DNA of 63,860 nucleotides, the filler included, from Rhizaria sp. SCN 62-66 (Eukaryota): NCBI GenBank assembly GCA_001724265.1. It is 3 parts of 3 records of this genome, joined end to end, with 100 filler letters (N's around TTAATTAATTAA, not from the genome) between each part and the next. Parts side by side here need not be neighbours in the genome. Positions count along the whole stretch, not along the records: positions 21,594 to 42,951 come from MEDY01000452.1; 2 more parts are not named here. One strand, 5' to 3'. The notes below the pieces were generated by a model. That model had not been told where the DNA came from and searched no databases. It worked only from the letters and a program-made list of their open reading frames with translations. Within the stretch, counting starts at the first letter, position 1. Each line of letters begins with the position of its first letter. Shown here piece after piece: positions 1 through 63,860 of the stretch. The translations under genes were made by a program, and so were the position numbers.

Positions 1-129
1 ATAATCATAAAGATAGTTAAAAAAACAAGTTTCATACATGATATCAAAAATATGTTTTATTTGACGGATGTTTGACAAAGTTGTATGGCTATTTAAAACT
101 GCCCCTTCCAGGCGCGTTTTTGCGTTTTC

Positions 130-155
130 CATAAACCTCTACATCAGGGGTACAT
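130..155 (-). repeat. 26-bp repeat copy, possible DNA-transposon terminus
   Basis: Reverse complement ATGTACCCCTGATGTAGAGGTTTATG is identical to 63762-63787. Confidence 0.6.
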
Positions 156-819
156 TAATTTTATTATCAGGATCTGACTTACGATTATGAATATTGTAAC
201 TGACGCCGTCGCTATCGCTGCTATTTAAGCCTTTCCATAGACCGACTGCTGAACAGAACGTATTCGTGTTACTCATGATATCAAATAGAACTCCAAAGTA
301 AGCACGGTCGAGCTTCTTCATGTAATCGATACCCATTCCAGACTCACGGGCGCGTGCACGTTTCCAACAGAGTGATAGAACAGTTCAGCGCACAGATAAA
401 GGATATTAGTATTAGGGATGTTGTTCATTCGTTCTTTGCGTGCCGAGTTATTTTTCAAGTTGACTGGTGGGGGGGGGGGGGGGGGCGGACGGGACTGTAC
501 TCCGCAACTGTGATTGGACGCAAATCATGAAGGGAGAGAGCGCTGTTGTTTCGAGCAACAATAAGCAAAATAGCCGATGACACGATTAACTACGACGATG
601 TATTAACACTTGAAAATAGAACTAAAGAAACGACAGCACATTATAGATACCACTGCTTATGTGCATTTGCCTCCATATTTGATTGTTGACAACGAAGAAC
701 AACAAAAAAGTAAAAAAAAAGAACCATTAATTCTGAGCACTCAAAACAGACCCAAAAGATAAAGAAAACAAAACTTCACAGACAAACACAGATATACACA
801 GTTCATCCCTTTAAGTCAC

Positions 820-3435
820 TTAGTCGCCGGCGCGGTAAATGTCGCTAGTGAGCGGCTCGTTGAGGCTCTTGGCGGCGCCGTGGCCAGTCGAACGCGCAGC
901 GGCGGCGCGCTTGGCGACGCTGCGGTCGTACAGCAAGTAACCGACAATGCAGCCGAGAATAACGGAGATGACGACGAAGACGATGATGACGATGACGAGG
1001 GCGATGACCTTGCGCACAGTCGTCTCGTACTCGAGCTGGTTGATGCTGTAGATGATCATGCCTATGCAAAATGCAATGCATGAGAACAAAGTGGTAAAGA
1101 AAGTGGACGTGAGTTAACATCGTATGTTCATTCAATAAAAAGACAATATAAACGCGATATTCGAAGAAAATATCAGATATTGTACTATCAAAATGCATTG
1201 GATATACAAATATAATCTCGCTTATGTACAGACACTCGAATAGAGATATACAAAGCAATTTTGTGAAAACGTACCAGGCGTCCACGAAACCTCCTGTCCG
1301 TCGATGTGCGTGTCAAACGACACCTGCACAGCGTCGCCCGCAATGCCGTACGCAGTGCCGAGCAGCGTGTGCACATACGCCAGCGTCATGCACGCCGAGT
1401 TGCGCTGTGTGTCCTTGACGGTGTCCCAGTTGGCCTTGCAGGTGACGTCGCGGCCGCGCGTCTGGATGGCGTTGAGCGTGTTGAAGCCGGTCGGCAGGCC
1501 GGCGCCGGTGACGAGCGCCGGGAAAGTCGAGAAGGCGACGATCTTGGTGTTGGCCGGGATCGCGGGCATGTAGGCGCCGTTGATGGAGCACGAGTCGTAT
1601 AGACACTCGGCGTTGAGGTTCAGCACTGTGAGCACGAGGGCCTCACATGCGTCGAAGTCTCCGCTGCCCGTGAAGTTGACCTTGCGTGAGTTGCCGCCCG
1701 TGACCTCCAAAGTTAAGCCCGGGTTGAAGCAGGGCGACGTGGCGGCGCTCTGCCCGGCGGGCACGGCGTCAACCATGGCGACGTAGAGCCTGCGCAGCAG
1801 CGAGTTGATGCCGAAGTTGAGATGCGACACGCCGTAGAGGTTGTGCAGGCGGCCGCTGGGAAGCAGGTATTCGACGCGGTTGTTGATCGGATCGCTCGAG
1901 GGGGTGAAGATGAGCTGGGTCGAGGCGCCGCCCAGATCCATCGCGCCCCAAGTCTCGTCGGCGTCGGCGGCGCCGGCGTCGGTGAGGGAGCCCGTGGGGG
2001 CACTCAGGGGCTTCATTGCGTTATTGTTGCTGCGGTAAGAGTTGATGATGGACTGAGCCATAGCAGGGGTGATGCTCTTACTGTTACCGTTGTTGTTATT
2101 GTTGTTAGCAGCAGCAGCGGCAGTGGCAGCGGCGGCAACAAGACGCTTGAACCCACTACTGATACTTGAGTCAACAACATCAGCCTCAGCCTCAGTCCGC
2201 GGAGCCTCAACGGAAGGAGCAGCAGCCGAAGCAGCGTTGGTGTTAGGAGCGAAGGAATACTTCGCAACAAGCATATCACGAGCAGAGCTGAAGATGGCGC
2301 TCAGGGCCACAGCCGTGCTGATTGCATCCGCGTCGTGCCTGTTGCTGTCGCTGCCGGTGAGCATAGAGAAGGCAGAGGCAGCGGACTCGGCAAGGAAAGC
2401 AGGGAGGTGGCTCAAAACAGTCTCAATCTCACTGAAATCCTCATCATCCTTCGCGTTAACAACAGCAGCAGCAACAGTGTCATCGTTGTTGTTGAGAAGC
2501 TCAGTGGTAAATGTCTCGAGGCCAGACAGCTCGTCGCTGCGCTCAAGCGCAAACAGGGCATCATCAACAACGCTCGCCTTGGCAAACTTAGACAGACGGT
2601 TCTTCTTGTTGTCGTTACTGTTGTTGTTGCCGTTAGACTCAATATCACCGCCATCGAGCGTGTTCTTCAGGTAGTTGACCGAAATCCAGCCAAACAGCGC
2701 CTCCTCCTCGCCGCTGATGATCCTCGCGTACGTGTCCTTGAACTGGAAGCCGGACTCCGAGAGCACGCGACGCGTCTCCAGCATGATCCCGCGGCGGTCG
2801 GCCGCGGTCAGCAGCCGCATGCCGGCCGTGGCGCCCAGGAACACGGGCACGCGGGAAAGCGCGGGCGCCGGGGACTGCGTCGCGAGGGTGTCCTTGGCGA
2901 AGGTGAGCAGGGTGGAGAAGAGGTCGGGGAGACCGGTGTAGTTGCCTGCGAAGGAGGACAAAGGGCGGTTGTCCTTGAGGGTCCACGCAGCCTCGGTCAA
3001 GGGGTTGCTGAAGGGAGCCTTGTTGTCGTCCGTCGCCACGCGGTGGTCCCAGTAGTACACGTACACACGCGTGCCGGAGGAGCCGGCGTCGATCTGGGAA
3101 GAGAAAGAGAAAGGAGCAGGGGTTCAGAGGATTCAAGTTTCGAGTTGTAGCGAGTGCGGAAGGAGGAAAGTGAGATGCCAGGTGGGTTAATGAGAGGCTC
3201 TGGAGTGAAAACAATGGTGTGTCAAAATAAGAACATAGCGGAATTCTAACACATTGAAATTATCTTTGTTGGCGATTGCTATGCGGGATATGCGAGGCGA
3301 AGTTGCGGTTTAAATGGGTCGGGAACGGACCATGATACCGTAGTCTTGACGGGACTTTGCAAGCACAGTGCTCGCGCACAGGGCCAGTAAGGCAACAAAA
3401 AGGGACTGCAAAAGCAGCGGAATACAACGCTTCAT
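820..3435 (-). CDS. GDA1/CD39-family NTPDase (ecto-apyrase) with signal peptide and C-terminal TM helix; 3 exons
   Basis: Exons 3435-3331, 3093-1275, 1061-820 joined by GT-AG introns. Apyrase conserved regions: YGIMIDAGSSGTRVYVY (ACR1), GATAGMRLL (ACR2), GEEEALFGW (ACR3), MDLGGASTQ (ACR4), WTPG (ACR5). Hydrophobic N-terminus MKRCIPLLLQSLFVALLAL. Stop TAA. Confidence 0.93.
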
Positions 3436-4443
3436 GCCTGCGGAGGTGATAGAAGAACGTGCAAGAGAGTTACGCAGTGAGAAAGTGGATGCAATAACAA
3501 CCGGAGATGAGGTGAGAGACTGAGATCAGAATAAAGGCCATTTACGCACTGGATATAGTGCCTATGTGAATGCGACTACGCAAAAGCCGTAGGTTACGCA
3601 GTGTTGTCAATAGCTAGACGTGTAATAAAGGTACGCAACGTCCTATGATGGCGATAGAGCAGTGCGGAGTAGAGGCTGTAGGATGAGGCCGGAAGGGTTC
3701 CGCGCCCAGGTCGCTCAGTCGCCCGCATGAGATGCAGAAAACAGTTTCAGGAATGCAGATTTAAAAAAACAGTAGAAATCACAACAATCATGTCAAAATG
3801 CGTTATACGAGCGCATTGGCACGATGGACACTAACGCTGTGAGGGCCGAATTTCCAGCTCTACGTCGCCGAACTCAAGGCCGACCAGATCCGGTCCCCAA
3901 TCAAAAGGTCAGATTCGGCTTATATATCATCAAGCTGTGGCCAAGCGAAGATGCAACCCGGTTGAGAATGTGATTCAATGTAATGAATCGCGATTATTTT
4001 TGCTTTCACTGAGTGTTTTATTCGGCTTAATCTATCGCAAAGCACCTCACCTATGGTCTTCCGACCTACCCGACAGCTAGATATCGAGTATAAGAATCGT
4101 ATTTAGAAGCATGTATGAAATATAAGATCCACGAAAACAAGTAGAAACGCATGCTGATGATTTGGCTGCATAGAGTTTAGTTACGCTGAGATATGCTTTC
4201 TGAAGGGGATCGTTCGATTGTGAGCTTCAGAAGCCCGCCCGGTCAAGCAGCATCTTGTGGCCAATTCAAATCGCTCCCCATGTGCCACTCATTGTCTGTC
4301 AAACGCGAATATTTTAAACAACGCATATTAACACACGTTACTACCTCTATATCCTTTTTTATATGCATGCGCAATCGCGTCTCGGCTTCCGCAGCCCGGT
4401 TCTCTTTCCACGGCGCGTGCCGTTGCTCGCCCCTCTTCAGTCC

Positions 4444-7400
4444 ATGTCATCGACATCTGGTTCCGCTTCTGCGCTCACAAACGCCATCCGCAAGGCTGTG
4501 TCGCAAAAGCGCATCCGTTTTCGCGACGACCGGTATGACCTGGACCTGACGTACATTACGAAAGAGGTTATCGCGATGGGACTGCCAGCTTCAGGTGTGC
4601 ACTCTCTGTACCGTAATAACACTCGCGATGTCGCCAATATGCTCAACCAATACCACCCCGGCAAGTACGTTCGTCTGAATAGAATAGATCGCATTGCATA
4701 TTGCTTATTATATCCAGGATTCAACTTAAAGTCATTTAGTTGCGTATGCTTTCTGGCTTGCTTTATATCAGGCTCTCGACTCACCAATCTCCGCCTCGTT
4801 TTTACTTCAACAATCTTCCGTATCTCTCTATCTACGCCTGTTTTAAGGTACATGATCTTCAATCTCTCCCAGAAGGAATACGACTACAAGCTTTTCCACA
4901 ACCAAGTGATGGATTACGGCTGGCCCGACCACCATGCTCCCCCGCTAGAACTCCTCTTCCAGCTCTGCAAAGCCATGGTACGCTCCGCAAATGATAACAA
5001 AACGACGCATATATCATATTATTGATGCTTACAACGGTATTCACTGTGATATGTTATGAATTGCTAATATTTAAATATTATTTATTTTGATATCACTGAG
5101 ATACACTAACTATCGTATGTATAACTTACTATTCCTCTCCATGCAACACTCGAACCTTAATATCATTCACCTTGTGTTTTTAACTCCCAGGCGTCCTGGT
5201 GCTCCGCGGCCCCCGACAACGTCTGTGTGGTGCACTGCAAGGCCGGCAAGGGCCGCACCGGCACCGCCATCGCCTGCTTTCTCCTCTTCGCGGGCGTCTT
5301 TCCCACCCCTGAGGTCCGTTCAAAGAAACAATTAGAACACAATTAAAACACGTTTCTCAATGATATCGCAATGCGCCAAAATATGGATGATATTTATGTG
5401 TAATAATTGCTTATGAGAATCCTGACTATACCATTGTTTTTGTTCCGAATCTTCCTTGTTTTGTGTTCTCTTGTTCGCCTTGATATCTTTGTATCACGAA
5501 TCATTCAGGAGGCGCTGACATACTTCGCCAAGCGCCGCGCGCGCGCCACAGACGGCCGCGGCGGCGTGACGATCCCGTCGCAACTGCGCTATGTGCACTA
5601 CTTCCATCGCGTGCTGTGCGGCTTTATCCCGCGGCCGCGGCAGCTCATCCTCAAGAGCATCACCGTCACGGGGCTGCCGACACCAAACAAGACGAGCGAC
5701 AAGGATAAGAGTGACAAGAAGAAGAGTAAGAAAGGCAAGGATAGCGATAGTAGCAAGGATGTTGACGTTGCTGGCACTGCTGAGAGCAACTCGCTGGAGC
5801 ATCACCAGCAACAGCATCTAAGTAGGCACGATCTAAGTACCTCTGCGAGCCACAACAATAACAGGAACAGTCTCAGTAGCAGCACAAACAGCTCTGTTGT
5901 CGCTCCTGCTTTGCTCGCGAACGCCGCCGGCGCGAATAGCCGCAACAACAGCATCAGCGCCAACAGCAGCGATGCGTGCAACAGCAACGGTGGCGGTGCC
6001 AGTGGAGGCACCGCTGCTCGCGGGAGCCTGAGTGCCAGCAACAGGGGCGCACTGTCTAAAAACGCCACTGTGCCCGCGCGCACACTTGCTCTTGCCCTCG
6101 TTAACAATAACAGCAATACTACGAGTACGCAGACGAATAACGACGACAACGAGGACTATTTCGACGACGAAGACGAGGACTATGACGACGACGACGATGA
6201 CGACTTCAGCGGCGCTGACACTGACACCGACGACCAGCATAATCACAACCTTCACGGCACAGGTACGGGCTTGGGCGTCTCGGGCTCCGGCCGTCACAAC
6301 CGCCGTGCCAGCTCACTTTCCACCAGTAGCCACACGACCAACAGCAACCCACACAGCAACAATGCAGTGGCTGCAAGTGGTGGGAAAGAAAAAGAGAAAG
6401 ACATTAGCGCTGCCGCCACCGCCGGTGTGCCGCAGCACCCGTTCCACATGTTCTTCAAGCTCTGCGACGTCTCGGGCCGCACTCTGCTCTCCACCAAGAG
6501 CATGCCCACCGTGCTCACCCCCGCTCAGCAAACGGCTGCCATCACGCTGAACTTACCCGTGCCACCCAGCGGTGACCTGCTGATCCGCTGCAAGGGCCGC
6601 GCCGTCGCCGCGTCTTCCTGGTCGCTCATCTCAGCGCTGCGGTCAAAGATTGGCGCGGACTCTGGCGGCGAGGAGTTTTTCAGAACCGCGCTCCACACGA
6701 GCTTCCTGCCGCAGGGTCTCGTGACGCTCACGAAGAAGGACCTCGACGGCGCGTGCAAGCTGCCCTGGCTAGATGCGAACTTCACGGTGAAACTGCAGTT
6801 CGCCGATCCTGCTGACCCGGGATTCGAGCTGCGCGGTGCGCCGCCGCCGCTGCCGAGGCGGCCGAGCAGGGGACGCATGCAGCTGCTGCGTGACTGCGCC
6901 GCTGCCGCCGCTGCTGCCGCCGCCGCCGCTGCCACTGTCGCGACGACGCCTTCGCCGAGTAACGGACATGACTGTGTTTGTGATGCGTGTTCAAATGGCA
7001 ATAACGCGGTGGCTGTGGCTGGTGAGTGTCACTGCAGCGCTGCGGATGACAGTCGCAGCCATCGCCACGGCCTGAGCGGCAGCCACAGCGACGCTGTTCG
7101 TAGGGAGACCGAGAGTAGTACTGCTGGCCTTGTGCCTGGGACTCTCAGTCAAACACGCAGCCAGAGCCACAGCCAGAATCCGTGTGCTCACGGTCACTCT
7201 GCGGCAAACGCGTGCAGTCGTTCCAGTAACAACAACTGCGCGAACGGCGCGGTGACTGTGAGCAGCAGAGGTTCCGTTGTGAGTTCTGTTGTCAACAGCA
7301 CCGCGAACACGACGACGAGTGGCAGTCATAGCTCTGCAACGGCGCCAGCGGCTGTGTTTGCAGCAGCGAGGGCAGCGCATTTAGCCGCCATTCGCAACTC

Positions 7401-9321
7401 GGTACTTCTCAGCAACGCTAATGTGAACGCTAAAAGCGGTGACAGCAGCGAGAACACCAACATTAACACAAGTGAGGCTGCGAGCGCGAATGCGAAAGTG
7501 AGTGCGAATGCTACTGGTCTGGCCAGCAAGCGTGGCAGCCTTGTTGCTGCATCTCATGCCAACCGCAAGAGCAGTGACAATGCGGGCGTTCGCAACCACA
7601 CGCATCACAAGCGTGGCAGCATCGTGATTGTGAACCCAGACAGAGGCGTCATCACTCTGACCGGCGCCGAGACGGGCGGCAGCGGCCACCATCACCACAG
7701 CGGCAACGGCAGCGATCATGGCGGCGACAAGAGCGGTCGCAGTGACGATGATGACGACGACGATGACGATGGCGTTGTTTACACTGGCGTCGGCCTCGGC
7801 CTCAGTCTCGGGCTCAAAACGCCGGCGAGCCGCAACAGCAACAGCAGCAGCAACAGTGCAAATACGAACGCCAGTCACAACATCAACGGTAACGCGGTCA
7901 GCTGGGTTCACAATGAGACGATTAGCCCCACCAGCAGCAGTAGCAGCAGTAGCAGCAGTCGAAACGCCCAAAACGTGCAGACTCGCTCCGCTGCGTCCAG
8001 CTTCGCAGTCGCGAACGACGACGACAACGACGACGATGTTGTTGTCATCTCGACTAACAACCCCCATAACGTGAGCGTCAACGTGCACAACGACTCCTAC
8101 AGCTGCAATAGTGCTGCGGACAATGTAAGTGCGACAGGACATGTAAGTGCGAAGAGCGACGCGTGCTCTTCCCCGCCTCCACCGCCCCCCCTAGACTCCA
8201 CCACGAGCACTTACACGTCGTCTAAGTATCCCCTCAACGTGAGTGTCGGTGTGAGTACCCCTGGCGCGCACACGGGTGCTGGCCAGGGAGAGGGGTATCA
8301 GAACAATGTAAGTGCATTAGACTGTGAGTCCGAAGTTCTGTCGCCTATCCCCCCGCCTCCGCCGACTGACTTGTACCACCCCTATTCCACCACGAATGCG
8401 GACGACAACAACAATTCTATCAATGCCAACAACGGCCGCAGCATCGTTGGCGACCACCGCAGTGGCAGTGGCAGTGGGACTGGGAGTGGGACTGGGAGTG
8501 GGGACCCGTGCAAAGGCAGCTCGTGCTGTTTGAACGACACCAACGACGCGGACAGTGTTGATGCTTGCAGTGTCGCGAGCGTTGCAAGCGTTGGTAGCAA
8601 CTCCAGCATCAACACGCGTGCCAGCAGCTGCTTTAGCGGCGCGAGTGCGCTCAGTTACAGCACGATGGACACGAGCATGAGTACCACCATGAGTACTTGC
8701 AGTTCCACCATGCTACACGAACGTCAACAGCAACAACAGCAGCAGCATCAGAGGACTCGCAGCAGCGTGTACTCATTCGGCGCTTGCACTAGCGCAACTG
8801 CAGGCACCGGCGCTGGCATCATTACCAGCTCTTTCCCTGAGGAAGACGAAGACGCGAGCAACAACAACACCCACAGTGGCTATCAAGACAACAATAACGA
8901 CGATGATGACGACAACGACGAAGCGACGGATATGTTTAGTAGTGGCGTCAACACCAACAACTTGAAAAATAACGTTGTTGTGTACTCGCCGTCGTACTCT
9001 TACATCCCCGGTCCGCCTCCGTTAAGTCAGGCCGCGTCGCCTGAAAGTCAAGCCGGCAGCGGGACTCCTGACACCACGAGCTCTAACTCTAACACGAGTG
9101 CGCGCACGAGTGTCACTGACGCTTCTCCTGCACTTGCTTCCGCCAACGCGTCTGCAAACGCGGTGCCCGCTGCTGAGCCGATGTTGTCGGCAGCTATCCT
9201 GAGCACCGTGGCGAACCAAGGTGCGTGGGGAGCAGTGCTAGCGGCACGGCCTGCGTTTTTGCAGCAGCTTAACATCCGGGTGCTACCGATTAACAACAAG
9301 GCGGGACCCAAGGACGAGTAA
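4444..9321 (+). CDS. PTEN: PTEN-like phosphoinositide 3-phosphatase (phosphatase + C2 domain) with long low-complexity tail; 4 exons
   Basis: Exons 4444-4664, 4848-4977, 5191-5313, 5509-9321. Motifs DLDLTYIT, IAMGLPA, WPDHHAP, catalytic HCKAGKGRTG, GVTIPSQLRYVHYF, C2-like FFRTALHTSF...LTKKDLD. Stop TAA. Confidence 0.92.
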
Positions 9322-10055
9322 ATGGTGGTCTGTAGGTGGCGCTCGTAAACTATTTTAAAAAGAAACTAGCCTGAAAAACGAAAGAGAGATAGAAAGAGAG
9401 AGAAACGATTGATTTAATTTGGTGATTTAAAACTTGGACGTGGCTACGCAGTTCCGCTGATTATAGAGATAAAACTATGTCTACATGGTAGTAGATGTAC
9501 TGTATTTTTAGGTTCTTTTGATTTTACTTTGTGTGTGTATGTGTGATCTAATCGTGAGTTCGCTGTATTTGGGTTCGTTCCGCCGAGCGCAAGACTGTCT
9601 TTGACGACTGGATTACGAACTATAAAATGAACTGTCCTGTAATAAAATTGTACTCAATAGAAATCCTTATTGGACTACTATCTTAATAGTGCATTTTTAA
9701 TCCTGGAATCTTTTGAAATGCAGAGGTTCAAGTTGTTTTGTCCCTCAAAGCCTGTCTGCGAAGGCTCCTGCCGACGGCGGGTGGTGGTGGCGGGTGGGGG
9801 GTCGCGAAGGCTCCGCACGGCCGCTCTGCGGGGTGAGAAGGCCTGGCGCTGCACAAACCGTCAAATAGAAAGCGAGCACAACTCTGAGTAAATATATTGA
9901 CTGATACTTCTATTTATTTATGCTACGCTCCACCAGTGCTCATATACCCCTCTTTCTTCGCCTTCTCCGTAAACCTTCATGCGCTTCGCCCCCTCTGCCT
10001 CTCTTGCCCTCCCCTCGCAGCGCTTCCCGAGCGTTCCCATCCCGCACGCTCTCCG

Positions 10056-13000
10056 ATGAGCACCAAAAAGCGTTCCCCGCACACGACGGCGGACATCCGC
10101 GTGCCACTCGAGCGCGGCCTGCTGCTTTCAGTGCGCGACCACATCGATTCCCGCGGCGCCGGCGTCTTCGTCACCCCGTCCGTCGAAGCAGGCACTTTAT
10201 ACCCGCCGATCGACCCGCTCACCGTCGCGCAGGCCCTCAAAGCGCTGGACCCGTTTAAGTACAAGCGCATGAAGGAGGACGCGCTGCGCGCCGGTATCAT
10301 CCGCGCCCACGACGCGCTGAAGAAGAACTCGCCTGCGCACGGCGGCCCAAATTACAACGATTTCACCCTCATCGCGGCCTACGCGGACAAGCTCCTCAAG
10401 GCCGAGAACGCCGCCGCCTCCGCGCCCGCCACGCCCGTCGCCGCCGGCTCTACATCCGCGTCTGCGCTGTCGTCGCCCGTTGCGGCCGGTCCCGCCGCCA
10501 AGAAGCCGCTCGTCGCCGCCACGATGGCGCCCGGCCAAGGCAGCACTGTCGTCAAGCGCGCCGTCGTCGCCGCCTTCTCCGGGGGCTCCGTCTTTGACGA
10601 CGACGATGACGAGGAGGAGGGCGACGACGCCAACAACGTTGAAGACGCCAGCAGCAATGACAACGCGAGCAACGAGAACAACAATGTGACTACTGGCGAT
10701 GCGGCGAGCAAGTCCGACGCCAACGCCGCCCTCCGCAACATGTACAACAAGGCCGCCGTGCCCTACACAGACCCCGCGCGGCGCGCGCCCGCCGCCGCGG
10801 CCGCCGCCGCCGTGGCCGCGGGTGGCGGCAGTAACAGCGCCGTCCGTGCCGCGACCATCGCGGCGCGTGCGGCCGAGTTTTACACGCTCAGCGACAACGA
10901 CAAGGCGCGCAAGGTGGCGCAGTATGTCGCGCTCATCGGCCGCAAGAAGGCCGCCAAGCTCGGTCTTTTCGGCGACGGGCCGGGAGGCTACGACATCAGC
11001 CAGCCCCCAGCCTCCCGCGCCGCCGCCGCCGCAGCCGCCTCCGGCAACGGCGGTGGTTCCAGCGCTGGTGGCGCGGGCTCCGGCGGCGCGACCGTCGCGG
11101 TCAACAGCAGCCAGCCGTCTCTGAGCTTCGCCGACGTGGGCGGCATCGAGAGCGTGCTGCAGGACATTCGAGAGCTAATCCAGTGTCCCTTAACGCACCC
11201 GGAGGTTTACGAGCATCTGGGCGTGGAGCCGCCGCGCGGAGTGCTGCTTCACGGCCCGCCCGGCTGCGGCAAGACGATGCTGGCGCACGCCATCGCGGGC
11301 GAGCTCAAGGTGCCGCTCCTCAAGATCTCGGCGCCTGAGATTGTCAGCGGCATGTCGGGCGAGTCCGAGGCCAAGATCCGCGGGCTCTTCGCCGAGGCGC
11401 AGGCGCAGGCGCCGTGCATCCTGTTCATCGATGAGATCGACGCCATCGCGCCCAAGCGTGCGGACGCGCAGAGGGAGATGGAGCGGCGCATCGTGGCGCA
11501 GCTGCTGACGTCGATGGACTCGCTCTCGATGAGTTATAGCGGCAATAACACTACTAACAACCCCAGCAACGGCAGCAACGCTGCTAATGACAGCAACGGC
11601 AACGAGGACTCTGGTGAGGCCAACGGCTCGAACAGCTCAAATAACGGCGTTCTGAACGCTATCAACATCGGCGGCATCTCCCAGGGCTCGAAGTCGCAGT
11701 CAGCTGCTTCTGCTGCTACTGCGGCGGCGCCTGGCACCGAGAGCCTGTCTGAGTTTGCGATGCGCGCCAACAACAGCGGCGCCGCGATGACCAACGGCGC
11801 GCTCGACGAGGCCAACGCGGGCAACCCCGGCCGCAGCCGCGCCGTGATCGTGATCGGCGCGACGAACCGTCCCGACGCTATTGACTCCGCACTCCGCCGC
11901 GCTGGCCGCTTCGACCGTGAGATCGCGCTGGGCATCCCGGACGACGACGCGCGCGCGCGCATCCTGCAGGTCATGTGCCGCAACATGCGCGTGGACCCCG
12001 AGTGCGACTTCGCCGGGCTGACCAAGAAGACTGTCGGCTATGTCGGGGCTGACTTGGCCGCTCTGACCCGTGAGGCCGCCGTAATCGCAGTCAACCGCAT
12101 CTTTGCAGACGTCGATCTGTGGGAGTCATTCGACAAGCAAAACGCGACCGATGCTGCTGAGAATGACGATAATTTCCCTCTCGGTGATGAAGACGAGGCC
12201 GAGGCCAAGGGTGGCGTCAATATGAGTGACGACGATGAGAACAAGTCTTCGACCTCGAGCAAGTCCAACTCTAACAGCTCGAGCTCTCTCCGCTCTAGTT
12301 CGAGCTCGAGCACGGGCGCTGTTGTGACCGCGAATGCACTGGCGCAGCAGCGCACGACCGTCGCGGGCGACATCGTGGCCAGCCGCGCGCTGACAAAGCA
12401 GGAGATCCACGACGAGCTCCTCAAGGTCCGCACAGCGTCCTCGAACCGTCTGCGCGCGCTCGCTGGCCGCACGCTCACCCCGGAGCAGCTGGAGCCGTTG
12501 TTTATTACGGAGGCGGACTTTTTTGAGGCCATCAAGAAGGTGCAGCCCACGGCCAAGCGCGAGGGCTTCGCGATGGTGCCCGATGTGACATGGGCCGACG
12601 TCGGCGCTCTCGACGACCTCCAGGTATGTTAATATGAAATTGACTTGTTGATGGACTATATATTCGTGAATTGTCTTTAAACTTGACTTGGATGTTTAAA
12701 ATGCCAATTTATGTTAAATTAATATGGATTTATCTTTCTATATCACTACTAACGTTTCTTCTACTTTTTTTTTTTTTTTTTTCGTGAAACTGTCTGGATT
12801 CAGGCTGAGCTGGACATGGCGATCGTGCAACCGATCCTGGACCCGAAGCTGTTCGAGTCGATCGGTCTCTCTGTCCCCGCGGGCGTCCTGCTCTTTGGTC
12901 CCCCCGGCTGCGGCAAGACCCTTGTGGCGAAAGCCGTTGCGAACCAGTCAGGTGCGTCGTTCCTCTCGATCAAGGGACCTGAACTGCTGAACCAGTACGT

Positions 13001-13694
13001 CGGCGAGTCAGAGCGCGCCGTGCGCCAGGTCTTCCAGCGCGCGCGCACATCGGCACCTTGTGTGGTATTCTTCGACGAGCTTGACGCGCTGTGCCCCAAG
13101 CGTGGCACCTCGGGCAACCAGGCGTCTGAGCGCGTTGTGAACCAGCTGCTCACCGAGCTCGATGGCATGGACGACCGCCGGTCGGTTTTCGTCGTCGCGG
13201 CCACCAACCGGCCCGACATCATCGACCCCGCCATGCTGCGACCTGGTCGCCTGGACAAGCTGCTGTACATTTCCCTCCCCGACGCCGAGGGCCGGTACCA
13301 GATCCTCGCCAAGCACGTCCGCAAGTCCCCTCTCGCGGCAGACGTCGATCTGCGGGCGATCGCGGCCGACCCGCGCGCCGAGGGCTTCTCGGGCGCCGAC
13401 ATGTCCGCGCTGGTGCGGGAGGCCACAGTTCAGGCGCTACGCGAGGTGCAGGCCGCGCGCAAGGCCGCGGCGAGCGTCGAGGCCGCGCAGGCGATGAAGA
13501 TCGCGGTCACACAGGGCCACTTGCTGTGGGCCTTCCGCAAGGTGCGCGCCAGTGTGAGCGAGGAGAGCCGGCGCAAGTATGATAAGATGCAGGCGAAGTT
13601 GACGCAGATGAAGACTGGCAGCGCTGAAGAGGATGCGCCGAGTGACGCCAATAGTACGGGAGCGGGGGGACAGCTGGCGCCGGCGCTGCCTTGA
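10056..13694 (+). CDS. NVL: NVL/Rix7-type double AAA+ ATPase (60S ribosome biogenesis); 2 exons
   Basis: Exons 10056-12623 and 12804-13694. Two Walker A motifs (GPPGCGKT), Walker B ILFIDEID and VVFFDELD, ISAPEIVSGMSGESE, QREMERRIVAQLLTSMD, QPTAKREGFAMVPDVTWADVG. Stop TGA. Confidence 0.93.
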
Positions 13695-14097
13695 GTGAGC
13701 TGAGTTCAGATCTACATCTCATATGCTTAAAGCAAAGTGTCTCCTCCGTACGTATGTATTATTGTTGTGGCCTGTTTGTGGGTATTGCGAACTTTGTATG
13801 GCCATAAAAGAAGTCGTTTTATATAATGTAGGAGTATTTCCATCCCTGTATGTCATCATTGAATACACAGAATGAGTTTAACGGTGCAATATAAATTCGC
13901 ATCTCCACTTGCATAACCAGGGTCAGTCGTGTCTGAGCCCGATCAGAAGAATCATAAGTTGTTCTTGTATTGATGAAAGATAAAACTAGATAGAAAAGAG
14001 TCTGCTTACAGTTGAAACGGTCGTGTTGCGTTGCTGTCATGATTTGCTTGCAAGCGTCTCGCGCAACTGTCTGTGTGGGGGCTGGTGAGATCATGCT

Positions 14098-15442
14098 TCA
14101 CCAGGTGCGCTCACGGCCGCGGTCGCTGCGTTCACGGTCACTCCGGTGGTGGTAATCACGGTCACTACGCTCACGGTCACCGCTGCGGTGCTCACGGTCA
14201 CGGTCACGGTCACTACGCTCACGGTCATGATCACGCTCACCGCTGCGATGATCACGCTCACCACTACGGTGATCACGGTCACCGCTGCGACCGCTGCCGT
14301 GATCACGGTCACTACGGTTGCGGTCACGGTCACTCATGTTGCTGCCACTATAGCGGTTGTTGTTGTCACCAGAATATCCGTTATTCGCGTTGCTATTACT
14401 CCGGTTGTAGCCGCTGCCGTAACGATTACTACTCTCAGCACGGTTCGCGTGGGCGTTGTGAATGTAATTGTTGTTGCCGTTACTGTTGGAGTTTTCGCGC
14501 TTCCGGCGCAGTTCAGCCTCCTCGGGGAACACCAAGTCTTCTTCGCCGTCGCCACCGGGGGGCACGCCCTCGGCCTTCTCGAGCGCCGTCAGAGCAGCCT
14601 CGAGCGCTGTCGCCTTAGCCCTGTTGCACAAAGAATAAAACAAAGGACAAAATGTAATATTTAACCACAAATATGTGAGCTTCATAAAACAAAACTTAAA
14701 CATGACGTAGTAGATACAAACATTCATACAAAAAAAATATAAATGTACTCTGATTACACATAATCTTAGTTGTCGAAATGCGAGTTATATCGTACCTCGC
14801 GTTGAGCGCCGTTGTGGCATCGTAGGCCGTGTATGACGCAGCGCGCTCAGCGGCGCGGCGGCGCGCGGCGGCCGCTGCGGCGGCGTCGGCGTCGGCAGGA
14901 GTCGTGTCGGTAAACTCGCGCGCGTGGAGCGTGCGGCCAAAGAGCTGAGTGCCCTCGATCTTGGCGATGGCGAGGCGGGCAGTCTCAACAGTTCTAGCGT
15001 TCGCAAAACGAGGTAAAGTGAGGCAAATAGAAGGTAAGAGGACAAATACAGCAGGACCAGCATGGTATTAAACACAAGTAAAAAGGACACTACATGTGAG
15101 ATTATAAAACATGTTAATGGAAGATTTTGATCAAGTTTGAAAGTGCATCTAGACATACTTAAACTCGACAGTGGCGAATCCACGAGGCTGTCCTTTCTTC
15201 TCGCCATCAGTGTACCAGAGATAGTTGACCTTCTCGACGTCACCAAAGGGCATCACAAGCCGGATTAAGTCGCCCTCGCCCATGTCGGGTGACATATTGT
15301 GGATAAACACAGTGCGGACACGGCGGTGCTCGGGCATAGGCTCGCGCGACAGGCCGCCGCGACCGCCGCCGCCGCCGTGGCCGCCGCGGCGGTCGTCGTC
15401 GCCGCCGCCCGAGTAGACGTGGAAGCTCTTAGCGCCGGGCAT
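14098..15442 (-). CDS. RRM RNA-binding protein, RBM18-like, with RD/RE/RS-rich tail; 3 exons
   Basis: Exons 15442-15159, 14993-14796, 14620-14098. RNP2 VFIHNM, RNP1 GQPRGFATVEF, post-RRM helix AKATALEAAL. Stop TGA. Confidence 0.8.
14109..14335 (+). repeat. Degenerate CACGGT/CACGCT hexamer-based tandem repeat encoding the RD/RE tail of the RBM18-like protein
   Basis: Repeated cacggtcac, gatcacg and gctcac units seen directly. Confidence 0.85.
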
Positions 15443-15966
15443 TGCAAGCGTTAGGCGTGTCGAAAAGGGCTGAGAGGTTAGTGGGCAAGCAGGAGCGAGA
15501 GTGGTCGCGAAACGTGAGGAGCCGTTGGAGCTGTGGGCCCAGCTGCGAGGGAAAGCACGGAGTAGACCAAGTCAAAGTGAGTTTCAATGTCTGTAATTTA
15601 GTAAAAGAGTGTAAACACACTGGGAATATCTAGATTGTGCTATTGAATCCTCCGTGACGTTTGGAAAAACGCGCTTTGAATGTCTCAAGAATGTGTGGTG
15701 GAGATTGCGGCCATCGTTGGGCGTCAGCGTGCCGCGCAAGTCGCGAAGAGAGCGCCCCTTTCAAATCAAACTAAACATGTCAATCCATCGTGTTTAACGA
15801 TCAAGCTTGTTTGCTGCGATATTTCGTTGCGGAATGTCTATTCATCATTTAGTTCGGCGCTGATCTCTGCCAAACAAGTGCTTCAAAAGTTCATTCTTGT
15901 ATCGCGCTCCGCTCACTCTCTGCCACACTGCTTCCCGTGTCTCCCTTGTTTTGCGATAGCCCTTCG

Positions 15967-18900
15967 ATGAGCGGGTCCGTTCAGCGAATGGACGTGACCA
16001 AGGAGAACCTTGCGCACATCTCACAGCTTCTACAGCACGCATCTAGTGGTGCCTATGATTCTGTACGTCCTATACCCGCGCTTTTAGTGTCTGCTTGCTC
16101 GCTCCTCTCAACAGTAGCTACCCTCTCGCTGACCTATCTGTACTTTCGTTCCAATTTCATCGTTTTTTCTCGCACTTCCTCACATTACCGGCTCACCTGT
16201 ACGATGATTGTTTCTTGTTCTCACCTTTTAGAGTACTTCCTTGCAAACCATCGACAGTTATATGTCTGTGATAGGCTTCCGCCAGTGCCTTCTCGTACGT
16301 CCTCCTTCTCACACTCGCTCAGCTCCAGAACTCTCACCACAAGCTCTCTAGCGCAACACACACTCCTGATTACGCGTCAAATTATTGCAAATAGGTATCA
16401 AACTACTCTTTTCTATTTAAATGTGTTATTATTTTTCAAACATGCTCTCACTATCTTCCGATATCCTCTCTACAATTCGTGATGACGCGCGTCGTTTTCC
16501 TCTAATGCTTGTCCTTTTGTGCAGACTCTGGCGCTCGACGCGACCGTGAACGCCAACTTGCGTTTGAACGCGCTTATTTGTCTTAAGAACTCCATCCGCA
16601 GCTACTGGAACCGGCACGCCACCGACTCCTCGGCCTCTGCAGAGCTCGCCGAGGCGGCGGCCCACCGCGAACAGGAGCGTCAGACTCTCCGTGCCGCCAT
16701 CCTTGACCGACTTTTCCAGGAGACGTCGCAGCCGATGGTGAACCAGCTCAAGGACGCTTTGGGTCACATCTCCACCGTCGACTTCCCCAAGGACTGGCCG
16801 GCTCTGGTCCCCACCATCACGGCTGCGCTCGCCTCGGCAGCTGGCATGCTCTCCACTGGCGCCGCCGCCGACACCGATGCGGCGTTCTTTCTTGCACAAC
16901 GCTCATTCGACGCGCTGTGCGAAGTTTTGGAGCGCCGCAAGCCCGTCCGCAAGCACATGATTGTCGCCATCTTGACGGACCACATCGACGCCCTCCACCA
17001 GCACTGGAGTGCGTTCATCGGCGCCTTTCTGCACGCGATCGCGACTCTGCAGGCGCCCCAAACTGCCGCGGGCTCCGCCGCTGTGGGCGCGGCGGCGTTG
17101 GCGACGGCGAGCCAGCTCGCCAAGGTGTGCCGCACCGGCACGCGTGCGCTGTCACTAACCGTAGTTGAGTGTAACCAGGGCGTGTGCACTAGCCCGCTCG
17201 GCCAGACGCTGTTCCCCAACATCGCTGAAGTGATGACGACTATGACCAAGTTCCAGCACGAACTGCCCTGCGTCGACGCCACGCACGCGCTGCGCACCGA
17301 CCTGCGCGACCTGCGCGCGTACGCTGCTGAGATGGTCATCCAGACGCAGCACCAGTCGCCACTGCTCTTCTCCCCCTTCCTTGGCCCCTTTCTGGCGCTC
17401 TTCAAGGTCATCATCGATCAGCGCGCCATCGTTCGCGACAACAAGCTCGCGCGCTTTGCCGCCACGCTTGCCGCGGCCTCCGCCACGGAGGGCTCGTTCG
17501 CCGGCGCGTTTGACATTGGCGACGACCAGGATGAAGGCAGCGGCAACACCAAGGGCAACGACGGCTGCTCCATGCAGGCGTTCAACTTCTTCTGCTCGGT
17601 GCTGCTCTCAGGCGTCTACCGCGGCTCCGCCGTTGCCTCGGCCATGGGCTCTGCCGGTGGACTGCAGTTTTCCCCCGAAGCCGCCTCGCAGGCGCAAACG
17701 TATGTGTTTGCTTAAAAGCTTTGTCATTCTTGTGTAAGACCTTGATGACTTGAATATCTCTTAAAAGCGGTGTTTACTTATTCAAATGTTCAAATGTTAC
17801 TTGATCACGCTTGACAAATTATACGTTGGAAAATTACTATTATTTGATATATGTATGCAAATTACATCACCAAACCCATCTATTGCCCGATATTGTTTGC
17901 TTTTACTACAGTGTTCTGCGGACGTTCTTCAGCGACGCGACGGTGACCTCCCTGTGCCAGGTCATCATCACATCCTACTTGCCCTGGACGCAGCTCGACC
18001 TCACGGACTGGGCCACCGACGCCGAGTCCTTCTTCGGCGACTACCGGTACCGCCGGTCGGACTCTGACGAGCGCGCCGCCGCTCTGGCGCTGCTGCACCA
18101 TTTCGGCACATCCCACGGAGAAATCGTCGGGAACCTGCTAATGTCCGGGCTCGGCCAGGCCGCGGCCGACGAGGAAGCCACGGGCGGTCCCACCGCGGGC
18201 CTCGTACCCAGCAGCAGTGCGCCAGGCACCGTCGTCGAGGCGAACGTCACCGCCGAGCAGTACATCGCGCGTTTCCGCAAAGACGCCCTGCTGCACGCTG
18301 TAGGCACCTGCGTGTTCGATGTCAAAGAGAGCTTCAACGCCTCGGCGCTGTACCAGCACGTCACTGACACGGCGCAGCGCGTGCTCGCCGCCGTCGGCTG
18401 CGCGGGGCTCGAGTCCGGCGGCGCGAACATCGCCGGCAACACCGGCGCTATCGGCAGCGGCAACGGCACGGACGGGCCCCAGGCTGCGCTGTCGATCACG
18501 ACCGCGCCCAGCGCTGTCTTAGCGCTGTACCGCTGCGTATGGGTCGCCGGCGAGCTGACGGAGGTGATCCCGCAGGAGCAGCTGCCGCAGCTCGTGGCGT
18601 TGTCGTTCGCGCTCCTGCAGGTGCCAGACCTGTTCCTCGCCCTGTCGTCGTCGCTGTCGCTGCGCGTTTTTGTCGACTGCGCGCTCTTCGACGCCGCGGG
18701 CTACGCGGCCGCCGCGCTGCCCTCGGGCGACTCGCCCATGACGGCCTCGTTCCAGCTCATCCTCTCTCTGTGCCAGCGCTGCGGCAACGCAGACAGCGTC
18801 ACGCACTTGCTCGGCATCGTCACCAAGACGGTCGAGGCCGTCGGCTCGCACGTGTCGCAGGCGGTGCCTATGCTTGTCGACGCGCTGCCGAAGCTCTGGG

Positions 18901-20006
18901 CCGCGGGCGCCACGGAGAGCACGCTCAAGGCGCGCGTCGTCGACACGCTTTCGCACCTCACCGTCGCGCTGGGCGCGCGCTCGCAGGATCTGCACGGCAT
19001 CATGCTCGACGTGTTGTCTGCGTGCCTCGATCCCAACTCGCCGGACCACACCGCGCTGTTCGAGCAGGGACTCGAGCTGTGGCAGAACGTGCTCGCGCAC
19101 GCCACGGCGCCCTCGCAGCAGCTGCTGCAGGTGTTTTCCCACTGGGTGACTTACTACAGCGAGTACGAGGACTACTTCGACGAGGCTGTGACGCTGTTTG
19201 AGTCGCACATCCTCCTGTTTGGCGACACGCTCTTCGTAACCTACGGCCCCGCGCTGTGCGGCGTCGTCCAGTCCCTGCTCGCGCGCGTCAACGACTCGAG
19301 CCTCAACATCCTCTCGAGCGTGCTGGGCTTCGTCGCGCAGGTCTGTCCACTCGCGTTTCTTTCCTCGTTCGCGCCCTGTCTCCCGGAGCTGCTGCATGCG
19401 CTGCTGACCTACATCAGCACCGCCAACAACCCCGCCGCGGGCGACGGCGACTCGGCCGCGCTGCCCGTCTCCGTCCTCTACAAGTACGCCAACACCCTGG
19501 GCCAGCTCCTCCTGCGCTGCCCGACCGAGCTCACCGCCGCGCTCGCCGCCGCGCCGCCCGTTCCCGTCGAGGCCGCGGCGCAGGGCCTGGGCTGGCTCGA
19601 CGTCATCGTCGCCGCGCTGCTCACGCTGCAGGACGAATTTCCCGCGGGATACCCGCGCCGAGTCCGCGCTATGGCGCTCGCGGCGGCGCTGGCGCTGCCT
19701 GGGCAGTCGTGCATCATGGCACGCGCCGGCGACATCCTCTCGGCGTGTGCGGAGGAGGTCGCCGAGCAGAGCCAGGAAGACGAAGTCTACGATGGCTCCG
19801 CGCTGGCGCAGACGCCGCTCGAGCAGCAGACGGAGGAGTTCCGCATCGAGCGGGCGACGGCGACGGACGCTGTGAACCAAGTCACGTTGCGGGACTATGT
19901 TGTGCAGGCGCTGGAGAAGAGCGCCCAGGTGTGGGGCGGCGAGGCCGTCAACGCCGCGCTGGGGGCGCTGGATCCCATGGTCATCGCGCCGCTGCGTCTC
20001 CGCTGA
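15967..20006 (+). CDS. IPO11: Importin-beta family karyopherin, importin-11/Kap120-like; 4 exons
   Basis: Exons 15967-16062, 16232-16294, 16525-17699, 17912-20006. IBN_N-like LRLNALICLKNSIRSYW, DFPKDWPALV, FFSDATVTSLCQVIITSYL...WATDAESF, LFEQGLELW. Stop TGA. Confidence 0.82.
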
Positions 20007-20595
20007 ACAGAATGGAGCTCTTGAAGTTTCACTTGAAGTTGTACATGAAGCACATGACGTGACTGTGCGACTGACTGTACTGGCTGACTGTGGCGGGGTG
20101 ACTTCTATGAGACTGCGAACTAAGCACAAAGGTGAGTGTCTGGGTCGTATGTACTCTTAATAATAATAATCTTAATAAGAAGCAGCAAAGAAGACGCGGC
20201 AAAGACTATCTACAAATTCACTTGACTTAAAGGGAAAGAAGATTGTTTTGTTGGTGTTTATTTTTTGGTTTGCCTAGGGACAGGGTCGTGTTGTTGAGCG
20301 ATAACAACACGCGTTTTTTCGTTTTGATCTACTAATCATCATCATCAAATTCGCGGCATTGATTGTTACTGCTATGCTGCAACATAGCCTTAAGTCGTTA
20401 CTTGTTTCATTCGCATTTCATTTACATATACAGACTCTTGTTATATATCCCGTCAACTTGGTTCAGACAAAGGGCTTATTTAATCGGGGTCAGACTTGTC
20501 AAGTCTTTGCGATGAGTGATGGTGTCTCATGATTGCAGCTCCAAGCTGGCGTTCTACAGTCCCGTCGGCAATAAAACTTCTCAATGAAACATCTT

Positions 20596-22473
20596 TTAGA
20601 TGGCGAAGAAGGATTCCGTGTCCAGAAACGGCGCGCACACCTTGATCTGGTCGCTACAAACGACCGACTCGCCAATTAGAGTTCGATTGTTAATATTTGC
20701 GACGTTACTGACATCGCCGATAACACTAACACTACGAATGATTATATCTTCACGTCAATTAAAAGTAGCTGTCAAGAGTTCCGTGCACGAGTAAACTACT
20801 CATATGATACTCGCGCTCGTTATTCTATAAGGTGTATTCATTCTGCACATAGTACGTAAGCCTTACGTACTTATACTAGTACTACATGTACATGTATTAA
20901 ATAAGAGCGACGAAAGTGAAACGAATTTGTAGCGCATGTATCGCATGTATTATTGCTGTGATTGTGACGCAGTTGAAATCAAGGTAAAGTAGTAAGATTA
21001 AGTAAGTACATGAGCCCATCCAGTTGCGTGGTAACATAATGTACCAGCGCCTTGCCTTGAGCGATGTCTTCAGGCGACGCACCCGCCTAATTTGTATATG
21101 TGAGAACCAACGGTTTGGGCGAAACGAAAGCAGGAACGACCTGAACCGTGTTATCCCACTTACTCTCAGGCAACGCCAGCTTCTTAATCTGGTCCAGTTT
21201 CGAGTTCTTCCTGGCCCGCAGCGTGTCCACCTCAGTCTCCATCATACTAATAGCCTCTTTTAGCTCGCCAGACTTCTTCTCATTTCCCTTCACATTCTCC
21301 AGCTTCTGCTTCTGCTTCTGCTTCTCCAGCTGATCCAGCATCTGCATCTCGTCCAACTCAAGCGACGCTAGCGCATCCAGCTCTTCATCCTTCAGCTTCG
21401 TCACCTCCGCCAACAGTTGGATCTCCTGCTGATTAGGATTCTCATGCGCCTGCAGTTGCCTCCTCAGCATCTTGAGCCTCTCCGCCAGCTCCANNNNNNN
21501 NNNNNNNNNNNNNNNNNNNNNNNNNNNNNNNNNNNNNTTAATTAATTAANNNNNNNNNNNNNNNNNNNNNNNNNNNNNNNNNNNNNNNNNNNNGGCCAGC
21601 TCCGCGCGGGCCGCGGCCTCCTTGGCGATGTTGGCCTCGAGCGAGGTGCTGGTGCGGTGCAGGCTCTCCTGGCGGGACACGAACGAGGCCTCTTTCAGCG
21701 TAGCCTCCTGGCGCGCGCGGTCAATCTCACTGGCCTGCTTGGCGAGCGCGTCAGCCTTGCTCTTGAGCTCGCTCTCGCGCGCCACCAGCTCGGCGTTGAC
21801 CGTGGAGCCCTCCGAGATGCAGCCCTCGAGACGCTCGAGGAACACGGCGCGCTCGTGCATCTTGGCCTTCTGCGCGTCGAGCTGGGCCGCGACGGACGCG
21901 TGCTGCTCGTTCTCGAGCAGCGACGCGCTGTAGCTTGCCTGGGTCTGCTGCGTCTCCTGCGACAAGAGTCTGTGAGGAGTAGGAGTGGGACGAGCGGAGT
22001 GGGTGGAAGTGGACGAGAGGGATTGAACGGTGGTTACCGAGGGGAGGAAGCAAAAAAGAGGGACATGAGGCTTTTGAGAAGGTGTTTAGCGTGAATTCAA
22101 TGCATGCAGCAAGCGCTGATAAAAAATGACGTTTGAATGAAGCGACAGAGTGAAGAAACAAAAGTAGGCAAAGGGGGCGGGCCTGGAGAAGGGGTAAAGA
22201 GCAAAACAAGACAATAGCAGGACCTATGGCCGACATGGGAATGCGTAGGGCAGCGCTAAGTGTAGATTAAGGGACGTACTGAGCAAGAGAAGCCTCAATG
22301 TCCTGGTTGACATCCAGAAGCGAGGACACAGGCGACCCCTTAGCAGCAGCAGAGCGAGCTGAGCTGGGCGAGGCCACACCATTGAGAAGCTCATGGACAT
22401 CTGACGCATACGCACCTTCCGCCGCAAAAGCAGCAACGAAGAGCGATGCAAGGAGAAGGATACACAACTTCAT
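20596..22473 (-). CDS. Secreted coiled-coil protein of unknown function; spans an assembly gap and contains one in-frame TAG
   Basis: Signal peptide MKLCILLLASLFVAAFA. Exons 22473-22280, 21969-[gap]-21010, and putative last exon 20653-20596 (DQIKVCAPFLDTESFFAI, TAA). Heptad E/K/Q/A/L-rich on both sides of the gap. In-frame TAG at 21087-21089. Continuity across the gap and the last intron (donor GTACTT) are inferred. Confidence 0.62.
21494..21593. other. Assembly gap spacer (N44-TTAATTAATTAA-N44)
   Basis: 100-nt N run with a six-frame stop linker at 21538-21549; same format as the second gap. Confidence 0.98.
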
Positions 22474-23274
22474 GTGCAAAATTCCCCCGAACACCAATTG
22501 TTCTCGGCACCCTTCCGTGTCTTCACGCCCCCTCATCAGCCCCTTTGCCTCGCTTCGGTCGGTGGTCGGTCGCCACTTTTCGTTGGTTAGATTTTTTGAG
22601 AACCCGATTTGTGTTCCTAAAAACTCCGCCAACCAGCTATCGTAGTAGTTTTGAGCCACCATCGCGCTCGCGCTCGGTCGAACTGCGAGGATATCTCAAC
22701 AGTCCTTCGACCAATATATATCTGTTTGAGATATGATATGGTCGTCATTAAAACCTTTGATGTCTCGTTATTGCTGCGCTTGGAGCCCTTAAAACACTCC
22801 ACTGCACGCATATTTCTAGCACTCTCTCGCTTGAACTTGGACTTCGAACATGACCTGCTTTCTCCAGCTCTTGCACCTCACAACAAAGCCCAATAGTCTC
22901 ACTTCAACCGAATTCCCATTTCGACTGATTTATTGTACCTTTTAGATTTGCTTTTACTTCTTCAAGCTGTAGCTGCAGACATCTATCCCCACTTTCTCGC
23001 CACTTCTCTCCCTTCGCTGGCAACTTCGCCCCGCTGTCACTGCCGCACCGCTTCCCAGCGCCGCACTACCGCCTCCAGGCCCGCTTTAAGCCCATTAGAC
23101 TTATTGGTTACCAAAACGACCCCAAGAGAAGCATACCACTGCGAGTGACGTCTCTAACCCCGTCTCGCCCTCCCTAGCCTGCCCTGTTTGACTCACCATC
23201 GCAGCACAACACAGTAAGTCTTGCCTCGCAGCGCGCACCTTCTTTGCTTCCCACGCACCACCACCCCCGCACAC

Positions 23275-24608
23275 ATGTCCAGCTCCGGCCCCTCGCACCA
23301 CGACGTGGACCGCTGGATCTCGCAGCTGGTGACCAGCTGCGTGCCGCTTACCGAGCTCGAGACGACGGACCTTTGCGACCGCGTGCGCGACCTGCTCCTC
23401 GAGGAGTCCAATGTGCAGCCGGTGTCGGCGCCCGTGACGCTGTGCGGCGACATCCACGGGCAGTTCTACGACATGCTGGAGCTGTTCCGCGTTGGCGGGC
23501 CTCTGCCGCAGAACAAGTACATCTTCATGGGCGACTTCGTGGACCGCGGGCACCACTCGGTCGAGACGGTGCAGCTGCTTTACTGCTACAAGCTGCGGTA
23601 CCCGGACCGCATCACGCTCATCCGCGGCAACCACGAGTCGCGCGCCGTTACGCAGACGTACGGCTTCTACGACGAGTGCATGCGCAAGTATGGCTCCACC
23701 TCGGTCTGGCGCGCCTTCACCGAGTCGTTTGACTACCTGCCGCTGGCCGCACTCGTCGACGGGCGCGTGCTCGCCGTTCACGGAGGCCTCTCGCCCGACA
23801 TCGGCACCGTGGAGGAGATCAGGATCATCCAGCGCAACCAGGAGATCCCCAACCAAGGTCCCTTCTGCGACCTGCTCTGGTCCGACCCGGAGGACATCGA
23901 GGTACGCACGGCTAGAAGAGCTTATAATCAGTATATCTTGCGTATATGAGGGATATATGGGAATTTATTTGATGTTGAGATCATTGTGCTGTCCATGTAT
24001 CTATATTTTCAATTTCACAATGACACATCGATACCATGTTTTTTTAATGTTCTACAATCTAACGCTTCTACAATCTAACGCTTTTCAATCTAACGCTTTT
24101 CTTAACTTTGCATTCTGCGTTGCTATGATTACTTTAGGACTGGGCGGTGTCGCAGCGCGGCGCGGGGTGGGTGTTTGGCCACAAGCCGACGTCGATGTTC
24201 TGCCACATCAACGGTATCGAGCTGATTGCGCGCGCGCACCAGCTCGTCCACGAGGGCTTCCAGTACAAGTTCCCAGAGAAGAACCTCATCACGGTCTGGT
24301 ACGTCTTATCTCTACATCCGCCAAGATCATGTCATGTCTGAAATATAATATCGTATTTTAATATTCTCTTATTACATTTATTTTAGACTATCGAGATCTC
24401 ATTCTCCCACCTATCTTTCTTTGCTGTCATTCATTCCTTTTTGTTTTTACATCATTTTAGGTCTGCACCTAACTACTTCTACCGCATGCGCAACGTGGCG
24501 GCGGTGCTGAGGCTGTCGGAGCACCTGGACCGCGAGATCCGCGTCTTCACCGACGTCAAGATGAGCAACGAGACGCAGAACACGCCCGACCTCCAGTACT
24601 TCTTGTGA
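23275..24608 (+). CDS. PPP6C: PPP-family Ser/Thr phosphatase catalytic subunit, PP6/Sit4-like; 3 exons
   Basis: Exons 23275-23901, 24138-24298, 24461-24608. [47 protein letters not shown]-terminal YFL. Stop TGA. Confidence 0.9.
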
Positions 24609-25118
24609 AGTGCGGACTGACAGACTGACAGACTGCTAGATACAACTGCAAGCACCGACGGCTCGACTCTTTTCCATGGTGATTGCCAGGGCCAGGAATG
24701 AGTCACACGATTTCAATAGTTTAATATTAGATATTTTATATACATATTATTTTTATATTTTAGTTTCAGCGCCACAAAATCTTGTTTAATATTGATTTCA
24801 AGTCGCTTATGTTTGCTTGTTGGTCCTCGGTTGACACGCAATAGTGGCGAGATGGCAACACTCGAACCTGCGGCGAAATGGCGGCTTTCAAGAGAATCGA
24901 CCTCGTCTCAGGTTGATCGACAAGAGGGCGTATTATACCATTTTTTGATTAATATGCACTGTATTTAATATATTTATATTTTTTCTTTCTCACTATTCAC
25001 CAAATGACTCCATCTGCTGCGTTTTTCCTTTCTCCACTCCGCAGAGAAAGCACAGCCCACATTCCATTGCCTTAACACCAACGACCAGAGCTTATAACAA
25101 CACCCCAACTACACAGCG

Positions 25119-27595
25119 ATGCTTCTCAATGGCCCCGGCCGCCGCGCCGTTACCGCCGCACTGCCCCGCACTGCGTCCGCGCTCCTCGGTCGGCCGCAGC
25201 AGAGGCTGAGCACGACTGGTGCCCTCTCCTGCGCTGCATCTGCCGCCGCCCGCGCCCCCGATACTGTCACTGCGCAGACCGCGGCGGCTCTGACTGCGGA
25301 CGCTGTTGCGCGCAACAGTACCGCGCCGCTCGTGACCGGCGCGCCCCGCCGCGGCTTCAGCAGCGGGTTCACGGTCGTCTCGCAGCGCGAGGGCGCCGTC
25401 GCCGCCAAGCCCAATAGCAAGGACAGCAAAGACGGCAAAGACAACAGTAACAGTACCAAGGACGGCAAGGACGCGAGCAGCAACAACGCGCCCAGCCTTG
25501 CTGCTGCTTCTGCGTCTAGCGCCGACACGGCTGCTGCGACTGCAGCCCCGGCTGCGACAGCCTCCTCTGCGACACATGCTCCTGCTACACCGGCTGCATC
25601 GTCTACCGCCGCGCGCGACGACTACTTCGCCAAGCTGCACACGGTCTCAGCGCCCGTGTTCGCCAACTCGACCGAGTCCTCGACCGCCGCCGCCACGGCC
25701 GTGCCCTTCGGCGGCAAGATTGTCTACCAGTTCCCCCAGGCTGCGGCGCTGGCTCGCGCGGGCGTGACGCTGCCCGCCTCGGCGCTGCTGCTGTTACTCG
25801 TCGCCGGCGCCATCACGTTCTTCGGCCCCGGCGTCCCCACCGGCTCAGCGGACGCACGCAACAACACCAACGGCGCTGCGGCCACCATTGGCACTGGCGC
25901 TGGCGCTGCGAGTTCGAGTGAGAGTGCGAGTAGTCGGGGCTACGGCGTGGTGGGGGAGACCAAGACGCTCGACGCCGCCATCGCCGCCATCGCGGCCACG
26001 CGCGCGCTTAGCGAGACCGCCGAAACCGGCGTTGCTACCGTCAGCACTGCAGCTGCAGCGACTGAGACTGCAGCGGCTGCAGCGGCGGCGGCTGCGGCGG
26101 CTGCGGCGGCTGCGGCGCCGGAGACGATCAAGGACAAGCTGATGAAGCCATTCGAGCGGATGCACCGGGAGCTTACGGAGCTCAACACGGCCGCGTTCAA
26201 CAACGACGCCGTCAACAAGAGCGCCAACAAGGCCAAAACCAGCGCGATCACGACTGACGGTGAGATCAACGCAGATGGCACAGCTGCTGCTGCTGCTGCT
26301 GCAGGCGAGGAGGCGTCGTGGATGCAGCGTCTGATTGGCGACATGAAGCAGGGCAACACGCTCACCGGCCTCATCATCCCTTACGCCAACAACAATAACG
26401 GCAGCGGCAGCGCCGCGAGTCCCCCCGAGGTGGAGGCCGCGGCCGCGGCTGCGGCGGCGGCGGCGCGCGCGCAGTCGCGGCCCGCGCTGTCCGAGGCGCT
26501 CCTCCCGGTCCTGATCAAGGCCTCCTTCGCGGGCTGGCTGGGGCTCGCCGTCGCCTTCCCCTGGTTCCTCTGCACGCGCGCCGTGGGCACTGTCACGCGG
26601 CTGCCAGGCAGGCGAGTGCGCATCGTGCCCATCGGGCTGGGGCTCGGCTCCCTCTTCACCCCGCGAAGCATCACCGTCGACGCCGCGTGCCTCCTCCCGC
26701 CGCTCGCGCGCTCCGGCCGCGCGCGCTGGCCGCTGCAGCCCTTCGACGTTGTGTTGAATGCTGACGTTGTGGGTGGGGCCAAGGTGCGCCGGTTCTGGGG
26801 CATGCGCACCGTGCAGATGGGTGGCGGCCGCGCCGGCGAGGCCGACGACCAGGCTGTGCGCTTCGCGCGGCTCGACGCCCGCCGCAGCGCCGCCGCGGTC
26901 GCGCGCCGGCCCGGGCCCGTTCCCGGCGTTGCCGCGGCGCACGGCGGCGACAAGGACAGGGACGCGGCGGGGTCAAAGGGGGCCGAGGTGCGCAGGGCGC
27001 TCTCGCCCGTGGCACAGGTACGGACATTTAGGGAGACCGGCATATGCGAGGGTTTTTTGCTGTATCATATCATTTGATGAATTGCTTTACGCTATCATAA
27101 TACCCAATCTCTATTTGCTATTTGTGTGCTCACCATTTTGCCGCCGTTACTCTTCTGCTCTTCTTGTAATCATCTCTGCAGGCCGAGGCCGAGGCCCAGG
27201 CCTCTCGCGCCTCGCAGTCAACCTCCGACCGCCTCCGCGCGCTCTTCTCCCTGCCCCCCACCGGCGCTAACAGCGACAGCGGCAGCGCGGCCCAGAGTGG
27301 CCCGAGCCCGGGCGGGAGCGTTGAGGCGGTCGTCGGCTCCGAGGCCGCGCTGGGCTCCGCCGTGGTGGCCTATGGCGACACCCGCGCTGGCGCCGCGCTG
27401 GGCGACGAGTTCTGGGTTTGGCACGGCGTCGGCGTGCCGTGCACGCACCTGGTCGCCACTCCCGCCACGCTCGCCGCACACGCCAGGGCGCGGGCCGCCG
27501 CGGAGGCCGCCGTGGCCGCTAGCAGTCCCAGTGGCAGCGGCGGCGGCGGCAGTGGCAGTGCGGCGCAGCAGCAGGGGCCGGCGCAGGTGGTGTGA
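25119..27595 (+). CDS. Putative mitochondrial two-TM membrane protein, TMEM223/TMEM70-like, expanded by Ala-rich inserts; 2 exons
   Basis: Exons 25119-27017 and 27182-27595. Arg/Ala/Ser-rich presequence-like N-terminus, two hydrophobic helices, then RAVGTVTRLPGRRVRIV...ITVD resembling the TMEM223 C-terminal strands (family call is tentative). Stop TGA. Confidence 0.55.
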
Positions 27596-28228
27596 GAGGT
27601 AGTGCTGGTGGGTGCTGCTGCAGTGTCATTGTGCTAACACCGCCTGATATCATGTTTTCGGTGTCATTTGCGATATATTTATTGTTGTGTAAGAGTTGTA
27701 TTTTCAGCCACTCAACTCGTCCATACGTGCTGCGAATGGTGACACATTTTAATGCGCTGTGTTCGAGTCATAAAGCTGGGGCCTTACAATGCGTTTTTCG
27801 TGTCAAATACAGCTAACATATGTTACACTGAAGCTACTATTTCCTTCATAACATGTTTCTAGCATCATAATGCTGGCCATCACCAATACTAGGACATTAC
27901 ACTGTCATCACTCGATTATAGCTACAAATGGCGACATTGCAGTTTGCCGCCCCAATCGATGCTATTGTTGCATGTTGACCGTGAGTAATTTTCGAGATCA
28001 TATCCACTTATCATAGCGCTTGTGCCGGGTGAGCCACTGCAAATACGGCTCAATCGATCCAGTTCACGCCATACGGGTGGGCGAAAACGCGCGGAGGAGA
28101 GCATGCAAGAGCGCACGCACTACGTAAGCGCACAAGCGCCGACAAACATGCACGCTGTGCTGCGTCACATTACAGCATGTTCGCTGGTCGCCGCACGCAC
28201 ATCTGGTGTAATAAGACACGCCGTCTTG

Positions 28229-29719
28229 TTACCGCAGAAACAGAAACAATGTCTTGAAGATCTGCTCCTTCTGGGCGTGACTAAAGTCGTTGTTATTCAT
28301 AAGCCCATTGAAGAAGATCTTGAGCTCCAAGTTAAAGTCGTCCCGCCTGTCCCAGGACATTTGGGCAAGACGCTGGGGCATCATCAGCGACGCGAAGCGG
28401 TACTTGGGCAGGTCCGTGCTCGACTCGTTCTCGGGCCCTTTGCAGATGATGCGGTCTGAGTGGATAGTCACCGTGTCGCTGACGCCGTACGCTGTCCGCT
28501 TGCCGGTGTGGAGGTTGAACACAAGATCGTGCGGCATCGAGGTGCCGTTGATGATGTTCTCTAAAGCACGGAAATGGTTCTTCGTCATGTTGCGAAGAAT
28601 GTGCATCAACGCCTTTACATTCTACTCCTCTGCTTCAGACGCGGCGCGCTCCTCTGCACTCATATCATCCCAGTCTGGGAAAGTCTCGATTTCATCCTTA
28701 GCCACGAGATCAGCCCTCTAAATCTCGTCGTAAATCCGCTGCACGGCGATCCTGGCCTGCGCAACCTTGGACTTGGCCTTCTTGAACTCGTCTTCGGTGT
28801 CCTTCTTCCGCTGCTCGCCACCGTCGAGGACACCCTCAAGGAGACTGGTCTCCATCAGCGCATGCGCAAGCTCGGCCTGGTGGCACGCCTGCTGCGCCTT
28901 GATGAGCTCAGCCTCGGCGTCGGACATGCGGATCTTGTACCGCATCAGCTCGATCTTGTCACAGAGGCTCTTGGTTGAACTCTCAACATTCTCGACCGCC
29001 TTCTCAGCCTTCTCCACCTTAACATCATCCTCCTCGGCGGCTATTGCGTCGGACACCACCTTCTGCGCCTGCACCAGCTTCCCCTTGGACTGCGCCTTGA
29101 CAAGCGCGGCGGCGGCCGCTAGGAACTCGGATGACTCCGCCTCCGAGTACTGCTGCGGCTGCTGCTCTCTGGCCGCACTGCCCGGCTTGGGGGCATGACG
29201 CTGCTCATCGGCGGCTTTGAAACGCTTCAGGGCGGCGGCGAGTTCGCTCTCGAGCTGCGGCAGCGGCACACTGGCTACCGACTTGGCGTTGCTGTCGGTG
29301 TCCGTGTCCGTGGTCGACGACTCAGACTCGGGCTCGGACGAGGCCGTGCCGGCGTCCTTGCCCTTGGCAGCGGCCCGCGTCGCAAAGCTGCGGGAGACGG
29401 CGCCCGCGGGTAGCGCCCACGGCAGCAGAGCGCTGCTGGCGGCAAGAGAGTGGCGCGCGCGCTGAGGCTGAGACGTAGACGCCAGCGCGGCAAGCAGAGA
29501 CGGCGCCGACAGCGCGGGCGACGTGAGAGACGGGGCGAGACGGCGGGTGAGACCCGTGCGGCCACTGATCACACCGTTGTGGGCGGTGTTGTCGTGGGTC
29601 GCGAGCAAGGAGGACGAAGGCTTGCAGATGGACAACATGTCAGCAAAGAGTGGCGTTGTTACGGGAGAATGCGACGCAAGGAAGCGTGACGCACGAGAGG
29701 AAACGCGACTCAGAATCAT
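28229..29719 (-). CDS. Orphan coiled-coil protein with mitochondrial-presequence-like N-terminus; 496 aa if two TAGs are read through
   Basis: ORFs 28718..29719 and 28229..28609 share one frame and are separated only by TAG at 28718-28720 and 28622-28624; the linker is coding-like with no intron signature. Stop TAA. Confidence 0.72.
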
Positions 29720-30124
29720 GGCAACTCAGAGTGATGTGGCGAGCTGCTGGGATCTGTAAATCAGCAAAATTACAGGCGAAATCAAATACAGTAAGCTTTA
29801 AAAAGTATTATGTACATGCATCCCCCGAATTAATGCTGGGGTATTGGTCTATCATCCGTTTAAGTACGAGTACATGCGTTACGAGACGAGAGATTTGTTA
29901 CTTGAGTTTGATGTTGACCCCCCAGATCTTTAGAGAGAGATATTGCAATGAAAACGCAATTGCAGGAAAAACAATGGGTAAAACAAGTAGAACAGCCAAT
30001 TTCACATGCATAAAACTGAATAATTCTTATTTAGCTGCATAATGAGATCGATATTGTCCCTTTAGTTTGGACAGATGACCTATGAGGGCCTCCCGTTCCC
30101 GAAGCCCACCCCGTGACCGTGAGT

Positions 30125-30572
30125 TCAAAGAGGGGAATGCGCATTTTTCCACTTGAGACTCGCAATCGCATTGTGGAATGCGGCCCTTGCCACCCCCAAC
30201 TCGCGCTGCGCAACGATGTACGCGGGGGTAATCAGGGCCGACTGCGCTCGCCTTGCTGACGAGCGCGCGCTCGGCCTCGGCGACGAGCCACCGGTGCGCC
30301 GCCAAAAACTGCATGCTGTGCTCCGTGCTGGACGCGGTTGACGACGCGGCTGAGGCGCCGGAGGACGCAGAGGCTGACGCCGAAGCAGTAGCTGCACTCT
30401 CAAGCCCCACTTGTTCTCCGACTGGCAGATCACTCCACACCTTTGTAGAATGGAAAACAAGATAGAATAACGACAAAAACATAGTGTTGCCAATGACTAG
30501 TGTTGGTGTTTGCGACATACTGGCTTTTAAGGCCCTCACGTACATCACATGCGGTTGTTCCTCTTTTTTCAT
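30125..30572 (-). pseudogene. Possible frameshifted gene fragment
   Basis: GC3-rich codons follow one frame up to about 30250 (EHSMQFLAAHRWLVAEAERALVSKA) and a different frame afterwards (AQSALITPAYIVAQRELGVARAAFHNAIAS...TGA). Confidence 0.33.
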
Positions 30573-30953
30573 GACAACCACTGACCTTCGGACGAAAAGG
30601 ATTACTCTAACCAGTAACTAGTCGTTGGCCACAACTAGGTTTGACCAGCGGGCGAGGTCGCTATCACTCACGTATCTTATCTTTAGCGTCAACAATCTCC
30701 AGGCTAGGATATTTTGATTTATTTGTGACTTTAATTACGACCTTTTATTTACACGCCTGATCTGTGTGACTATCCCTCGCATCTTGCTTTTCCAAGTCCT
30801 CACTCCGTTAGCCTTCATCTTTGCCGCCCATCTTGCTAAGACCAGCTCGCCTCCCGGTGGACTAAAAGACAACACACCCGCAGCAGCGACACACCCAACC
30901 CCATCACACGGAAGTCACTTTGCTGAAACAGCAAGGCTCCAGCTCGCTCCCCA

Positions 30954-32810
30954 ATGCCCCCGCCGCCGGTCCACGTGCCCGCGCCGCTGCAGCCGGGCGA
31001 GTCGGTGGCCGACTGGGACATCTACGCCGTGCTGTCCCTCCCCGACGGGCTCGCCGCCACGCCCGAGGACCTGCGCGCGGCCTACCGCGACATGTCCCGC
31101 CTTATCCATCCGGACCGCAACCCCGACGACCCGACGGCTGGCGCGCGCTTCGACCAGCTCAAGCGCGCCTACGACTACATCTCGGACCCTGAGGCGCGCG
31201 CGGGCTATGACGCGCTCCTCGCGCTGCGCCGCCAGCGCGCGCAGGCCCGCGAGCGCGAGGACGCCGGCGCGCGCGGGCTGCGCGATGCGCTTGAGGCCCG
31301 CGAGCGCGAGGCCGCCGACAAGCGCGCCTTTACCCAAGCCAAGTCGCGTTTGCAGCAAGTCAAGGACGCCGACGCCGCATTCATTGCCTCGCTGCTCGCC
31401 GCGGGCAAGCTCGACGGCGGCACGGCCACTGGCGCCGCCTCTGCACAGAAGCGCTCTGCTGCCCAGGCCCACGGCGCGGCGCACGGCACGTCGTCGCTGT
31501 TCCTCGCGCGTGCCGCCGAGGCCGCCGTATCGGGCAACGCCCAGGCCCACGCACACACTGCAGCGGCCGCTGCCGCCGCAAGCGCGCGGGCGGCGCGCGC
31601 GTTTTTCTCCGCGGAGACCGCGGACGTGGACGTCGTTGCCGCGGGCTTCTCGGCCGCCAAGTCGCGTGGCGTCTTCGGGCCTGCCCGCGAGACCGCCGCC
31701 ACCGCAGCCGCCGCCGCCGCCTTCACCGACAGCACCGACGACAGCGCCGCTTCCGTGGGCGCTGCGAGCGGGCTGGGGCTGGGCCGCGGGCTGAGCCGAC
31801 AGGAGGTGCTGCTTTCTCTCCAGCAGTCGCTCGCCCAGGACAGTGCTTCAGCGGCCAGCCGCCTCTCTGCGGGCAATAGCAACCCGTTCGTGGCGCTCTC
31901 GGCCGCGGTGGCGGGCGGCGGGCGCGGCGACGCAGCGGGCTGGGATGGCCGCGTCACCGGCCGGCCCACCAGCAGCACCGGCAGCGGTGGCGGTGTCGCT
32001 ACGGCTCACAGCGAGGGTGCAGATGCCTCGGCCTCGGCGTCGGCTACTGTCGGCGAGCCGCGCAGTGAGGGACCGCTTTTCGGGCCCTTCCTGCCTCTGG
32101 ACACCGCAGGCGCGCGCAGTGACAGCCACAGCAGCAGCAGCAACAGTGCGAGCACATGCAGCAGCAGCGGCGCCGTCCGCTTGGAGTGGCCGGCCGACGC
32201 TGGCTCTGCCGTCGATGACAGCAAGCTGGCAGCGCGGCTCGCGGGCGCCGACGGCGCCAGCGCCAGCGCCAGCGCGGACAGCAACAGCTTTGCCGCTGCT
32301 AAGAGCGCGTTGTTGGTCTCCCCGGCCGCTGCGAGCGTTGCCTTGGCCGCGCTCACGCAGCCGCAGGAGGGCCGCCAGTCCTTCGCCTCCGCTGCCGCCG
32401 CACACAGTCAGAGTCAGAGTCAGAGTCGCAGTCATGCGAGCTCCAGTGGCTCTGGCTCTGGCTCTGGCTCTGGTTCTGGAGCGGGTGTGAGTGCGAGTGA
32501 GCGCGGCAAGAGGGGGGCGCGCGGCGCCTTGCCGTTTGTTCCCTTGACAGCAGCTGATGACACGAGCAGCAGCAGCAGTAAGCCGAGGTCTAAACACCCA
32601 CGGTCCCGGTCTAAGGGCGCTGGCGGCGATGACGACGTTATCGACGTTACCACTAACAACAGCGACAATGACGACGACGAAAACGGTGTTGAGATCGTGC
32701 TGCCCTCCCCAGCAACAGCAACCAAGATTGTGAGCGCGAGTGCGAATAGTACGACTGTTGCGAGCAATGGCGGACAGAGCATGGTCGACGTCGACGATGT
32801 CGATGGCTAA
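30954..32810 (+). CDS. J-domain co-chaperone, DNAJC17/Cwc23-like
   Basis: N-terminal J domain with HPD (IHPDRNPDDP), then DPEARAGYD...RDALEAREREA typical of DNAJC17/Cwc23; low-complexity remainder. Stop TAA. Confidence 0.82.
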   Translation: MPPPPVHVPAPLQPGESVADWDIYAVLSLPDGLAATPEDLRAAYRDMSRLIHPDRNPDDPTAGARFDQLKRAYDYISDPEARAGYDALLALRRQRAQAREREDAGARGLRDALEAREREAADKRAFTQAKSRLQQVKDADAAFIASLLAAGKLDGGTATGAASAQKRSAAQAHGAAHGTSSLFLARAAEAAVSGNAQAHAHTAAAAAAASARAARAFFSAETADVDVVAAGFSAAKSRGVFGPARETAATAAAAAAFTDSTDDSAASVGAASGLGLGRGLSRQEVLLSLQQSLAQDSASAASRLSAGNSNPFVALSAAVAGGGRGDAAGWDGRVTGRPTSSTGSGGGVATAHSEGADASASASATVGEPRSEGPLFGPFLPLDTAGARSDSHSSSSNSASTCSSSGAVRLEWPADAGSAVDDSKLAARLAGADGASASASADSNSFAAAKSALLVSPAAASVALAALTQPQEGRQSFASAAAAHSQSQSQSRSHASSSGSGSGSGSGSGAGVSASERGKRGARGALPFVPLTAADDTSSSSSKPRSKHPRSRSKGAGGDDDVIDVTTNNSDNDDDENGVEIVLPSPATATKIVSASANSTTVASNGGQSMVDVDDVDG

Positions 32811-33300
32811 GCGCAAAAATGACAAACTACTCAGTCGAGTCGACTTAACAATAGAAACACACTGCCTTTTCAAGTTGTTATTTGCTGTTTTCAAGTCATT
32901 GTGTATTCAGTTCATGCCTATTGCTACACACGTGGGTCTCCTGGCGCATAGCAAGCGTCTTCAAACATATGCGCTGATATGTGCTTGTTTAATCTCCATT
33001 TTGCGCTTAGACCGCCGCCGCCGCCGCCACTGCCCGCGAGCTTCTGCAGCTCCTCCGAGACCTCAATTAATGTATGTCTAATATCAGACTAAAGTCATAT
33101 CAAATATGTTAATTTATTTGACGTTACCGTGTTTGTTTTTGAAAATGCAGATAATATTTTCATTTTGATGGATGATTCGGCGCACCTGAATCGAGCAGAT
33201 GCACAAGCATAACACACAATTGACTCGAGGAGATACATAAATTATACTAGTATCGGAGAAATAGATCCATGACGCAATATTTTAAGGAGCTGCATGCCTC

Positions 33301-36300
33301 TCACAGTTGTCCCGCCGCTGTGCCACGTGCTGCCCCTCTGTAGCTGTCTCTACTGTCGTGGGTGTGAGTGCGGAATGCGTCTTCGGTCTCCGTCTCGTAC
33401 TAGTCTGTCATGAGCTGCCCGATGCCGTCGACTGCGCCGCTGCTGCCCGCGCCGCGCGCCTACAGCCACTCAGCGCCGTCAATCATTCGCAGCACACCGC
33501 TGGCGTCACCGCCAACGTTGCCACTGCTCACGTCACTGCTGGCGCAGCAGTCACCGCCAGTCTCCCGTGAGTCACCAGCGCCAGCGCCATCACTGTTTGT
33601 GCGAATGATTTTCGACTAAGGAGCACTCAAACAACTGCTAAAGTATGATGTTTGGGTGCCCGCAGCGTTTATACCCGCAGTAACACTGTCACCGTCGTTG
33701 TTGTTACTGGTAACGACGTTGTTTGTATCACTTGAAGCAATAGCAGCGACAGCCAGGCTAAAAAACGCGCGGCCCGTTGCTGTTGTGCTGCCCAGGCACG
33801 CGTTCGAACAGCTGCTGACCGTGCTGCTGCGGCGCTGGCGACTACAAAGAGCGATGCAAACACCGACGTTGCTCCTTGTGTTAGTAGTAACGCGGAGTTG
33901 CGCCTTGTGGGCACTAGTGCGTAGTGTCGCGAAGGAGCGGCGCGGCAGAGGACTGCCGGTACTGTCAACAGTGCTGACACCACTGCTGCGCGAACTAGCG
34001 CTGGCAACTGCAGCGCTTGCGTGAGCGGCGTCTTGGCTTGCGGGGGTTGCGGCAGAGCTGGGGTGGCTAAGTCTGCGGTCGCGCACCCAGGCCAGACTAG
34101 GGTCCTGCTCGAAGTCAGTCAGCGACGCTGCGTGCAGCGCCTGCTCGCTCAGCGCACGCGCGCTCTCGCTCTCGGAGATAACTTTCTCGCTCTCCGACAG
34201 CAGCTCCTCGCTGCGCTGCAGCGCGCGGTCGCTTACTTCCTCGTTGTTAGAGACGAGCAGCCTCTCACTGTCAGACAGCATTTCCTCGCTGTGATGCAAT
34301 GCGCGGTCGCTCGCATCCTCGTAGTCAGCGCGGCTAAGGTTAGCTGCGCCGCCATAGCTGGGGCAGACAAAATCTTGAGTTGATTGTGCATTAGTAGCCG
34401 CGTGAGGTGTGTTTGTGCTTGCGTTGCTTGTAGTGCCGTCGTCATCTTGGATGCGCATAGCAAAGTTGCTCATGTTACTAGTGCCGTTTTTCTCAAGCGA
34501 ATTGCAGCGCGTGACTCTTGGCACTGCAAGCGTGAGCAGCTGCAGCGGCGAGCGGCCCCCACTCACGCACGGCGTCCCCGTTCCCGCGTCCAGAGTCACG
34601 CGGGCCCGGTCCTCGCCCCATTCGCAGTCGCGCTCGCGCTCACGTTGCTCTTCAGCCGCCGCTGAGGGATCATCAACCTCCGCTTCGGCTTTGAACTCAG
34701 TCTCGTCCTCGGCAACTACTGCGACAGACTCGGCCTGTGCGGCAGCGGCGGTTGCTGCAGCGGCGCTGGCGCGAGCCGCGGCAACAGCGGCAGCAGCAGC
34801 AGCGGACGCGACAAAGGAACTCTCCTTGGCAGCGTCTAAGCTAGTGACGCTGTGTTTGTCCGTGGTAGCGTTTTGACTTGAGCTGCTGCCCAGATGAGTG
34901 CTGTTCTCACTTGTGTGATGTGTGCGACCGGCACTAGCTGAGTTGTTAGCGCTGTCTCTGTTAAGCTTGTTGGCGTTGACAAACGTAGGCAGCATGAGGT
35001 CTCCGTCGTACACGCCAGTGACAAAGTCGACGAGTGCGACACGTGCGGCGAGCGGCGACCGCGTCACGAGCTGCGCTGCGTCAAGAAACACGGAAGAGGC
35101 ATCTTGCCCCGTTGATTGCGCCCGTGTCAGCGCTTGTAATCGTGAACGCGACCGTGATCGTGAGCGGGACCGCGATTGCGCGCGTAGGTGGTCGAGCGAC
35201 TGCATGTGCTTATGTTTGCTCTGGTGGACGTGATTGTGCGCACCATCAAAAAGCCCACGCACACCATGCTGACCACGTTCGCTTGCTGTGTGCGCAACAC
35301 CCAACGCTCTCTTGCGCGGCTGCTCCGTGGCGTGGTGGCTGTGCGGCAGCGTTCGCGTGTGCAGCACGTGGTGCCACGGCACCGCCCACCCGGCGCCGTC
35401 GCCGCCCGCCTCGTCCTCGTCCACGGGCCCCCACTTCGCGCCAGCTTTGTCGCCGGGCGTGGCAGCACCGCGTTTGTGAGGAAACAGTCTGTGACCGTGC
35501 CTGCGTGTGGGGCTGTAACTGATATCATGGTTGCGATTATAAACGTTCTATGTCAAACGACGTTGACTTGCCTACACGTCTCCCCGCTTCTTCCGCAGCT
35601 GATCAAGTTCATGCTGGTGCTGCTGCAATATCTCAAGCCTGTCGATTGTGTTAATTGCACTTGCACTTGCGTCGTCATATCCGTCGGCAGAACTGTCCCT
35701 GTTGCGGTTATACGTACTTCCTGTGTTGATACCGCCAGGCTTGTGGCGCAACATACTTGCAACACTTAACTGCGAGCCAGCACGGCTTGTGTTATGCGAT
35801 ATCAGGTTGTTAAACGCAGTGCTAATGCCAACGCCTCCCGGAAAAGTACTATGAGAGGCGTTCGCGCTCACAGTAGAGCTGTACTGCCGCCGCGTCCACC
35901 ACGCGCCCTGGCCGCCGTGGGCGGGCCCGCTAGCGCCGGTGCTGGCGCGGCTGTCTTGGCCGGCGTGGCTCGCAGCGGCAGCGCGGATGGCCGCAGTGGT
36001 CTCCTCGGCAATCGCGGTGGCCTGCGCGCTCTTGAGCAGGTGGCGCCATGATCGCGGCGGCTGCGGCGCCCAGCCCCCCGCCTCGGCGCCCAGCTCAGAG
36101 CTGCTGTCTTCATGAATGCTTGCAGTGCCAGTGCGGCGTGCGTTCGCGGTTGAATCTGAGATCGGCTGGCCACGCATGTGCACAGACCAGTGCGCGTCGC
36201 CTCCAGCGCTAGAGTCCGCGCCTGCGCCTGTGCGATGAACGCTGTCTGTAATGTCACTGTAGGCGGACGCTGTGGGCGGCGTCAGCGACTGCGCGGGCCA

Positions 36301-39300
36301 GCGCAGCGAGGCGCGGTTGCGCAGCGCGGCGGCGATGACCTCCGCCAGTGACACAGGGCCGCGGGCGGCGCTGGTGCCTGGGCCGTCAGTCGAGGGCGCT
36401 GTTGCAGCTCCGACGCCACCAGCCGTACTGCGGGCGGCGCGAGGAGACTTTGGGTTGCTGCGATCACCATATGAAGCAAACCTTGCAACATGATGTGCGC
36501 TGGCACGGCCATGGTGTTGGATGTTGCCGCCCATGCTGGTATCCGCCGCCCATGCAAGGGGGCTGTAGCTGTGGTCGCTCGCCTCAGCTTCTGCAGCAGC
36601 CTCGGCCTCCGCCGCAGCCACCGCCGCGCGCGCAGCGTCCTGAAGATACGCCGAGTAGCCCCGCTCGCGAGCCCGCGACTGCTCCCAGAACTGCGACCAG
36701 TCGCCGCCGCCCACGGCTGCAGCGTCGCCTTGGCCCAGCTTTAGACGAACGCCCGCTGTGTCAGCGGCGCCCACATTGGCAGTCGCGCGCGCACGGGCGC
36801 GGGCATTAGCCTCAGCGTCAGCGGCCGCCTGCGTCAGCACTAGGATTCGCTGCTCCTCGCTTTTCGCGACCACAACGTCGTTGCCGCTCTCGTGCGCACG
36901 GCTCGCGCGCGCATCCATGTAGGTCTTGTGATCGACGGGAGCGTCCTCTGCAAGCGCGGCGCGCCGGTCGCGTTCGCGGTCGCGGCGGGCCGCCACGAAG
37001 CGTGCGCGCGCCGCCAGCTCGCGCCACAGCGGCGCCAGCGCGGCGCCTTTGGCCGGGCCCAACAGCCGCGGCACTGGAGCCGCCGCCGCACCGGTGCGCA
37101 CCACTGCGCTGTTGCCGCGGCTGTCGGTGACAACGGCGTGGGGCGCTGCGGCTGCGTCGGCGTGCCCGCGGAGCGCGTGCAGCGTGCGCGCGCGCAGGGA
37201 CTCCCTGTTGTTGTTTTCGAACACGCCGGTTCTGGCGCTGACGTAGTCCGCGCCGCGCCCCGCGAGCCGTTCTAACTCCTCCTCTTGCTGGTGCAGCTGC
37301 TTATAGTGATTTTGCGCCTCCGCGCGCCGCTCGCGCGCGAAGGCGAGCTCCTGGAGGTCGGCCGCGTCCGGCAGCGCCAGATCGGCCCAGGTAAGCGGGC
37401 TGTACGCCGCAGCGGGGACGCTGAGGTGGACGGGGGACGCGCTGACGCCCATGCGCGCGTGTGGCGAGTCTGTGAGCTCACCGACGGAGTAACGCAGACC
37501 GGAGTCAGCATGGCCTCTGTCACTTAAACTAGAGCTATTTGTGTAACTGTTGTCGTAGTCGTCCTCGGTGTTGCCTGTATTAGTGCCGCTGCGCGCTTTC
37601 CTTTTAGTGCCGGTAAACGGCGCTGTTGCGGCCGGCGTGGAGAGGGGCGAGAACATCGGCTGGGACACAGGAGAAAAGAACGTTGCTTCGTCGCTGTTGC
37701 TAAAACTGTTGTTGTTATAGCTGTTTCTCCGCGCACCGTCGCTGTCGCTGTAGCTGTGACGGCCACTCCTCGCGGCTGCACGATCATTGCCAGTGTCACC
37801 ACCGACGATCGCAAACCACCTGCCAGCACGACTGCGTCTCGCGTCACCGTTGCTGGCGCCGGTGTTGTCAGTGGGTCTGTCACTACTGTCTGTGCGCATA
37901 TGCTGCTGGTAATGCGGTTCGCCCTGCGGTTGTTGCTGCTGTTGCCGTTGCGATTGTGCATACCTCGACCGTGCTGACTGCGACGGCGGCGACCGCTGCG
38001 GCGACTGGGAGAACACGGGGAAGCCGCTCCCGCCGACGCGGCTCGCCTGCTCCCCACGGCCTAACTGCGATCCGGGGAACTTAAGCCCAGTGTAAGTGCC
38101 GAAGCTCCTCCGGCCGCTCGTGCCACTGCCGCTGCTTGCATTGCCAGTGCTACTATCTCCGCTGTTTTTCACAACGCCGCTGCCGTGCGTACCGCCGCCA
38201 TTGCTATGCGGTTTGCTGCTATTGTGCATTACCGAGCGCGCGGGTTGCCAGCGCACGCCGCCGTGCGCGCAGCTGATAAACGTGCCCGCGCCCGCACCCG
38301 CGGGCTCCGCCAACAGCGCCGACGACGGGCAGTGGCGATGACCGTGGGCCGCGGAGTGCGCCGACGGGTGACCGTGGGCCAGGGGCCCTTGCGTGTCGCG
38401 GGTCGCTATACCAGCTCCGGTATGGTTATCGGTGGCAAGACCGCCGCTTGCGTTGCTGACGGTGCTACTGGTGCAGTTGTTGCTGTCAGAGCTGTCGTCT
38501 CCCTTGTTCTCGCCGTCGCCGTTGATGCAGTAGCTGAGCCCGCTGAAGGTGCTGAGGTCGCGCACCGTAGACTCGCCCAGCTGGCTCGTGCTCGCGTGCT
38601 GGTAGCCGCCACGCGCACCACCAGCACCCTTGTGACTGTGAGCAGCAGTCTGACCGCAAGCAGCGGAGTGACCGTGAGCGGAGTGACCGTGGGGCGGCAC
38701 GGCGGGAGGACGCAACACAAGCCACGGCTGTGGTAGTGCTGATGTGGGCGCGGCGGCAGGCGCCACTTCGCCGCCCTTCAAGTACTTGAGGCAGTTGCTG
38801 ACGGCAGTAGTACCGCTGCCGGGAGCCGATTTATTAACCGAGTGGGCAGTGTGAGTCGAGCTTGCATTGATAATGTTAGAGTTGCCGCCACCGCCAGACA
38901 TACGTGCTCTGCTGTCAAGCTCGCACTGCGGCGCCAGGCTGCTTGCCCGCATGTGCACAGTGGTGCCCTTGAGCGCGAGGTCCCCGCTATTTCGACTGCT
39001 GCTGCTGCTGCTGCTGCTGTCGACTGAGGGCGCTGAGTGCGGGTCGTTTGACTGGGACGGTGCATGCGCGCTGGCGCTACTGTTGCCGCTTGCAATGCCG
39101 CCGTGCTGGATAGCCGCAGGGCTGTTGCTGCAGCGTGTGCTACTGAAACGCATGTGGTTAGTAACGTATTGCTGGAGCGGACATGTCACCGTGTTGTGAC
39201 TTGAAGCGAGGGAGTGACTTGAAGTAGCGACCTGGCGGCTCAATGCGGCCTCGCCCAGGCGACGACTTGAAGATTCAGATGCTTTCAGCAAGGGAGCCAG

Positions 39301-39333
39301 CGCGCGACTGCGCAAGTTTATCGCGCGGAGCAT
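33301..39333 (-). CDS. Large low-complexity orphan protein with presequence-like N-terminus; about 2010 codons with 5 in-frame TAGs
   Basis: One frame runs from ATG 39333 to TGA 33301-33303 with no TAA/TGA, only TAG at 35572, 35548, 33616, 33460 and 33400. May splice (intron 33304-33078) to a last exon 33077-32912. Confidence 0.75.
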
Positions 39334-39880
39334 TGTTCTGAGTGTCGATGTGGGCTGCTGTCTCTTAAGCTAGAAAGCAACTGTGAGCTCAAAGGCAAGC
39401 AACGTTACTCGAACGTGTGTACTGCGCCAGTCCAATTAGAACAGGGTACATCGTATGAAGGCAGACGACTTAGGAAATTTAAAAACGAATAAATAACTAA
39501 ACATAGCATTTACTGTTGCCGGCGCAACCATGGATCTGATAACGGTTTGTTCAAGTTCATTTGAGAGAGACTTACAAAGAGTACTGAGCCAGGTCATGTG
39601 TGCCACGTGGAAGCCCCGTTGTTTGAGGCCGGTGGCAGCACACCACTTGAAGTGATCGCATATAGACAGCAAACTTGTTAAAACATATGTGTATCGGTGT
39701 AGTACTGCGTTTCTTTTTTCTGGTTACGCGCCAATGAGTGGACAGTAGTTAGCCCCCACAACTCTTAAACAGCTTCATCAATATATGGTTTGTTTGTTTC
39801 AAATTCTCCCTCTCTCCCCCCGCACTCGCAGTGCTGGGGTCTCTGGAGGGACGCCGTGTCTCGCGCGCGCGTGGTCGCGC

Positions 39881-40927
39881 TTAGTTGGCTGAGGTGAACT
39901 TCTTGGCAGCCGAGATCTCGCCCTCGGCGCCCTCGGTGGCGGCCTTGGCGTAGTCGCCGAACTTGCTCACCACGAGCGCCTTCTTCTTGTCCTCAATTGA
40001 CTTGCAGCAGACCAGCACCTCGCGCTTGAGCGAGTTGTGCAGCGTCTCGGCCTCGTCCGCCTTGCTCTGCGCCGAGTCGATCTCGACCTGGGTCGCCTTC
40101 TTGGACTCGACCGCGGACTTGAAGCTCGCCTGCTTGGCGTCGAAGTCGAGGCGCGAGTCAGAGGCCTTCTTGATCAGCTTATCCGTCGACTTGACGTCGT
40201 TCTCAAGCAGCTCCGAGACCGCATCGATGACCTGGGATTGCGGTAACAAAGCAAAGCAAAATGGTAGAAAGAGTGTGTGAGACGAAAGGGAAACGCGTTA
40301 GACACTTAACTGTACGTGCAGTGCGATCATTACGTCTTGTCTAAGAGTAAAAGCAAACTATTCAAAAAGAACCCACACAAATCCACAATACAGAGCCACA
40401 TTAGGTCGCTTTCATGACGACTGGAGCACCGAAAGAAAATCATTCCCGACGTACGTGGATCTTGAAGGCGGCGAGGCGCGTGGCCTGCGCGGTGTGGGCC
40501 TCGGCGACGAAGGTGCCGAAGGCGCGCAGCGAGGCGTGCGAGTCAGCGTCGGTGGACTGGACCTTGGCGGTGGTGGAGCCGAGCGCGAGGAATGACTCGA
40601 GCGCGGAGGCTTCGGTCTTGTGCCACTTCTTGGCGGCCTCGAGGAACTCGGTCATCTCGTTGCGCGTGGCCTTGAACTGAGCCACGGCGTCGACGTACTC
40701 CTGCGAGTCCGCAGTAGACTCGGCCTTGCCAACCTCTGCGTGGGTGGATACAATCAGTTACAACAGATACAAACGTCATGGTGAGGAATTGGGATGAGCA
40801 AGAAAGAGTGGGGCAAGCGGGAGGATACGAGAGTGCGAGCGATTGGAACAGGGAAACAAAAGCGGGGATAGAACGTACTCTCCTTGGCGAACTGCTTAAG
40901 CTTGTTGAACTTGTCGAGGAAAGACAT
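39881..40927 (-). CDS. BAR-domain protein; 3 exons
   Basis: Exons 40927-40879, 40735-40455, 40231-39881. N-terminus KLKQFAKEKVGKAESTAD, helical body, SRLDFDA motif; strong codon bias. Stop TAA. Confidence 0.78.
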
Positions 40928-41409
40928 TGTTGATTCTACGCAGTGCAGGCAAGATCATCAAAAATGAAGCGGTTTGTAAGGCATGGGATGTGAGATTTGT
41001 GAGGTAGCGGTTAATGGATACGGCAGGCACGAGGCCGCTAAGATTCTGGAGCTATACCGCATGATTCTGTGGGAAAACAAGCACTCTGAAATAAAGAGTT
41101 AGCACACCAGCACATATAAACTCAGGACAAAAACAATCTGCCTCATTTCACCCTAGGATCATCGAGATGTGGTGGCCGAATTGTGTCTTACACGTCGCCT
41201 CTCGAAGACGAGAGGCCAAGAAAAAAAATCAACAAATCATCTCTGTCAGCGGCTCGAATTCGAAGCTCGTATCGACGATATCTCGCTTAAATCAAAGACT
41301 CTGGGGATTTAATTGAACAAAACATAACCCTGCGCTATCTCATGTATTATATCTCTATTTTGTTATCGCTGACGATTATCAAAGCCCAGACAGCGCGTTC
41401 CCCGAGCCA

Positions 41410-42499
41410 ATGGACTTCATCCGCGCCGGTTCTCGCGTCGCCGCCCCGCGCCTGCTGACGGACCGCGGCGTGGCCTCCGAGACCGACCCGTACCCCTGGG
41501 AGGACGCCCTCTCAGCGCATGTGTTCAACCAGCGCCTGGATGTGTTCTACCCCGCGCCCGCGGTCCCCACGGCGTCCGCATGCGCAGCGCACGCCCCTGC
41601 CGTGTCCTCCGCCGCCGCCGCGCTCGCCGCCGCGCTCGCCGCGGACGCCTGCTTCTACGCTATCACGGCGCCCTGGCCCGCGCTGCTGTCCCCTGCCTTC
41701 CTCACCCCGCTGCGCGCGCGCTTTGCCGTGTCGTTCGCGTCCGCGCGCACCCCGCTGGACCGCGTCTCCTCAGCAGCGCTCCACCCCTCCGGCCTACTCC
41801 ACTTGGCGCTCGACCTGGATACGTTCCAGACGCTGGGACTCGAGGCCGCCGCGCCCGCCGCCAAGCGCGCGCGCACCACGCGCCTGGGCCGCCAGCGCTC
41901 GCGCCGCGCCGCCACGCGTTACGACGTCGAGGTCGACACCAGCACACCCAACCACAAGAGCTCTGCGCCCAACGCCGCTGCTGGTGCCACTGATGCTGCT
42001 GCTCTGGTGGCTACCGTCGTGTCGCCCGCGGTCAGCCGACTGCTGTGGTGCCTGGCGCCCGAACGCGTGGGCTGCCCCTCGGTGCTGTTGCTTCTCTCGC
42101 GCAAGCAGACCCCTGACAATTCCACTCTAGCGTTGAACGACGACAGCTCTAGCTCCAGCTCCAGCTCTGGCTCTGGGTCTGCAGATGCCGCCCCGCTACC
42201 CACCGCCGAGGAGCTCAGGCAGCTTTTGGCGGCTACGCTGGCGCCTGTGCCCGCCGCCGCCCCCGCGGCCCCCACCGCCGCCGCCGCCGCGCTGGCCGCC
42301 GCCGCCGCGGTCGCGAGGGCCCGCGCGACTTCTCTCGCCGCCGCGACCTCGCTGCTGGGCCCCGGACCGCTCTCTGATAGCGCCGCCGCGAACGGCAATG
42401 GCAGCAGTGGCAGTGCGTATGTGGGTGCGATTAGCGTTCGCGCAGTGCCGTTTGCCTCCGCGCTCGCAGTCACCCCTAACCATGACAACCCCACTGGCC

Positions 42500-42543
<44 letters not shown>

Positions 42544-42907
42544 GGCGGACACAGTAAGGCTGGCGAGACGGTGTTGTCATGGCTGAAGCTGGCCGAGGTT
42601 GCCGCTCCCGACACAATCCCCCTCCACGGCGTCCGCGGCGAGCCCGCAACCTACGCCACGGGTACTTACACCGGTCTAAGTACCCATAACAGTTCCAGCT
42701 CCAGCTCCAGCGCGAGCTCTAGTGAGGACTTCGTGTCGCTGGGGACGCTTTCGCGCCCGCACAACTTTGGCAGCAGCAATAACAGTAATATCAAGCATCA
42801 TCACCACACCAAGCACAAGGGCAACAGCTACAGCAACAGCAACAGCAACAGCAACTCATATCCCAGCACTAGCGCCAACGCTGCAGCGCCCGATGTCGCC
42901 GCCGCGC

Positions 42908-42951
<44 letters not shown>

Positions 42952-43766
42952 NNNNNNNNNNNNNNNNNNNNNNNNNNNNNNNNNNNNNNNNNNNNTTAAT
43001 TAATTAANNNNNNNNNNNNNNNNNNNNNNNNNNNNNNNNNNNNNNNNNNNNGTCGACGGCGCACTTGCTCGAGACCGTTATGGTTCCCGCGCACGCGTTT
43101 GCGCTCGCGCGAGAGACGTTTGCCGGCGGCGATAGACCCAGCAAAGCGCGCGAGATCGCCGACACAACTGGCTCTGCCGGCGAGCTTTCTCGTGACGAGT
43201 GCGCAGCGAGGATGGACGATAGCGAACGTGCCTGCGCTGCGCTGGTGCCCGCCTACCGCGCGCGCGTGCCCGCCGTGGCGCTGGGCGCTCTGTGGGGCCG
43301 GTGGTACGCACCGCTGCCGCGCGACATGGCCCTGCCGTGGGCGCTCCCCGCAACACAAATAGAGTCTGGAGCGAATGACACACTCAGCAGCGCGACCGCT
43401 ATGGATCAATGCACTCTGAGTGCGGTGCCGCGGCCGATGCTGTTTTCGTCGCCGCTGATTGCGGACGAGACACTGCGGCCATCAACTGGGCTCCACATCG
43501 CCCCCGGCCACCGGAATGGCGGCGCACACAGCCACGTCAATGCTAGCGTGCGTTCCACTGCATCAGGAGGTGCCACGGTAGCGACTGCGAATACAACGAG
43601 TGTGCGCGCAAATGCGAGTGCAGCGACGATGGATGCGGTCCAGCTTGAAGCTGTCGTGGTCGCGGGGAGCCATCAGATGCACGAGACGGACTCCCCCGTG
43701 GTGGCTGTACGCCTGCTGCAGTTTCTGGAGAAGCGCGCGCTGCTAGAGCAGCCGCGCTACCACTGA
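41410..43766 (+). CDS. RPP40: RNase P/MRP subunit p40 (RPP40)-like; spans an assembly gap
   Basis: Pre-gap HVFNQRLDV, LLSPAFL, AALHPSGLLHLALDLDTFQTLGL match the Rpp40 N-terminal half. Post-gap PAVALGALWGRWYAPLP and GHRNGGAH resemble the Rpp40 C-terminal PWxxLxVxGFxDSP and GFRKGGEH motifs. Stop TGA. Confidence 0.72.
42952..43051. other. Assembly gap spacer (N44-TTAATTAATTAA-N44)
   Basis: 100-nt N run with stop linker at 42996-43007, directly after a (GCC)n tract. Confidence 0.98.
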
Positions 43767-44344
43767 TCAGAGTTAGTACTGAGTAGTTGATCATCTGTAT
43801 TGCTCTTTGAGTCGAAGTAGTTACATATTAAACCAAAAATAGTAACCGAAATTACTTCATTGTGTACCACACGGCCAGCGTGTGTACCACCGGAGTCTCT
43901 CCTGAGATGCGAAATCACATTGTCCAAATGATATTTTTACATTCTCAGAACGTGATTGTGACAGTCTCGCGTTGTGATTAAAAAAGTATTTTATTCAAAT
44001 AATAGTCAATTGTGAGTACATGTATGTACTTGTAGCCTCTTAAAATAGAGCCCGAAATAAAGTTGGGATCTCTAACTCAAAACAACGATATCGAACTGCG
44101 ATCTTTCGATCTTTCGTGTTTACGTTGTTGTTGTGTGTGTGTTTTTTTGTTGTTGTTTCATGAAATATTGTGACATTACTGAATCTGAATACAGTTGATT
44201 GAGGCAAACGAAATAAAAACAAGTGCTTCTCGAATCAAAGTATCGTGAGAAGTGATTATCGTGAATAGATTTAGAACACATGATTCTTGAGAACCCATGA
44301 TTCGTGACTAGTGACGGCGCAAAGATTCACTTGTGTACAATGCT

Positions 44345-47326
44345 TTACAGCACGTCCTCGGTGACGAGCGAGAGAATGCTGTGCAGCGCGTTGCGCATGA
44401 ACTCTGCAACGTCGACTCCACGTCCTTGAGGCACGCGCTTGACAGGCTTGCGCCCCTTAGCCTCAAGGAGGTCACTGAAATACATCAACATCGGCTCCAT
44501 GAACGTGCGCTCATCATTGCCTGTACTGTGAGGATCGACAGCGATTATGTGCAACTCTGCACCCGCGGCGCGCGCTTCGTCGTCCAGCTTGTTGACAATC
44601 ATCTCTGGCGTGATACCCTTTGGATCACCACCAGGAATCGAGTCGTACGTCGAAGGGTACCCTTGACGCTGGTTGTACTGCACGCCGTGGCAGGGCATGT
44701 CGCCGATGAGAAGCACAAAGCGGCCCTTGTTAGCGCGCCACGTCAGGTTCGTCGCCTTCCACAAACCACCAAGAACATCTTCACAGTCGTCACCATTGAC
44801 GACTTTCAGGCTGTGCATAAAGGTGCTCGCATTGTTCATGTCTTCAACAAAATCGTAGGGCTGGTAATAGTCTGCGTGGCATGTGCCATACCTGTCAGTA
44901 TCGCAAGTTGTGCGCGTACAGCCAGGCTTGTGATCATTGTATGGTGCAATACCAAGGCGAATGACAGCATTGCGACCACTACGTTGCTTGATCTCTTGCG
45001 CGAGGTTATTGACAACTGTCGTCACGTGCCTACGAAGTCCGTCAATATATGGCGACATACTACCCGTGGTATCGATGGCAATGGCAATGTCAAAGCTCAT
45101 GTCACAATCGCCGCGCAGACGATCTTGTAGTGCGGCGTGACTAAGACTGGGAAGAAACTCGGGGTCTGTGGCGTTGTTGCGCCAGCGTCCGGCATCGCGA
45201 GCCATATTGTCATGCATGGCGCCTCGCACAGACGCCTGTTGCAGAATCAACGCAGGCACTGCCGCTGCAACCGCGTCGAGGTCGGGGTCTCCAGTAGGAT
45301 TGTCGATAAGCGACAGGAGATAGTCGACCAGCACACGCGGCGACACTTGCGTGGGGGACAGCACGGGAAGCGCCAAGATGCGATCTTCATCCGCATTATT
45401 CTCACGCGGCAAAGGCGCCGCCGGCATTAGGGCAAATGCCGTCATCGGCTCATCACCGAACGGCAGCAGCTGCTTCGGCGCCGTGCTGGTGCGCACATAG
45501 GGCATCCACACTTGGCCGCGCTGCGGGGACAGCCATTCTAGCACGTTTTCACGCCGGGCAATCTGTAACCGGGCAGTTAAGGACATGTCGCCGGGTTCAG
45601 GGTGCGCGATGTCGAGCCAGAGCACGAACGCGGTGTCGTCGAGGTCCAGCGTGTTTACACGTGCATTCGCAACTGAGTCGCCGTGGCAGCGCGTTAGCGC
45701 TGCAAGCGCTTCCGCGTCTGAGGGTTGCTTAAGCAGCGGGAGCAGCAGCGGCGTGAAGGCACCGCGAGCACCCGCTGTGATGTGCAGCCGTGCCGTGATC
45801 ATCTCTGCGGGCGGGAGCGGTGTCGTTGGGAGCCGTGCGATTACAGGATCAAGACAGCGACGCAGAAGCTGTAGTGCGCGGCGCTGACGCGCGCTAAGAC
45901 TGGTAACTTCCGCACCGTTCTTGGGAGAATCAAGAAGCAAGCTAAGGATAACCGTGAGAAGTTCGCTCATGACGCCTAAGAACACAAGACTCGACGGGAA
46001 AAATGGGGTGAGGTAGTGCTGGAGCCAGAGACCGAATGCGGGTGAGCTAGCAATGAGCCCCACGACTGTGTTGTAGTCGCCAGTAGCACTTGCGTTGTTA
46101 TTGGGGGGATTGAGAGAAAACTCGCGTTCAGCGAAGGTGTTCACATCAGCCGCCAGCGCATGCGCCAGCAGCAGGCCCACGGACAGCGTGCCGTGCCTCT
46201 CGTCGTCGTGGTGCGGCCCTGGCGGAGCAATCTTTGCCTCACGCGCGTCATTCCGAACGCGGGTAAAGAGCCGCTCGCAAAACTTATCATGGTAGCGATC
46301 AGTCCCAATTGCATGGGTTTTCGCGGTGAAAGTCGCGTCAGCGCGAGGACCGTCTGAGACTACAGGGTTAGCGGTTGTAGCGGGGGCAATAGAAGGCGGA
46401 AGCGCAGGCGCGTCGGCGGCGAGAAACCCAGGCGTTGTGAAAAAGACACAGAGCGCGTGGGACCACTGGCGCTCGGCATCTGATGCGGCGTAGCTGATGG
46501 CAACGGCGGGCACCGCACCGCGATCCAAGTTCATGAAAGGGGCGATGTCAAAATCACCAAATTCATCAATGCGCGTGACACTGGAAAACCATAGCAGCAG
46601 CGTAACGTACGCGGGTGAGCGTATGATGTTATAGTTCTTCCTGGTGTAGTCCACGACCATCTGCGGGGTGACCTCACTCACATCAGTCACGCCGAAAATG
46701 CCAGAAGATGACTGAGCGGCGCTGGAGTCGGCGTCGCTCTGTTCCTCGTTCGCGCCAGCACGCTTGGCTTTCTTGCCTTTTTTGTCGCTCTTCTCCTTCT
46801 TTTCCTTCTTTGCTGCCCTCTTCTCAGCGTTTTTGCGGATCGATTCAAACGCCTTCTCGCGGCGGTCGCTGTAGTCGACGCGCGCGAGCTGCACTAACGC
46901 CACGGCGAAGTCCATGGCACCCAGCGCCACGCACAGCCGCAGCGCGCGGGTAAGGGCTTCCAGGGCAACAGCACGCAGGGCGTGATAGGCCGGGAGCGCT
47001 GCGTCATCGTCGTCGGTGGGCAGCGCGATAGTCATCGGGAGGAGGACGCGAACGGCGGCAATGCGGTCAACGAGGGGCATGCGTGCGGTCTCGGGAGAAA
47101 TCGCATCTGCAGCAATGCGCCACCACTCAGACGGGTCATTTTTAGCTTCTACGATATATCTTGGCGTCAAAGTGGTGTTTAACCACGGGACAAGGTGCGT
47201 TGTCACTAGCTCTTGGACTTCCTCGACATCACAGTTCGCAGGGGATGAGACCAGTTGGGCCTCGAAAGCCTGCAGACGCACAAGAAGCTCCGCCAAATGG
47301 AGGTATGTTGACGTGCGGGGCTACAT
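44345..47326 (-). CDS. Intronless protein with C-terminal vWA domain (VwkA-type); codon 2 is TAG
   Basis: DIAIAIDTTGSM (MIDAS-like), GDDCEDVLGGL, WRANKGRFVLLIGDMPCHG. In-frame ATG at 47326-47324 is immediately followed by TAG 47323-47321. Stop TAA. Confidence 0.8.
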
Positions 47327-47855
47327 TGCTTCGTTGCTGAACACACGTTAAATCCTTGTGAATCGACTTCTATGCAGTGGGTTAGCCTTTGATAGGAAGT
47401 GGTAACGCGAGACAGTGGTGAAAATAGCAAATTACTTGTTCAATATGATGACAAAAAAATATATAATTTTTAAGAAGCAGGTTTCTATATGGGGAACAAA
47501 GCAAAAATGCATTTGGACTCTTTAAATAGCTTGTCTCATGAGTTGTTCGTAGCTGTTGGTTTGGACGAGGAGCCGAGTTCGCTGGATTCAGCTAGCAACC
47601 TGGTAGCGACACATATGACACAATATTAGACTCTTAACAAACAAAAACAACAATTACTGCGTATGAATTAGAGTGTATTATCCGGAAATTAATATATTAA
47701 TCTGACTAATGTCATTGTACACGTGCCTGAAGTCACGGATTTTCGATTTGCAACCGTGATCTGGCCCCTCGTAGGTCCGCAAAAATGTTAGACACGTAAA
47801 GTGTGTGAGTTTGCGCGAGTCATTAATGAAAAAACAAGGTAAAGTGGGAGATGCA

Positions 47856-48218
47856 CTATTTAACACACTTGACGAGTTTTGGAATACATGTAATGATGAT
47901 CTTTATATGATCGAACGACGTACTATCTTGATACGGCACATTAAGCTGAACAACCGAGGTACTCTGCCCCGCGCTACTGCTTGCCGGCTTGTTGCGCTTC
48001 GCTTGAGACTTGTCGTCCTCGTCAACATAAGGTTCGTCTTCGCCCTCGTAACCTTCGTCCTCGTCCTCCTCCTCGGAGCCACGGTTAGATGGTTGTCGCC
48101 CATAATCAGCTCCAGCAGAAGGCGTGAGAGGTGTGCGGGTGCTTGTGTTTGCGTGGGCGCTAGTGTGCGTCGTGGTGTTGGACTGAGACCCCATGGAGTC
48201 CTGCGAGGTCCTTCTCAT
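47856..48218 (-). CDS. Small acidic ORF or exon of unknown function
   Basis: Coding-like acidic tract EEEDEDEGYEGEDEPYVDEDD; consensus donor GTACGT near 47921; full model unresolved. Confidence 0.3.
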   Translation of the reverse strand: MRRTSQDSMGSQSNTTTHTSAHANTSTRTPLTPSAGADYGRQPSNRGSEEEDEDEGYEGEDEPYVDEDDKSQAKRNKPASSSAGQSTSVVQLNVPYQDSTSFDHIKIIITCIPKLVKCVK

Positions 48219-48674
48219 CTGCCTAGTTGTTGAGCAGAGGTTGGCAAAGAAAGACAGGAAGCGAACAGGATGTCCAGAAAATCACCTGTACAGGTAGATA
48301 TTTTACCTAATGCGTGTTCCTAAGAACAACAGAGACATCAATGGGAGGTGGTTGAGGCAAGCTTTTAACAGCGTCATAGTTGCCAGCATCTGTGCATCGA
48401 AACAATTAAAATTGATTACACAGAGAATACACGCAGCTAAAACTGAAAAGCAAGCTATGATAAACTATCTTTGTATTTACTATCTACACCATACATTATA
48501 AGCAAAGTTCTAACGTAACTGTCCTATCGATCATCTAAGAAGATACAGATCAAGGGAACTCACTATTAACTTACACAAACCACACTCAACCCATCCAGTT
48601 CAGTCACAGCATACCACGACTACAGCAGCCACAACACACAGCCACCACAACGCACTTACTGCACTGTAACGCGC

Positions 48675-49398
48675 TTACTCCTGGACGGGGAAGGAGAACT
48701 CGACCGCGGAGCGTGTGAGGCGGTTGTAGACGGCAGCAAAAGACTTGAGCTTGTCCTCGGTCTCCTTGGCATCCTTCTTGTCAACGAAGACCTTGAGGAG
48801 CTTAGACTGGTCCGCGCGCACGCGGGTGCGCTTGCCGACGATGGAGGAAGGGAAGACGATGTCGTCGAGGATGGCGGCGTGCACGGCAGTGAGGGTGCGC
48901 GACTGGGGGCGAGCGATGCCCTTGTACTGAGCCATCTGGGGTGATGTGAAGAAAATAGGGAGCAAGAGCAAAGCAAGTGGGAGTGAGCACAGATTATGAG
49001 AAATGTGAGCGCGGGAAGAGAATAGGAAAGCAAGACAAGTGCGGATGGGGATGTAGTGGAGATGTGGGTGAAGAGAAAGAGGCGGAGAAACGTACCTCGT
49101 TGGTCAGGATGGTGCGCTGGGCAATAAAGACGAAGTGGGTGTTGGAAAACTTCTTCTCAAGCTCGCGGGAAAGGCGGGGTTGGAGAGCCTGGAACTTCTT
49201 GTGGAGGCGGTAGGGGGTGAAGACAATAGCAGCCTTCTTGCCGCCAGCGACGTCGACCTCCTTGGCTGCGCAGAAGTGGAGGGCCTTAAGGCCCGCGAGC
49301 TCAGGGGTCTCCTGAAGCTCGGCCATCGCCTTCGCGACGGACTCCTCGAACGAGGAAACGGCCTTGCCGTTGGCCTTGATAACCTTGTTGGACGACAT
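48675..49398 (-). CDS. RPS7: 40S ribosomal protein S7 (eS7); 2 exons
   Basis: Exons 49398-49096 and 48935-48675. RELEKKFS, FIAQRTIL, RPQSRTLTAVHAAILDDIVFPSSIVGKRTR. Stop TAA. Confidence 0.97.
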
Positions 49399-50771
49399 TA
49401 AAAGGTGAGACGCTGCGCAGAGCAAAACGAAGAGGTCAAATGAGGAAAGTGAGCTTGAGCGAGAGGTACGGAGTTCTAAGACAGAAACATATGGCCAAGC
49501 TCAAGACTAAGAACATGCTTAACAGTTAACGCATCAAGTTGGATCGTGAAAGCCTCATTTAGTTCCTGAGACCCCAGCAAAGTTTGCCTGAGGATAAGTC
49601 AATGACTGCGTTGAAGACGGAGAGCGAGACATGAAATAGCGCATCAGGGATGCTCCAATATCAGACATAATAGAAGTATCACATAGAAAGGTCGCTGTTG
49701 TTTGAACGCAAATCAACTAGGCCCCACTTGAACGATTGACTGTAGCGATCTGGGGTGTTGAAGTTGTGCGTTCATGATAGCGCGGTGTTGACCATGGAGT
49801 GCCAAGTCGCTGCTCACGGTCACTTGCTTGCGACCTGCTCGATTTGGGGGAATTCTATCAGTCGATATCGCACGTCTGTCATCGTCCAACATTTTGCCTT
49901 GCAACTATATACACCTGGCTATTGATGGTCATTTTTTTTTTTATCATATCGCCTAGGGCTGTCTTGTCTGCTTTTATTCGGTATCTATTCTTCAAATGAG
50001 ACCCGTCTTTTCCCAGATTCGCCTTTGGGTGCAGTCACCCACTTAGCCGTGTCGGGAGAGACAGCTTTCGTGAAATCGAGTCTGAAACCGTACAAAACCG
50101 TACATATTTGAACGTAAAAAGCTATGGGCAACCAGTCAAACCCGTTAACACTCCATTAAGGGGCGTTATGTAGATGGTCAGGGCGTTGTGTACATAATCG
50201 ATGCAAGATAATGGCCTTCTACATGATGGATGAGCTATAAAATTGCAATTTTACGATTGAATCCGCTTGCTCATTTGCATACATGATAACGGACATTTCC
50301 GTTATCGTGCGGTTGTGTTGTGGGGCCTTTTCCTGTTGCTGCCCGGTGTGTTGGTCGTTCAAATATGTATGTTTTTGCTCGGTTAGAGAGTCCATCCAGA
50401 AGCTCTTGATGAGCGTTGCGCGAGTCGTCCGTGTGCAATAGTGCTTGCAAGCATAGTTGTTGTTGTCCTGCACCGAAGCTCTCGTGGGAACCTACGCCCT
50501 AAAATGGAGTAATCCTTTTAGTCCAAGGGTGCATGATTTGACCACGATCAGCTAGCGACGGTTGGAGGCGAGCGCCTACGGCTGTCAAACATCGTCAAAT
50601 AGTTATTCTTCTGCATAAATGTAAATATTGTTCTTGTTCTATTGATCTGCCTTTTTCTCATCGCGAAAATTTACTTTCACTGCAAACTCCGCACCACCGG
50701 GCTCGACCCAGCATCACGCCCTCCATCGACTTCTTCACTTGCGCCTCTTCAGCCGCCCACACCCTGGCCCC

Positions 50772-52249
50772 ATGCAGCTGGCGACCCGCGACGCGGACCG
50801 CTCCTGGGTGGACCGTTTCCACGCCCGCCTCACAGTCGCCGAGAACACTTTCTTGCTCGGCAACTTTGCCTCGGCGTTTTCGCAGGCCGACGCGATCCTC
50901 GGCCAGTACCTATTGCTGTGCCCTGGCCAAAACAAGACCCTGGACACGGACGTGCGCCCGCTGCCGCCCGGCGACCCTGCGTACGCATGTCTGGTGCTTG
51001 CTGCGGAGAGCCTGCACGAGCAGGGCCTCGCGTCGCAGCTCGACGCGTTTTTGCGCAAGTATTTCACGTCTCTGTCTAAGATGCCGCTGGAACTGTACCA
51101 GCTCTGGGCCACTGTACATAGTGTCGCCGGCAACAGCGCGCACGTCGCTGAGACCACGGAGAAGCTTATTAGGGCCGTGCAGCACCGGCTGCAGCCTGAC
51201 GCCTATCAAGGTACGGGCTAGAACTGCCCTCGAAACAAACGAGCGATCGCTAGTCTTTATCCCCACTTCTCTCTAAAATTCGTACTACATAACACTGTAT
51301 AAATGAGTTATGAGATCGTGTCTTGTTAAAATGCTGCGTGTTGTTCTATTATATTTATATCTCACTTTAACTATGCTTCGTCTCTCTCTTGGCTGTTATA
51401 TACCGCATTTATGTAGCGTACATCGAAATCCTCCTCTTCCGCGGCCTCGTACCCTTAGGCCGCTTCGCCGACGCGCGCGACCTCGCGGGGCTCAACAAAA
51501 AGCTCTCGCCAGAGGCGCGTGCGCTGCTGAGTCAGCACGTCGAAGCCGCTGCCGCCGCAGCCGACGCCAAAGCATCCGCCGCCGCTGCCGCTGCCGCTGC
51601 CGCTGCTACTGCTACTGCTGCGAATGCGAATGCGAGTGTGACTGGGACTGGGACTGGTAGCCACGACTCTCTCATTGGTCCGACATTGCCTTCTGGTGCA
51701 CATACACAGCTGCACCAAGCCACAGCAACCTCGAGCTTGACCTCGAGCTCTAGTGCGAGTGCGAATGCCGGGGGTTCAGACAAGCCCTCGCAGCAGCAAC
51801 AGCAGTCGACTGTTACAACCGCCGGCTCTGGCAGCAGCTCTGACAAGCAATGGTACGTCGAGGCTCCGTTCAGCGATGCCGCAGCTCATGCGGCGTGGCT
51901 TGGCACTTACACGCCGCATCCGGACCACCCGGCGTACTTACAATCGAAGTTAGGCCGTCTCGCACTGCTCTGTCTTCGCCTCAGCAGGCGCATTTGCGCG
52001 GTATATCACGCGCTAATCGCCACCGTCACGGATTCGGCGCAGCGGCCACAGCTCATCGCCGCGCTACACACGCTGCTGCGGTTATTTGTGGCGGCTTACA
52101 TTCTTTACATCACGTACACGCGGTTCCTGCGCGCGCCCCTACAGAGGGCCCTGCTCACGGTCACCTCGCTGCCCTGGCTCCGCGACGGCGCGACGGCGCT
52201 CGCCAACGCCGCAAAGATGGCATTTTCATTTGGAGTCGGGAGTGGTTGA
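50772..52249 (+). CDS. Tail-anchored helical membrane protein, PEX26/APEM9-like; 2 exons
   Basis: Exons 50772-51210 and 51417-52249. ACLVLAAESLHE, YFTSLSKMPLELYQLW, YIEILLFRGLVPLGRFADA and a C-terminal TM segment resemble PEX26 architecture. Stop TGA. Confidence 0.58.
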
Positions 52250-53322
52250 GTGTGACGCGTGGTATCGGCGTAATTTGAGCTTGTTTGTGGCGTGTTGTAA
52301 GGCAGACAAGCTGCCGAGAAGCAGCATGCAGCGCCTTGAGGGAAAGGCTGAGGCTTGTGACGATTTTGAGTTTTCTGGTCACACTTGAAGCAAACATGTT
52401 TAATTTTCGCATCAAGTAGATATCAATACACAAAAAGCCCGCTGGTGGTGATTTATTTCAATTGGTTGAAACCGTGGGAAGATATTCATTATTTTGTCAC
52501 TCTGAGCAAACAGGCGACTCTTCCTTCGAGTGCAGAAAATGCTAAACGAGCCGCGACCGCAAGCTCGCGCGAATACTGATTCTTTCTACCACCTATACCC
52601 CGCCGATTTGACATGAAGAACATATTCGTGCAAGATTCTGTCGGTGGTACCGGTTTGTTTATTTGTGTTTTGAACCTAGCCCGACATAACCTGCCGTGCG
52701 CCTATTTCTTCGCTCGCGCCGCCACTAGACCTCGGCCATGAGAGACCACACCTTCCCGGCTCCATATGAAAACCCCGAACGGCTAGTTAAGTGAAACCAG
52801 CATATATATAGCAGGATTTTGCCCATAGCTACGGTTTTATAATGTTGCTTTTGTGCAACAATGCACTTCTGGGTCGCTATGAACAGGGGCAAAAAGTCCA
52901 AAGGCGGCCATCGTTGTGAGAGTCGTTAGAATTTCGCGAAGCAAATATTCACCCCACTTCAGAGTCTATACTCGAATTTTGTCCTCCCTAAAAGACAGAT
53001 CGCAGTGTGATCTAACTTCTTGTCACAATTTGTTGCTATTCTCACATTATCTGTTTCTATCTGACCTCTTTCCTGCTCTCCTTCCCTCCCTTCCCTTTGC
53101 GTGCCACTTGTCACCTTTCGGCGTCTTTCCTGTCCCCAGTGCGAGCGTCCCTCGCCCCCAAACGACTCCACTTTCTCCTTCGTGCGCGTTAATCCCTCCG
53201 CACACCCCTATTTGGCGTCTTTTCCTCCCCTGCTTAGTGGCCGCGCTCGCGCCCGTCGCCTCCCTCTCTCCCTCACCACACCAACAAACCAACAAACTCG
53301 CCCCCTTAACTAAACTCGGCCC

Positions 53323-56300
53323 ATGCACCCCCTCGCGTTCAGCCACAGCGCCGGCAGCAACTCTTTCGGTAGCGGCAGCGCTGCCAGCGGCCTGCTTGGC
53401 GCGCGCGTCCCCACCGCGGCTTCCAGCATGCCCGCCGTGCCCGCGTTCACTACAAACACATTTACGACGCAGACACCGACGCAGACGACGCATACCCATA
53501 CGACCGTGGGCTCGAGCCTGAGCCCGACGTCCGCCGCCGCAGCCGCCGCTGCCGTGTCGTTTCGGCCCAAACCTGCCCCAGTTGCAGCGGCGCCGTCGCT
53601 GCCGCTGGCGCTCCCATCTGCGGCCCCCTCAAGTAGCAGCTTTTACAGTGCCGGACCGAGCGCGAAGCCTGGGCTTGCGTTTGCGCGCCCCAGCGCCAGT
53701 GTAAGTACCCCTGGCTCCGGCAGTGTAAGTGCCGCTGCCTCGGGCGCCGGTGCAGTCTCTAAGCTCTCTCTGGGCAGCAGCGTCAAGCCCACGCCACAAC
53801 TGCCTCAGCTGCAGCCACAGCCACAGGCAAAGTTGTCGCAGCCTCAGTCGCCGTCGCAGATGGCGCAACCGCAGCGTCAGCAGCGCAGCTCCTCCGGCCA
53901 ACACTCAATGCAAATGCAGATGCAGATGTCGAATAATGGAGGCTACATCCAGACCCCCGCACTGGCGTTGTTGCAGTCGCAGGGCATCTTGCAGGCGCTG
54001 CCGAAGCGGGAGCCCCATCCTCAGCTGCTGCAACAGAGTTTGTTCTACTCCTCCGCTCTCATGGGTGGCCAGTCGGCGGGGGCCAACAGCAACAATAACA
54101 GTATCAAGGCGAACTGCAATGGCAACGGCAACAACAGCATTGCCAGTGGCAGTGCGGGTCTCGCACTGCGGCCCACAGGTTTGAGCCAGAGCCTTACCTA
54201 CGGCCAGGGTCAGGCGGGGCTGAGTCCTGAGACGCAGCTTAAAATGCTTGTCATGCCCTCACAGTTGCAGACGCAGCACCAGCAGTCTCAGTCCCAGTCT
54301 CATTCGCAATTGCAGTCGGTGCTGCAACACCTCACGACCAGTGACAGCGGCCACTCGCCGACTCACGGTCACTCCGCTGCTCACGGTCACTCCGCTGCCC
54401 ACGGTCACTCTCCGGCTGCCGCCGCCACTGTTGCTCACGGTCACTCGCTGTCCCCGCTGACGTCTGCCGCGACAACGGCCAACGTGTCGCCGAAAACCGA
54501 CCCCAACGACGGCGACGGCGACGGCGACAACGACGACGACGACGACGATGAGGAGGAGGATTACAACGCCAATAGTCGCCGCCGCAGCAGCAGCCGCCGT
54601 GTCCGCGGCAAGCCCGCTGCTAATGCAGCCTCTGCCTCTTCCCACGGCCACGGGACGAGGAGCGGCACGTCCAGCGTGACTCACAGCGGCTTCACCAGTC
54701 TGTCCGCCTCGCCCTCAGCGTCGCCCTCGGCGTCGCCCAGCTCGACCGGGCTCAACTCGCCGCTCGACCTCAACGGCAACGGCAACGACGACGACGATGA
54801 TGACGACGACGCCGCTGACAACGGCGACGACGACGAGGACGACGGCGATGATGACGGCGGCGGCAGCAGCAGCAACAAACCGCTGCGCCAGCGCCAGCGC
54901 CAGCGCCAGCGCCAACAGCAGCAGCAGCAGTCCGCCGCGGCGGGGGGCTCCTCCGTGGCCCTGACGCCGCGGCAGCAGTCGGCGCAGGTGGCGCGCGCGC
55001 ACAAGGCCCACAAGCGGCAGCTTGAGAAGCAGCGCGCAGCAGACCGGATGGCGCGCCACGCTTCCGCCAAGAAGGCCGCCGCCGCTGCCGCCGCCGCCGC
55101 CGCTGCAGCCGGTGGCGCCGCCTCTGCTGGAACTGCTGCTGCTGCGGCTGCTGGCACTGGGAAGAGTGATGGCAGCTCACCCACCTACAGCCTCAGCAGC
55201 GGCGACGGAGGCGATGGCGGCGAGCTTGAGATCAGTGGGCCTGTCACCAAGAAGAGCAGGACTCCGCACGCGCGCGGTGGCTTAACTTCCGGCAACGCGT
55301 CCCCCGCCTCGCCCCATAGTAGCGGCAGTCAAGGCAGCAACAGCGGCGACGAAAGCAGCAGTAGCTCCAGTGCCAACACCGACGACCACAACACCGCCGG
55401 TAGCAGTAACAACAACAGCAACAGTGTCTCAACAGTGCGTCAGAGCTCGCGGTTAGCGCACAAGGACCGGAGCGGGGCCGCCAACAGCAGCGGCGGTGGC
55501 GTTGGCAGAGGCTGGCGCAGTAAGTTTGACGACCTGATCGCCACGACCCCCCAGCAGCGCAACAGCAGCGGCAAACAACAACTCGCTGGTGAGATGCTGC
55601 AGCTGCAGCAGCTGCAACAGCAGCAAAAGCAACAGCAGCAATATCAACAGCAGATTCAGCAGATGCAGACTCAGTATGACGCCGCGGCTGCCGCTGCTGC
55701 TGCTTCTGCGCACGGCCACTCTGCTCACGGTCACTCTGCTCACGGTAGCTATGAGAGCTCGTCCGCGATCGCGAAGCTGCAGCAGCACCAGCAGCAGTAC
55801 GTGGCCCAACTTCAGCAGCAGCAACAGCAGCAGGTAGCCTTCGCCGCAGCGGCGGCCGCCGCCATTGCCGCAGCCGGCAACAGTCCTACGCTGAGTGCCA
55901 CCGGCGGTCATAGCAGCAGTGGCAGCGGCAACGGGCCGATGAATGCCAGCCCACTCTTGATCTCAAACATGCTCGCGGCCAGCCACATCAACAACAACAA
56001 CACCAACAGCAACAACAACTGCAACGGCAACGGTGTCGCGAGCGCGTTGCTATCGGCCACCCCGCTGAGCGCCGAGGCCGACGCCTTCTTCAAGGCCGAG
56101 ATCGCGAAGGAGTCGCGGGCGCTGCAAGAGCTCAAGGACACGCACGCGGCGCAGCTCGCCGCTTTCGAGGTCGCGCTCATGGCCGGCTGCCAGCGCGCGG
56201 GCGCGGGCGGGCTCGAGGCCGCGGCCACGCAGCTGCAGTTGCGTCGCGATGCGCTTAAGGCCGCGCTCGACGCCGCTATCCAGGGCGCGACGGAGCGATT

Positions 56301-56472
56301 GAGGGTGGTGCAGACGCAGCTGCAGCTGCAGCAGCAGCAACGGACGCTTCTGCAGCAGCAACAGCAGGCGCTGCAGCTGCAGCTGCACATCAACCAGCAA
56401 CAGCAGCACCTGCAGCAGCAACACACGCTACAGCAGGCAACCACTGGCAAGCAAGGCGCTATGAATAGCAGC

Positions 56473-56517
<45 letters not shown>

Positions 56518-59500
56518 AACAGTAACAACAACAATATCAGCTACAATAGTACTGGTATCACGCCTCAGCTCAACGCGCTGAGCATGTTCGCTCTCCAAAA
56601 GCCCTCGCCCGCCGCCGCCGCTAGCAATAGCAACGGCACCGGTAGCGGCATCTCGAGTTTCATTGGCGGCCCCAACAGCAGCAACAGCGCCATGACTGCA
56701 GCTGCGGCGGCGGCGGCGATGAATGGCGGCCTAACTTACAGCGCCGCCGGTGTCCCGTTGGCCCTCAACCCCGCTGCGATGGCCCTCAGCATGGGCCTGA
56801 ACCCGGCTCTGTTCGCCAACAACGGCGCCGCTAACGCCGTCAACTCCGCCGGCGGTGTTGTTGCCGGCATGACCAACCCCGCTGCCTCAGCGCTCGCCGC
56901 GGCAGCGAGTCTGCAAAGCGCGTTCGCATTGAACAGTGGCAACGGCGGCGCGGGCGCGGGCGCGATGACCGGTGCTGCCACCGCGGCTGCGATTCTGCAG
57001 TCACAGGCTCAGGCCCAGGCCCAGGTTCAGGCTCAGGTTCAGGCACAGGCACAGGCGCAGCAGCAGCAGCAGAGGAGAATGCGCCCTGGTGTCAAGGCCA
57101 AGGCTGCCGCGGCCGCCGCCGCCGCCGCTACGCTCTCGAGCGATCCTAACTCCGCCGCTGCTGTTGCAAACACCAACGCTGACACCGGCGCCGACGCCGA
57201 CGCTGACGCTGCCACGGCCACGGCCACGGACTCTACCGACACTGGACCCATGAACTCCCCTGCAACGGGGACGGCGACGGCTAGAGGCGGTGGTGGGCGC
57301 GCTGGCGCTGCCGGTGCACGCGCGCGCAAGGCCGCGTTTGTGACGACGAGTCCGCACGGGCCCGTGGTCACGAGTCCCGACGGCACGGCAGTGCTCATGA
57401 CCCCACTCGTGCGCGCCGCCGTCGCCACGGTCCGCAAGACCGAGATGGAGCTGGCGCGCGCACGGGCCTCGCACGCAGCCAGAACGGGCTTCGCCACCGC
57501 CAACGGCCTCAGCCAGAGCCAGAGCCGGGGCCAGGGAAACGATGGAGCTGAGACGGAGGCTCAACACCAAGATGCGGCGCAGGATTACACAGGCGCCGTG
57601 GCCGTCGCCGCGGCCGCACACAGCCGTGCAATGACCGACCTGGCGCGCGCCGTCGCCCTCAGCCGCAAAGGCACGGCCGCCGCGGCTGCCGAGAGTGCCA
57701 CCGCCCTGGGCAAGGCCACGGCCGCCGCGGTCAAACGCAACGCCCTGCAGGCCGCCGCCGCCGCGGCCGCTGCCGCCGCTGCGGCCGAGGCAGAGGCAGA
57801 GGCCAAGACCAACACCAAGGCCAAGGCTGAGGCTAAGGCGGCTGCGAGCGCTGCTCTTGACAGTAACAAATGCACCAACAGCAACAACAACAGCGGCAGC
57901 GGCGGTGCGCCGATGGCTGACGCTGACGTTGCCACTGGCGCCGTCGCCGTCGCTCCAATCGACATAATCTCCAATGTTCCGAATGCCTCTGGCCCTGTCT
58001 TCAAAGCTGCGACTACGGCCGCGACTGCGTCCGCGGCTCTGAAGAAGGTGAACAAGATTGGCAAAGCCGGCAAGATGACCCTGTCGCTGGCGAAGCTCAA
58101 AAGCGCCGCCCGCAGCAGCCTCGCCGCCGCGGCAGCGAAGCTCCTGCAGTCCAAGGTCAAAACCGGCGCCTCCGCCTCGGCCTTGGCCACGGCCACCGCG
58201 GCCGCGGCCGCGGCCCGGGCGCTGCTGGGCAAGAAGCCCAATCACAAGTCCCGGTACCGCGGCCCGCTGCCGGCCGCGGACCGGGGCGCGCTGGTACGCC
58301 TGGGCACGAGTGCCGCCGAGCTGATCGACGACGACTCGATCACGGTGCTGCCCGTAGCGCCGACCGCGCGGTCGCACCCGATCCAGCTCCAGCGGTCCAA
58401 GGCCGACGTCGCGGCCATTGCGCGCGCGAAGGGCGTTATCACGATCATCCGCAAGCCCACGCCCGCGTCCGCCTCCCTCTCTGCGGCCGCTGCTGGTGGT
58501 GGTGCTTCGACTGCTGTATTCCCCAGCCTGGGTCCGCACTTCGCGATGAGCGTGCCCGCGGCGGCCGTTTCGGCGCCCGCGGTGCTGCAACAGCTCCAGC
58601 AGCAGCAGCAGCAGCAGCAACAGCTCCAACAGCAGCAACAGCAGCAGCTGCATCTCCAGCTGCAGCTCCAACAGCAACAACAACAGCAACAACAACAGCA
58701 ACAACAGCAGCAGCTGTTGGGTCTCGCTGCCGGCGGTGTCGCTGCCGGCGGTGTGCCCTTCGCGCCCTCAGCCCCCAGCGCCAGCGCCAGCCAGCCGTTA
58801 CCGGGCACTCAGCCGTTGAGCGGCAGCGAGATGCTTCTCGGTGCCCACAAGCAGCGTATGGCCTCCGCTACCGCTGCCGCCGCCGCCGCTGCTGCTGCTG
58901 CTGCTCCTGCGGCCGCCGCTAGCAAAGGCACCCACGGCAACAGCAACATCAGCAGTACCCCCTCTGTCGGTGTGAGTGCGAATACCAACGCCATGGGCGC
59001 GAATGCCGGCAGTGTAAGCAGGAATGCAAACACCATGGGCACGAACGCAAACACTGCTGCGCTGCTGTCTGCCGTCGCGGCCGCCTCCGCCGCCTCTGCC
59101 GCTGCGGCCGCCGCCGCTGCCGAGGGATACGGCCAGCCCTTGGTCAAGCGCGCCGCGCTCGCGAGCAACAGCCCCATTAGCGCCGCCGCCACCACTTCTG
59201 CACCTGGCTCTGGCGCTGCGATCAAGACTGGCGGCACTGCGTTCAGCGGCAGCGGCCTGGGCGGCAACGGCAGCCATGCGATGGCGCTGTCCGCGCTGAG
59301 CCCGCCGCTGCGCCCCACCGCGACCACTGCGCCCACCCTCGCCGCCCTGCTCGCGGCTCCCGGCAAGCCCATCACCGCGGCTGCCGCTATTGCCACGCAC
59401 GCACACACGCACACGCACAGCGCGGCGGCCCTTGTGGGCACGCTGCTGGGCAGCGGGGCTGTAAGCACTGGCGGGGCCGCTCTGCACGCTGTTGCCCTGC

Positions 59501-61023
59501 GCCTGCAGCAACAGCAGCAGCAACAGATGCAGATGCAGCAGCGACTGACGTTGCAGCAGATGCAGCAAATGCAGCTGCAGCAGCAACAGCAACAGCTCCA
59601 CATGCACCTGCAGCAGCAGCAGCAACAGCAGCAGCAACAGCAGCAGTTCCAGCAGCAGCACCAGCACCAGCAGCAGCTTCTCGTGACCCGCCAGCCCACC
59701 GTCGCCGTGTCGGTCCGCCGTGGGCGCCCGCACGCCGACTACTCAGACTACATCGCCTCGCTGCTTATCACGCGGCTGGACCACGGCCGCGGCATCATCC
59801 CCTGGGAGCACGCCAGCGCTGAGGCCATCGCACGCGGCAGCCGCAAGTACGGCCGCTCGTCCGTCTTCGGCCGCGTCAACGCCATCAAGACCTTCCTGGG
59901 CAACTTCAGCGACGCAGAGAACCAGACGCGCATCACTCTGCGCGTCGCCGCGATGGCCGACGCGATGCTTCGGCGCCAGTACCCGCAGGGCTTCCTCCTG
60001 CCGCACGTTGACATCCCCCCAGTGCCGGCTGACGCCGACGCGGACGCAAACGCAAACGCAAACGCCGCCGCGGCCGCCGCGGGCGCGGGCGCGGGCCTCA
60101 AGGCGGCGGGCAAGGGCAAGAAGGCCGCCGCCGCCGCCGCCGCCGCCTCCCTCAAGAGAGCGTCCGAAAACGCGGTGGGCGGCTCGGCTGCTGCCAACGC
60201 CGTCGTGACCGCCACCGCCGTCGCGGCCGCGCGCGCGTGCCCGAAGCCGCTGCCGGTACGTCTGGCGGGCACCAACGTCACCGCCACCGACGTGGCCATT
60301 GCCGCCCTCGACAGCTTCGAGACGCTGACGGGCATTTACGCGCGCATCGACACGGCCGAGTGGACTGGCCCTGGCGCGCCGCCGCTGGTGCCGCTGCTGG
60401 CCGCGCTCTTCCGCAGCAACGAGCGCCGCCAGGCCGCCGAAGACAGCGCGACGGCCATGCGCGCCGCGCTGGGTATGCAGCAGCTGCAGCAGCAGCAGGC
60501 GGTGGACCAGCGCCAGCAGCAAAAGCTGCTGCAGCATCAGCAGCAGCAGCAGCAGGCCGAGCTCCGGCAGCAACAGACGGAGCAGCGCCAGATCCAGGCG
60601 GAGCAGCGGCAGCTGCAGGCAGAGCAACGGCAGGCCAGCAAGGCCGCCGCTGCCCTGTCCGCCGCGTCTGCCGCTGAGCGCAAGCTGATCGCCATGGAAC
60701 GCAAGATACTCGAGCGTAAAGCGCGCAGCCGTAGCCGCGGTCCCCAGGATCTCGACTTCATCTTCGTTCCTAGTCAGGACCAGAGCCAGAGTCTCGGCGC
60801 GAGAGTCGGCAATTGGGCGACCGATGCCGCCGCCTCCAGCAGCGCTAATGACGACAAATCCGCCGCTTCCAGCAGTAACAACAGTAACGCTGCTTCTGTA
60901 GATGTGCCGAATGTGCCTGTGGTCAAGCGTGAAAGCGTCCCCGACGGTGGCGCTGCCCACGGTTCCTTCGGCGGCGACATCAAAGTTAAGCCGGAGCCCG
61001 TCGAGCGGACGCGGACTCAGTAA
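53323..61023 (+). CDS. 2566-aa polyQ/polyA/polyN low-complexity protein, possibly a nuclear regulator
   Basis: Single 7.7-kb open frame, basic NLS-like stretches, RRGRP motif, C-terminal VKRE and VKPE. No recognised domain. Stop TAA. Confidence 0.8.
56473..56534 (+). repeat. (AAC)n microsatellite encoding polyAsn
   Basis: Long AAC run within the polyQ gene. Confidence 0.95.
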
Positions 61024-63761
61024 CTCTCACGAGTCCCGGTCGCCGTGAAACGAAATCAAACAAAAACAAATTATTTTCGTGTTGGACCGGCAACCACCGA
61101 TTTGATGCGCGATACGCCGGCACATCTCACCGAACTATCGACTTGGCTTTGCTTCCGTAGCAACGAACTCAAGGTCACTCCAAACGAGGTCACTCCAAAC
61201 GTAAACATGTGTGGATGCTTTTGCACAGCATCTTTCATCATAACGAACAAGATATGAATTTCAACTCAACAACAAAAACAACAACTATAACAACAACCTC
61301 AATAGTATATTAACAGAACCTAGTCACAAAAACAAAAGAAAAATATTCTTATTCCGTAAACCAGAACTGTCTAAATCAATCTTAAGTCGAGTAGTCAAAC
61401 CAGTGTGTTTGTTCACTGTGTGCACTACCAGCAACACAACAGCACCACCACAAACGAAGCCAAACCTAGTCGTCTTCAGTCGGTCTGAGTCAAACGAAAG
61501 CTGCCAGCCTGGTTGTGTTACGCTGGCAGCCCTCGGCCGTTCGTTGGAGACCAACCAATTCCATTCCAAACAATCACAAGCGTGTTTTTTCTTTCTCGTG
61601 TGCCGTCGCGCAAGTGCGCGCACACGTGCCCATATGCATTGCTCACTCATGTCGTATTATGTCTTTATTTGTTTTATATTTTCTTTAACTGTTGATTCTG
61701 TGTCGCTGTAATCACTTATTTTTGCGACTGATGCAATGTGTCTGTGCTTTCACAAACCCGCTCAGTCGGCAAAAACGTTTTTATCAGTCCACTTGTCACA
61801 CACAACTCCCTATCGCTTTTTTTTGTTTTAATCTACGTATTTGATTTTTTTATTTTTTTGAAACAATCGCCAAACTAAACGTGTTGCTCTCCTTTATGAG
61901 AGCTTCTCAACTCATTTTGTTCTTGCTGATTTATCTTGGTGTTGACTGTACGGTGTTTATTTGTCATTGTTAATTCTAAGACTTTGCCATCTTTTTGAAT
62001 TATTTATGACGTGATTTCAAGCACAACTACACGTTCTTAGTGCTGTACTGCGTTCTTTTTGTGAGCCAGTGGTCACTTGTGGGAGCTATTTTAACACTGA
62101 CTGTCACGACTCTCATGATACCTGCTGCAACAACAAACGCGTGGTTCGCACTTGGAGCCACTGTATGTCTCGGTACAAAAACGCTCGAATGCGTGCTGGT
62201 GCAAGGTTTCCCTGCCAGTCTCCCTGTCAGCTGTATCTTTTGTCTGTCGAACCTCATTCGTTTTGTCTCGAGTGAAATTGTGGTACCGACAGCAACGTCG
62301 AAGTTTTCGTCGTTCTTGTTTATGTTCACATAACGGCTGATCGTTCTGTGTCCGTTGTCCGACACACGTCGCAGTGCGATCTTACAAGTAACATGTGACC
62401 AGATGAACTCTGCTCGATGCGCCCACCAACAGCGTATGATTGAGTCGCTGATCAGAGCCTCTCATATGCTCTCTTTCTTTTTTGTACACCATATTATGTG
62501 CAATCGATGGGTATGTATAGCAAATTATTTGTCAGCTATCTCACTCGTATCGATTCCATGGTGTTTTTGATATTTTGAACACTGCCCTTGATTACACGGA
62601 GGCTCATCCCGTCACCGTTGTTGTCGGGCGTTTAGGGACTCTCACGGAACGCGCTTGCCGTTTCTTCTCCGAACAGTTCAGCAAGCAATGACTTGCAGTT
62701 GGTGCTGATTGTACGGAGTGCGCCGTTGTTGCCGTTGACGTTGAGAGTGTGGGATGAAAACGTATGTGTAATTGCACGCATGATCAGAGCCACTGACTCT
62801 CACAACGATTACGTCGTGCGAGTACGACTTGCGTTATGTGTGAGTCCCTGTGTGTTTAATTCTCTTTCTGATTTGCTCTGTCTCAACTTTTCTTTTTTCT
62901 GGTTCTCAAGCTTGTTTTTTGATTCTGCGTCATCGCATCCACCAAACCCAAACCTGCTCAGATATGCTCTTACTATTACATATCATCTTTTTTTGCTATC
63001 AGTTTAAAGCTTTGTCTATAATCGTCGATCTGCTTCTGTCGCTGTTTTGTATCGTCACACATTGTTTTCGGAGACAGGAGTTTTCGGCTTCAACATCTTG
63101 TCTTCAACTTTGTTTTGTTTGAGTGTGTGCAAACTTTCTTTTTTTGCCAATTTTATGTTTTACCATTCCAACGGTCTTTTTCATTTCTTTTTGTTCCATC
63201 TTAAACAAACAACCTTTTGTTTGCCCCAGCACACTTGCCCGCCCCTTGACTGCAGACAGCCACGCTTTTAACGGCACACTCACTCATCTGCTCACACTCG
63301 CAACACGGTTCGTGCGCAGCTGTGTACTTAAATCGACACTGGTATGGTTCAAATATGCTGCCTTTCGTACAACGCCTTCGCGTTGCGCTGGCCATGTTGC
63401 ATATTCCCACCCCATATGTCTGTGTTTGTCACACTGCCAACACCGGACCATGTTTGTGTCTATTTCATGAAGCCTGAGTGATTGCTGCTGGCTCGTGTCG
63501 CTGTGTGCTGTGAAGGGATCGCGGCGCCATTGCGCTCTGGCGTTTGCCTCGTCATTGCAAGTAAGTCAAGTACACCTGCAGAGCTCTCGTCGTAAGCCTC
63601 CCCACTCCGACAGTGTTTCAACCCGCAAGACTTAAGAGTACCATGGAATGGAGTCCTTGTTGCTCGATGTCGTGTTCTGTGAGGATACATTATCGGACGC
63701 TTCTTCGCGAGTCGTAATGACAAAGCTGAATCTCCTTTGTGGTATATCGGTTCTTAGTTTT

Positions 63762-63787
63762 ATGTACCCCTGATGTAGAGGTTTATG
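63762..63787 (+). repeat. 26-bp repeat copy, possible DNA-transposon terminus
   Basis: Identical to the reverse complement of 130-155. Confidence 0.6.
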
Positions 63788-63860
63788 AAAAAACGTGTTT
63801 TCCGCGATTTTCGCGCCTTGGTGCGCACTTTTCTATTTCACTACGAGCGAAATAGTCCAT

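What the first reader, a model, noticed from the sequence alone, without database searches (positions are those of the whole stretch)
20596..47326. Probable variant nuclear genetic code: UAG is a sense codon (likely Gln) while UAA and UGA remain stops
Seen in sequence: four genes are interrupted only by in-frame TAG (21087; 28622, 28718; 33400, 33460, 33616, 35548, 35572; 47321), with no internal TAA/TGA or frameshift. The 13 genes without an internal TAG end in TAA (6) or TGA (7), and the four read-through models also end in TAA or TGA. Pseudogene decay should also create TAA, TGA and indels. Inference: the contexts M*PRTS, DV*ASQRRLT*NVY, SAP*SKI, EWL*ARG, MTD*YETE, DEI*RAD, EAEE*NVK and YTN*AGA fit a polar residue such as Gln, but Leu is not excluded. 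Established: UAA and UAG nearly always change meaning together in nuclear codes. Uncoupling is known in few lineages, e.g. Iotanema spirale (UAG=Gln) and an uncultured rhizarian (UAG=Leu).
Basis: partly seen in the sequence, partly recalled or inferred. Interest (0 to 1): 0.96.

Follow-up and report, generated by a model that had tools for sequence, protein, structure and literature searches.

The report
UAG probably read as sense codon
An uncultured wastewater eukaryote has two genes whose protein-coding signal runs straight through UAG codons, and a distant relative has a stop at the same place in one of them, so the organism probably translates UAG instead of stopping there, which is a rare kind of genetic-code change.

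Summary
In P0002 (28229-29719, minus strand; 2 TAGs) and P0001 (33301-39333, minus strand; 5 TAGs) the frame-specific codon bias continues past every TAG. It stops only at TAA or TGA, where AT-rich DNA begins.

The strongest evidence comes from a roughly 70%-identical relative in public protein collections. Its P0002 counterpart is called as two ORFs. One ends exactly at our codon 333. The other starts at codon 339, runs through our second TAG (Arg there) and reaches the same C-terminus without gaps. So sequence behind a shared in-frame stop has been kept as protein, which argues strongly against decay.

None of my 18 gene models ends in TAG (8 TAA, 10 TGA).

TAG 47321 probably lies in an intron or 5' region, and 21087 is ambiguous.

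Against a plain reassignment:
- 16 other coding segments (10,360 codons) hold no TAG.
- P0001 varies almost neutrally between strains.
- No tRNA or eRF1 could be examined.
- The relative's stop codon is unknown.

Glutamine has no direct support.

Verdict: UAG is probably translated (about 0.6). It would be a new, sparse-use member of the known UAG-only code variants.

The parts
28229..29719 (-). P0002: a 496-codon gene with no Pfam family, ending in TAA 28229-28231. It carries two in-frame TAGs.
   Evidence: Translation. Coding profile stays positive past both TAGs. A relative's fragments P0130 and P0131 cover residues 141-333 and 339-496.
28718..28720 (-). TAG at codon 334 of P0002. A standard-code stop sits at the same position in a ~70%-identical relative.
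   Evidence: P0130 ends ...RIYDEM against our ...RIYDEI[TAG]. P0130 and P0132 each occur on 7 contigs, and the longest contig listed for each is 103,729 nt.
28622..28624 (-). TAG at codon 366 of P0002. The relative has Arg at this position.
   Evidence: BLASTP of residues 335-496 against P0131: 110/157 identical, no gaps, x aligned with R.
33301..39333 (-). P0001: a 2010-codon low-complexity gene (ATG 39333 to TGA 33301) with five in-frame TAGs and no Pfam family.
   Evidence: Translation, coding profile, Pfam search. Contigs from other samples keep the TAGs.
35572..35574 (-). In-frame TAG in P0001 (context DV x ASQ).
   Evidence: Unchanged in X3 record 7 and X5 record 20.
35548..35550 (-). 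In-frame TAG in P0001 (context RLT x NVY).
   Evidence: Unchanged in X3 record 7 and X5 record 20.
33616..33618 (-). In-frame TAG in P0001 (context SAP x SKI).
   Evidence: Unchanged in X3 record 6 and X5 record 17.
33460..33462 (-). In-frame TAG in P0001 (context EWL x ARG).
   Evidence: Unchanged in X5 record 17.
33400..33402 (-). In-frame TAG in P0001 (context MTD x YET).
   Evidence: Unchanged in X5 record 17.
20979..21491 (-). 3' part of a coiled-coil gene that continues across the scaffold gap to about 22085. TAG 21087-21089 lies 35 codons before TGA 20979. It could be either a stop or a sense codon.
   Evidence: The coding score is weak on both sides of the TAG.
47321..47323 (-). TAG upstream of the vWA-domain gene (44345-47080). 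It probably lies in an intron or the 5' region, and is in frame only if the weak acceptor AAG|47328 is used.
21494..21593 (.). Scaffold linker N44-TTAATTAATTAA-N44. A second one lies at 42952-43051. The window is therefore three contigs joined together.

Best explanation
In this organism UAG does not end translation. Ribosomes insert an amino acid at UAG and terminate at UAA or UGA. P0002 is then one 496-residue protein and P0001 one protein of about 2010 residues.

Shown: coding sequence continues in frame behind seven TAGs; the part behind the first P0002 TAG is conserved as protein in a relative that has a stop at the same codon; and no gene in the window ends in TAG.

Inferred: the decoder is a tRNA with anticodon CUA, together with an eRF1 that has lost UAG recognition, as proposed for the other UAG-only lineages. 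The relative shares the trait. UAG is a rare codon here, tolerated mainly in weakly biased, fast-evolving genes.

The amino acid is not determined. Gln is the prior favourite only because CAG and TAG differ by one transition.
For: 1. Codon bias. The training set has GC3 0.78 over 7,194 codons. Frame-1 scores stay positive from the first P0002 TAG to TAA 28229 (0.03-0.33), then fall to -0.26 to -0.76. In P0001, frame 1 scores best in 16 of 18 40-codon windows after the 35572/35548 pair, and the signal drops only at TGA 33301.

2. The relative. A full HMMER scan of 1.84 billion representatives returned 3 hits. Two are our own fragments. The third, P0130 (68% identity), ends exactly at residue 333. 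The word-based search with residues 335-496 returned P0131 (158 aa), which is 110/157 identical and 131/157 similar with no gaps. It starts at V339 and spans our second TAG. Residues 339-352, upstream of the first Met (353), are 11 of 14 identical, so translation must arrive from upstream. The N-side and C-side ORFs are each seen on 7 contigs, with the same longest-contig length of 103,729 nt, so the break is not a contig end.

3. No frameshift and no TAA or TGA in 2,506 codons. Nonsense changes are 2.4% of random substitutions, so seven of them imply about 290 substitutions. Between strains, 4 indels appear outside coding DNA against 12 listed non-coding substitutions, while both indels inside P0001 are multiples of three (12 nt and 3 nt).

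4. The five P0001 TAGs are unchanged in contigs from another study's sample (X5), whose only differences (2 + 2) lie elsewhere. Three of the five are covered by X3 contigs with no differences.

5. Stops: 0 of 18 gene models end in TAG (8 TAA, 10 TGA). These include PP6 ending ...YFL, eS7 matched to the end of its profile, and importin-11 matched to position 366 of 371.
Against: 1. TAG use is very uneven. There are 0 TAGs in 10,360 codons of 16 other coding segments (416 CAG, 88 CAA), against 7 in 2,506 codons of P0001 and P0002. In described UAG-only lineages most genes carry it: 78-91% of genes in phyllopharyngeans (PMC11687900, section 10), 384 in 71 genes in the rhizarian exLh, and 204 in 126 genes in Iotanema (PMC5304391, passages read).

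2. All TAGs sit late in their genes: the last 38% of P0001 and the last third of P0002.

3. P0001 differences between strains are 8 synonymous to 15 non-synonymous among the 23 rows shown. This fits neutrality (expected synonymous share 0.25-0.29) or omega of about 0.5. A further 67 rows were not shown by the tool.

4. A stop shared at codon 334 with a 70% relative is not expected if UAG were just one of several interchangeable Gln codons. It hints at a site-specific role.

5. Which stop codon the relative has is unknown, because its DNA could not be fetched.

6. The window holds no tRNA and no Rfam family. No genome is held, so no tRNA(CUA) or eRF1 was seen.

7. No listed contig piece covers the two P0002 TAGs in other samples.
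Confidence: 0.6

Rival explanations
1. UAG is still a terminator, or has two meanings, and is read through only partly. P0002 makes a short and a long form by conserved programmed readthrough at codon 334. Other in-frame TAGs are tolerated because readthrough is generally leaky in this lineage.
For: The stop at codon 334 is shared with a ~70% relative and followed by conserved sequence. The TAGs lie in the 3' parts of genes. TAG is absent from 10,360 codons of other genes. TAG 21087 could be a true stop with a short extension.
Against: P0001 has five TAGs and P0002 two, whereas programmed readthrough normally involves one site. None of the seven sites has a recalled readthrough context such as UAG-CAR-YYA; the next codons are GCA, AAC, TCG, GCG, TAC, AGG and AAT. 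No gene in the window is shown to end in TAG. Sequence after the last P0001 TAGs still shows frame-specific bias.
Confidence: 0.2
2. P0001 and P0002 are pseudogenes or carry nonsense alleles, and the standard code applies. TAG predominates because GC-rich codon usage (many CAG, GAG, AAG and TCG codons) makes TAG the commonest nonsense product.
For: 58-60% of random nonsense changes in these genes would be TAG. P0001 has the weakest codon bias (0.12). Its strain differences look close to neutral. Neither protein has a Pfam family.
Against: There is no frameshift and no TAA or TGA in 2,506 codons, although seven nonsense changes imply about 290 substitutions. Both indels inside P0001 are multiples of three. 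The region behind the P0002 TAGs is 70% identical to the relative without gaps, and the first stop is shared, so it is old while the downstream sequence has been maintained. Zero of 18 genes ending in TAG would remain a coincidence.
Confidence: 0.07
3. The TAGs are true stops that separate independent, adjacent ORFs which happen to share a frame. These would be P0002 N and C parts, and P0001 as two or three genes.
For: Prokaryote-style gene callers split them this way (P0005, P0128, P0129). A Met conserved between the two species exists at residue 353 and again at 378.
Against: The spacers would be 15-330 nt of GC3-biased sequence, whereas real intergenic DNA here is AT-rich and hundreds of bases long. 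Residues 339-352 upstream of Met353 are conserved. In our organism a TAG follows Met353 after 13 codons. The same frame would have to recur by chance at every junction.
Confidence: 0.04
4. The TAGs are removed or changed at the RNA level, either by U-to-C editing or by unusual short in-frame introns, so the standard code applies to the mature mRNA.
For: It could not be excluded. All four runs laid were contigs, not reads, and no listed RNA contig bridges a TAG.
Against: The known introns here are AT-rich, 100-800 nt long, and carry GTATGT/GTACGT donors and ACTAAC. The TAG neighbourhoods are GC-rich coding sequence. The residues flanking codon 334 are conserved as protein on both sides within 5 codons, which leaves no room for an intron.
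Confidence: 0.04

Closest known systems
Iotanema spirale nuclear code (UAG = Gln; UAA and UGA stop). Source: PMC5304391, abstract and passages read.
   Same: Only UAG occurs in frame. Gene ends use UAA or UGA, never UAG. It is a non-ciliate protist.
   Different: Iotanema has 204 in-frame UAGs in 126 mostly conserved genes, aligned to Gln. Here 7 UAGs sit in 2 lineage-specific genes and none in the conserved genes, and no column supports Gln. Iotanema stops are mostly UAA (104 of 119); here the split is 8 TAA to 10 TGA.
Rhizarian exLh nuclear code (UAG = Leu). Source: PMC5304391, abstract and passages read.
   Same: UAG is uncoupled from UAA. True stops are UAA or UGA only (56 and 15).
   Different: It has 384 UAGs in 71 genes, which is very frequent. 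Here UAG is rare. Leu is neither supported nor excluded here.
Phyllopharyngean ciliates with UAG = Leu or Gln. Source: PMC11687900, abstract and section 10 read.
   Same: These are UAG-only reassignments, found partly in metagenome-assembled genomes. UAG vanishes as a stop.
   Different: They are AT-rich ciliate genomes in which 78-91% of genes contain internal UAG and suppressor tRNA genes were found. Here the genome is a GC-rich non-ciliate type with yeast-like intron signals, 2 (at most 4) of 18 genes carry UAG, and no tRNA is available.
Programmed stop-codon readthrough that gives C-terminally extended isoforms (known in fungi, animals and viruses; recalled, no paper read here).
   Same: A stop at a conserved position is followed by a conserved in-frame extension (P0002 codon 334).
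   Different: There are several TAGs per gene here, none of the recalled stimulatory contexts is present, and the extension is a 162-residue region as conserved as the upstream part.
Pyrrolysine decoding of UAG in some archaea and bacteria (mentioned in PMC5304391 Background; details recalled).
   Same: In-frame UAG is kept at the same position in orthologues. UAG is rare as a stop.
   Different: That is a prokaryotic system with pyl genes and catalytic-site UAGs. Here five UAGs lie in low-complexity sequence of a eukaryotic gene, and nothing suggests a special residue.

Membership tests
UAG-only stop-to-sense nuclear code (UAG sense; UAA and UGA stop) | In-frame UAG inside sequence that is demonstrably coding on both sides | tested here: met
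   Met for 7 TAGs in P0001 and P0002, by codon-bias profiles and conservation of P0002 residues 339-496 in a relative. Not met or ambiguous for 47321 and 21087.
UAG-only stop-to-sense nuclear code (UAG sense; UAA and UGA stop) | UAG never marks a true gene end, while UAA and UGA do | tested here: met
   0 of 18 gene models end in TAG (8 TAA, 10 TGA). Homology supports the C-terminus for only three of them: PP6, eS7 and importin-11. The sample is small.
UAG-only stop-to-sense nuclear code (UAG sense; UAA and UGA stop) | UAG positions align with one particular amino acid in orthologues | tested here: inconclusive
   Only two sites are alignable. Codon 366 faces Arg in a variable stretch and codon 334 faces a stop.
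UAG-only stop-to-sense nuclear code (UAG sense; UAA and UGA stop) | Widespread use of UAG across genes, including conserved ones | tested here: not met
   0 TAGs in 10,360 codons of 16 other coding segments. Described lineages carry it in most genes (PMC11687900 section 10; PMC5304391 passages).
UAG-only stop-to-sense nuclear code (UAG sense; UAA and UGA stop) | A tRNA with anticodon CUA | not testable with these tools
   No tRNA in the window, no Rfam hit, and no genome held.
UAG-only stop-to-sense nuclear code (UAG sense; UAA and UGA stop) | eRF1 N-domain changes that weaken UAG recognition | not testable with these tools
   There is no eRF1 gene in the window and the rest of the genome could not be reached.
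Programmed stop-codon readthrough | A stop kept at the same position in orthologues, with a conserved extension behind it | tested here: met
   Met for P0002 codon 334. The relative's codon type is unknown.
Programmed stop-codon readthrough | A single site per gene with a stimulatory context | tested here: not met
   There are 2 and 5 sites per gene. The downstream codons GCA, AAC, TCG, GCG, TAC, AGG and AAT show no shared motif. The motif definitions are recalled.
Pseudogene | A mixture of stop types, frameshifts, fading coding signal and no constraint downstream | tested here: not met
   Only TAG occurs, there are no frameshifts, and the coding signal is kept. Downstream of the P0002 TAGs the sequence is 70% identical to the relative. 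P0001's near-neutral polymorphism is the one feature that fits.

The most novel reading that the evidence does not exclude
UAG in this lineage is not just an extra Gln-like codon but a conserved, site-specific recoding signal. The UAG at P0002 codon 334 would have been held in place since the split from a ~70%-identical relative because it inserts a dedicated residue or sets the ratio of two protein forms. The organism would be caught at an early stage of codon capture, with UAG already gone from gene ends and only beginning to reappear inside genes.
Probability: 0.1. Interest if true: 0.93.

Novelty: new member of a known kind. Interest (0 to 1): 0.68.

Why it matters
Nuclear codes in which UAG changes meaning while UAA stays a stop are known from only a few lineages: a rhizarian, a fornicate and some ciliates. 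They show that eRF1 can tell the two codons apart.

A further, unrelated case would add an independent origin. This one has a GC-rich genome with few introns. UAG is absent from gene ends but used sparingly inside genes. It could represent the poorly documented early stage of a reassignment.

There is also a practical consequence. Standard gene callers split these genes (P0005, P0128, P0129, P0130, P0131), so proteins of this lineage in public catalogues may be truncated.

Tried and rejected
- Whole genome: none is held.
- More DNA of this organism or its relative: the metagenome scan with the DnaJ protein gave only a 2,464-nt contig of the same locus plus six unrelated J-domain hits. Two genome-contig scans and two viral-contig scans found nothing.
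- Dispersed repeats that could have served as a handle on other contigs: only low-complexity trinucleotide families.
- tRNA and Rfam scans of the window: empty.
- Pfam on the TAG genes, even at E up to 5: nothing usable.
- Atlas search for the vWA protein: only weak vWA look-alikes, scores 0.76-0.78.
- Structure of P0002 residues 301-496 from a two-row alignment: mean pLDDT 49, too poor to search folds or to argue from helices crossing the TAGs.
- Test for AT-rich third positions around the TAGs (a local C-to-T patch): not significant, P = 0.08 and 0.07.
- Exact look-ups of P0001, P0003 and P0004 fragments: not in the collection. Cluster look-ups gave no names or taxa.
- Short introns spanning the TAGs: rejected because the flanks are conserved protein and the known introns are AT-rich.
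- RNA evidence: all four runs laid were contigs. Parts of P0001 occur in a poly(A) RNA library (X8), but no listed piece bridges a TAG, and cover of the P0002 TAGs in other samples could not be read from the listed pieces.
- Taxonomy is unresolved. The best non-self PP6 hit has 75% identity and no name. An eS7 fragment scores best with chains that I recall as vertebrate (84 bits), above yeast (about 66) and far above kinetoplastid or Plasmodium chains.
- Literature: searches turned up no report of a UAG change in a wastewater eukaryote. Supplementary tables of the papers were not open.

Full report
WHAT THE WINDOW IS

The 63,860-base window is a scaffold of three contigs. They are joined by two identical linkers, N44-TTAATTAATTAA-N44, at 21494-21593 and 42952-43051.

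It is nuclear DNA of a eukaryote. Exons are GC-rich (third-position GC 0.78 over 7,194 training codons). Introns and spacers are AT-rich.

Introns have GTATGT or GTACGT donors and an ACTAAC branch site. One example is 12624-12803 in an AAA-ATPase gene.

Genes identified:
- GDA1/CD39
- a PTEN-C2 protein
- a two-domain AAA ATPase
- importin-11
- a PP6-type phosphatase in three exons, ending ...YFL
- a DnaJ protein
- a BAR-domain protein
- Rpp40
- a vWA protein
- ribosomal protein eS7
- a Pex26-like protein
- a 2,566-residue poly-Q protein

The DNA occurs in bioreactor, wastewater and activated-sludge runs from six studies.

CHECKING THE OBSERVATION

All nine TAGs are at the stated places and in the stated contexts. 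I scored every frame with a codon log-odds model trained on seven confident ORFs.

In P0002 (28229-29719, minus strand) the frame-1 score stays positive through both TAGs (28718, 28622) as far as TAA 28229, and is negative beyond it.

In P0001 (33301-39333, minus strand) frame 1 is the best of the three frames in 16 of 18 40-codon windows after the 35572/35548 pair. It stays positive past 33616, 33460 and 33400, and collapses at TGA 33301.

These seven TAGs are therefore inside coding sequence.

The other two are weak evidence:
- TAG 47321 sits where the coding signal is negative. I found an upstream exon (48218-47924, phase 1, donor GTACGT). Its in-frame acceptors include a weak AAG at 47329 (TAG then internal) and a good CAG at 47107 (TAG then intronic).
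- TAG 21087 is followed by only 35 weakly coding codons before TGA.
- One more TAG-ended coding block (50646-51221) simply runs into an intron.

My 18 gene models end in TAA (8) or TGA (10), never in TAG.

IS IT MORE THAN CHANCE?

With the codon content of these two genes, 58-60% of random nonsense changes give TAG, so seven of seven has P = 0.02-0.03.

The absence of frameshifts is the stronger point. Nonsense changes are 2.4% of substitutions, so seven of them imply roughly 290 substitutions in 7.5 kb.

Indels are common between strains. Four are listed outside coding sequence (15, 1, 1 and 7 nt), against 12 listed non-coding substitutions. The two indels inside P0001 are 12 and 3 nt.

Zero TAG stops among the 14 genes without an internal TAG has P = 0.007-0.10 if TAG normally made up 15-30% of stops.

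EVIDENCE FROM OTHER SAMPLES

Only assembled contigs could be laid, not reads.

- Contigs of X3 (another study, no differences from the window) cover three of the five P0001 TAGs.
- Contigs of X5 (a further study) cover all five. Their only differences (two in each contig) lie elsewhere, so all five TAGs are kept.
- X4 contigs also cover all five, but 3 of their 17 differences were not listed, so I cannot be certain for X4.
- No listed piece covers the P0002 TAGs.

Of the 23 listed differences inside P0001, 8 are synonymous and 15 are not. This is compatible with neutrality or an omega of about 0.5, and not with strong constraint. The tool did not show 67 further rows.

THE DECISIVE LEAD: A RELATIVE

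A full HMMER scan with P0002 (TAG read as Q) against 1.84 billion representatives found three proteins. Two are our own fragments as gene callers cut them (28-333 and 372-496).

The third, P0130, is 237 residues long and 68% identical. It aligns to our 141-333 and ends exactly there...RIYDEM against our ...RIYDEI followed by TAG.

A search with residues 335-496 found P0131 (158 residues). It starts at V339, runs through our second TAG (where it has Arg), and reaches the same C-terminus with 110 of 157 identities, 131 positives and no gaps.

The N-side ORF (P0130) and the C-side ORF (P0132, which is P0131 with M for the first residue) are each seen on seven contigs. The longest contig listed for each is 103,729 nt, so the break is a stop codon and not a contig end.

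The part behind the stop is as conserved as the part before it. The conservation includes residues 339-352, which lie upstream of the first Met. In our organism a second TAG follows that Met after 13 codons.

The simplest reading is that ribosomes pass the stop at codon 334 in both organisms, and also pass codon 366 in ours. This argues strongly against recent decay of P0002.

WHAT ARGUES AGAINST A PLAIN REASSIGNMENT

TAG is absent from 10,360 codons of 16 other coding segments, which hold 416 CAG and 88 CAA. P0001 has 5 TAG, 51 CAG and 27 CAA. P0002 has 2 TAG, 20 CAG and 1 CAA.

In described UAG-only lineages the codon is widespread:
- 78-91% of genes in phyllopharyngean ciliates (PMC11687900, section 10)
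- 384 in 71 genes in the rhizarian exLh (PMC5304391, passages)
- 204 in 126 genes in Iotanema (PMC5304391, passages)

All the TAGs here lie late in their genes.

A stop kept at the same codon over 30% protein divergence is not what one expects from an interchangeable synonym.

I could not learn which stop codon the relative has.

No tRNA or eRF1 is available.

Gln has no direct support.

MOST LIKELY MECHANISM AND RIVALS

I put about 0.6 on UAG being translated and not serving as a terminator in this organism. By analogy with the known cases it would be decoded by a tRNA(CUA) alongside an eRF1 that no longer reads UAG. Use would be sparse, possibly because the change is young or the codon is poorly decoded.

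About 0.2 goes to a leaky or dual-meaning UAG, with a conserved readthrough site in P0002.

Pseudogenes (0.07), independent same-frame ORFs (0.04) and RNA-level correction (0.04) each need several coincidences or contradict the conservation data.

COMPARISON AND NOVELTY

The closest known systems are:
- the UAG-only codes of Iotanema spirale (Gln) and the rhizarian exLh (Leu) (PMC5304391, abstract and passages read)
- those of phyllopharyngean ciliates (PMC11687900, abstract and section 10 read)

This case shares two features with them: in-frame UAGs only, and UAA/UGA-only gene ends. It differs in genome type, in its very sparse use of UAG, and in the conserved stop position.

My paper searches found no report of such a code in a wastewater eukaryote. 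Supplementary files were not open.

The organism's placement is open. PP6 is at most 75% identical to anything else in the collection. An eS7 fragment scores best against chains that I recall as vertebrate.

Noticed in passing
21494-21593 and 42952-43051: Two identical linkers (44 N, TTAATTAATTAA, 44 N) join three contigs. The coiled-coil gene (about 20979-22085) and the Rpp40-like gene (41410-43766) each run across a linker, so their models are incomplete. The flanks of the first linker both encode ...ELA, so the two contigs may overlap.
   Followed up: partly
12624-12803; 17702-17810; 23911-24134; 24291-24480; 51211-51390; 47107/47329-47923: Introns are AT-rich (about 26-40% GC) inside GC-rich genes. 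They have GTATGT or GTACGT donors, an ACTAAC-type branch site up to about 50 nt from the acceptor, and YAG acceptors, which is a yeast-like signal set. Several intron coordinates are approximate.
   Followed up: partly
53323-61023 (+): A single 2,566-codon ORF with long poly-Q, poly-A and poly-D/N tracts, no Pfam family and the strongest codon bias in the window (0.48). It has hundreds of CAG/CAA codons and not one TAG.
   Followed up: no
48218-47924 (-): A GC-rich, acidic exon (98 codons plus 1 base) lies between the eS7 gene and the vWA gene. It is either the first exon of the vWA gene or a small separate gene whose frame would then end at TAG 47856 in AT-rich DNA.
   Followed up: partly
37576 and 38676 (inside P0001): Other samples carry a 12-nt insertion and an AGC insertion here. 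Both keep the reading frame. The four indels outside coding DNA are 15, 1, 1 and 7 nt.
   Followed up: partly
23275-24608 (+): A PP6-type phosphatase in three exons. Its closest non-self protein (P0009, 75% identical, 311 residues, from a 7,119-nt NCBI contig) is uninterrupted and unnamed. Everything else is 70% identical or less, so the lineage is poorly sampled.
   Followed up: partly
48675-49500 (-): The eS7 gene is in two pieces that overlap in coordinates in different frames, which implies a short intron. Its N-terminal part scores 84 bits with chains that I recall as vertebrate, about 66 with yeast and 23-30 with kinetoplastid or Plasmodium chains. This hints at an amorphean rather than an excavate or alveolate affinity.
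   Followed up: no
all four TAG-bearing ORFs: All four lie on the minus strand. Eight of the 18 genes are on that strand. With only two solid cases this is not significant.
   Followed up: no

Follow-up and report, generated by a model that had tools for sequence, protein, structure and literature searches.

Among described nuclear genetic codes, the closest to what is considered here are those in which UAG alone has moved from stop to sense. In Rhizaria sp. exLh UAG encodes leucine, and in Iotanema spirale it encodes glutamine, both being UAG-only nuclear codes (PMC5304391). The same source gives, for 71 genes of exLh, 384 UAG codons and a set of terminators that comprises 56 UAA and 15 UGA, and describes UAG as rare in the highly expressed genes for ribosomal proteins (PMC5304391). 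A UAG-only stop-to-sense code is also described for phyllopharyngean ciliates (PMC11687900). In another group of organisms, comprising Condylostoma and Parduczia (PMC4967479) and Blastocrithidia (PMC12153298), the codes are described as ones in which the meaning of a stop codon depends on its context.

The DNA analysed here (the window) is a stretch of 63,860 nucleotides, in which one gene with a putative coiled coil (the coiled-coil gene) has two in-frame TAG codons and a second gene (gene B) has five. As in exLh and Iotanema spirale, the in-frame stops are UAG only, genes end only in UAA or UGA, and the use of UAG is uneven between genes. Unlike exLh, with its 384 UAG codons in 71 genes, the window has 7 TAG codons in ~12,000 codons, confined to 2 of ~16 scored genes. 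The organism also differs from the lineages with UAG-only codes in being GC-rich (GC3 0.77) and in having introns that begin with GTACGT. The likeness to Condylostoma, Parduczia and Blastocrithidia is that standard stops lie inside genes and are translated, here putatively; the difference is that in those organisms all three stops serve as sense codons, and do so often, whereas here TAG is the only stop found in frame, and TAA and TGA act as ordinary terminators.

The window is eukaryotic: it has spliceosomal introns and eukaryotic genes, among them those for the ribosomal protein eS7, an importin-11-like protein, an NVL/Rix7-like AAA ATPase and DnaJ. Coding regions have a GC3 of 0.77, and introns and spacers are GC-poorer. 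DNA identical or near-identical to the window occurs in wastewater and activated-sludge runs, and the host would be an uncultured, GC-rich, intron-poor microbial eukaryote of wastewater or activated sludge. The eS7 gene (48675-49425, minus strand) is split by an intron, and its exon 1 scores best, among solved structures, against animal eS7 (87 bits), a weak hint that does not suggest a ciliate; entries given without an organism come next. The Atlas taxa of the AAA ATPase were uninformative about affinity.

Reading Frame and In-Frame TAG Codons

The minus-strand frame from 29719 to 28229 comprises 496 codons and, when translated, contains exactly two in-frame stops, both of them TAG (Table 1). 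An earlier note on this DNA had described two in-frame TAGs that join two ORFs; translation confirmed this, with the frame ending in TAA, and the peptide string that the note quoted around the TAGs matches the minus-strand translation letter for letter. In the codon model described below, the frame scores 175 bits and is positive along its length, with the 2 TAGs inside it. The standard code splits the frame into an ORF of 333 amino acids and an ORF of 126 amino acids, which are present in public protein sets as separate predictions, P0001 and P0002; P0001 uses an alternative start, M28, at position 29638.

Between the TAGs lies an acidic linker. It is purine-rich, as had been noted earlier, with a purine fraction of 0.63 compared with 0.29-0.40 in three introns that were verified by RNA. 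Its codon score is +0.11 in frame, the two alternative frames having -0.49 and -0.74, and its GC3 is 0.55, versus 0.78 for the whole coiled-coil gene.

Table 1. Positions of the features of the coiled-coil gene and of gene B in the window, and of the related gene on contig L002, with omega from the comparison of the window copy with the L002 copy.
Feature	Position	Strand	Extent	Omega	Remarks
Whole reading frame	28229..29719	-			ATG at 29719, TAA at 28231-28229; presupposes decoding of both TAGs
N-terminal stretch	29360..29719	-	~120 residues		Rich in S, R, A and L, few acidic residues; absent from the L002 ORF, which starts MSLPSKK
Helical region	28721..29272	-	~residues 150-333		Rich in K, E, A and Q
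Coil, part aligned with L002			137 codons	0.31	
First in-frame TAG	28718..28720	-	Codon 334		Context GAG ATT TAG AGG GCT
Acidic linker, RADLVAKDEIETFPDWDDMSAEERAASEAEE	28625..28717	-	31 codons	0.77	In frame in L002 too; 86% nucleotide and 74% amino acid identity; 3 synonymous and 10 nonsynonymous differences
Second in-frame TAG	28622..28624	-	Codon 366		Context GAG GAG TAG AAT GTA
Conserved C-terminal domain	28232..28621	-	130 codons	0.40	No known family; Fisher p 0.0006; 55-codon core 95% identical in amino acids to L002
Gene B (orphan, low complexity)	33301..39333	-			TGA end at 33303-33301, likely ATG at 39333
In-frame TAGs of gene B	35574-35572, 35550-35548, 33618-33616, 33462-33460, 33402-33400	-			
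Related gene on L002	4310-5512 (of L002)				TAA end at the same place as in the window copy

A Related Gene and Selection on Both Sides of the TAG Codons

When 1.84 billion representatives were searched exhaustively with HMMER, three clusters were returned: two were the window's own ORFs and the third was P0003, which is 68% identical and whose C-terminal end coincides exactly with the place of the first TAG. Apart from the ORFs of the window itself, word-based protein searches returned nothing but P0003, which lies on a 103.7-kb contig, and P0005; both are from the lineage of contig L002, in which the gene is likewise split in databases into two predictions. The protein searches thus placed homologues in two lineages only. 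Genome contigs and viral contigs were scanned for relatives with no match, and a scan of metagenome contigs gave two loci, L001 and L002. L001 is 100% identical to the window across ~1,357 aligned nt and has both TAGs; because of this identity it may be the same data and is not an independent confirmation. L002 is a 6.9-kb contig with neighbouring genes that differ from those in the window.

At the codon of the window's first TAG, L002 also has TAG (5021-5023), and facing the second TAG it has CGT (5117-5119), a codon for arginine. The earlier note had proposed looking in paralogues for the residue that faces each TAG; the columns obtained from L002 are TAG against TAG, and TAG against CGT within a variable stretch, and they name no residue. 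The copies align without a gap over 301 codons, from SEFLAAAA to the shared TAA, with ~80% amino acid identity, whereas the 3′ UTRs directly after that TAA are not alignable between the window and L002. The earlier proposal that the linker is translated is supported by this difference, together with the linker's 31 codons having no indel, TAA or TGA in L002. With the frame, the first TAG and the ungapped alignment all recurring in a relative, the arrangement exceeds what chance would give.

Omega was calculated from Nei-Gojobori counts for each of three regions, i.e., the coil, the linker and the C-terminal domain (Table 1). In the C-terminal domain there are 29 synonymous differences over 82 sites and 52 nonsynonymous differences over 308 sites, and by these counts the sequence 3′ of the TAGs is under purifying selection. 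Of the linker's 93 nt, 13 differ, whereas the synonymous rate of the coil would lead one to expect ~23 (binomial p 0.007); the linker's own omega, taken together with its GC3, indicates that constraint on the linker itself at the level of the protein is weak. Since the first TAG is common to both copies, it predates their split, and since the frame and the protein have been selected from that time on, a decaying pseudogene is excluded and a non-coding linker is unlikely.

The divergence of the C-terminal domain is itself very uneven. Its 55-codon core (28382-28546 in the window, 5195-5359 in L002) is 95.8% identical at the nucleotide level, with dS 0.11, and the remainder of the domain is 67% identical, with dS 1.08, which suggests gene conversion between the copies or constraint at the level of the nucleotides.

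Introns and RNA-Type Contigs

Contigs of four runs (X1, X2, X4 and X5) were placed on positions 21600-41500 of the window. No run listed as carrying this DNA is on record as RNA, and the RNA type of X1 and X2 was read from splice joints. Three minus-strand GT..AG joints (21970-22279, 40232-40454 and 40736-40878) are present in both X1 and X2, and the first of them is present in X5 as well, whereas X4 has none of the three and includes one contig that is unspliced through both of the introns near 40 kb. Thus, X1 and X2 hold spliced RNA and X4 is DNA; the RNA is from this organism or from a strain about 0.5% different. A three-exon gene (39699-40900, minus strand, TAA at 39881) has the highest RNA-type depth of the stretch, ~40-47 in X1 and X2.

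All three RNA-verified introns have a GTACGT donor and a CAG acceptor, and they are 60-71% pyrimidine overall and 65-80% in the 20 nt that precede the acceptor. A fourth intron, predicted in the importin-11-like gene (17701, plus strand), begins with GTATGT; the donor consensus is strict across these three verified and one predicted introns, which form a small sample. For the coiled-coil gene, 160 GT-AG pairs could take out both TAGs without a change of frame, and none of them has a GTACG or GTATG donor. Six have a GTCCGA donor, and splicing at any of these would cost 447 nt or more of conserved coding sequence.

The earlier note had stated that the linker has none of the signals of the modelled introns, i.e., a GT[AC][CT]G donor and a pyrimidine-rich acceptor. 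This holds for GTACGT and for the pyrimidine-rich acceptor, but not for the donor pattern as it was written, as GTCTGA at 28640, between the TAGs, is one match to it within the linker. This site cannot remove the first TAG, because it lies after it, and splicing from it to the nearest downstream AG sites would excise 80 or 82 nt (counted by hand) and therefore break the frame. The broader claim, that the linker is not an intron, finds support in the absence of all three elements, namely GTACGT donor, pyrimidine-rich tract and CAG acceptor.

The bins within the gene (28240-29567) have depths of 1.56 and 2.36 in X1, 1.12 and 1.30 in X2, and 0.17 and 0.77 in X5; neither flanking bin has any depth in X1, and in X2 one of them is empty and the other has 0.52. 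Among the joints listed, none falls at 28622-28765, where the depth is low (1.6-2.4 in X1), and none of the contig pieces listed covers the linker.

TAG Codons and Terminators Across the Window

A codon log-odds model was trained on ten other genes of the window, which together have 9,295 codons and no in-frame TAG, and all frames were then scored with TAA and TGA as the sole stops. Two high-scoring genes contain TAG, i.e., the coiled-coil gene (2) and gene B (5), and all seven in-frame stops in these two genes are TAG, none being TAA or TGA. This gives 7 TAG in the ~2,450 codons of the two genes, versus none in the ten others. The terminators of 12 other high-scoring genes are TAA in eight and TGA in four, with no TAG, in a small sample in which gene ends were called from ORF and codon-score evidence rather than from orthologues. 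If TAG normally ends 20-25% of genes, none among 12 would be expected by chance with p ~0.03-0.07. On L002, the three terminators are TGA, TGA and TAA. A further ORF of the window (41410-42999) would be a thirteenth gene with a TAA end, which lies in a 12-base island between masked N runs, so that this gene end is unreliable; there are two pairs of such runs of 44 N (at 21494-21593 and 42952-43051), the runs of each pair being 12 bases apart.

The sequence that follows a TAG differs from the sequence that follows a terminator. In-frame scores after the TAGs are +0.11, +0.25, +0.02 and +0.23, with one 7-codon segment at -0.75, whereas the score after 14 TAA or TGA terminators is negative in all 14 over 31 codons and in 13 of the 14 over 104 codons. 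Another TAA or TGA recurs within 104 codons after 13 of the 14 terminators, compared with none of the TAGs before the final stop. The base that follows TAG is A or G at five of the seven sites and T at two; after the first TAG of the coiled-coil gene it is A in both the window and L002. A TAG in the ORF at 50739-51302 was considered as evidence and rejected, as in the translation it appears just past a GTACGG-like donor and is probably intronic.

In gene B, two of the TAGs are 8 codons apart and three are near the end, with no TAA or TGA before the terminal TGA. Within 33301-39435, a sixth TAG (39372-39370) lies upstream of the likely ATG. Over the 104 codons that follow the TAG at 33616 the codon score is +0.23; beyond the TGA it is -0.59. 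Record 3 of X1 (35253-35829) and record 9 of X2 (34870-36032) span the first two TAGs with no joint, and the letters in which they differ from the window (2 in the former, 6 in the latter) are all away from the TAGs of gene B. Thus, neither splicing nor editing removes the TAGs at 35574-35572 and 35550-35548. Gene B belongs to no Pfam family and the protein searches gave no relatives for it, so its TAGs are without comparative support and depend on the codon score only.

Alternative Explanations

Translation beyond a UAG does not in itself require a change of code. Readthrough extensions are known from the UAG of retroviral gag-pol and, in fungi and animals, from glycolytic enzymes that have peroxisomal isoforms, and one can suppose that the standard code applies here too, with programmed or leaky readthrough at the conserved UAG: the majority of ribosomes would terminate at codon 334, giving a 333-aa coiled-coil protein, and the others would continue into the linker and the C-terminal domain, giving an extended isoform. 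This is unlikely, though it is the strongest of the alternatives: as in programmed readthrough, the first TAG is at the identical codon in L002, which is equally expected of a functional readthrough site, the in-frame extension is under purifying selection, and the lack of UAG from ten other genes, with 9,295 codons between them, fits a site-specific event better than a general sense codon. Unlike in programmed readthrough, however, the window copy would need two events 32 codons apart and gene B would need five, and ordinary efficiencies multiplied over so many events would leave almost no full-length product. A C after the stop is the context of leaky readthrough, yet C follows TAG at none of the 7 sites; no stimulatory structure was detected, as the RNA of the linker is not unusually structured in the 116 nt from the TAG (fold z +1.52 for the window copy, -0.26 for that on L002); and readthrough does not predict that TAG is absent as a terminator from other genes. 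A less likely supposition still is that there are two separate products, the gene ending at the first TAG and the downstream ORF being made alone, either from its own transcript or after ribosomes reinitiate at the Met of RNMTK that both copies share, with the common frame a coincidence. The separate public gene calls (P0001/P0002 and P0003/P0005) agree with this, as does the conservation of the Met in LRNMTK in both copies, but L002 has Leu in place of the initial Met of P0002, and the 43 codons from the first TAG to the Met of LRNMTK would be non-coding, although the linker is free of indels and of in-frame TAA and TGA in both copies, has its best score in this frame, and is 86% identical in nucleotides where the real 3′ UTR cannot be aligned. 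Two genes would moreover be separated by a same-strand gap of ~100 nt without an AT-rich spacer, unlike all other gene boundaries in the window.

Removal of the TAGs by one or more non-standard introns is very improbable. An example would be an intron of 123 nt in phase 0 from GTGCAG at 28744 to an acceptor formed by the TAG at 28622, and such an intron might be read into the existence of the 160 in-frame GT-AG pairs, into the second TAG being usable as a YAG acceptor, and into the GC3 of the linker being below that of its flanks. The donors of those pairs are nevertheless unlike those of the three verified introns, with their GTACGT and their richness in pyrimidines, and the linker is 63% purine; the proposed TAG acceptor is CGT in L002, the linker equals the exons in conservation, and a similar pair of TAGs in gene B is crossed unspliced by RNA-type contigs. 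About as improbable is that the gene is a decaying pseudogene or that the TAGs are errors of sequencing or assembly. In-frame stops are the usual mark of a pseudogene, and this is an orphan gene found in two lineages only; yet there is no frameshift and no TAA or TGA, the first TAG is common to a diverged copy with the frame kept since, and omega is 0.31 before the first TAG and 0.40 after the TAGs, which also tells against the decayed copy that the earlier note had named as a refuting outcome. The RNA-type depth within the gene, set against flanks with none in X1 (and 0.52 on one side in X2), speaks against both suppositions, and both TAGs are also present in L001, though L001 may be the same data.

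Possible Reassignment of UAG

The preferred reading, to which a probability of about 0.55 is given, is that UAG is not a stop in this organism and is decoded as a rare sense codon. The locus would then be one protein-coding gene with an mRNA that retains both UAG codons, at each of which the ribosome would insert an amino acid instead of terminating; genes would end in UAA or UGA, and UAG would be a very rare sense codon that is tolerated in few genes. The product would be a protein of ~496 amino acids, with a presequence-like N-terminus, a helical region resembling a coiled coil, the acidic linker, and the conserved C-terminal domain of 130 amino acids. Decoding of UAG would presumably be genome-wide and, by analogy with other lineages in which UAG has been reassigned, may involve a tRNA with the anticodon CUA, an eRF1 that recognises UAG poorly, or both. 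ARAGORN detected no tRNA gene on L001, on L002 or anywhere in the window, and none of these sequences carries a gene for eRF1. That UAG is recoded, as the earlier note had proposed, is supported by both TAG-bearing genes and by the terminators within 64 kb; for the genome as a whole, the claim rests on these two genes and these terminators, to which L002 adds 7 kb. Counting against a settled sense codon is that UAG is extremely rare and clustered, as an even spread would be expected of a fully established one.

More tentatively, and with the odds somewhat against it, this could be an undescribed stop-to-sense reassignment of UAG, or a loss of UAG as a stop, at an early stage, in a GC-rich wastewater eukaryote that is uncultured and not a ciliate. 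UAG would have been abandoned as a terminator and would now be almost unused, occurring mainly in genes that evolve fast or are weakly expressed, with one conserved UAG site that joins two protein modules. A search of the literature found no paper that describes such an organism, which is no proof that there is none. If the suggestion is correct, this would be a natural example of the intermediate that is predicted by the codon-capture and ambiguous-intermediate models and is seldom seen. Nuclear code changes outside ciliates are few, and UAG-only changes are fewer, so another would be an independent case of stop loss, and a GC-rich lineage with very sparse use of UAG would be especially informative about how a stop codon is lost. 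As gene calling under the standard code split both this gene and its relative into two proteins each, the annotation of contigs of this organism in metagenome catalogues is likely to be wrong wherever TAG occurs.

A 2,566-codon ORF on the plus strand (53323-61023), which has long poly-Q, poly-N and poly-A runs and belongs to no Pfam family, contains no TAG, and its Gln codons are therefore all CAG or CAA. Judging by this ORF, TAG would be a very minor synonym if it encoded Gln.

The Predicted Protein

No Pfam family matched the 496-codon product at E 0.01, and the best match in a profile search of the PDB (E 0.073) was not significant. An AlphaFold model of the C-terminal domain was unusable (pLDDT 44), and matches in Atlas features shared 85-115 of 256 features, which is in the range of chance. 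By its composition, the helical region would be a coiled coil, and the N-terminal stretch resembles a presequence for targeting to an organelle. This N-terminal extension, of more than 100 residues, is present in the window copy only; given this difference and the different neighbouring genes, the copies in the window and on L002 may be paralogues rather than orthologues.

Follow-up and report, generated by a model that had tools for sequence, protein, structure and literature searches.

Five TAG codons kept in the RNA of a 2010-codon frame from a wastewater eukaryote: a case for possible UAG translation

Results

A minus-strand frame interrupted only by TAG

We analyzed 63,860 nucleotides of DNA from Rhizaria sp. 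SCN 62-66 (assembly GCA_001724265.1), hereafter called the window; the stretch is nuclear DNA of a eukaryote and contains spliceosomal introns. Translation of 33301-39333(-) gave a frame of 2010 codons plus a terminal TGA, running from the ATG at 39333 to the TGA at 33301, in which five internal stops occur, all of them TAG (codons 1254, 1262, 1906, 1958, and 1978). This agrees with an earlier, sequence-only reading, which had placed ORFs 35572..39333 and 33616..35424 in one frame and had let that frame run on past 33616 to the TGA at 33301 across five TAGs: both ORFs lie in the 2010-codon frame, and the peptide strings quoted from it are all present. The features of this gene (the target gene) and the span of a second gene (gene B) are as follows.

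33299..39423 (-), extent of the transcript in the X1/X2 cDNA contigs; the 5' ends of the contigs lie at 39423, and the lowest contig end is 33299
35575..39333 (-), ORF1, 1253 codons, beginning with the first ATG of the transcript (there is no ATG in 39334-39440)
35513..35575 (-), AT-richer island with GT..AG ends that contains TAG1 and TAG2; a candidate in-frame intron, unsupported
35572..35574 (-), TAG1, codon 1254, intact in X1 record 3 and X2 record 9 (RNA contigs)
35548..35550 (-), TAG2, codon 1262, intact in X1 record 3 and X2 record 9 (RNA contigs)
33619..35547 (-), ORF2, 643 stop-free codons, with its earliest in-frame ATG at 35205
33616..33618 (-), TAG3, codon 1906, with coding-like 40-codon flanks on both sides, unchanged in X1 record 2
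33304..33615 (-), tail after TAG3, 104 codons, with codon usage like that of ORF1 and ORF2
33460..33462 (-), TAG4, codon 1958, unchanged in X1 record 2
33400..33402 (-), TAG5, codon 1978, unchanged in X1 record 2
33301..33303 (-), TGA, proposed real stop of the 2010-codon frame, directly followed by a switch to AT-rich composition
28229..29719 (-), gene B, with the same layout as the target gene

Beyond TAG1, the frame continues for 757 codons without any TAA, TGA, or frameshift. The N terminus of ORF1 resembles a mitochondrial presequence, and the low-complexity ORF1 protein abounds in Ala, Ser, and Gly. No Pfam family was found on ORF1 or ORF2, and word-index searches for homologues of the target (residues 600-1253 and 1264-2010) gave either no hit or fragment P0002 of the window itself and nothing else. 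A metagenome scan had a single match, a contig of 3647 nt (L001), which turned out to be identical to window positions 33304-36950 and so does not constitute independent evidence. In DNA of several strains, the TAGs were identical in all strains covered; the strain differences listed for the target gene number 23 (7 synonymous and 16 nonsynonymous), which suggests little constraint and is too weak to be decisive.

Coding signal past the TAGs

The codon score was 0.21 for ORF1, whose two other frames gave -0.44 and -0.55, and 0.18 for ORF2. The tail reached 0.20, compared to -0.36 and -0.63 in its other frames, a value matched by just 0.9% of 4295 GC-matched off-frame windows, and GC content dropped from 0.63 in the tail before the TGA to 0.42 over the 300 nt past it. 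At the start of ORF2, 113 codons without an ATG precede 35205 and display coding-type GC periodicity, while three ATGs out of frame come ahead of this first in-frame one. In the 101 ATG-free codons after the island (35209-35511), GC at the three codon positions was 0.75, 0.53, and 0.71 (chi-square p=0.002); the codon score of the stretch after the island was weak, -0.02, a value reached by 15% of off-frame windows, and this counts against translation of UAG.

Stops located between two coding-like 40-codon flanks comprised 0 of 1021 TAA, 5 of 852 TAG, and 2 of 1858 TGA codons. Four of these five TAGs fall in the target gene and gene B, and the one TGA of the two with a listed position is antisense to the AAA gene. 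The chance of a common frame is 1/3, and rough estimates of our own, made from base composition, put that of encountering no TAA or TGA at about 0.34 for the linker (49 codons) and about 0.1 for the tail (104 codons), figures that are each unremarkable taken alone.

RNA contigs cross the TAGs

The RNA evidence consists of assembled contigs of runs X1 and X2, which a minor spliced or edited form could escape. Both runs behave as cDNA, since their depth is about zero in intergenic bins and three GT..AG introns (21970-22279, 40230-40452, and 40736-40878) have been removed from their contigs. Run X4, of even depth, is colinear across both introns of the BAR gene. From 39423 to 33299, X1/X2 depth was even (7.4-9.5), and 39424-39698, where there is no RNA contig, represents a true intergenic gap between the BAR gene and the target gene.

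X1/X2 contigs were colinear over 35253-35829 and 34870-36032, which hold TAG1 and TAG2, and over 33299-34079, which holds TAG3 to TAG5, and all base differences listed for them lie outside TAGs. In the cDNA contigs listed, the five target TAGs are retained unspliced and unedited; none of these contigs covers gene B or 36033-37422, and the listed joints and base differences are all but 17 and 69, respectively, of the total. Two outcomes that the sequence-only reading had named as contrary to recoding, namely, introns removing the TAGs and a transcript end just past 35572, were not seen among the contigs listed, which keep all five TAGs and cross TAG1 and TAG2. The contig end at 33299, only 2 nt past the TGA, counts against read-through: if it is the end of the mRNA, TAG3 as the stop gives a normal 3' UTR of 317 nt, and the TGA gives almost none.

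A second gene with the same layout

Gene B is composed of 333 codons counted from the ATG (ORF A), a TAG (28720-28718), 31 coding-like codons, another TAG (28624-28622), and 130 strongly coding codons (ORF B; codon score, 0.53; GC3, 0.80), followed by the TAA at 28229. Its spacer has a GC content of 0.55, compared to 0.24-0.41 for nine intron-type spacers, and lacks a GT donor. The N terminus of gene B is also mitochondrial presequence-like, and no Pfam family was found on its parts. Bacterial look-alikes of ORF B (P0003) in the ESM Atlas had low overlap and were taken as noise, and the importin-11 protein yielded no usable lineage there.

A relative, P0004 (68% identity, 7 contigs), stops where ORF A of gene B does, at the codon of the first TAG, and conservation stays high right up to this stop. 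The shared position excludes assembly error and recent decay, and it is also what a real stop at the first TAG of gene B would be expected to give. Scans of genome contigs and viral contigs for the DNA of this relative found no relative. Since the segments share a frame, TAA and TGA are absent, the codon usage of the tail is rarely matched off frame, and a second gene shows the TAG-only pattern as well, this pattern exceeds chance.

UAG use elsewhere in the window

The other recognizable genes, among them those for AAA, importin-11, a PP2A-like phosphatase, DnaJ, GDA1, and BAR and ORFs of 2569, 1304, and 991 codons, amount to about 10,800 codons and contain no in-frame TAG, compared to seven TAGs in the 2506 codons of the target gene and gene B. 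By our own arithmetic, such a spread has a chance of (0.188)^7, or about 1e-5, and the lack of TAG in these other codons indicates that UAG is not a plain, evenly used sense codon here. UAG was not found across many genes of the window, conserved ones included, at one conserved amino acid; all seven TAGs fall within the last 38% of their frames. In a small sample of 13 genes, the terminal stops were TAA in 7, TGA in 6, and TAG in none, and every other TAG that closes a coding-like ORF sits inside an intron. Neither tRNA genes nor Rfam matches were found in the window, and no eRF1 was found.

Discussion

Alternative explanations for the TAG-only pattern

Our first reading of the island was that of a 63-nt in-frame intron (35575-35513) whose removal would take out TAG1 and TAG2, leaving a standard-code protein that ends at TAG3 and a tail that is UTR. 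The island is AT-richer (GC 0.34-0.48), as introns are here, its ends are GT and AG, and its length is divisible by 3. The RNA contigs and the consensus of the splice sites led us to drop this reading, which we now consider improbable. The island is kept in X1 and X2 cDNA contigs while three neighboring introns are spliced in the same runs, which rules against it as an intron; its 5' end, GTAGGC, is unlike all nine 5' splice sites seen (GTACGT and GTATGT, three times each, GTACGG, GTAAGT, and GTACGC; all GTA[CTA]G.), and at 63 nt it would be shorter than every other intron found (about 80-310 nt). In addition, its peptide YNRNHDIS repeats the YNRNRDSS of ORF1 (residue 1208), an identity of 6/8 reached in 5 of 300 shuffles, and gene B and the coding-like tail would be left unexplained. 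Stage-specific A-to-I editing, which would convert UAG to UGG (Trp) as in filamentous ascomycetes and yield the full-length protein only in an unsampled life stage, appears very improbable. It would suit the fact that TAG alone is affected, in few genes, two of them close together, with one TAG conserved in a relative, and the intron signals of the window are fungus-like (GTAYGT, TACTAAC); the fungal system is described as preferring UAG, including a tandem UAG UAG case and 71 "pseudogenes" in one species (PMC11156358, PMC4817773, PMC10776026). However, no A>G change occurs at any TAG in the listed cDNA contigs, the TAG adenosine is predicted to sit in a hairpin loop at 3 of 7 in-frame sites against 17 of 39 out-of-frame TAGs and hence without enrichment, and a well-sampled ascomycete lineage is hard to reconcile with two orphan genes. 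We find it hardly credible that recent nonsense mutations truncated these genes and left former coding sequence undecayed downstream. TAG is the stop most easily reached by a single mutation given the GC-rich codon usage, and the strain differences point to weak constraint, but the long open frame past TAG1 shows no decay, the same TAGs are present in all strains covered, and the stop of gene B is common to a relative of only 68% identity, yet ORF B keeps its high GC3 and full codon bias.

Under the standard code, the first TAG of each gene would be a real stop, so that ORF1 and ORF2 would represent two genes of one strand that adjoin or overlap, or else two cistrons of a single RNA, the 312-nt tail would be a GC-rich 3' UTR, and ORF B of gene B would be a separate small gene or cistron. 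We judge this unlikely. TAG2 lies 8 codons past TAG1, resembling a tandem stop, with a local drop in GC; the relative's protein stops at the codon that ends ORF A, no other gene of the window carries an in-frame TAG, and a 3' UTR from TAG3 to the contig end at 33299 would have a normal length, the BAR gene UTR being about 170-290 nt and partly GC-rich too. Two genes of about 15 ending in TAG would likewise be ordinary. On the other hand, this explanation requires two independent coincidences of a shared frame with TAG only (about 0.11 and 0.17 by our estimates), as well as a coding-like tail without TAA or TGA (the 0.9% above). ORF2 is open, with coding periodicity, for 113 codons ahead of its first ATG and behind three earlier ATGs that are out of frame, and ORF B begins at most 20 nt from the second TAG of gene B, leaving no space for a promoter. 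Finally, RNA is continuous and of equal depth over the junction, in contrast to the 275-nt RNA gap between the BAR gene and the target gene.

Translation of UAG as the best reading

With confidence that is about even, we take translation of UAG in the target gene to be the best reading, because neither of the two contrary outcomes was seen in the cDNA contigs, coding signal persists past the TAGs, and a second locus is alike. The recoding that the sequence-only reading had claimed for this locus therefore stands in part: the TAGs are kept in RNA, coding continues, and gene B behaves in the same way, whereas the searches made yielded no homologue aligned over any of the seven TAGs of the target gene and gene B, and the other recognizable genes are free of in-frame TAG. 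The locus would then constitute one gene, transcribed into one unspliced mRNA of about 6.1 kb whose 2010-codon frame would end at the TGA at 33301. Its bearer would be an uncultured eukaryote with few introns that occurs in runs from wastewater and activated sludge. The ribosome would presumably pass the five UAGs by inserting an amino acid, the decoding agent possibly being a cognate or suppressor tRNA(CUA) or a highly efficient near-cognate read-through. UAA and UGA would act as terminators, and UAG would have sense but be rare, occurring here only in the 3' portions of two orphan genes that evolve fast.

Such a distribution of UAG would fit a reassignment that is young or in part still ambiguous. 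A more specific proposal, which we offer as doubtful, is that we see an unsampled wastewater lineage while its capture of UAG is still early or ambiguous, in which UAG has been dropped as a terminator and is translated at few 3' positions of fast-evolving genes with presequence-like N termini, with at least one position conserved between species, as a natural "ambiguous intermediate." To our knowledge, UAG-only reassignments of nuclear genomes are known from few lineages. If UAG translation holds, a eukaryote with GC-rich multigene contigs in which UAG is rare, is not a terminator, and is kept in mRNA would add a lineage to these and might show reassignment near its beginning.

Comparison with known systems

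Nuclear codes in which UAG alone is reassigned have been described for Rhizaria sp. exLh (UAG=Leu) and Iotanema spirale (UAG=Gln); there, 384 in-frame UAGs are counted over 71 conserved genes, most of them where Leu is conserved, and UAG use varies by gene class, with the fewest in genes for ribosomal proteins, of which half lack it altogether (PMC5304391). The window resembles these codes in that UAG is the sole in-frame stop, only UAA and UGA serve as bona fide terminators, and UAG use is uneven among gene classes, and it differs in having its seven UAGs in two orphan genes and none in the other codons counted above. In phyllopharyngean ciliates, UAG is reassigned to Leu or Gln and suppressor tRNA genes have been identified; reassignment of UAG alone, a preference for UAA as the stop, and derivation from uncultured metagenome taxa are points of likeness (PMC11687900). 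Unlike those ciliates, in which UAG is widely used as a sense codon, the window is a GC-rich multigene contig that has long introns, makes rare use of UAG, and lacks tRNA genes.

Programmed stop-codon read-through gives rise to C-terminally extended isoforms. The two genes may resemble it in having a stop whose position is conserved in a relative (gene B and P0004), coding-like sequence in frame after the stop, and TAGs toward the 3' end; they differ from it in having two to five stops in series and, in the target gene, several hundred codons past the first. The bases after the seven TAGs are G, A, T, G, T, A, and A, and no known read-through context was recognized there. With restorative A-to-I editing of premature UAGs in filamentous ascomycetes, as it is described, the TAG specificity, the small number of genes, the tandem TAGs, and the conservation of sites between species are shared, whereas the unedited cDNA contigs and the lack of hairpin-loop enrichment set the window apart.

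The TAGs cause gene callers to break up both genes, of which P0001, P0002, P0003, P0005, and P0006 are all fragments, so that standard-code proteomes of this organism would be wrong at such loci.

Results

The minus-strand reading frame at 33301-39333 (the target) had been described from sequence alone as held open across five TAG codons, uniting two listed ORFs and a tail. Translation bore this out: the frame runs for 2010 codons to a TGA at 33303-33301, the five TAGs are its sole internal stops, and the two listed ORFs (ORF1 and ORF2) share one frame, the whole observation being correct as stated. Reading downstream from the 5' RNA contig end, no ATG precedes the one at 39333.

In-frame TAG codons of the target, numbered 5' to 3'
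35574-35572, minus: TAG1, codon 1254
35550-35548, minus: TAG2, codon 1262
33618-33616, minus: TAG3, codon 1906
33462-33460, minus: TAG4, codon 1958
33402-33400, minus: TAG5, codon 1978

Contigs of public sequencing runs were aligned to the window. X1 and X2, from one common sample, behave as cDNA because intergenic bins have a depth of about 0, and three GT..AG introns (21970-22279, 40230-40452, and 40736-40878) are missing from their contigs; X4 behaves as DNA, given its even depth and its colinearity through both BAR introns. On the target, where X1/X2 depth was 7.4 to 9.5, colinear X1/X2 contigs covered 33299-34079, 34095-34866, 34870-36032, 35253-35829, 37423-38496, 37847-38686, and 38769/38859-39423, the listed contigs leaving out 36033-37422. 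In the TAG-crossing records every base difference was accounted for and none fell on a TAG, indicating that the five TAGs are neither spliced out nor edited at contig level in this sample; contigs lose rare forms, and these results apply among the contigs, joints, and base differences listed. Two outcomes that would have contradicted the sequence-only reading were looked for and not seen: the TAGs were kept rather than removed by introns, and RNA contigs continued without a break past 35572. In contrast to this junction, 39424-39698, the true intergenic stretch separating the target from the BAR gene, had no RNA contig. At the 3' side, the X1 RNA contig ends at 33299 and a 3647-nt metagenome contig identical to the window sequence (L001) at 33304, both at the TGA (33301-33303). 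If 33299 is the mRNA end, the untranslated region would be normal counted from TAG3 but almost nil from the TGA; should assembly have broken there at a polymorphic flank, the position would be in keeping with constraint that stops at the TGA.

A codon log-odds model trained on 11 other ORFs (9697 codons) scored ORF1 at 0.21, ORF2 at 0.18, and the 104-codon tail at 0.20, against -0.36 to -0.63 for the other two frames. The tail score was matched by 0.9% of 4295 GC-matched off-frame windows, and tail GC was 0.63 versus 0.42 in the 300 nt beyond the TGA. Ten control genes showed in-frame stops of all three kinds after their accepted stops. Between the 63-nt stretch holding TAG1 and TAG2 (the island, 35513-35575) and the earliest in-frame ATG in ORF2 (35205) lie 101 codons. 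They scored only -0.02, reached by 15% of off-frame windows, but displayed coding-type periodicity (GC1/2/3 of 0.75/0.53/0.71, p=0.002) and contained no in-frame ATG, three out-of-frame ATGs lying upstream of 35205. ORF2 thus appears to be coding from well upstream of any start of its own.

Protein and metagenome searches found no homologue spanning any TAG. The 23 listed strain differences (7 synonymous, 16 nonsynonymous) were uninformative. A frame-preserving 12-nt insertion lies within ORF1 at 37576 in X1 and X4; the remaining listed indels (1, 2, 7, and 15 nt) fall within introns or between genes.

Two more in-frame TAGs occur at another locus, gene B.

28229-29719, minus: gene B; ATG, 333 codons (ORF A), TAG at 28720-28718, 31 codons RADLVAKDEIETFPDWDDMSAEERAASEAEE, TAG at 28624-28622, 130 codons (ORF B), TAA

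The stops of its 31-codon spacer are all TAG, its GC is 0.55 versus 0.24 to 0.41 in nine intron-type spacers, and no GT donor was found in it. ORF B has a codon score of 0.53 and a GC3 of 0.80. An exhaustive protein search with gene B returned its own two window fragments and one metagenomic relative, P0004 (68% identical, 237 aa, encoded by 7 contigs that reach 103 kb), whose C terminus, ...AVQRIYDEM, is the exact end point of ORF A (...AVQRIYDEI). Given this shared end point, the first gene B stop is old and real in DNA, and conservation reaches it; as ORF B retains full codon bias despite it, ORF B must be translated.

Across the window, stops with both 40-codon flanks coding-like numbered 0 of 1021 TAA, 5 of 852 TAG, and 2 of 1858 TGA. 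Of these five TAGs, four belong to the target and gene B and one lies antisense to the target; of the two TGAs, the one listed with a position lies antisense to the AAA gene. Other TAGs closing coding-like ORFs (15149, 51219, 21087, 47856, and 24135) are all intronic, either directly following a GTAYG. donor or forming the ..TAG acceptor. The 13 gene ends use TAA (7) or TGA (6), never TAG. In-frame TAG occurs 7 times in the 2506 codons of the target and gene B versus 0 in about 10,800 codons of other genes, a split of about 1e-5 under equal usage by our own arithmetic, and all seven lie within the final 38% of their frames. Neither a tRNA gene nor eRF1 was found within the window.

The window is eukaryotic nuclear DNA. 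Pfam matches split AAA, importin-11, PP2A-like (Metallophos), and BAR genes; GDA1/CD39, DnaJ, PTEN-C2, and Rpp40 are matched as well. Sequencing runs from wastewater and activated sludge contain this DNA. GC is 0.60 to 0.69 in coding regions, where GC3 reaches 0.88, and 0.24 to 0.45 in introns and most flanks. The genome is intron-poor, with strict GTA[CT]GT 5' splice sites and introns (GC 0.24 to 0.41) far more AT-rich than exons. In one intron a long run of T comes after a TACTAAC box.

Other features of the window
12632-12753, 17715-17805, 21970-22279, 40230-40452, 40736-40878: introns
23218-24608, plus: PP2A/PP4/PP6-like phosphatase gene, three exons
53314-61023, plus: very long ORF, 2569 codons, ends TAA
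5407-9321, plus: very long ORF, 1304 codons, ends TAA
44345-47320, minus: very long ORF, 991 codons, ends TAA
21494-21593 and 42952-43051: identical joiners, 44 N + TTAATTAATTAA + 44 N, stop in all six frames

The three very long ORFs have little or no Pfam signal and no in-frame TAG. The first phosphatase intron ends in TAG 24135-24137, mimicking an in-frame TAG in a stop-to-stop ORF. The joiners fit either three joined contigs or one gapped scaffold; minus-strand coding sequence seems to run on across the first, and the target and gene B both lie in the middle piece.

Discussion

The simplest explanation covering both loci, to which we give an even chance, is that the ribosomes of this organism insert an amino acid at UAG and stop at UAA and UGA. 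Fast-evolving genes would then tolerate UAG as an infrequent codon in their 3' portions, and its decoding could be complete or partial. The TAG-free other genes, the 3' clustering, and the lack of a TAG-spanning homologue, tRNA gene, or eRF1 argue against a simple reassignment.

That the code is standard and each locus holds two genes or cistrons is unlikely, set beside the coding signal upstream of any ORF2 start; the stop position in P0004 would equally follow from a genuine terminator and is a little surprising if UAG is an ordinary synonymous sense codon. Our initial reading of the island as an in-frame intron (35575-35513, GT..AG ends, low GC) removing TAG1 and TAG2 now has the evidence against it: cDNA contigs retain the island, it would be the shortest intron in the window, and its GTAGGC 5' end is unlike all nine definable 5' splice sites (GTACGT three times, RNA-supported; GTATGT three times; GTACGG, GTAAGT, and GTACGC). 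The island also encodes YNRNHDIS, a repeat of YNRNRDSS 46 residues upstream with codon differences that include synonymous ones, a match equalled in 5 of 300 shuffles. Such an intron combined with a stop at TAG3 is accordingly very improbable. A-to-I editing that turns UAG into UGG in particular life stages, of the kind known from filamentous ascomycetes, seems about equally improbable, the TAGs showing no hairpin enrichment (3 of 7 versus 17 of 39 out-of-frame TAGs) and no edited contig being seen, and to recent truncation, given the old first stop of gene B, we attach almost no credence.

If true, UAG decoding here would be a further UAG-only nuclear reassignment. Such codes have been reported in the rhizarian exLh (Leu) and in Iotanema (Gln), where in-frame stops are solely UAG, terminators solely UAA and UGA, and UAG is least frequent in ribosomal protein genes (PMC5304391), and also in phyllopharyngean ciliates (PMC11687900). 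Those cases draw on tRNA genes and on conserved positions occupied by hundreds of UAGs, which the present one does not. On the boldest reading, it may be at an unusually early or ambiguous stage of reassignment.

The N termini of the target (39333-39220, minus; MLRAINLRSRALAPLLK...) and of gene B (29719-29400, minus; MILSRVSSRASRFLASH...) are both rich in Arg, Ser, Leu, and Ala and, judged by eye from composition, look like mitochondrial presequences.
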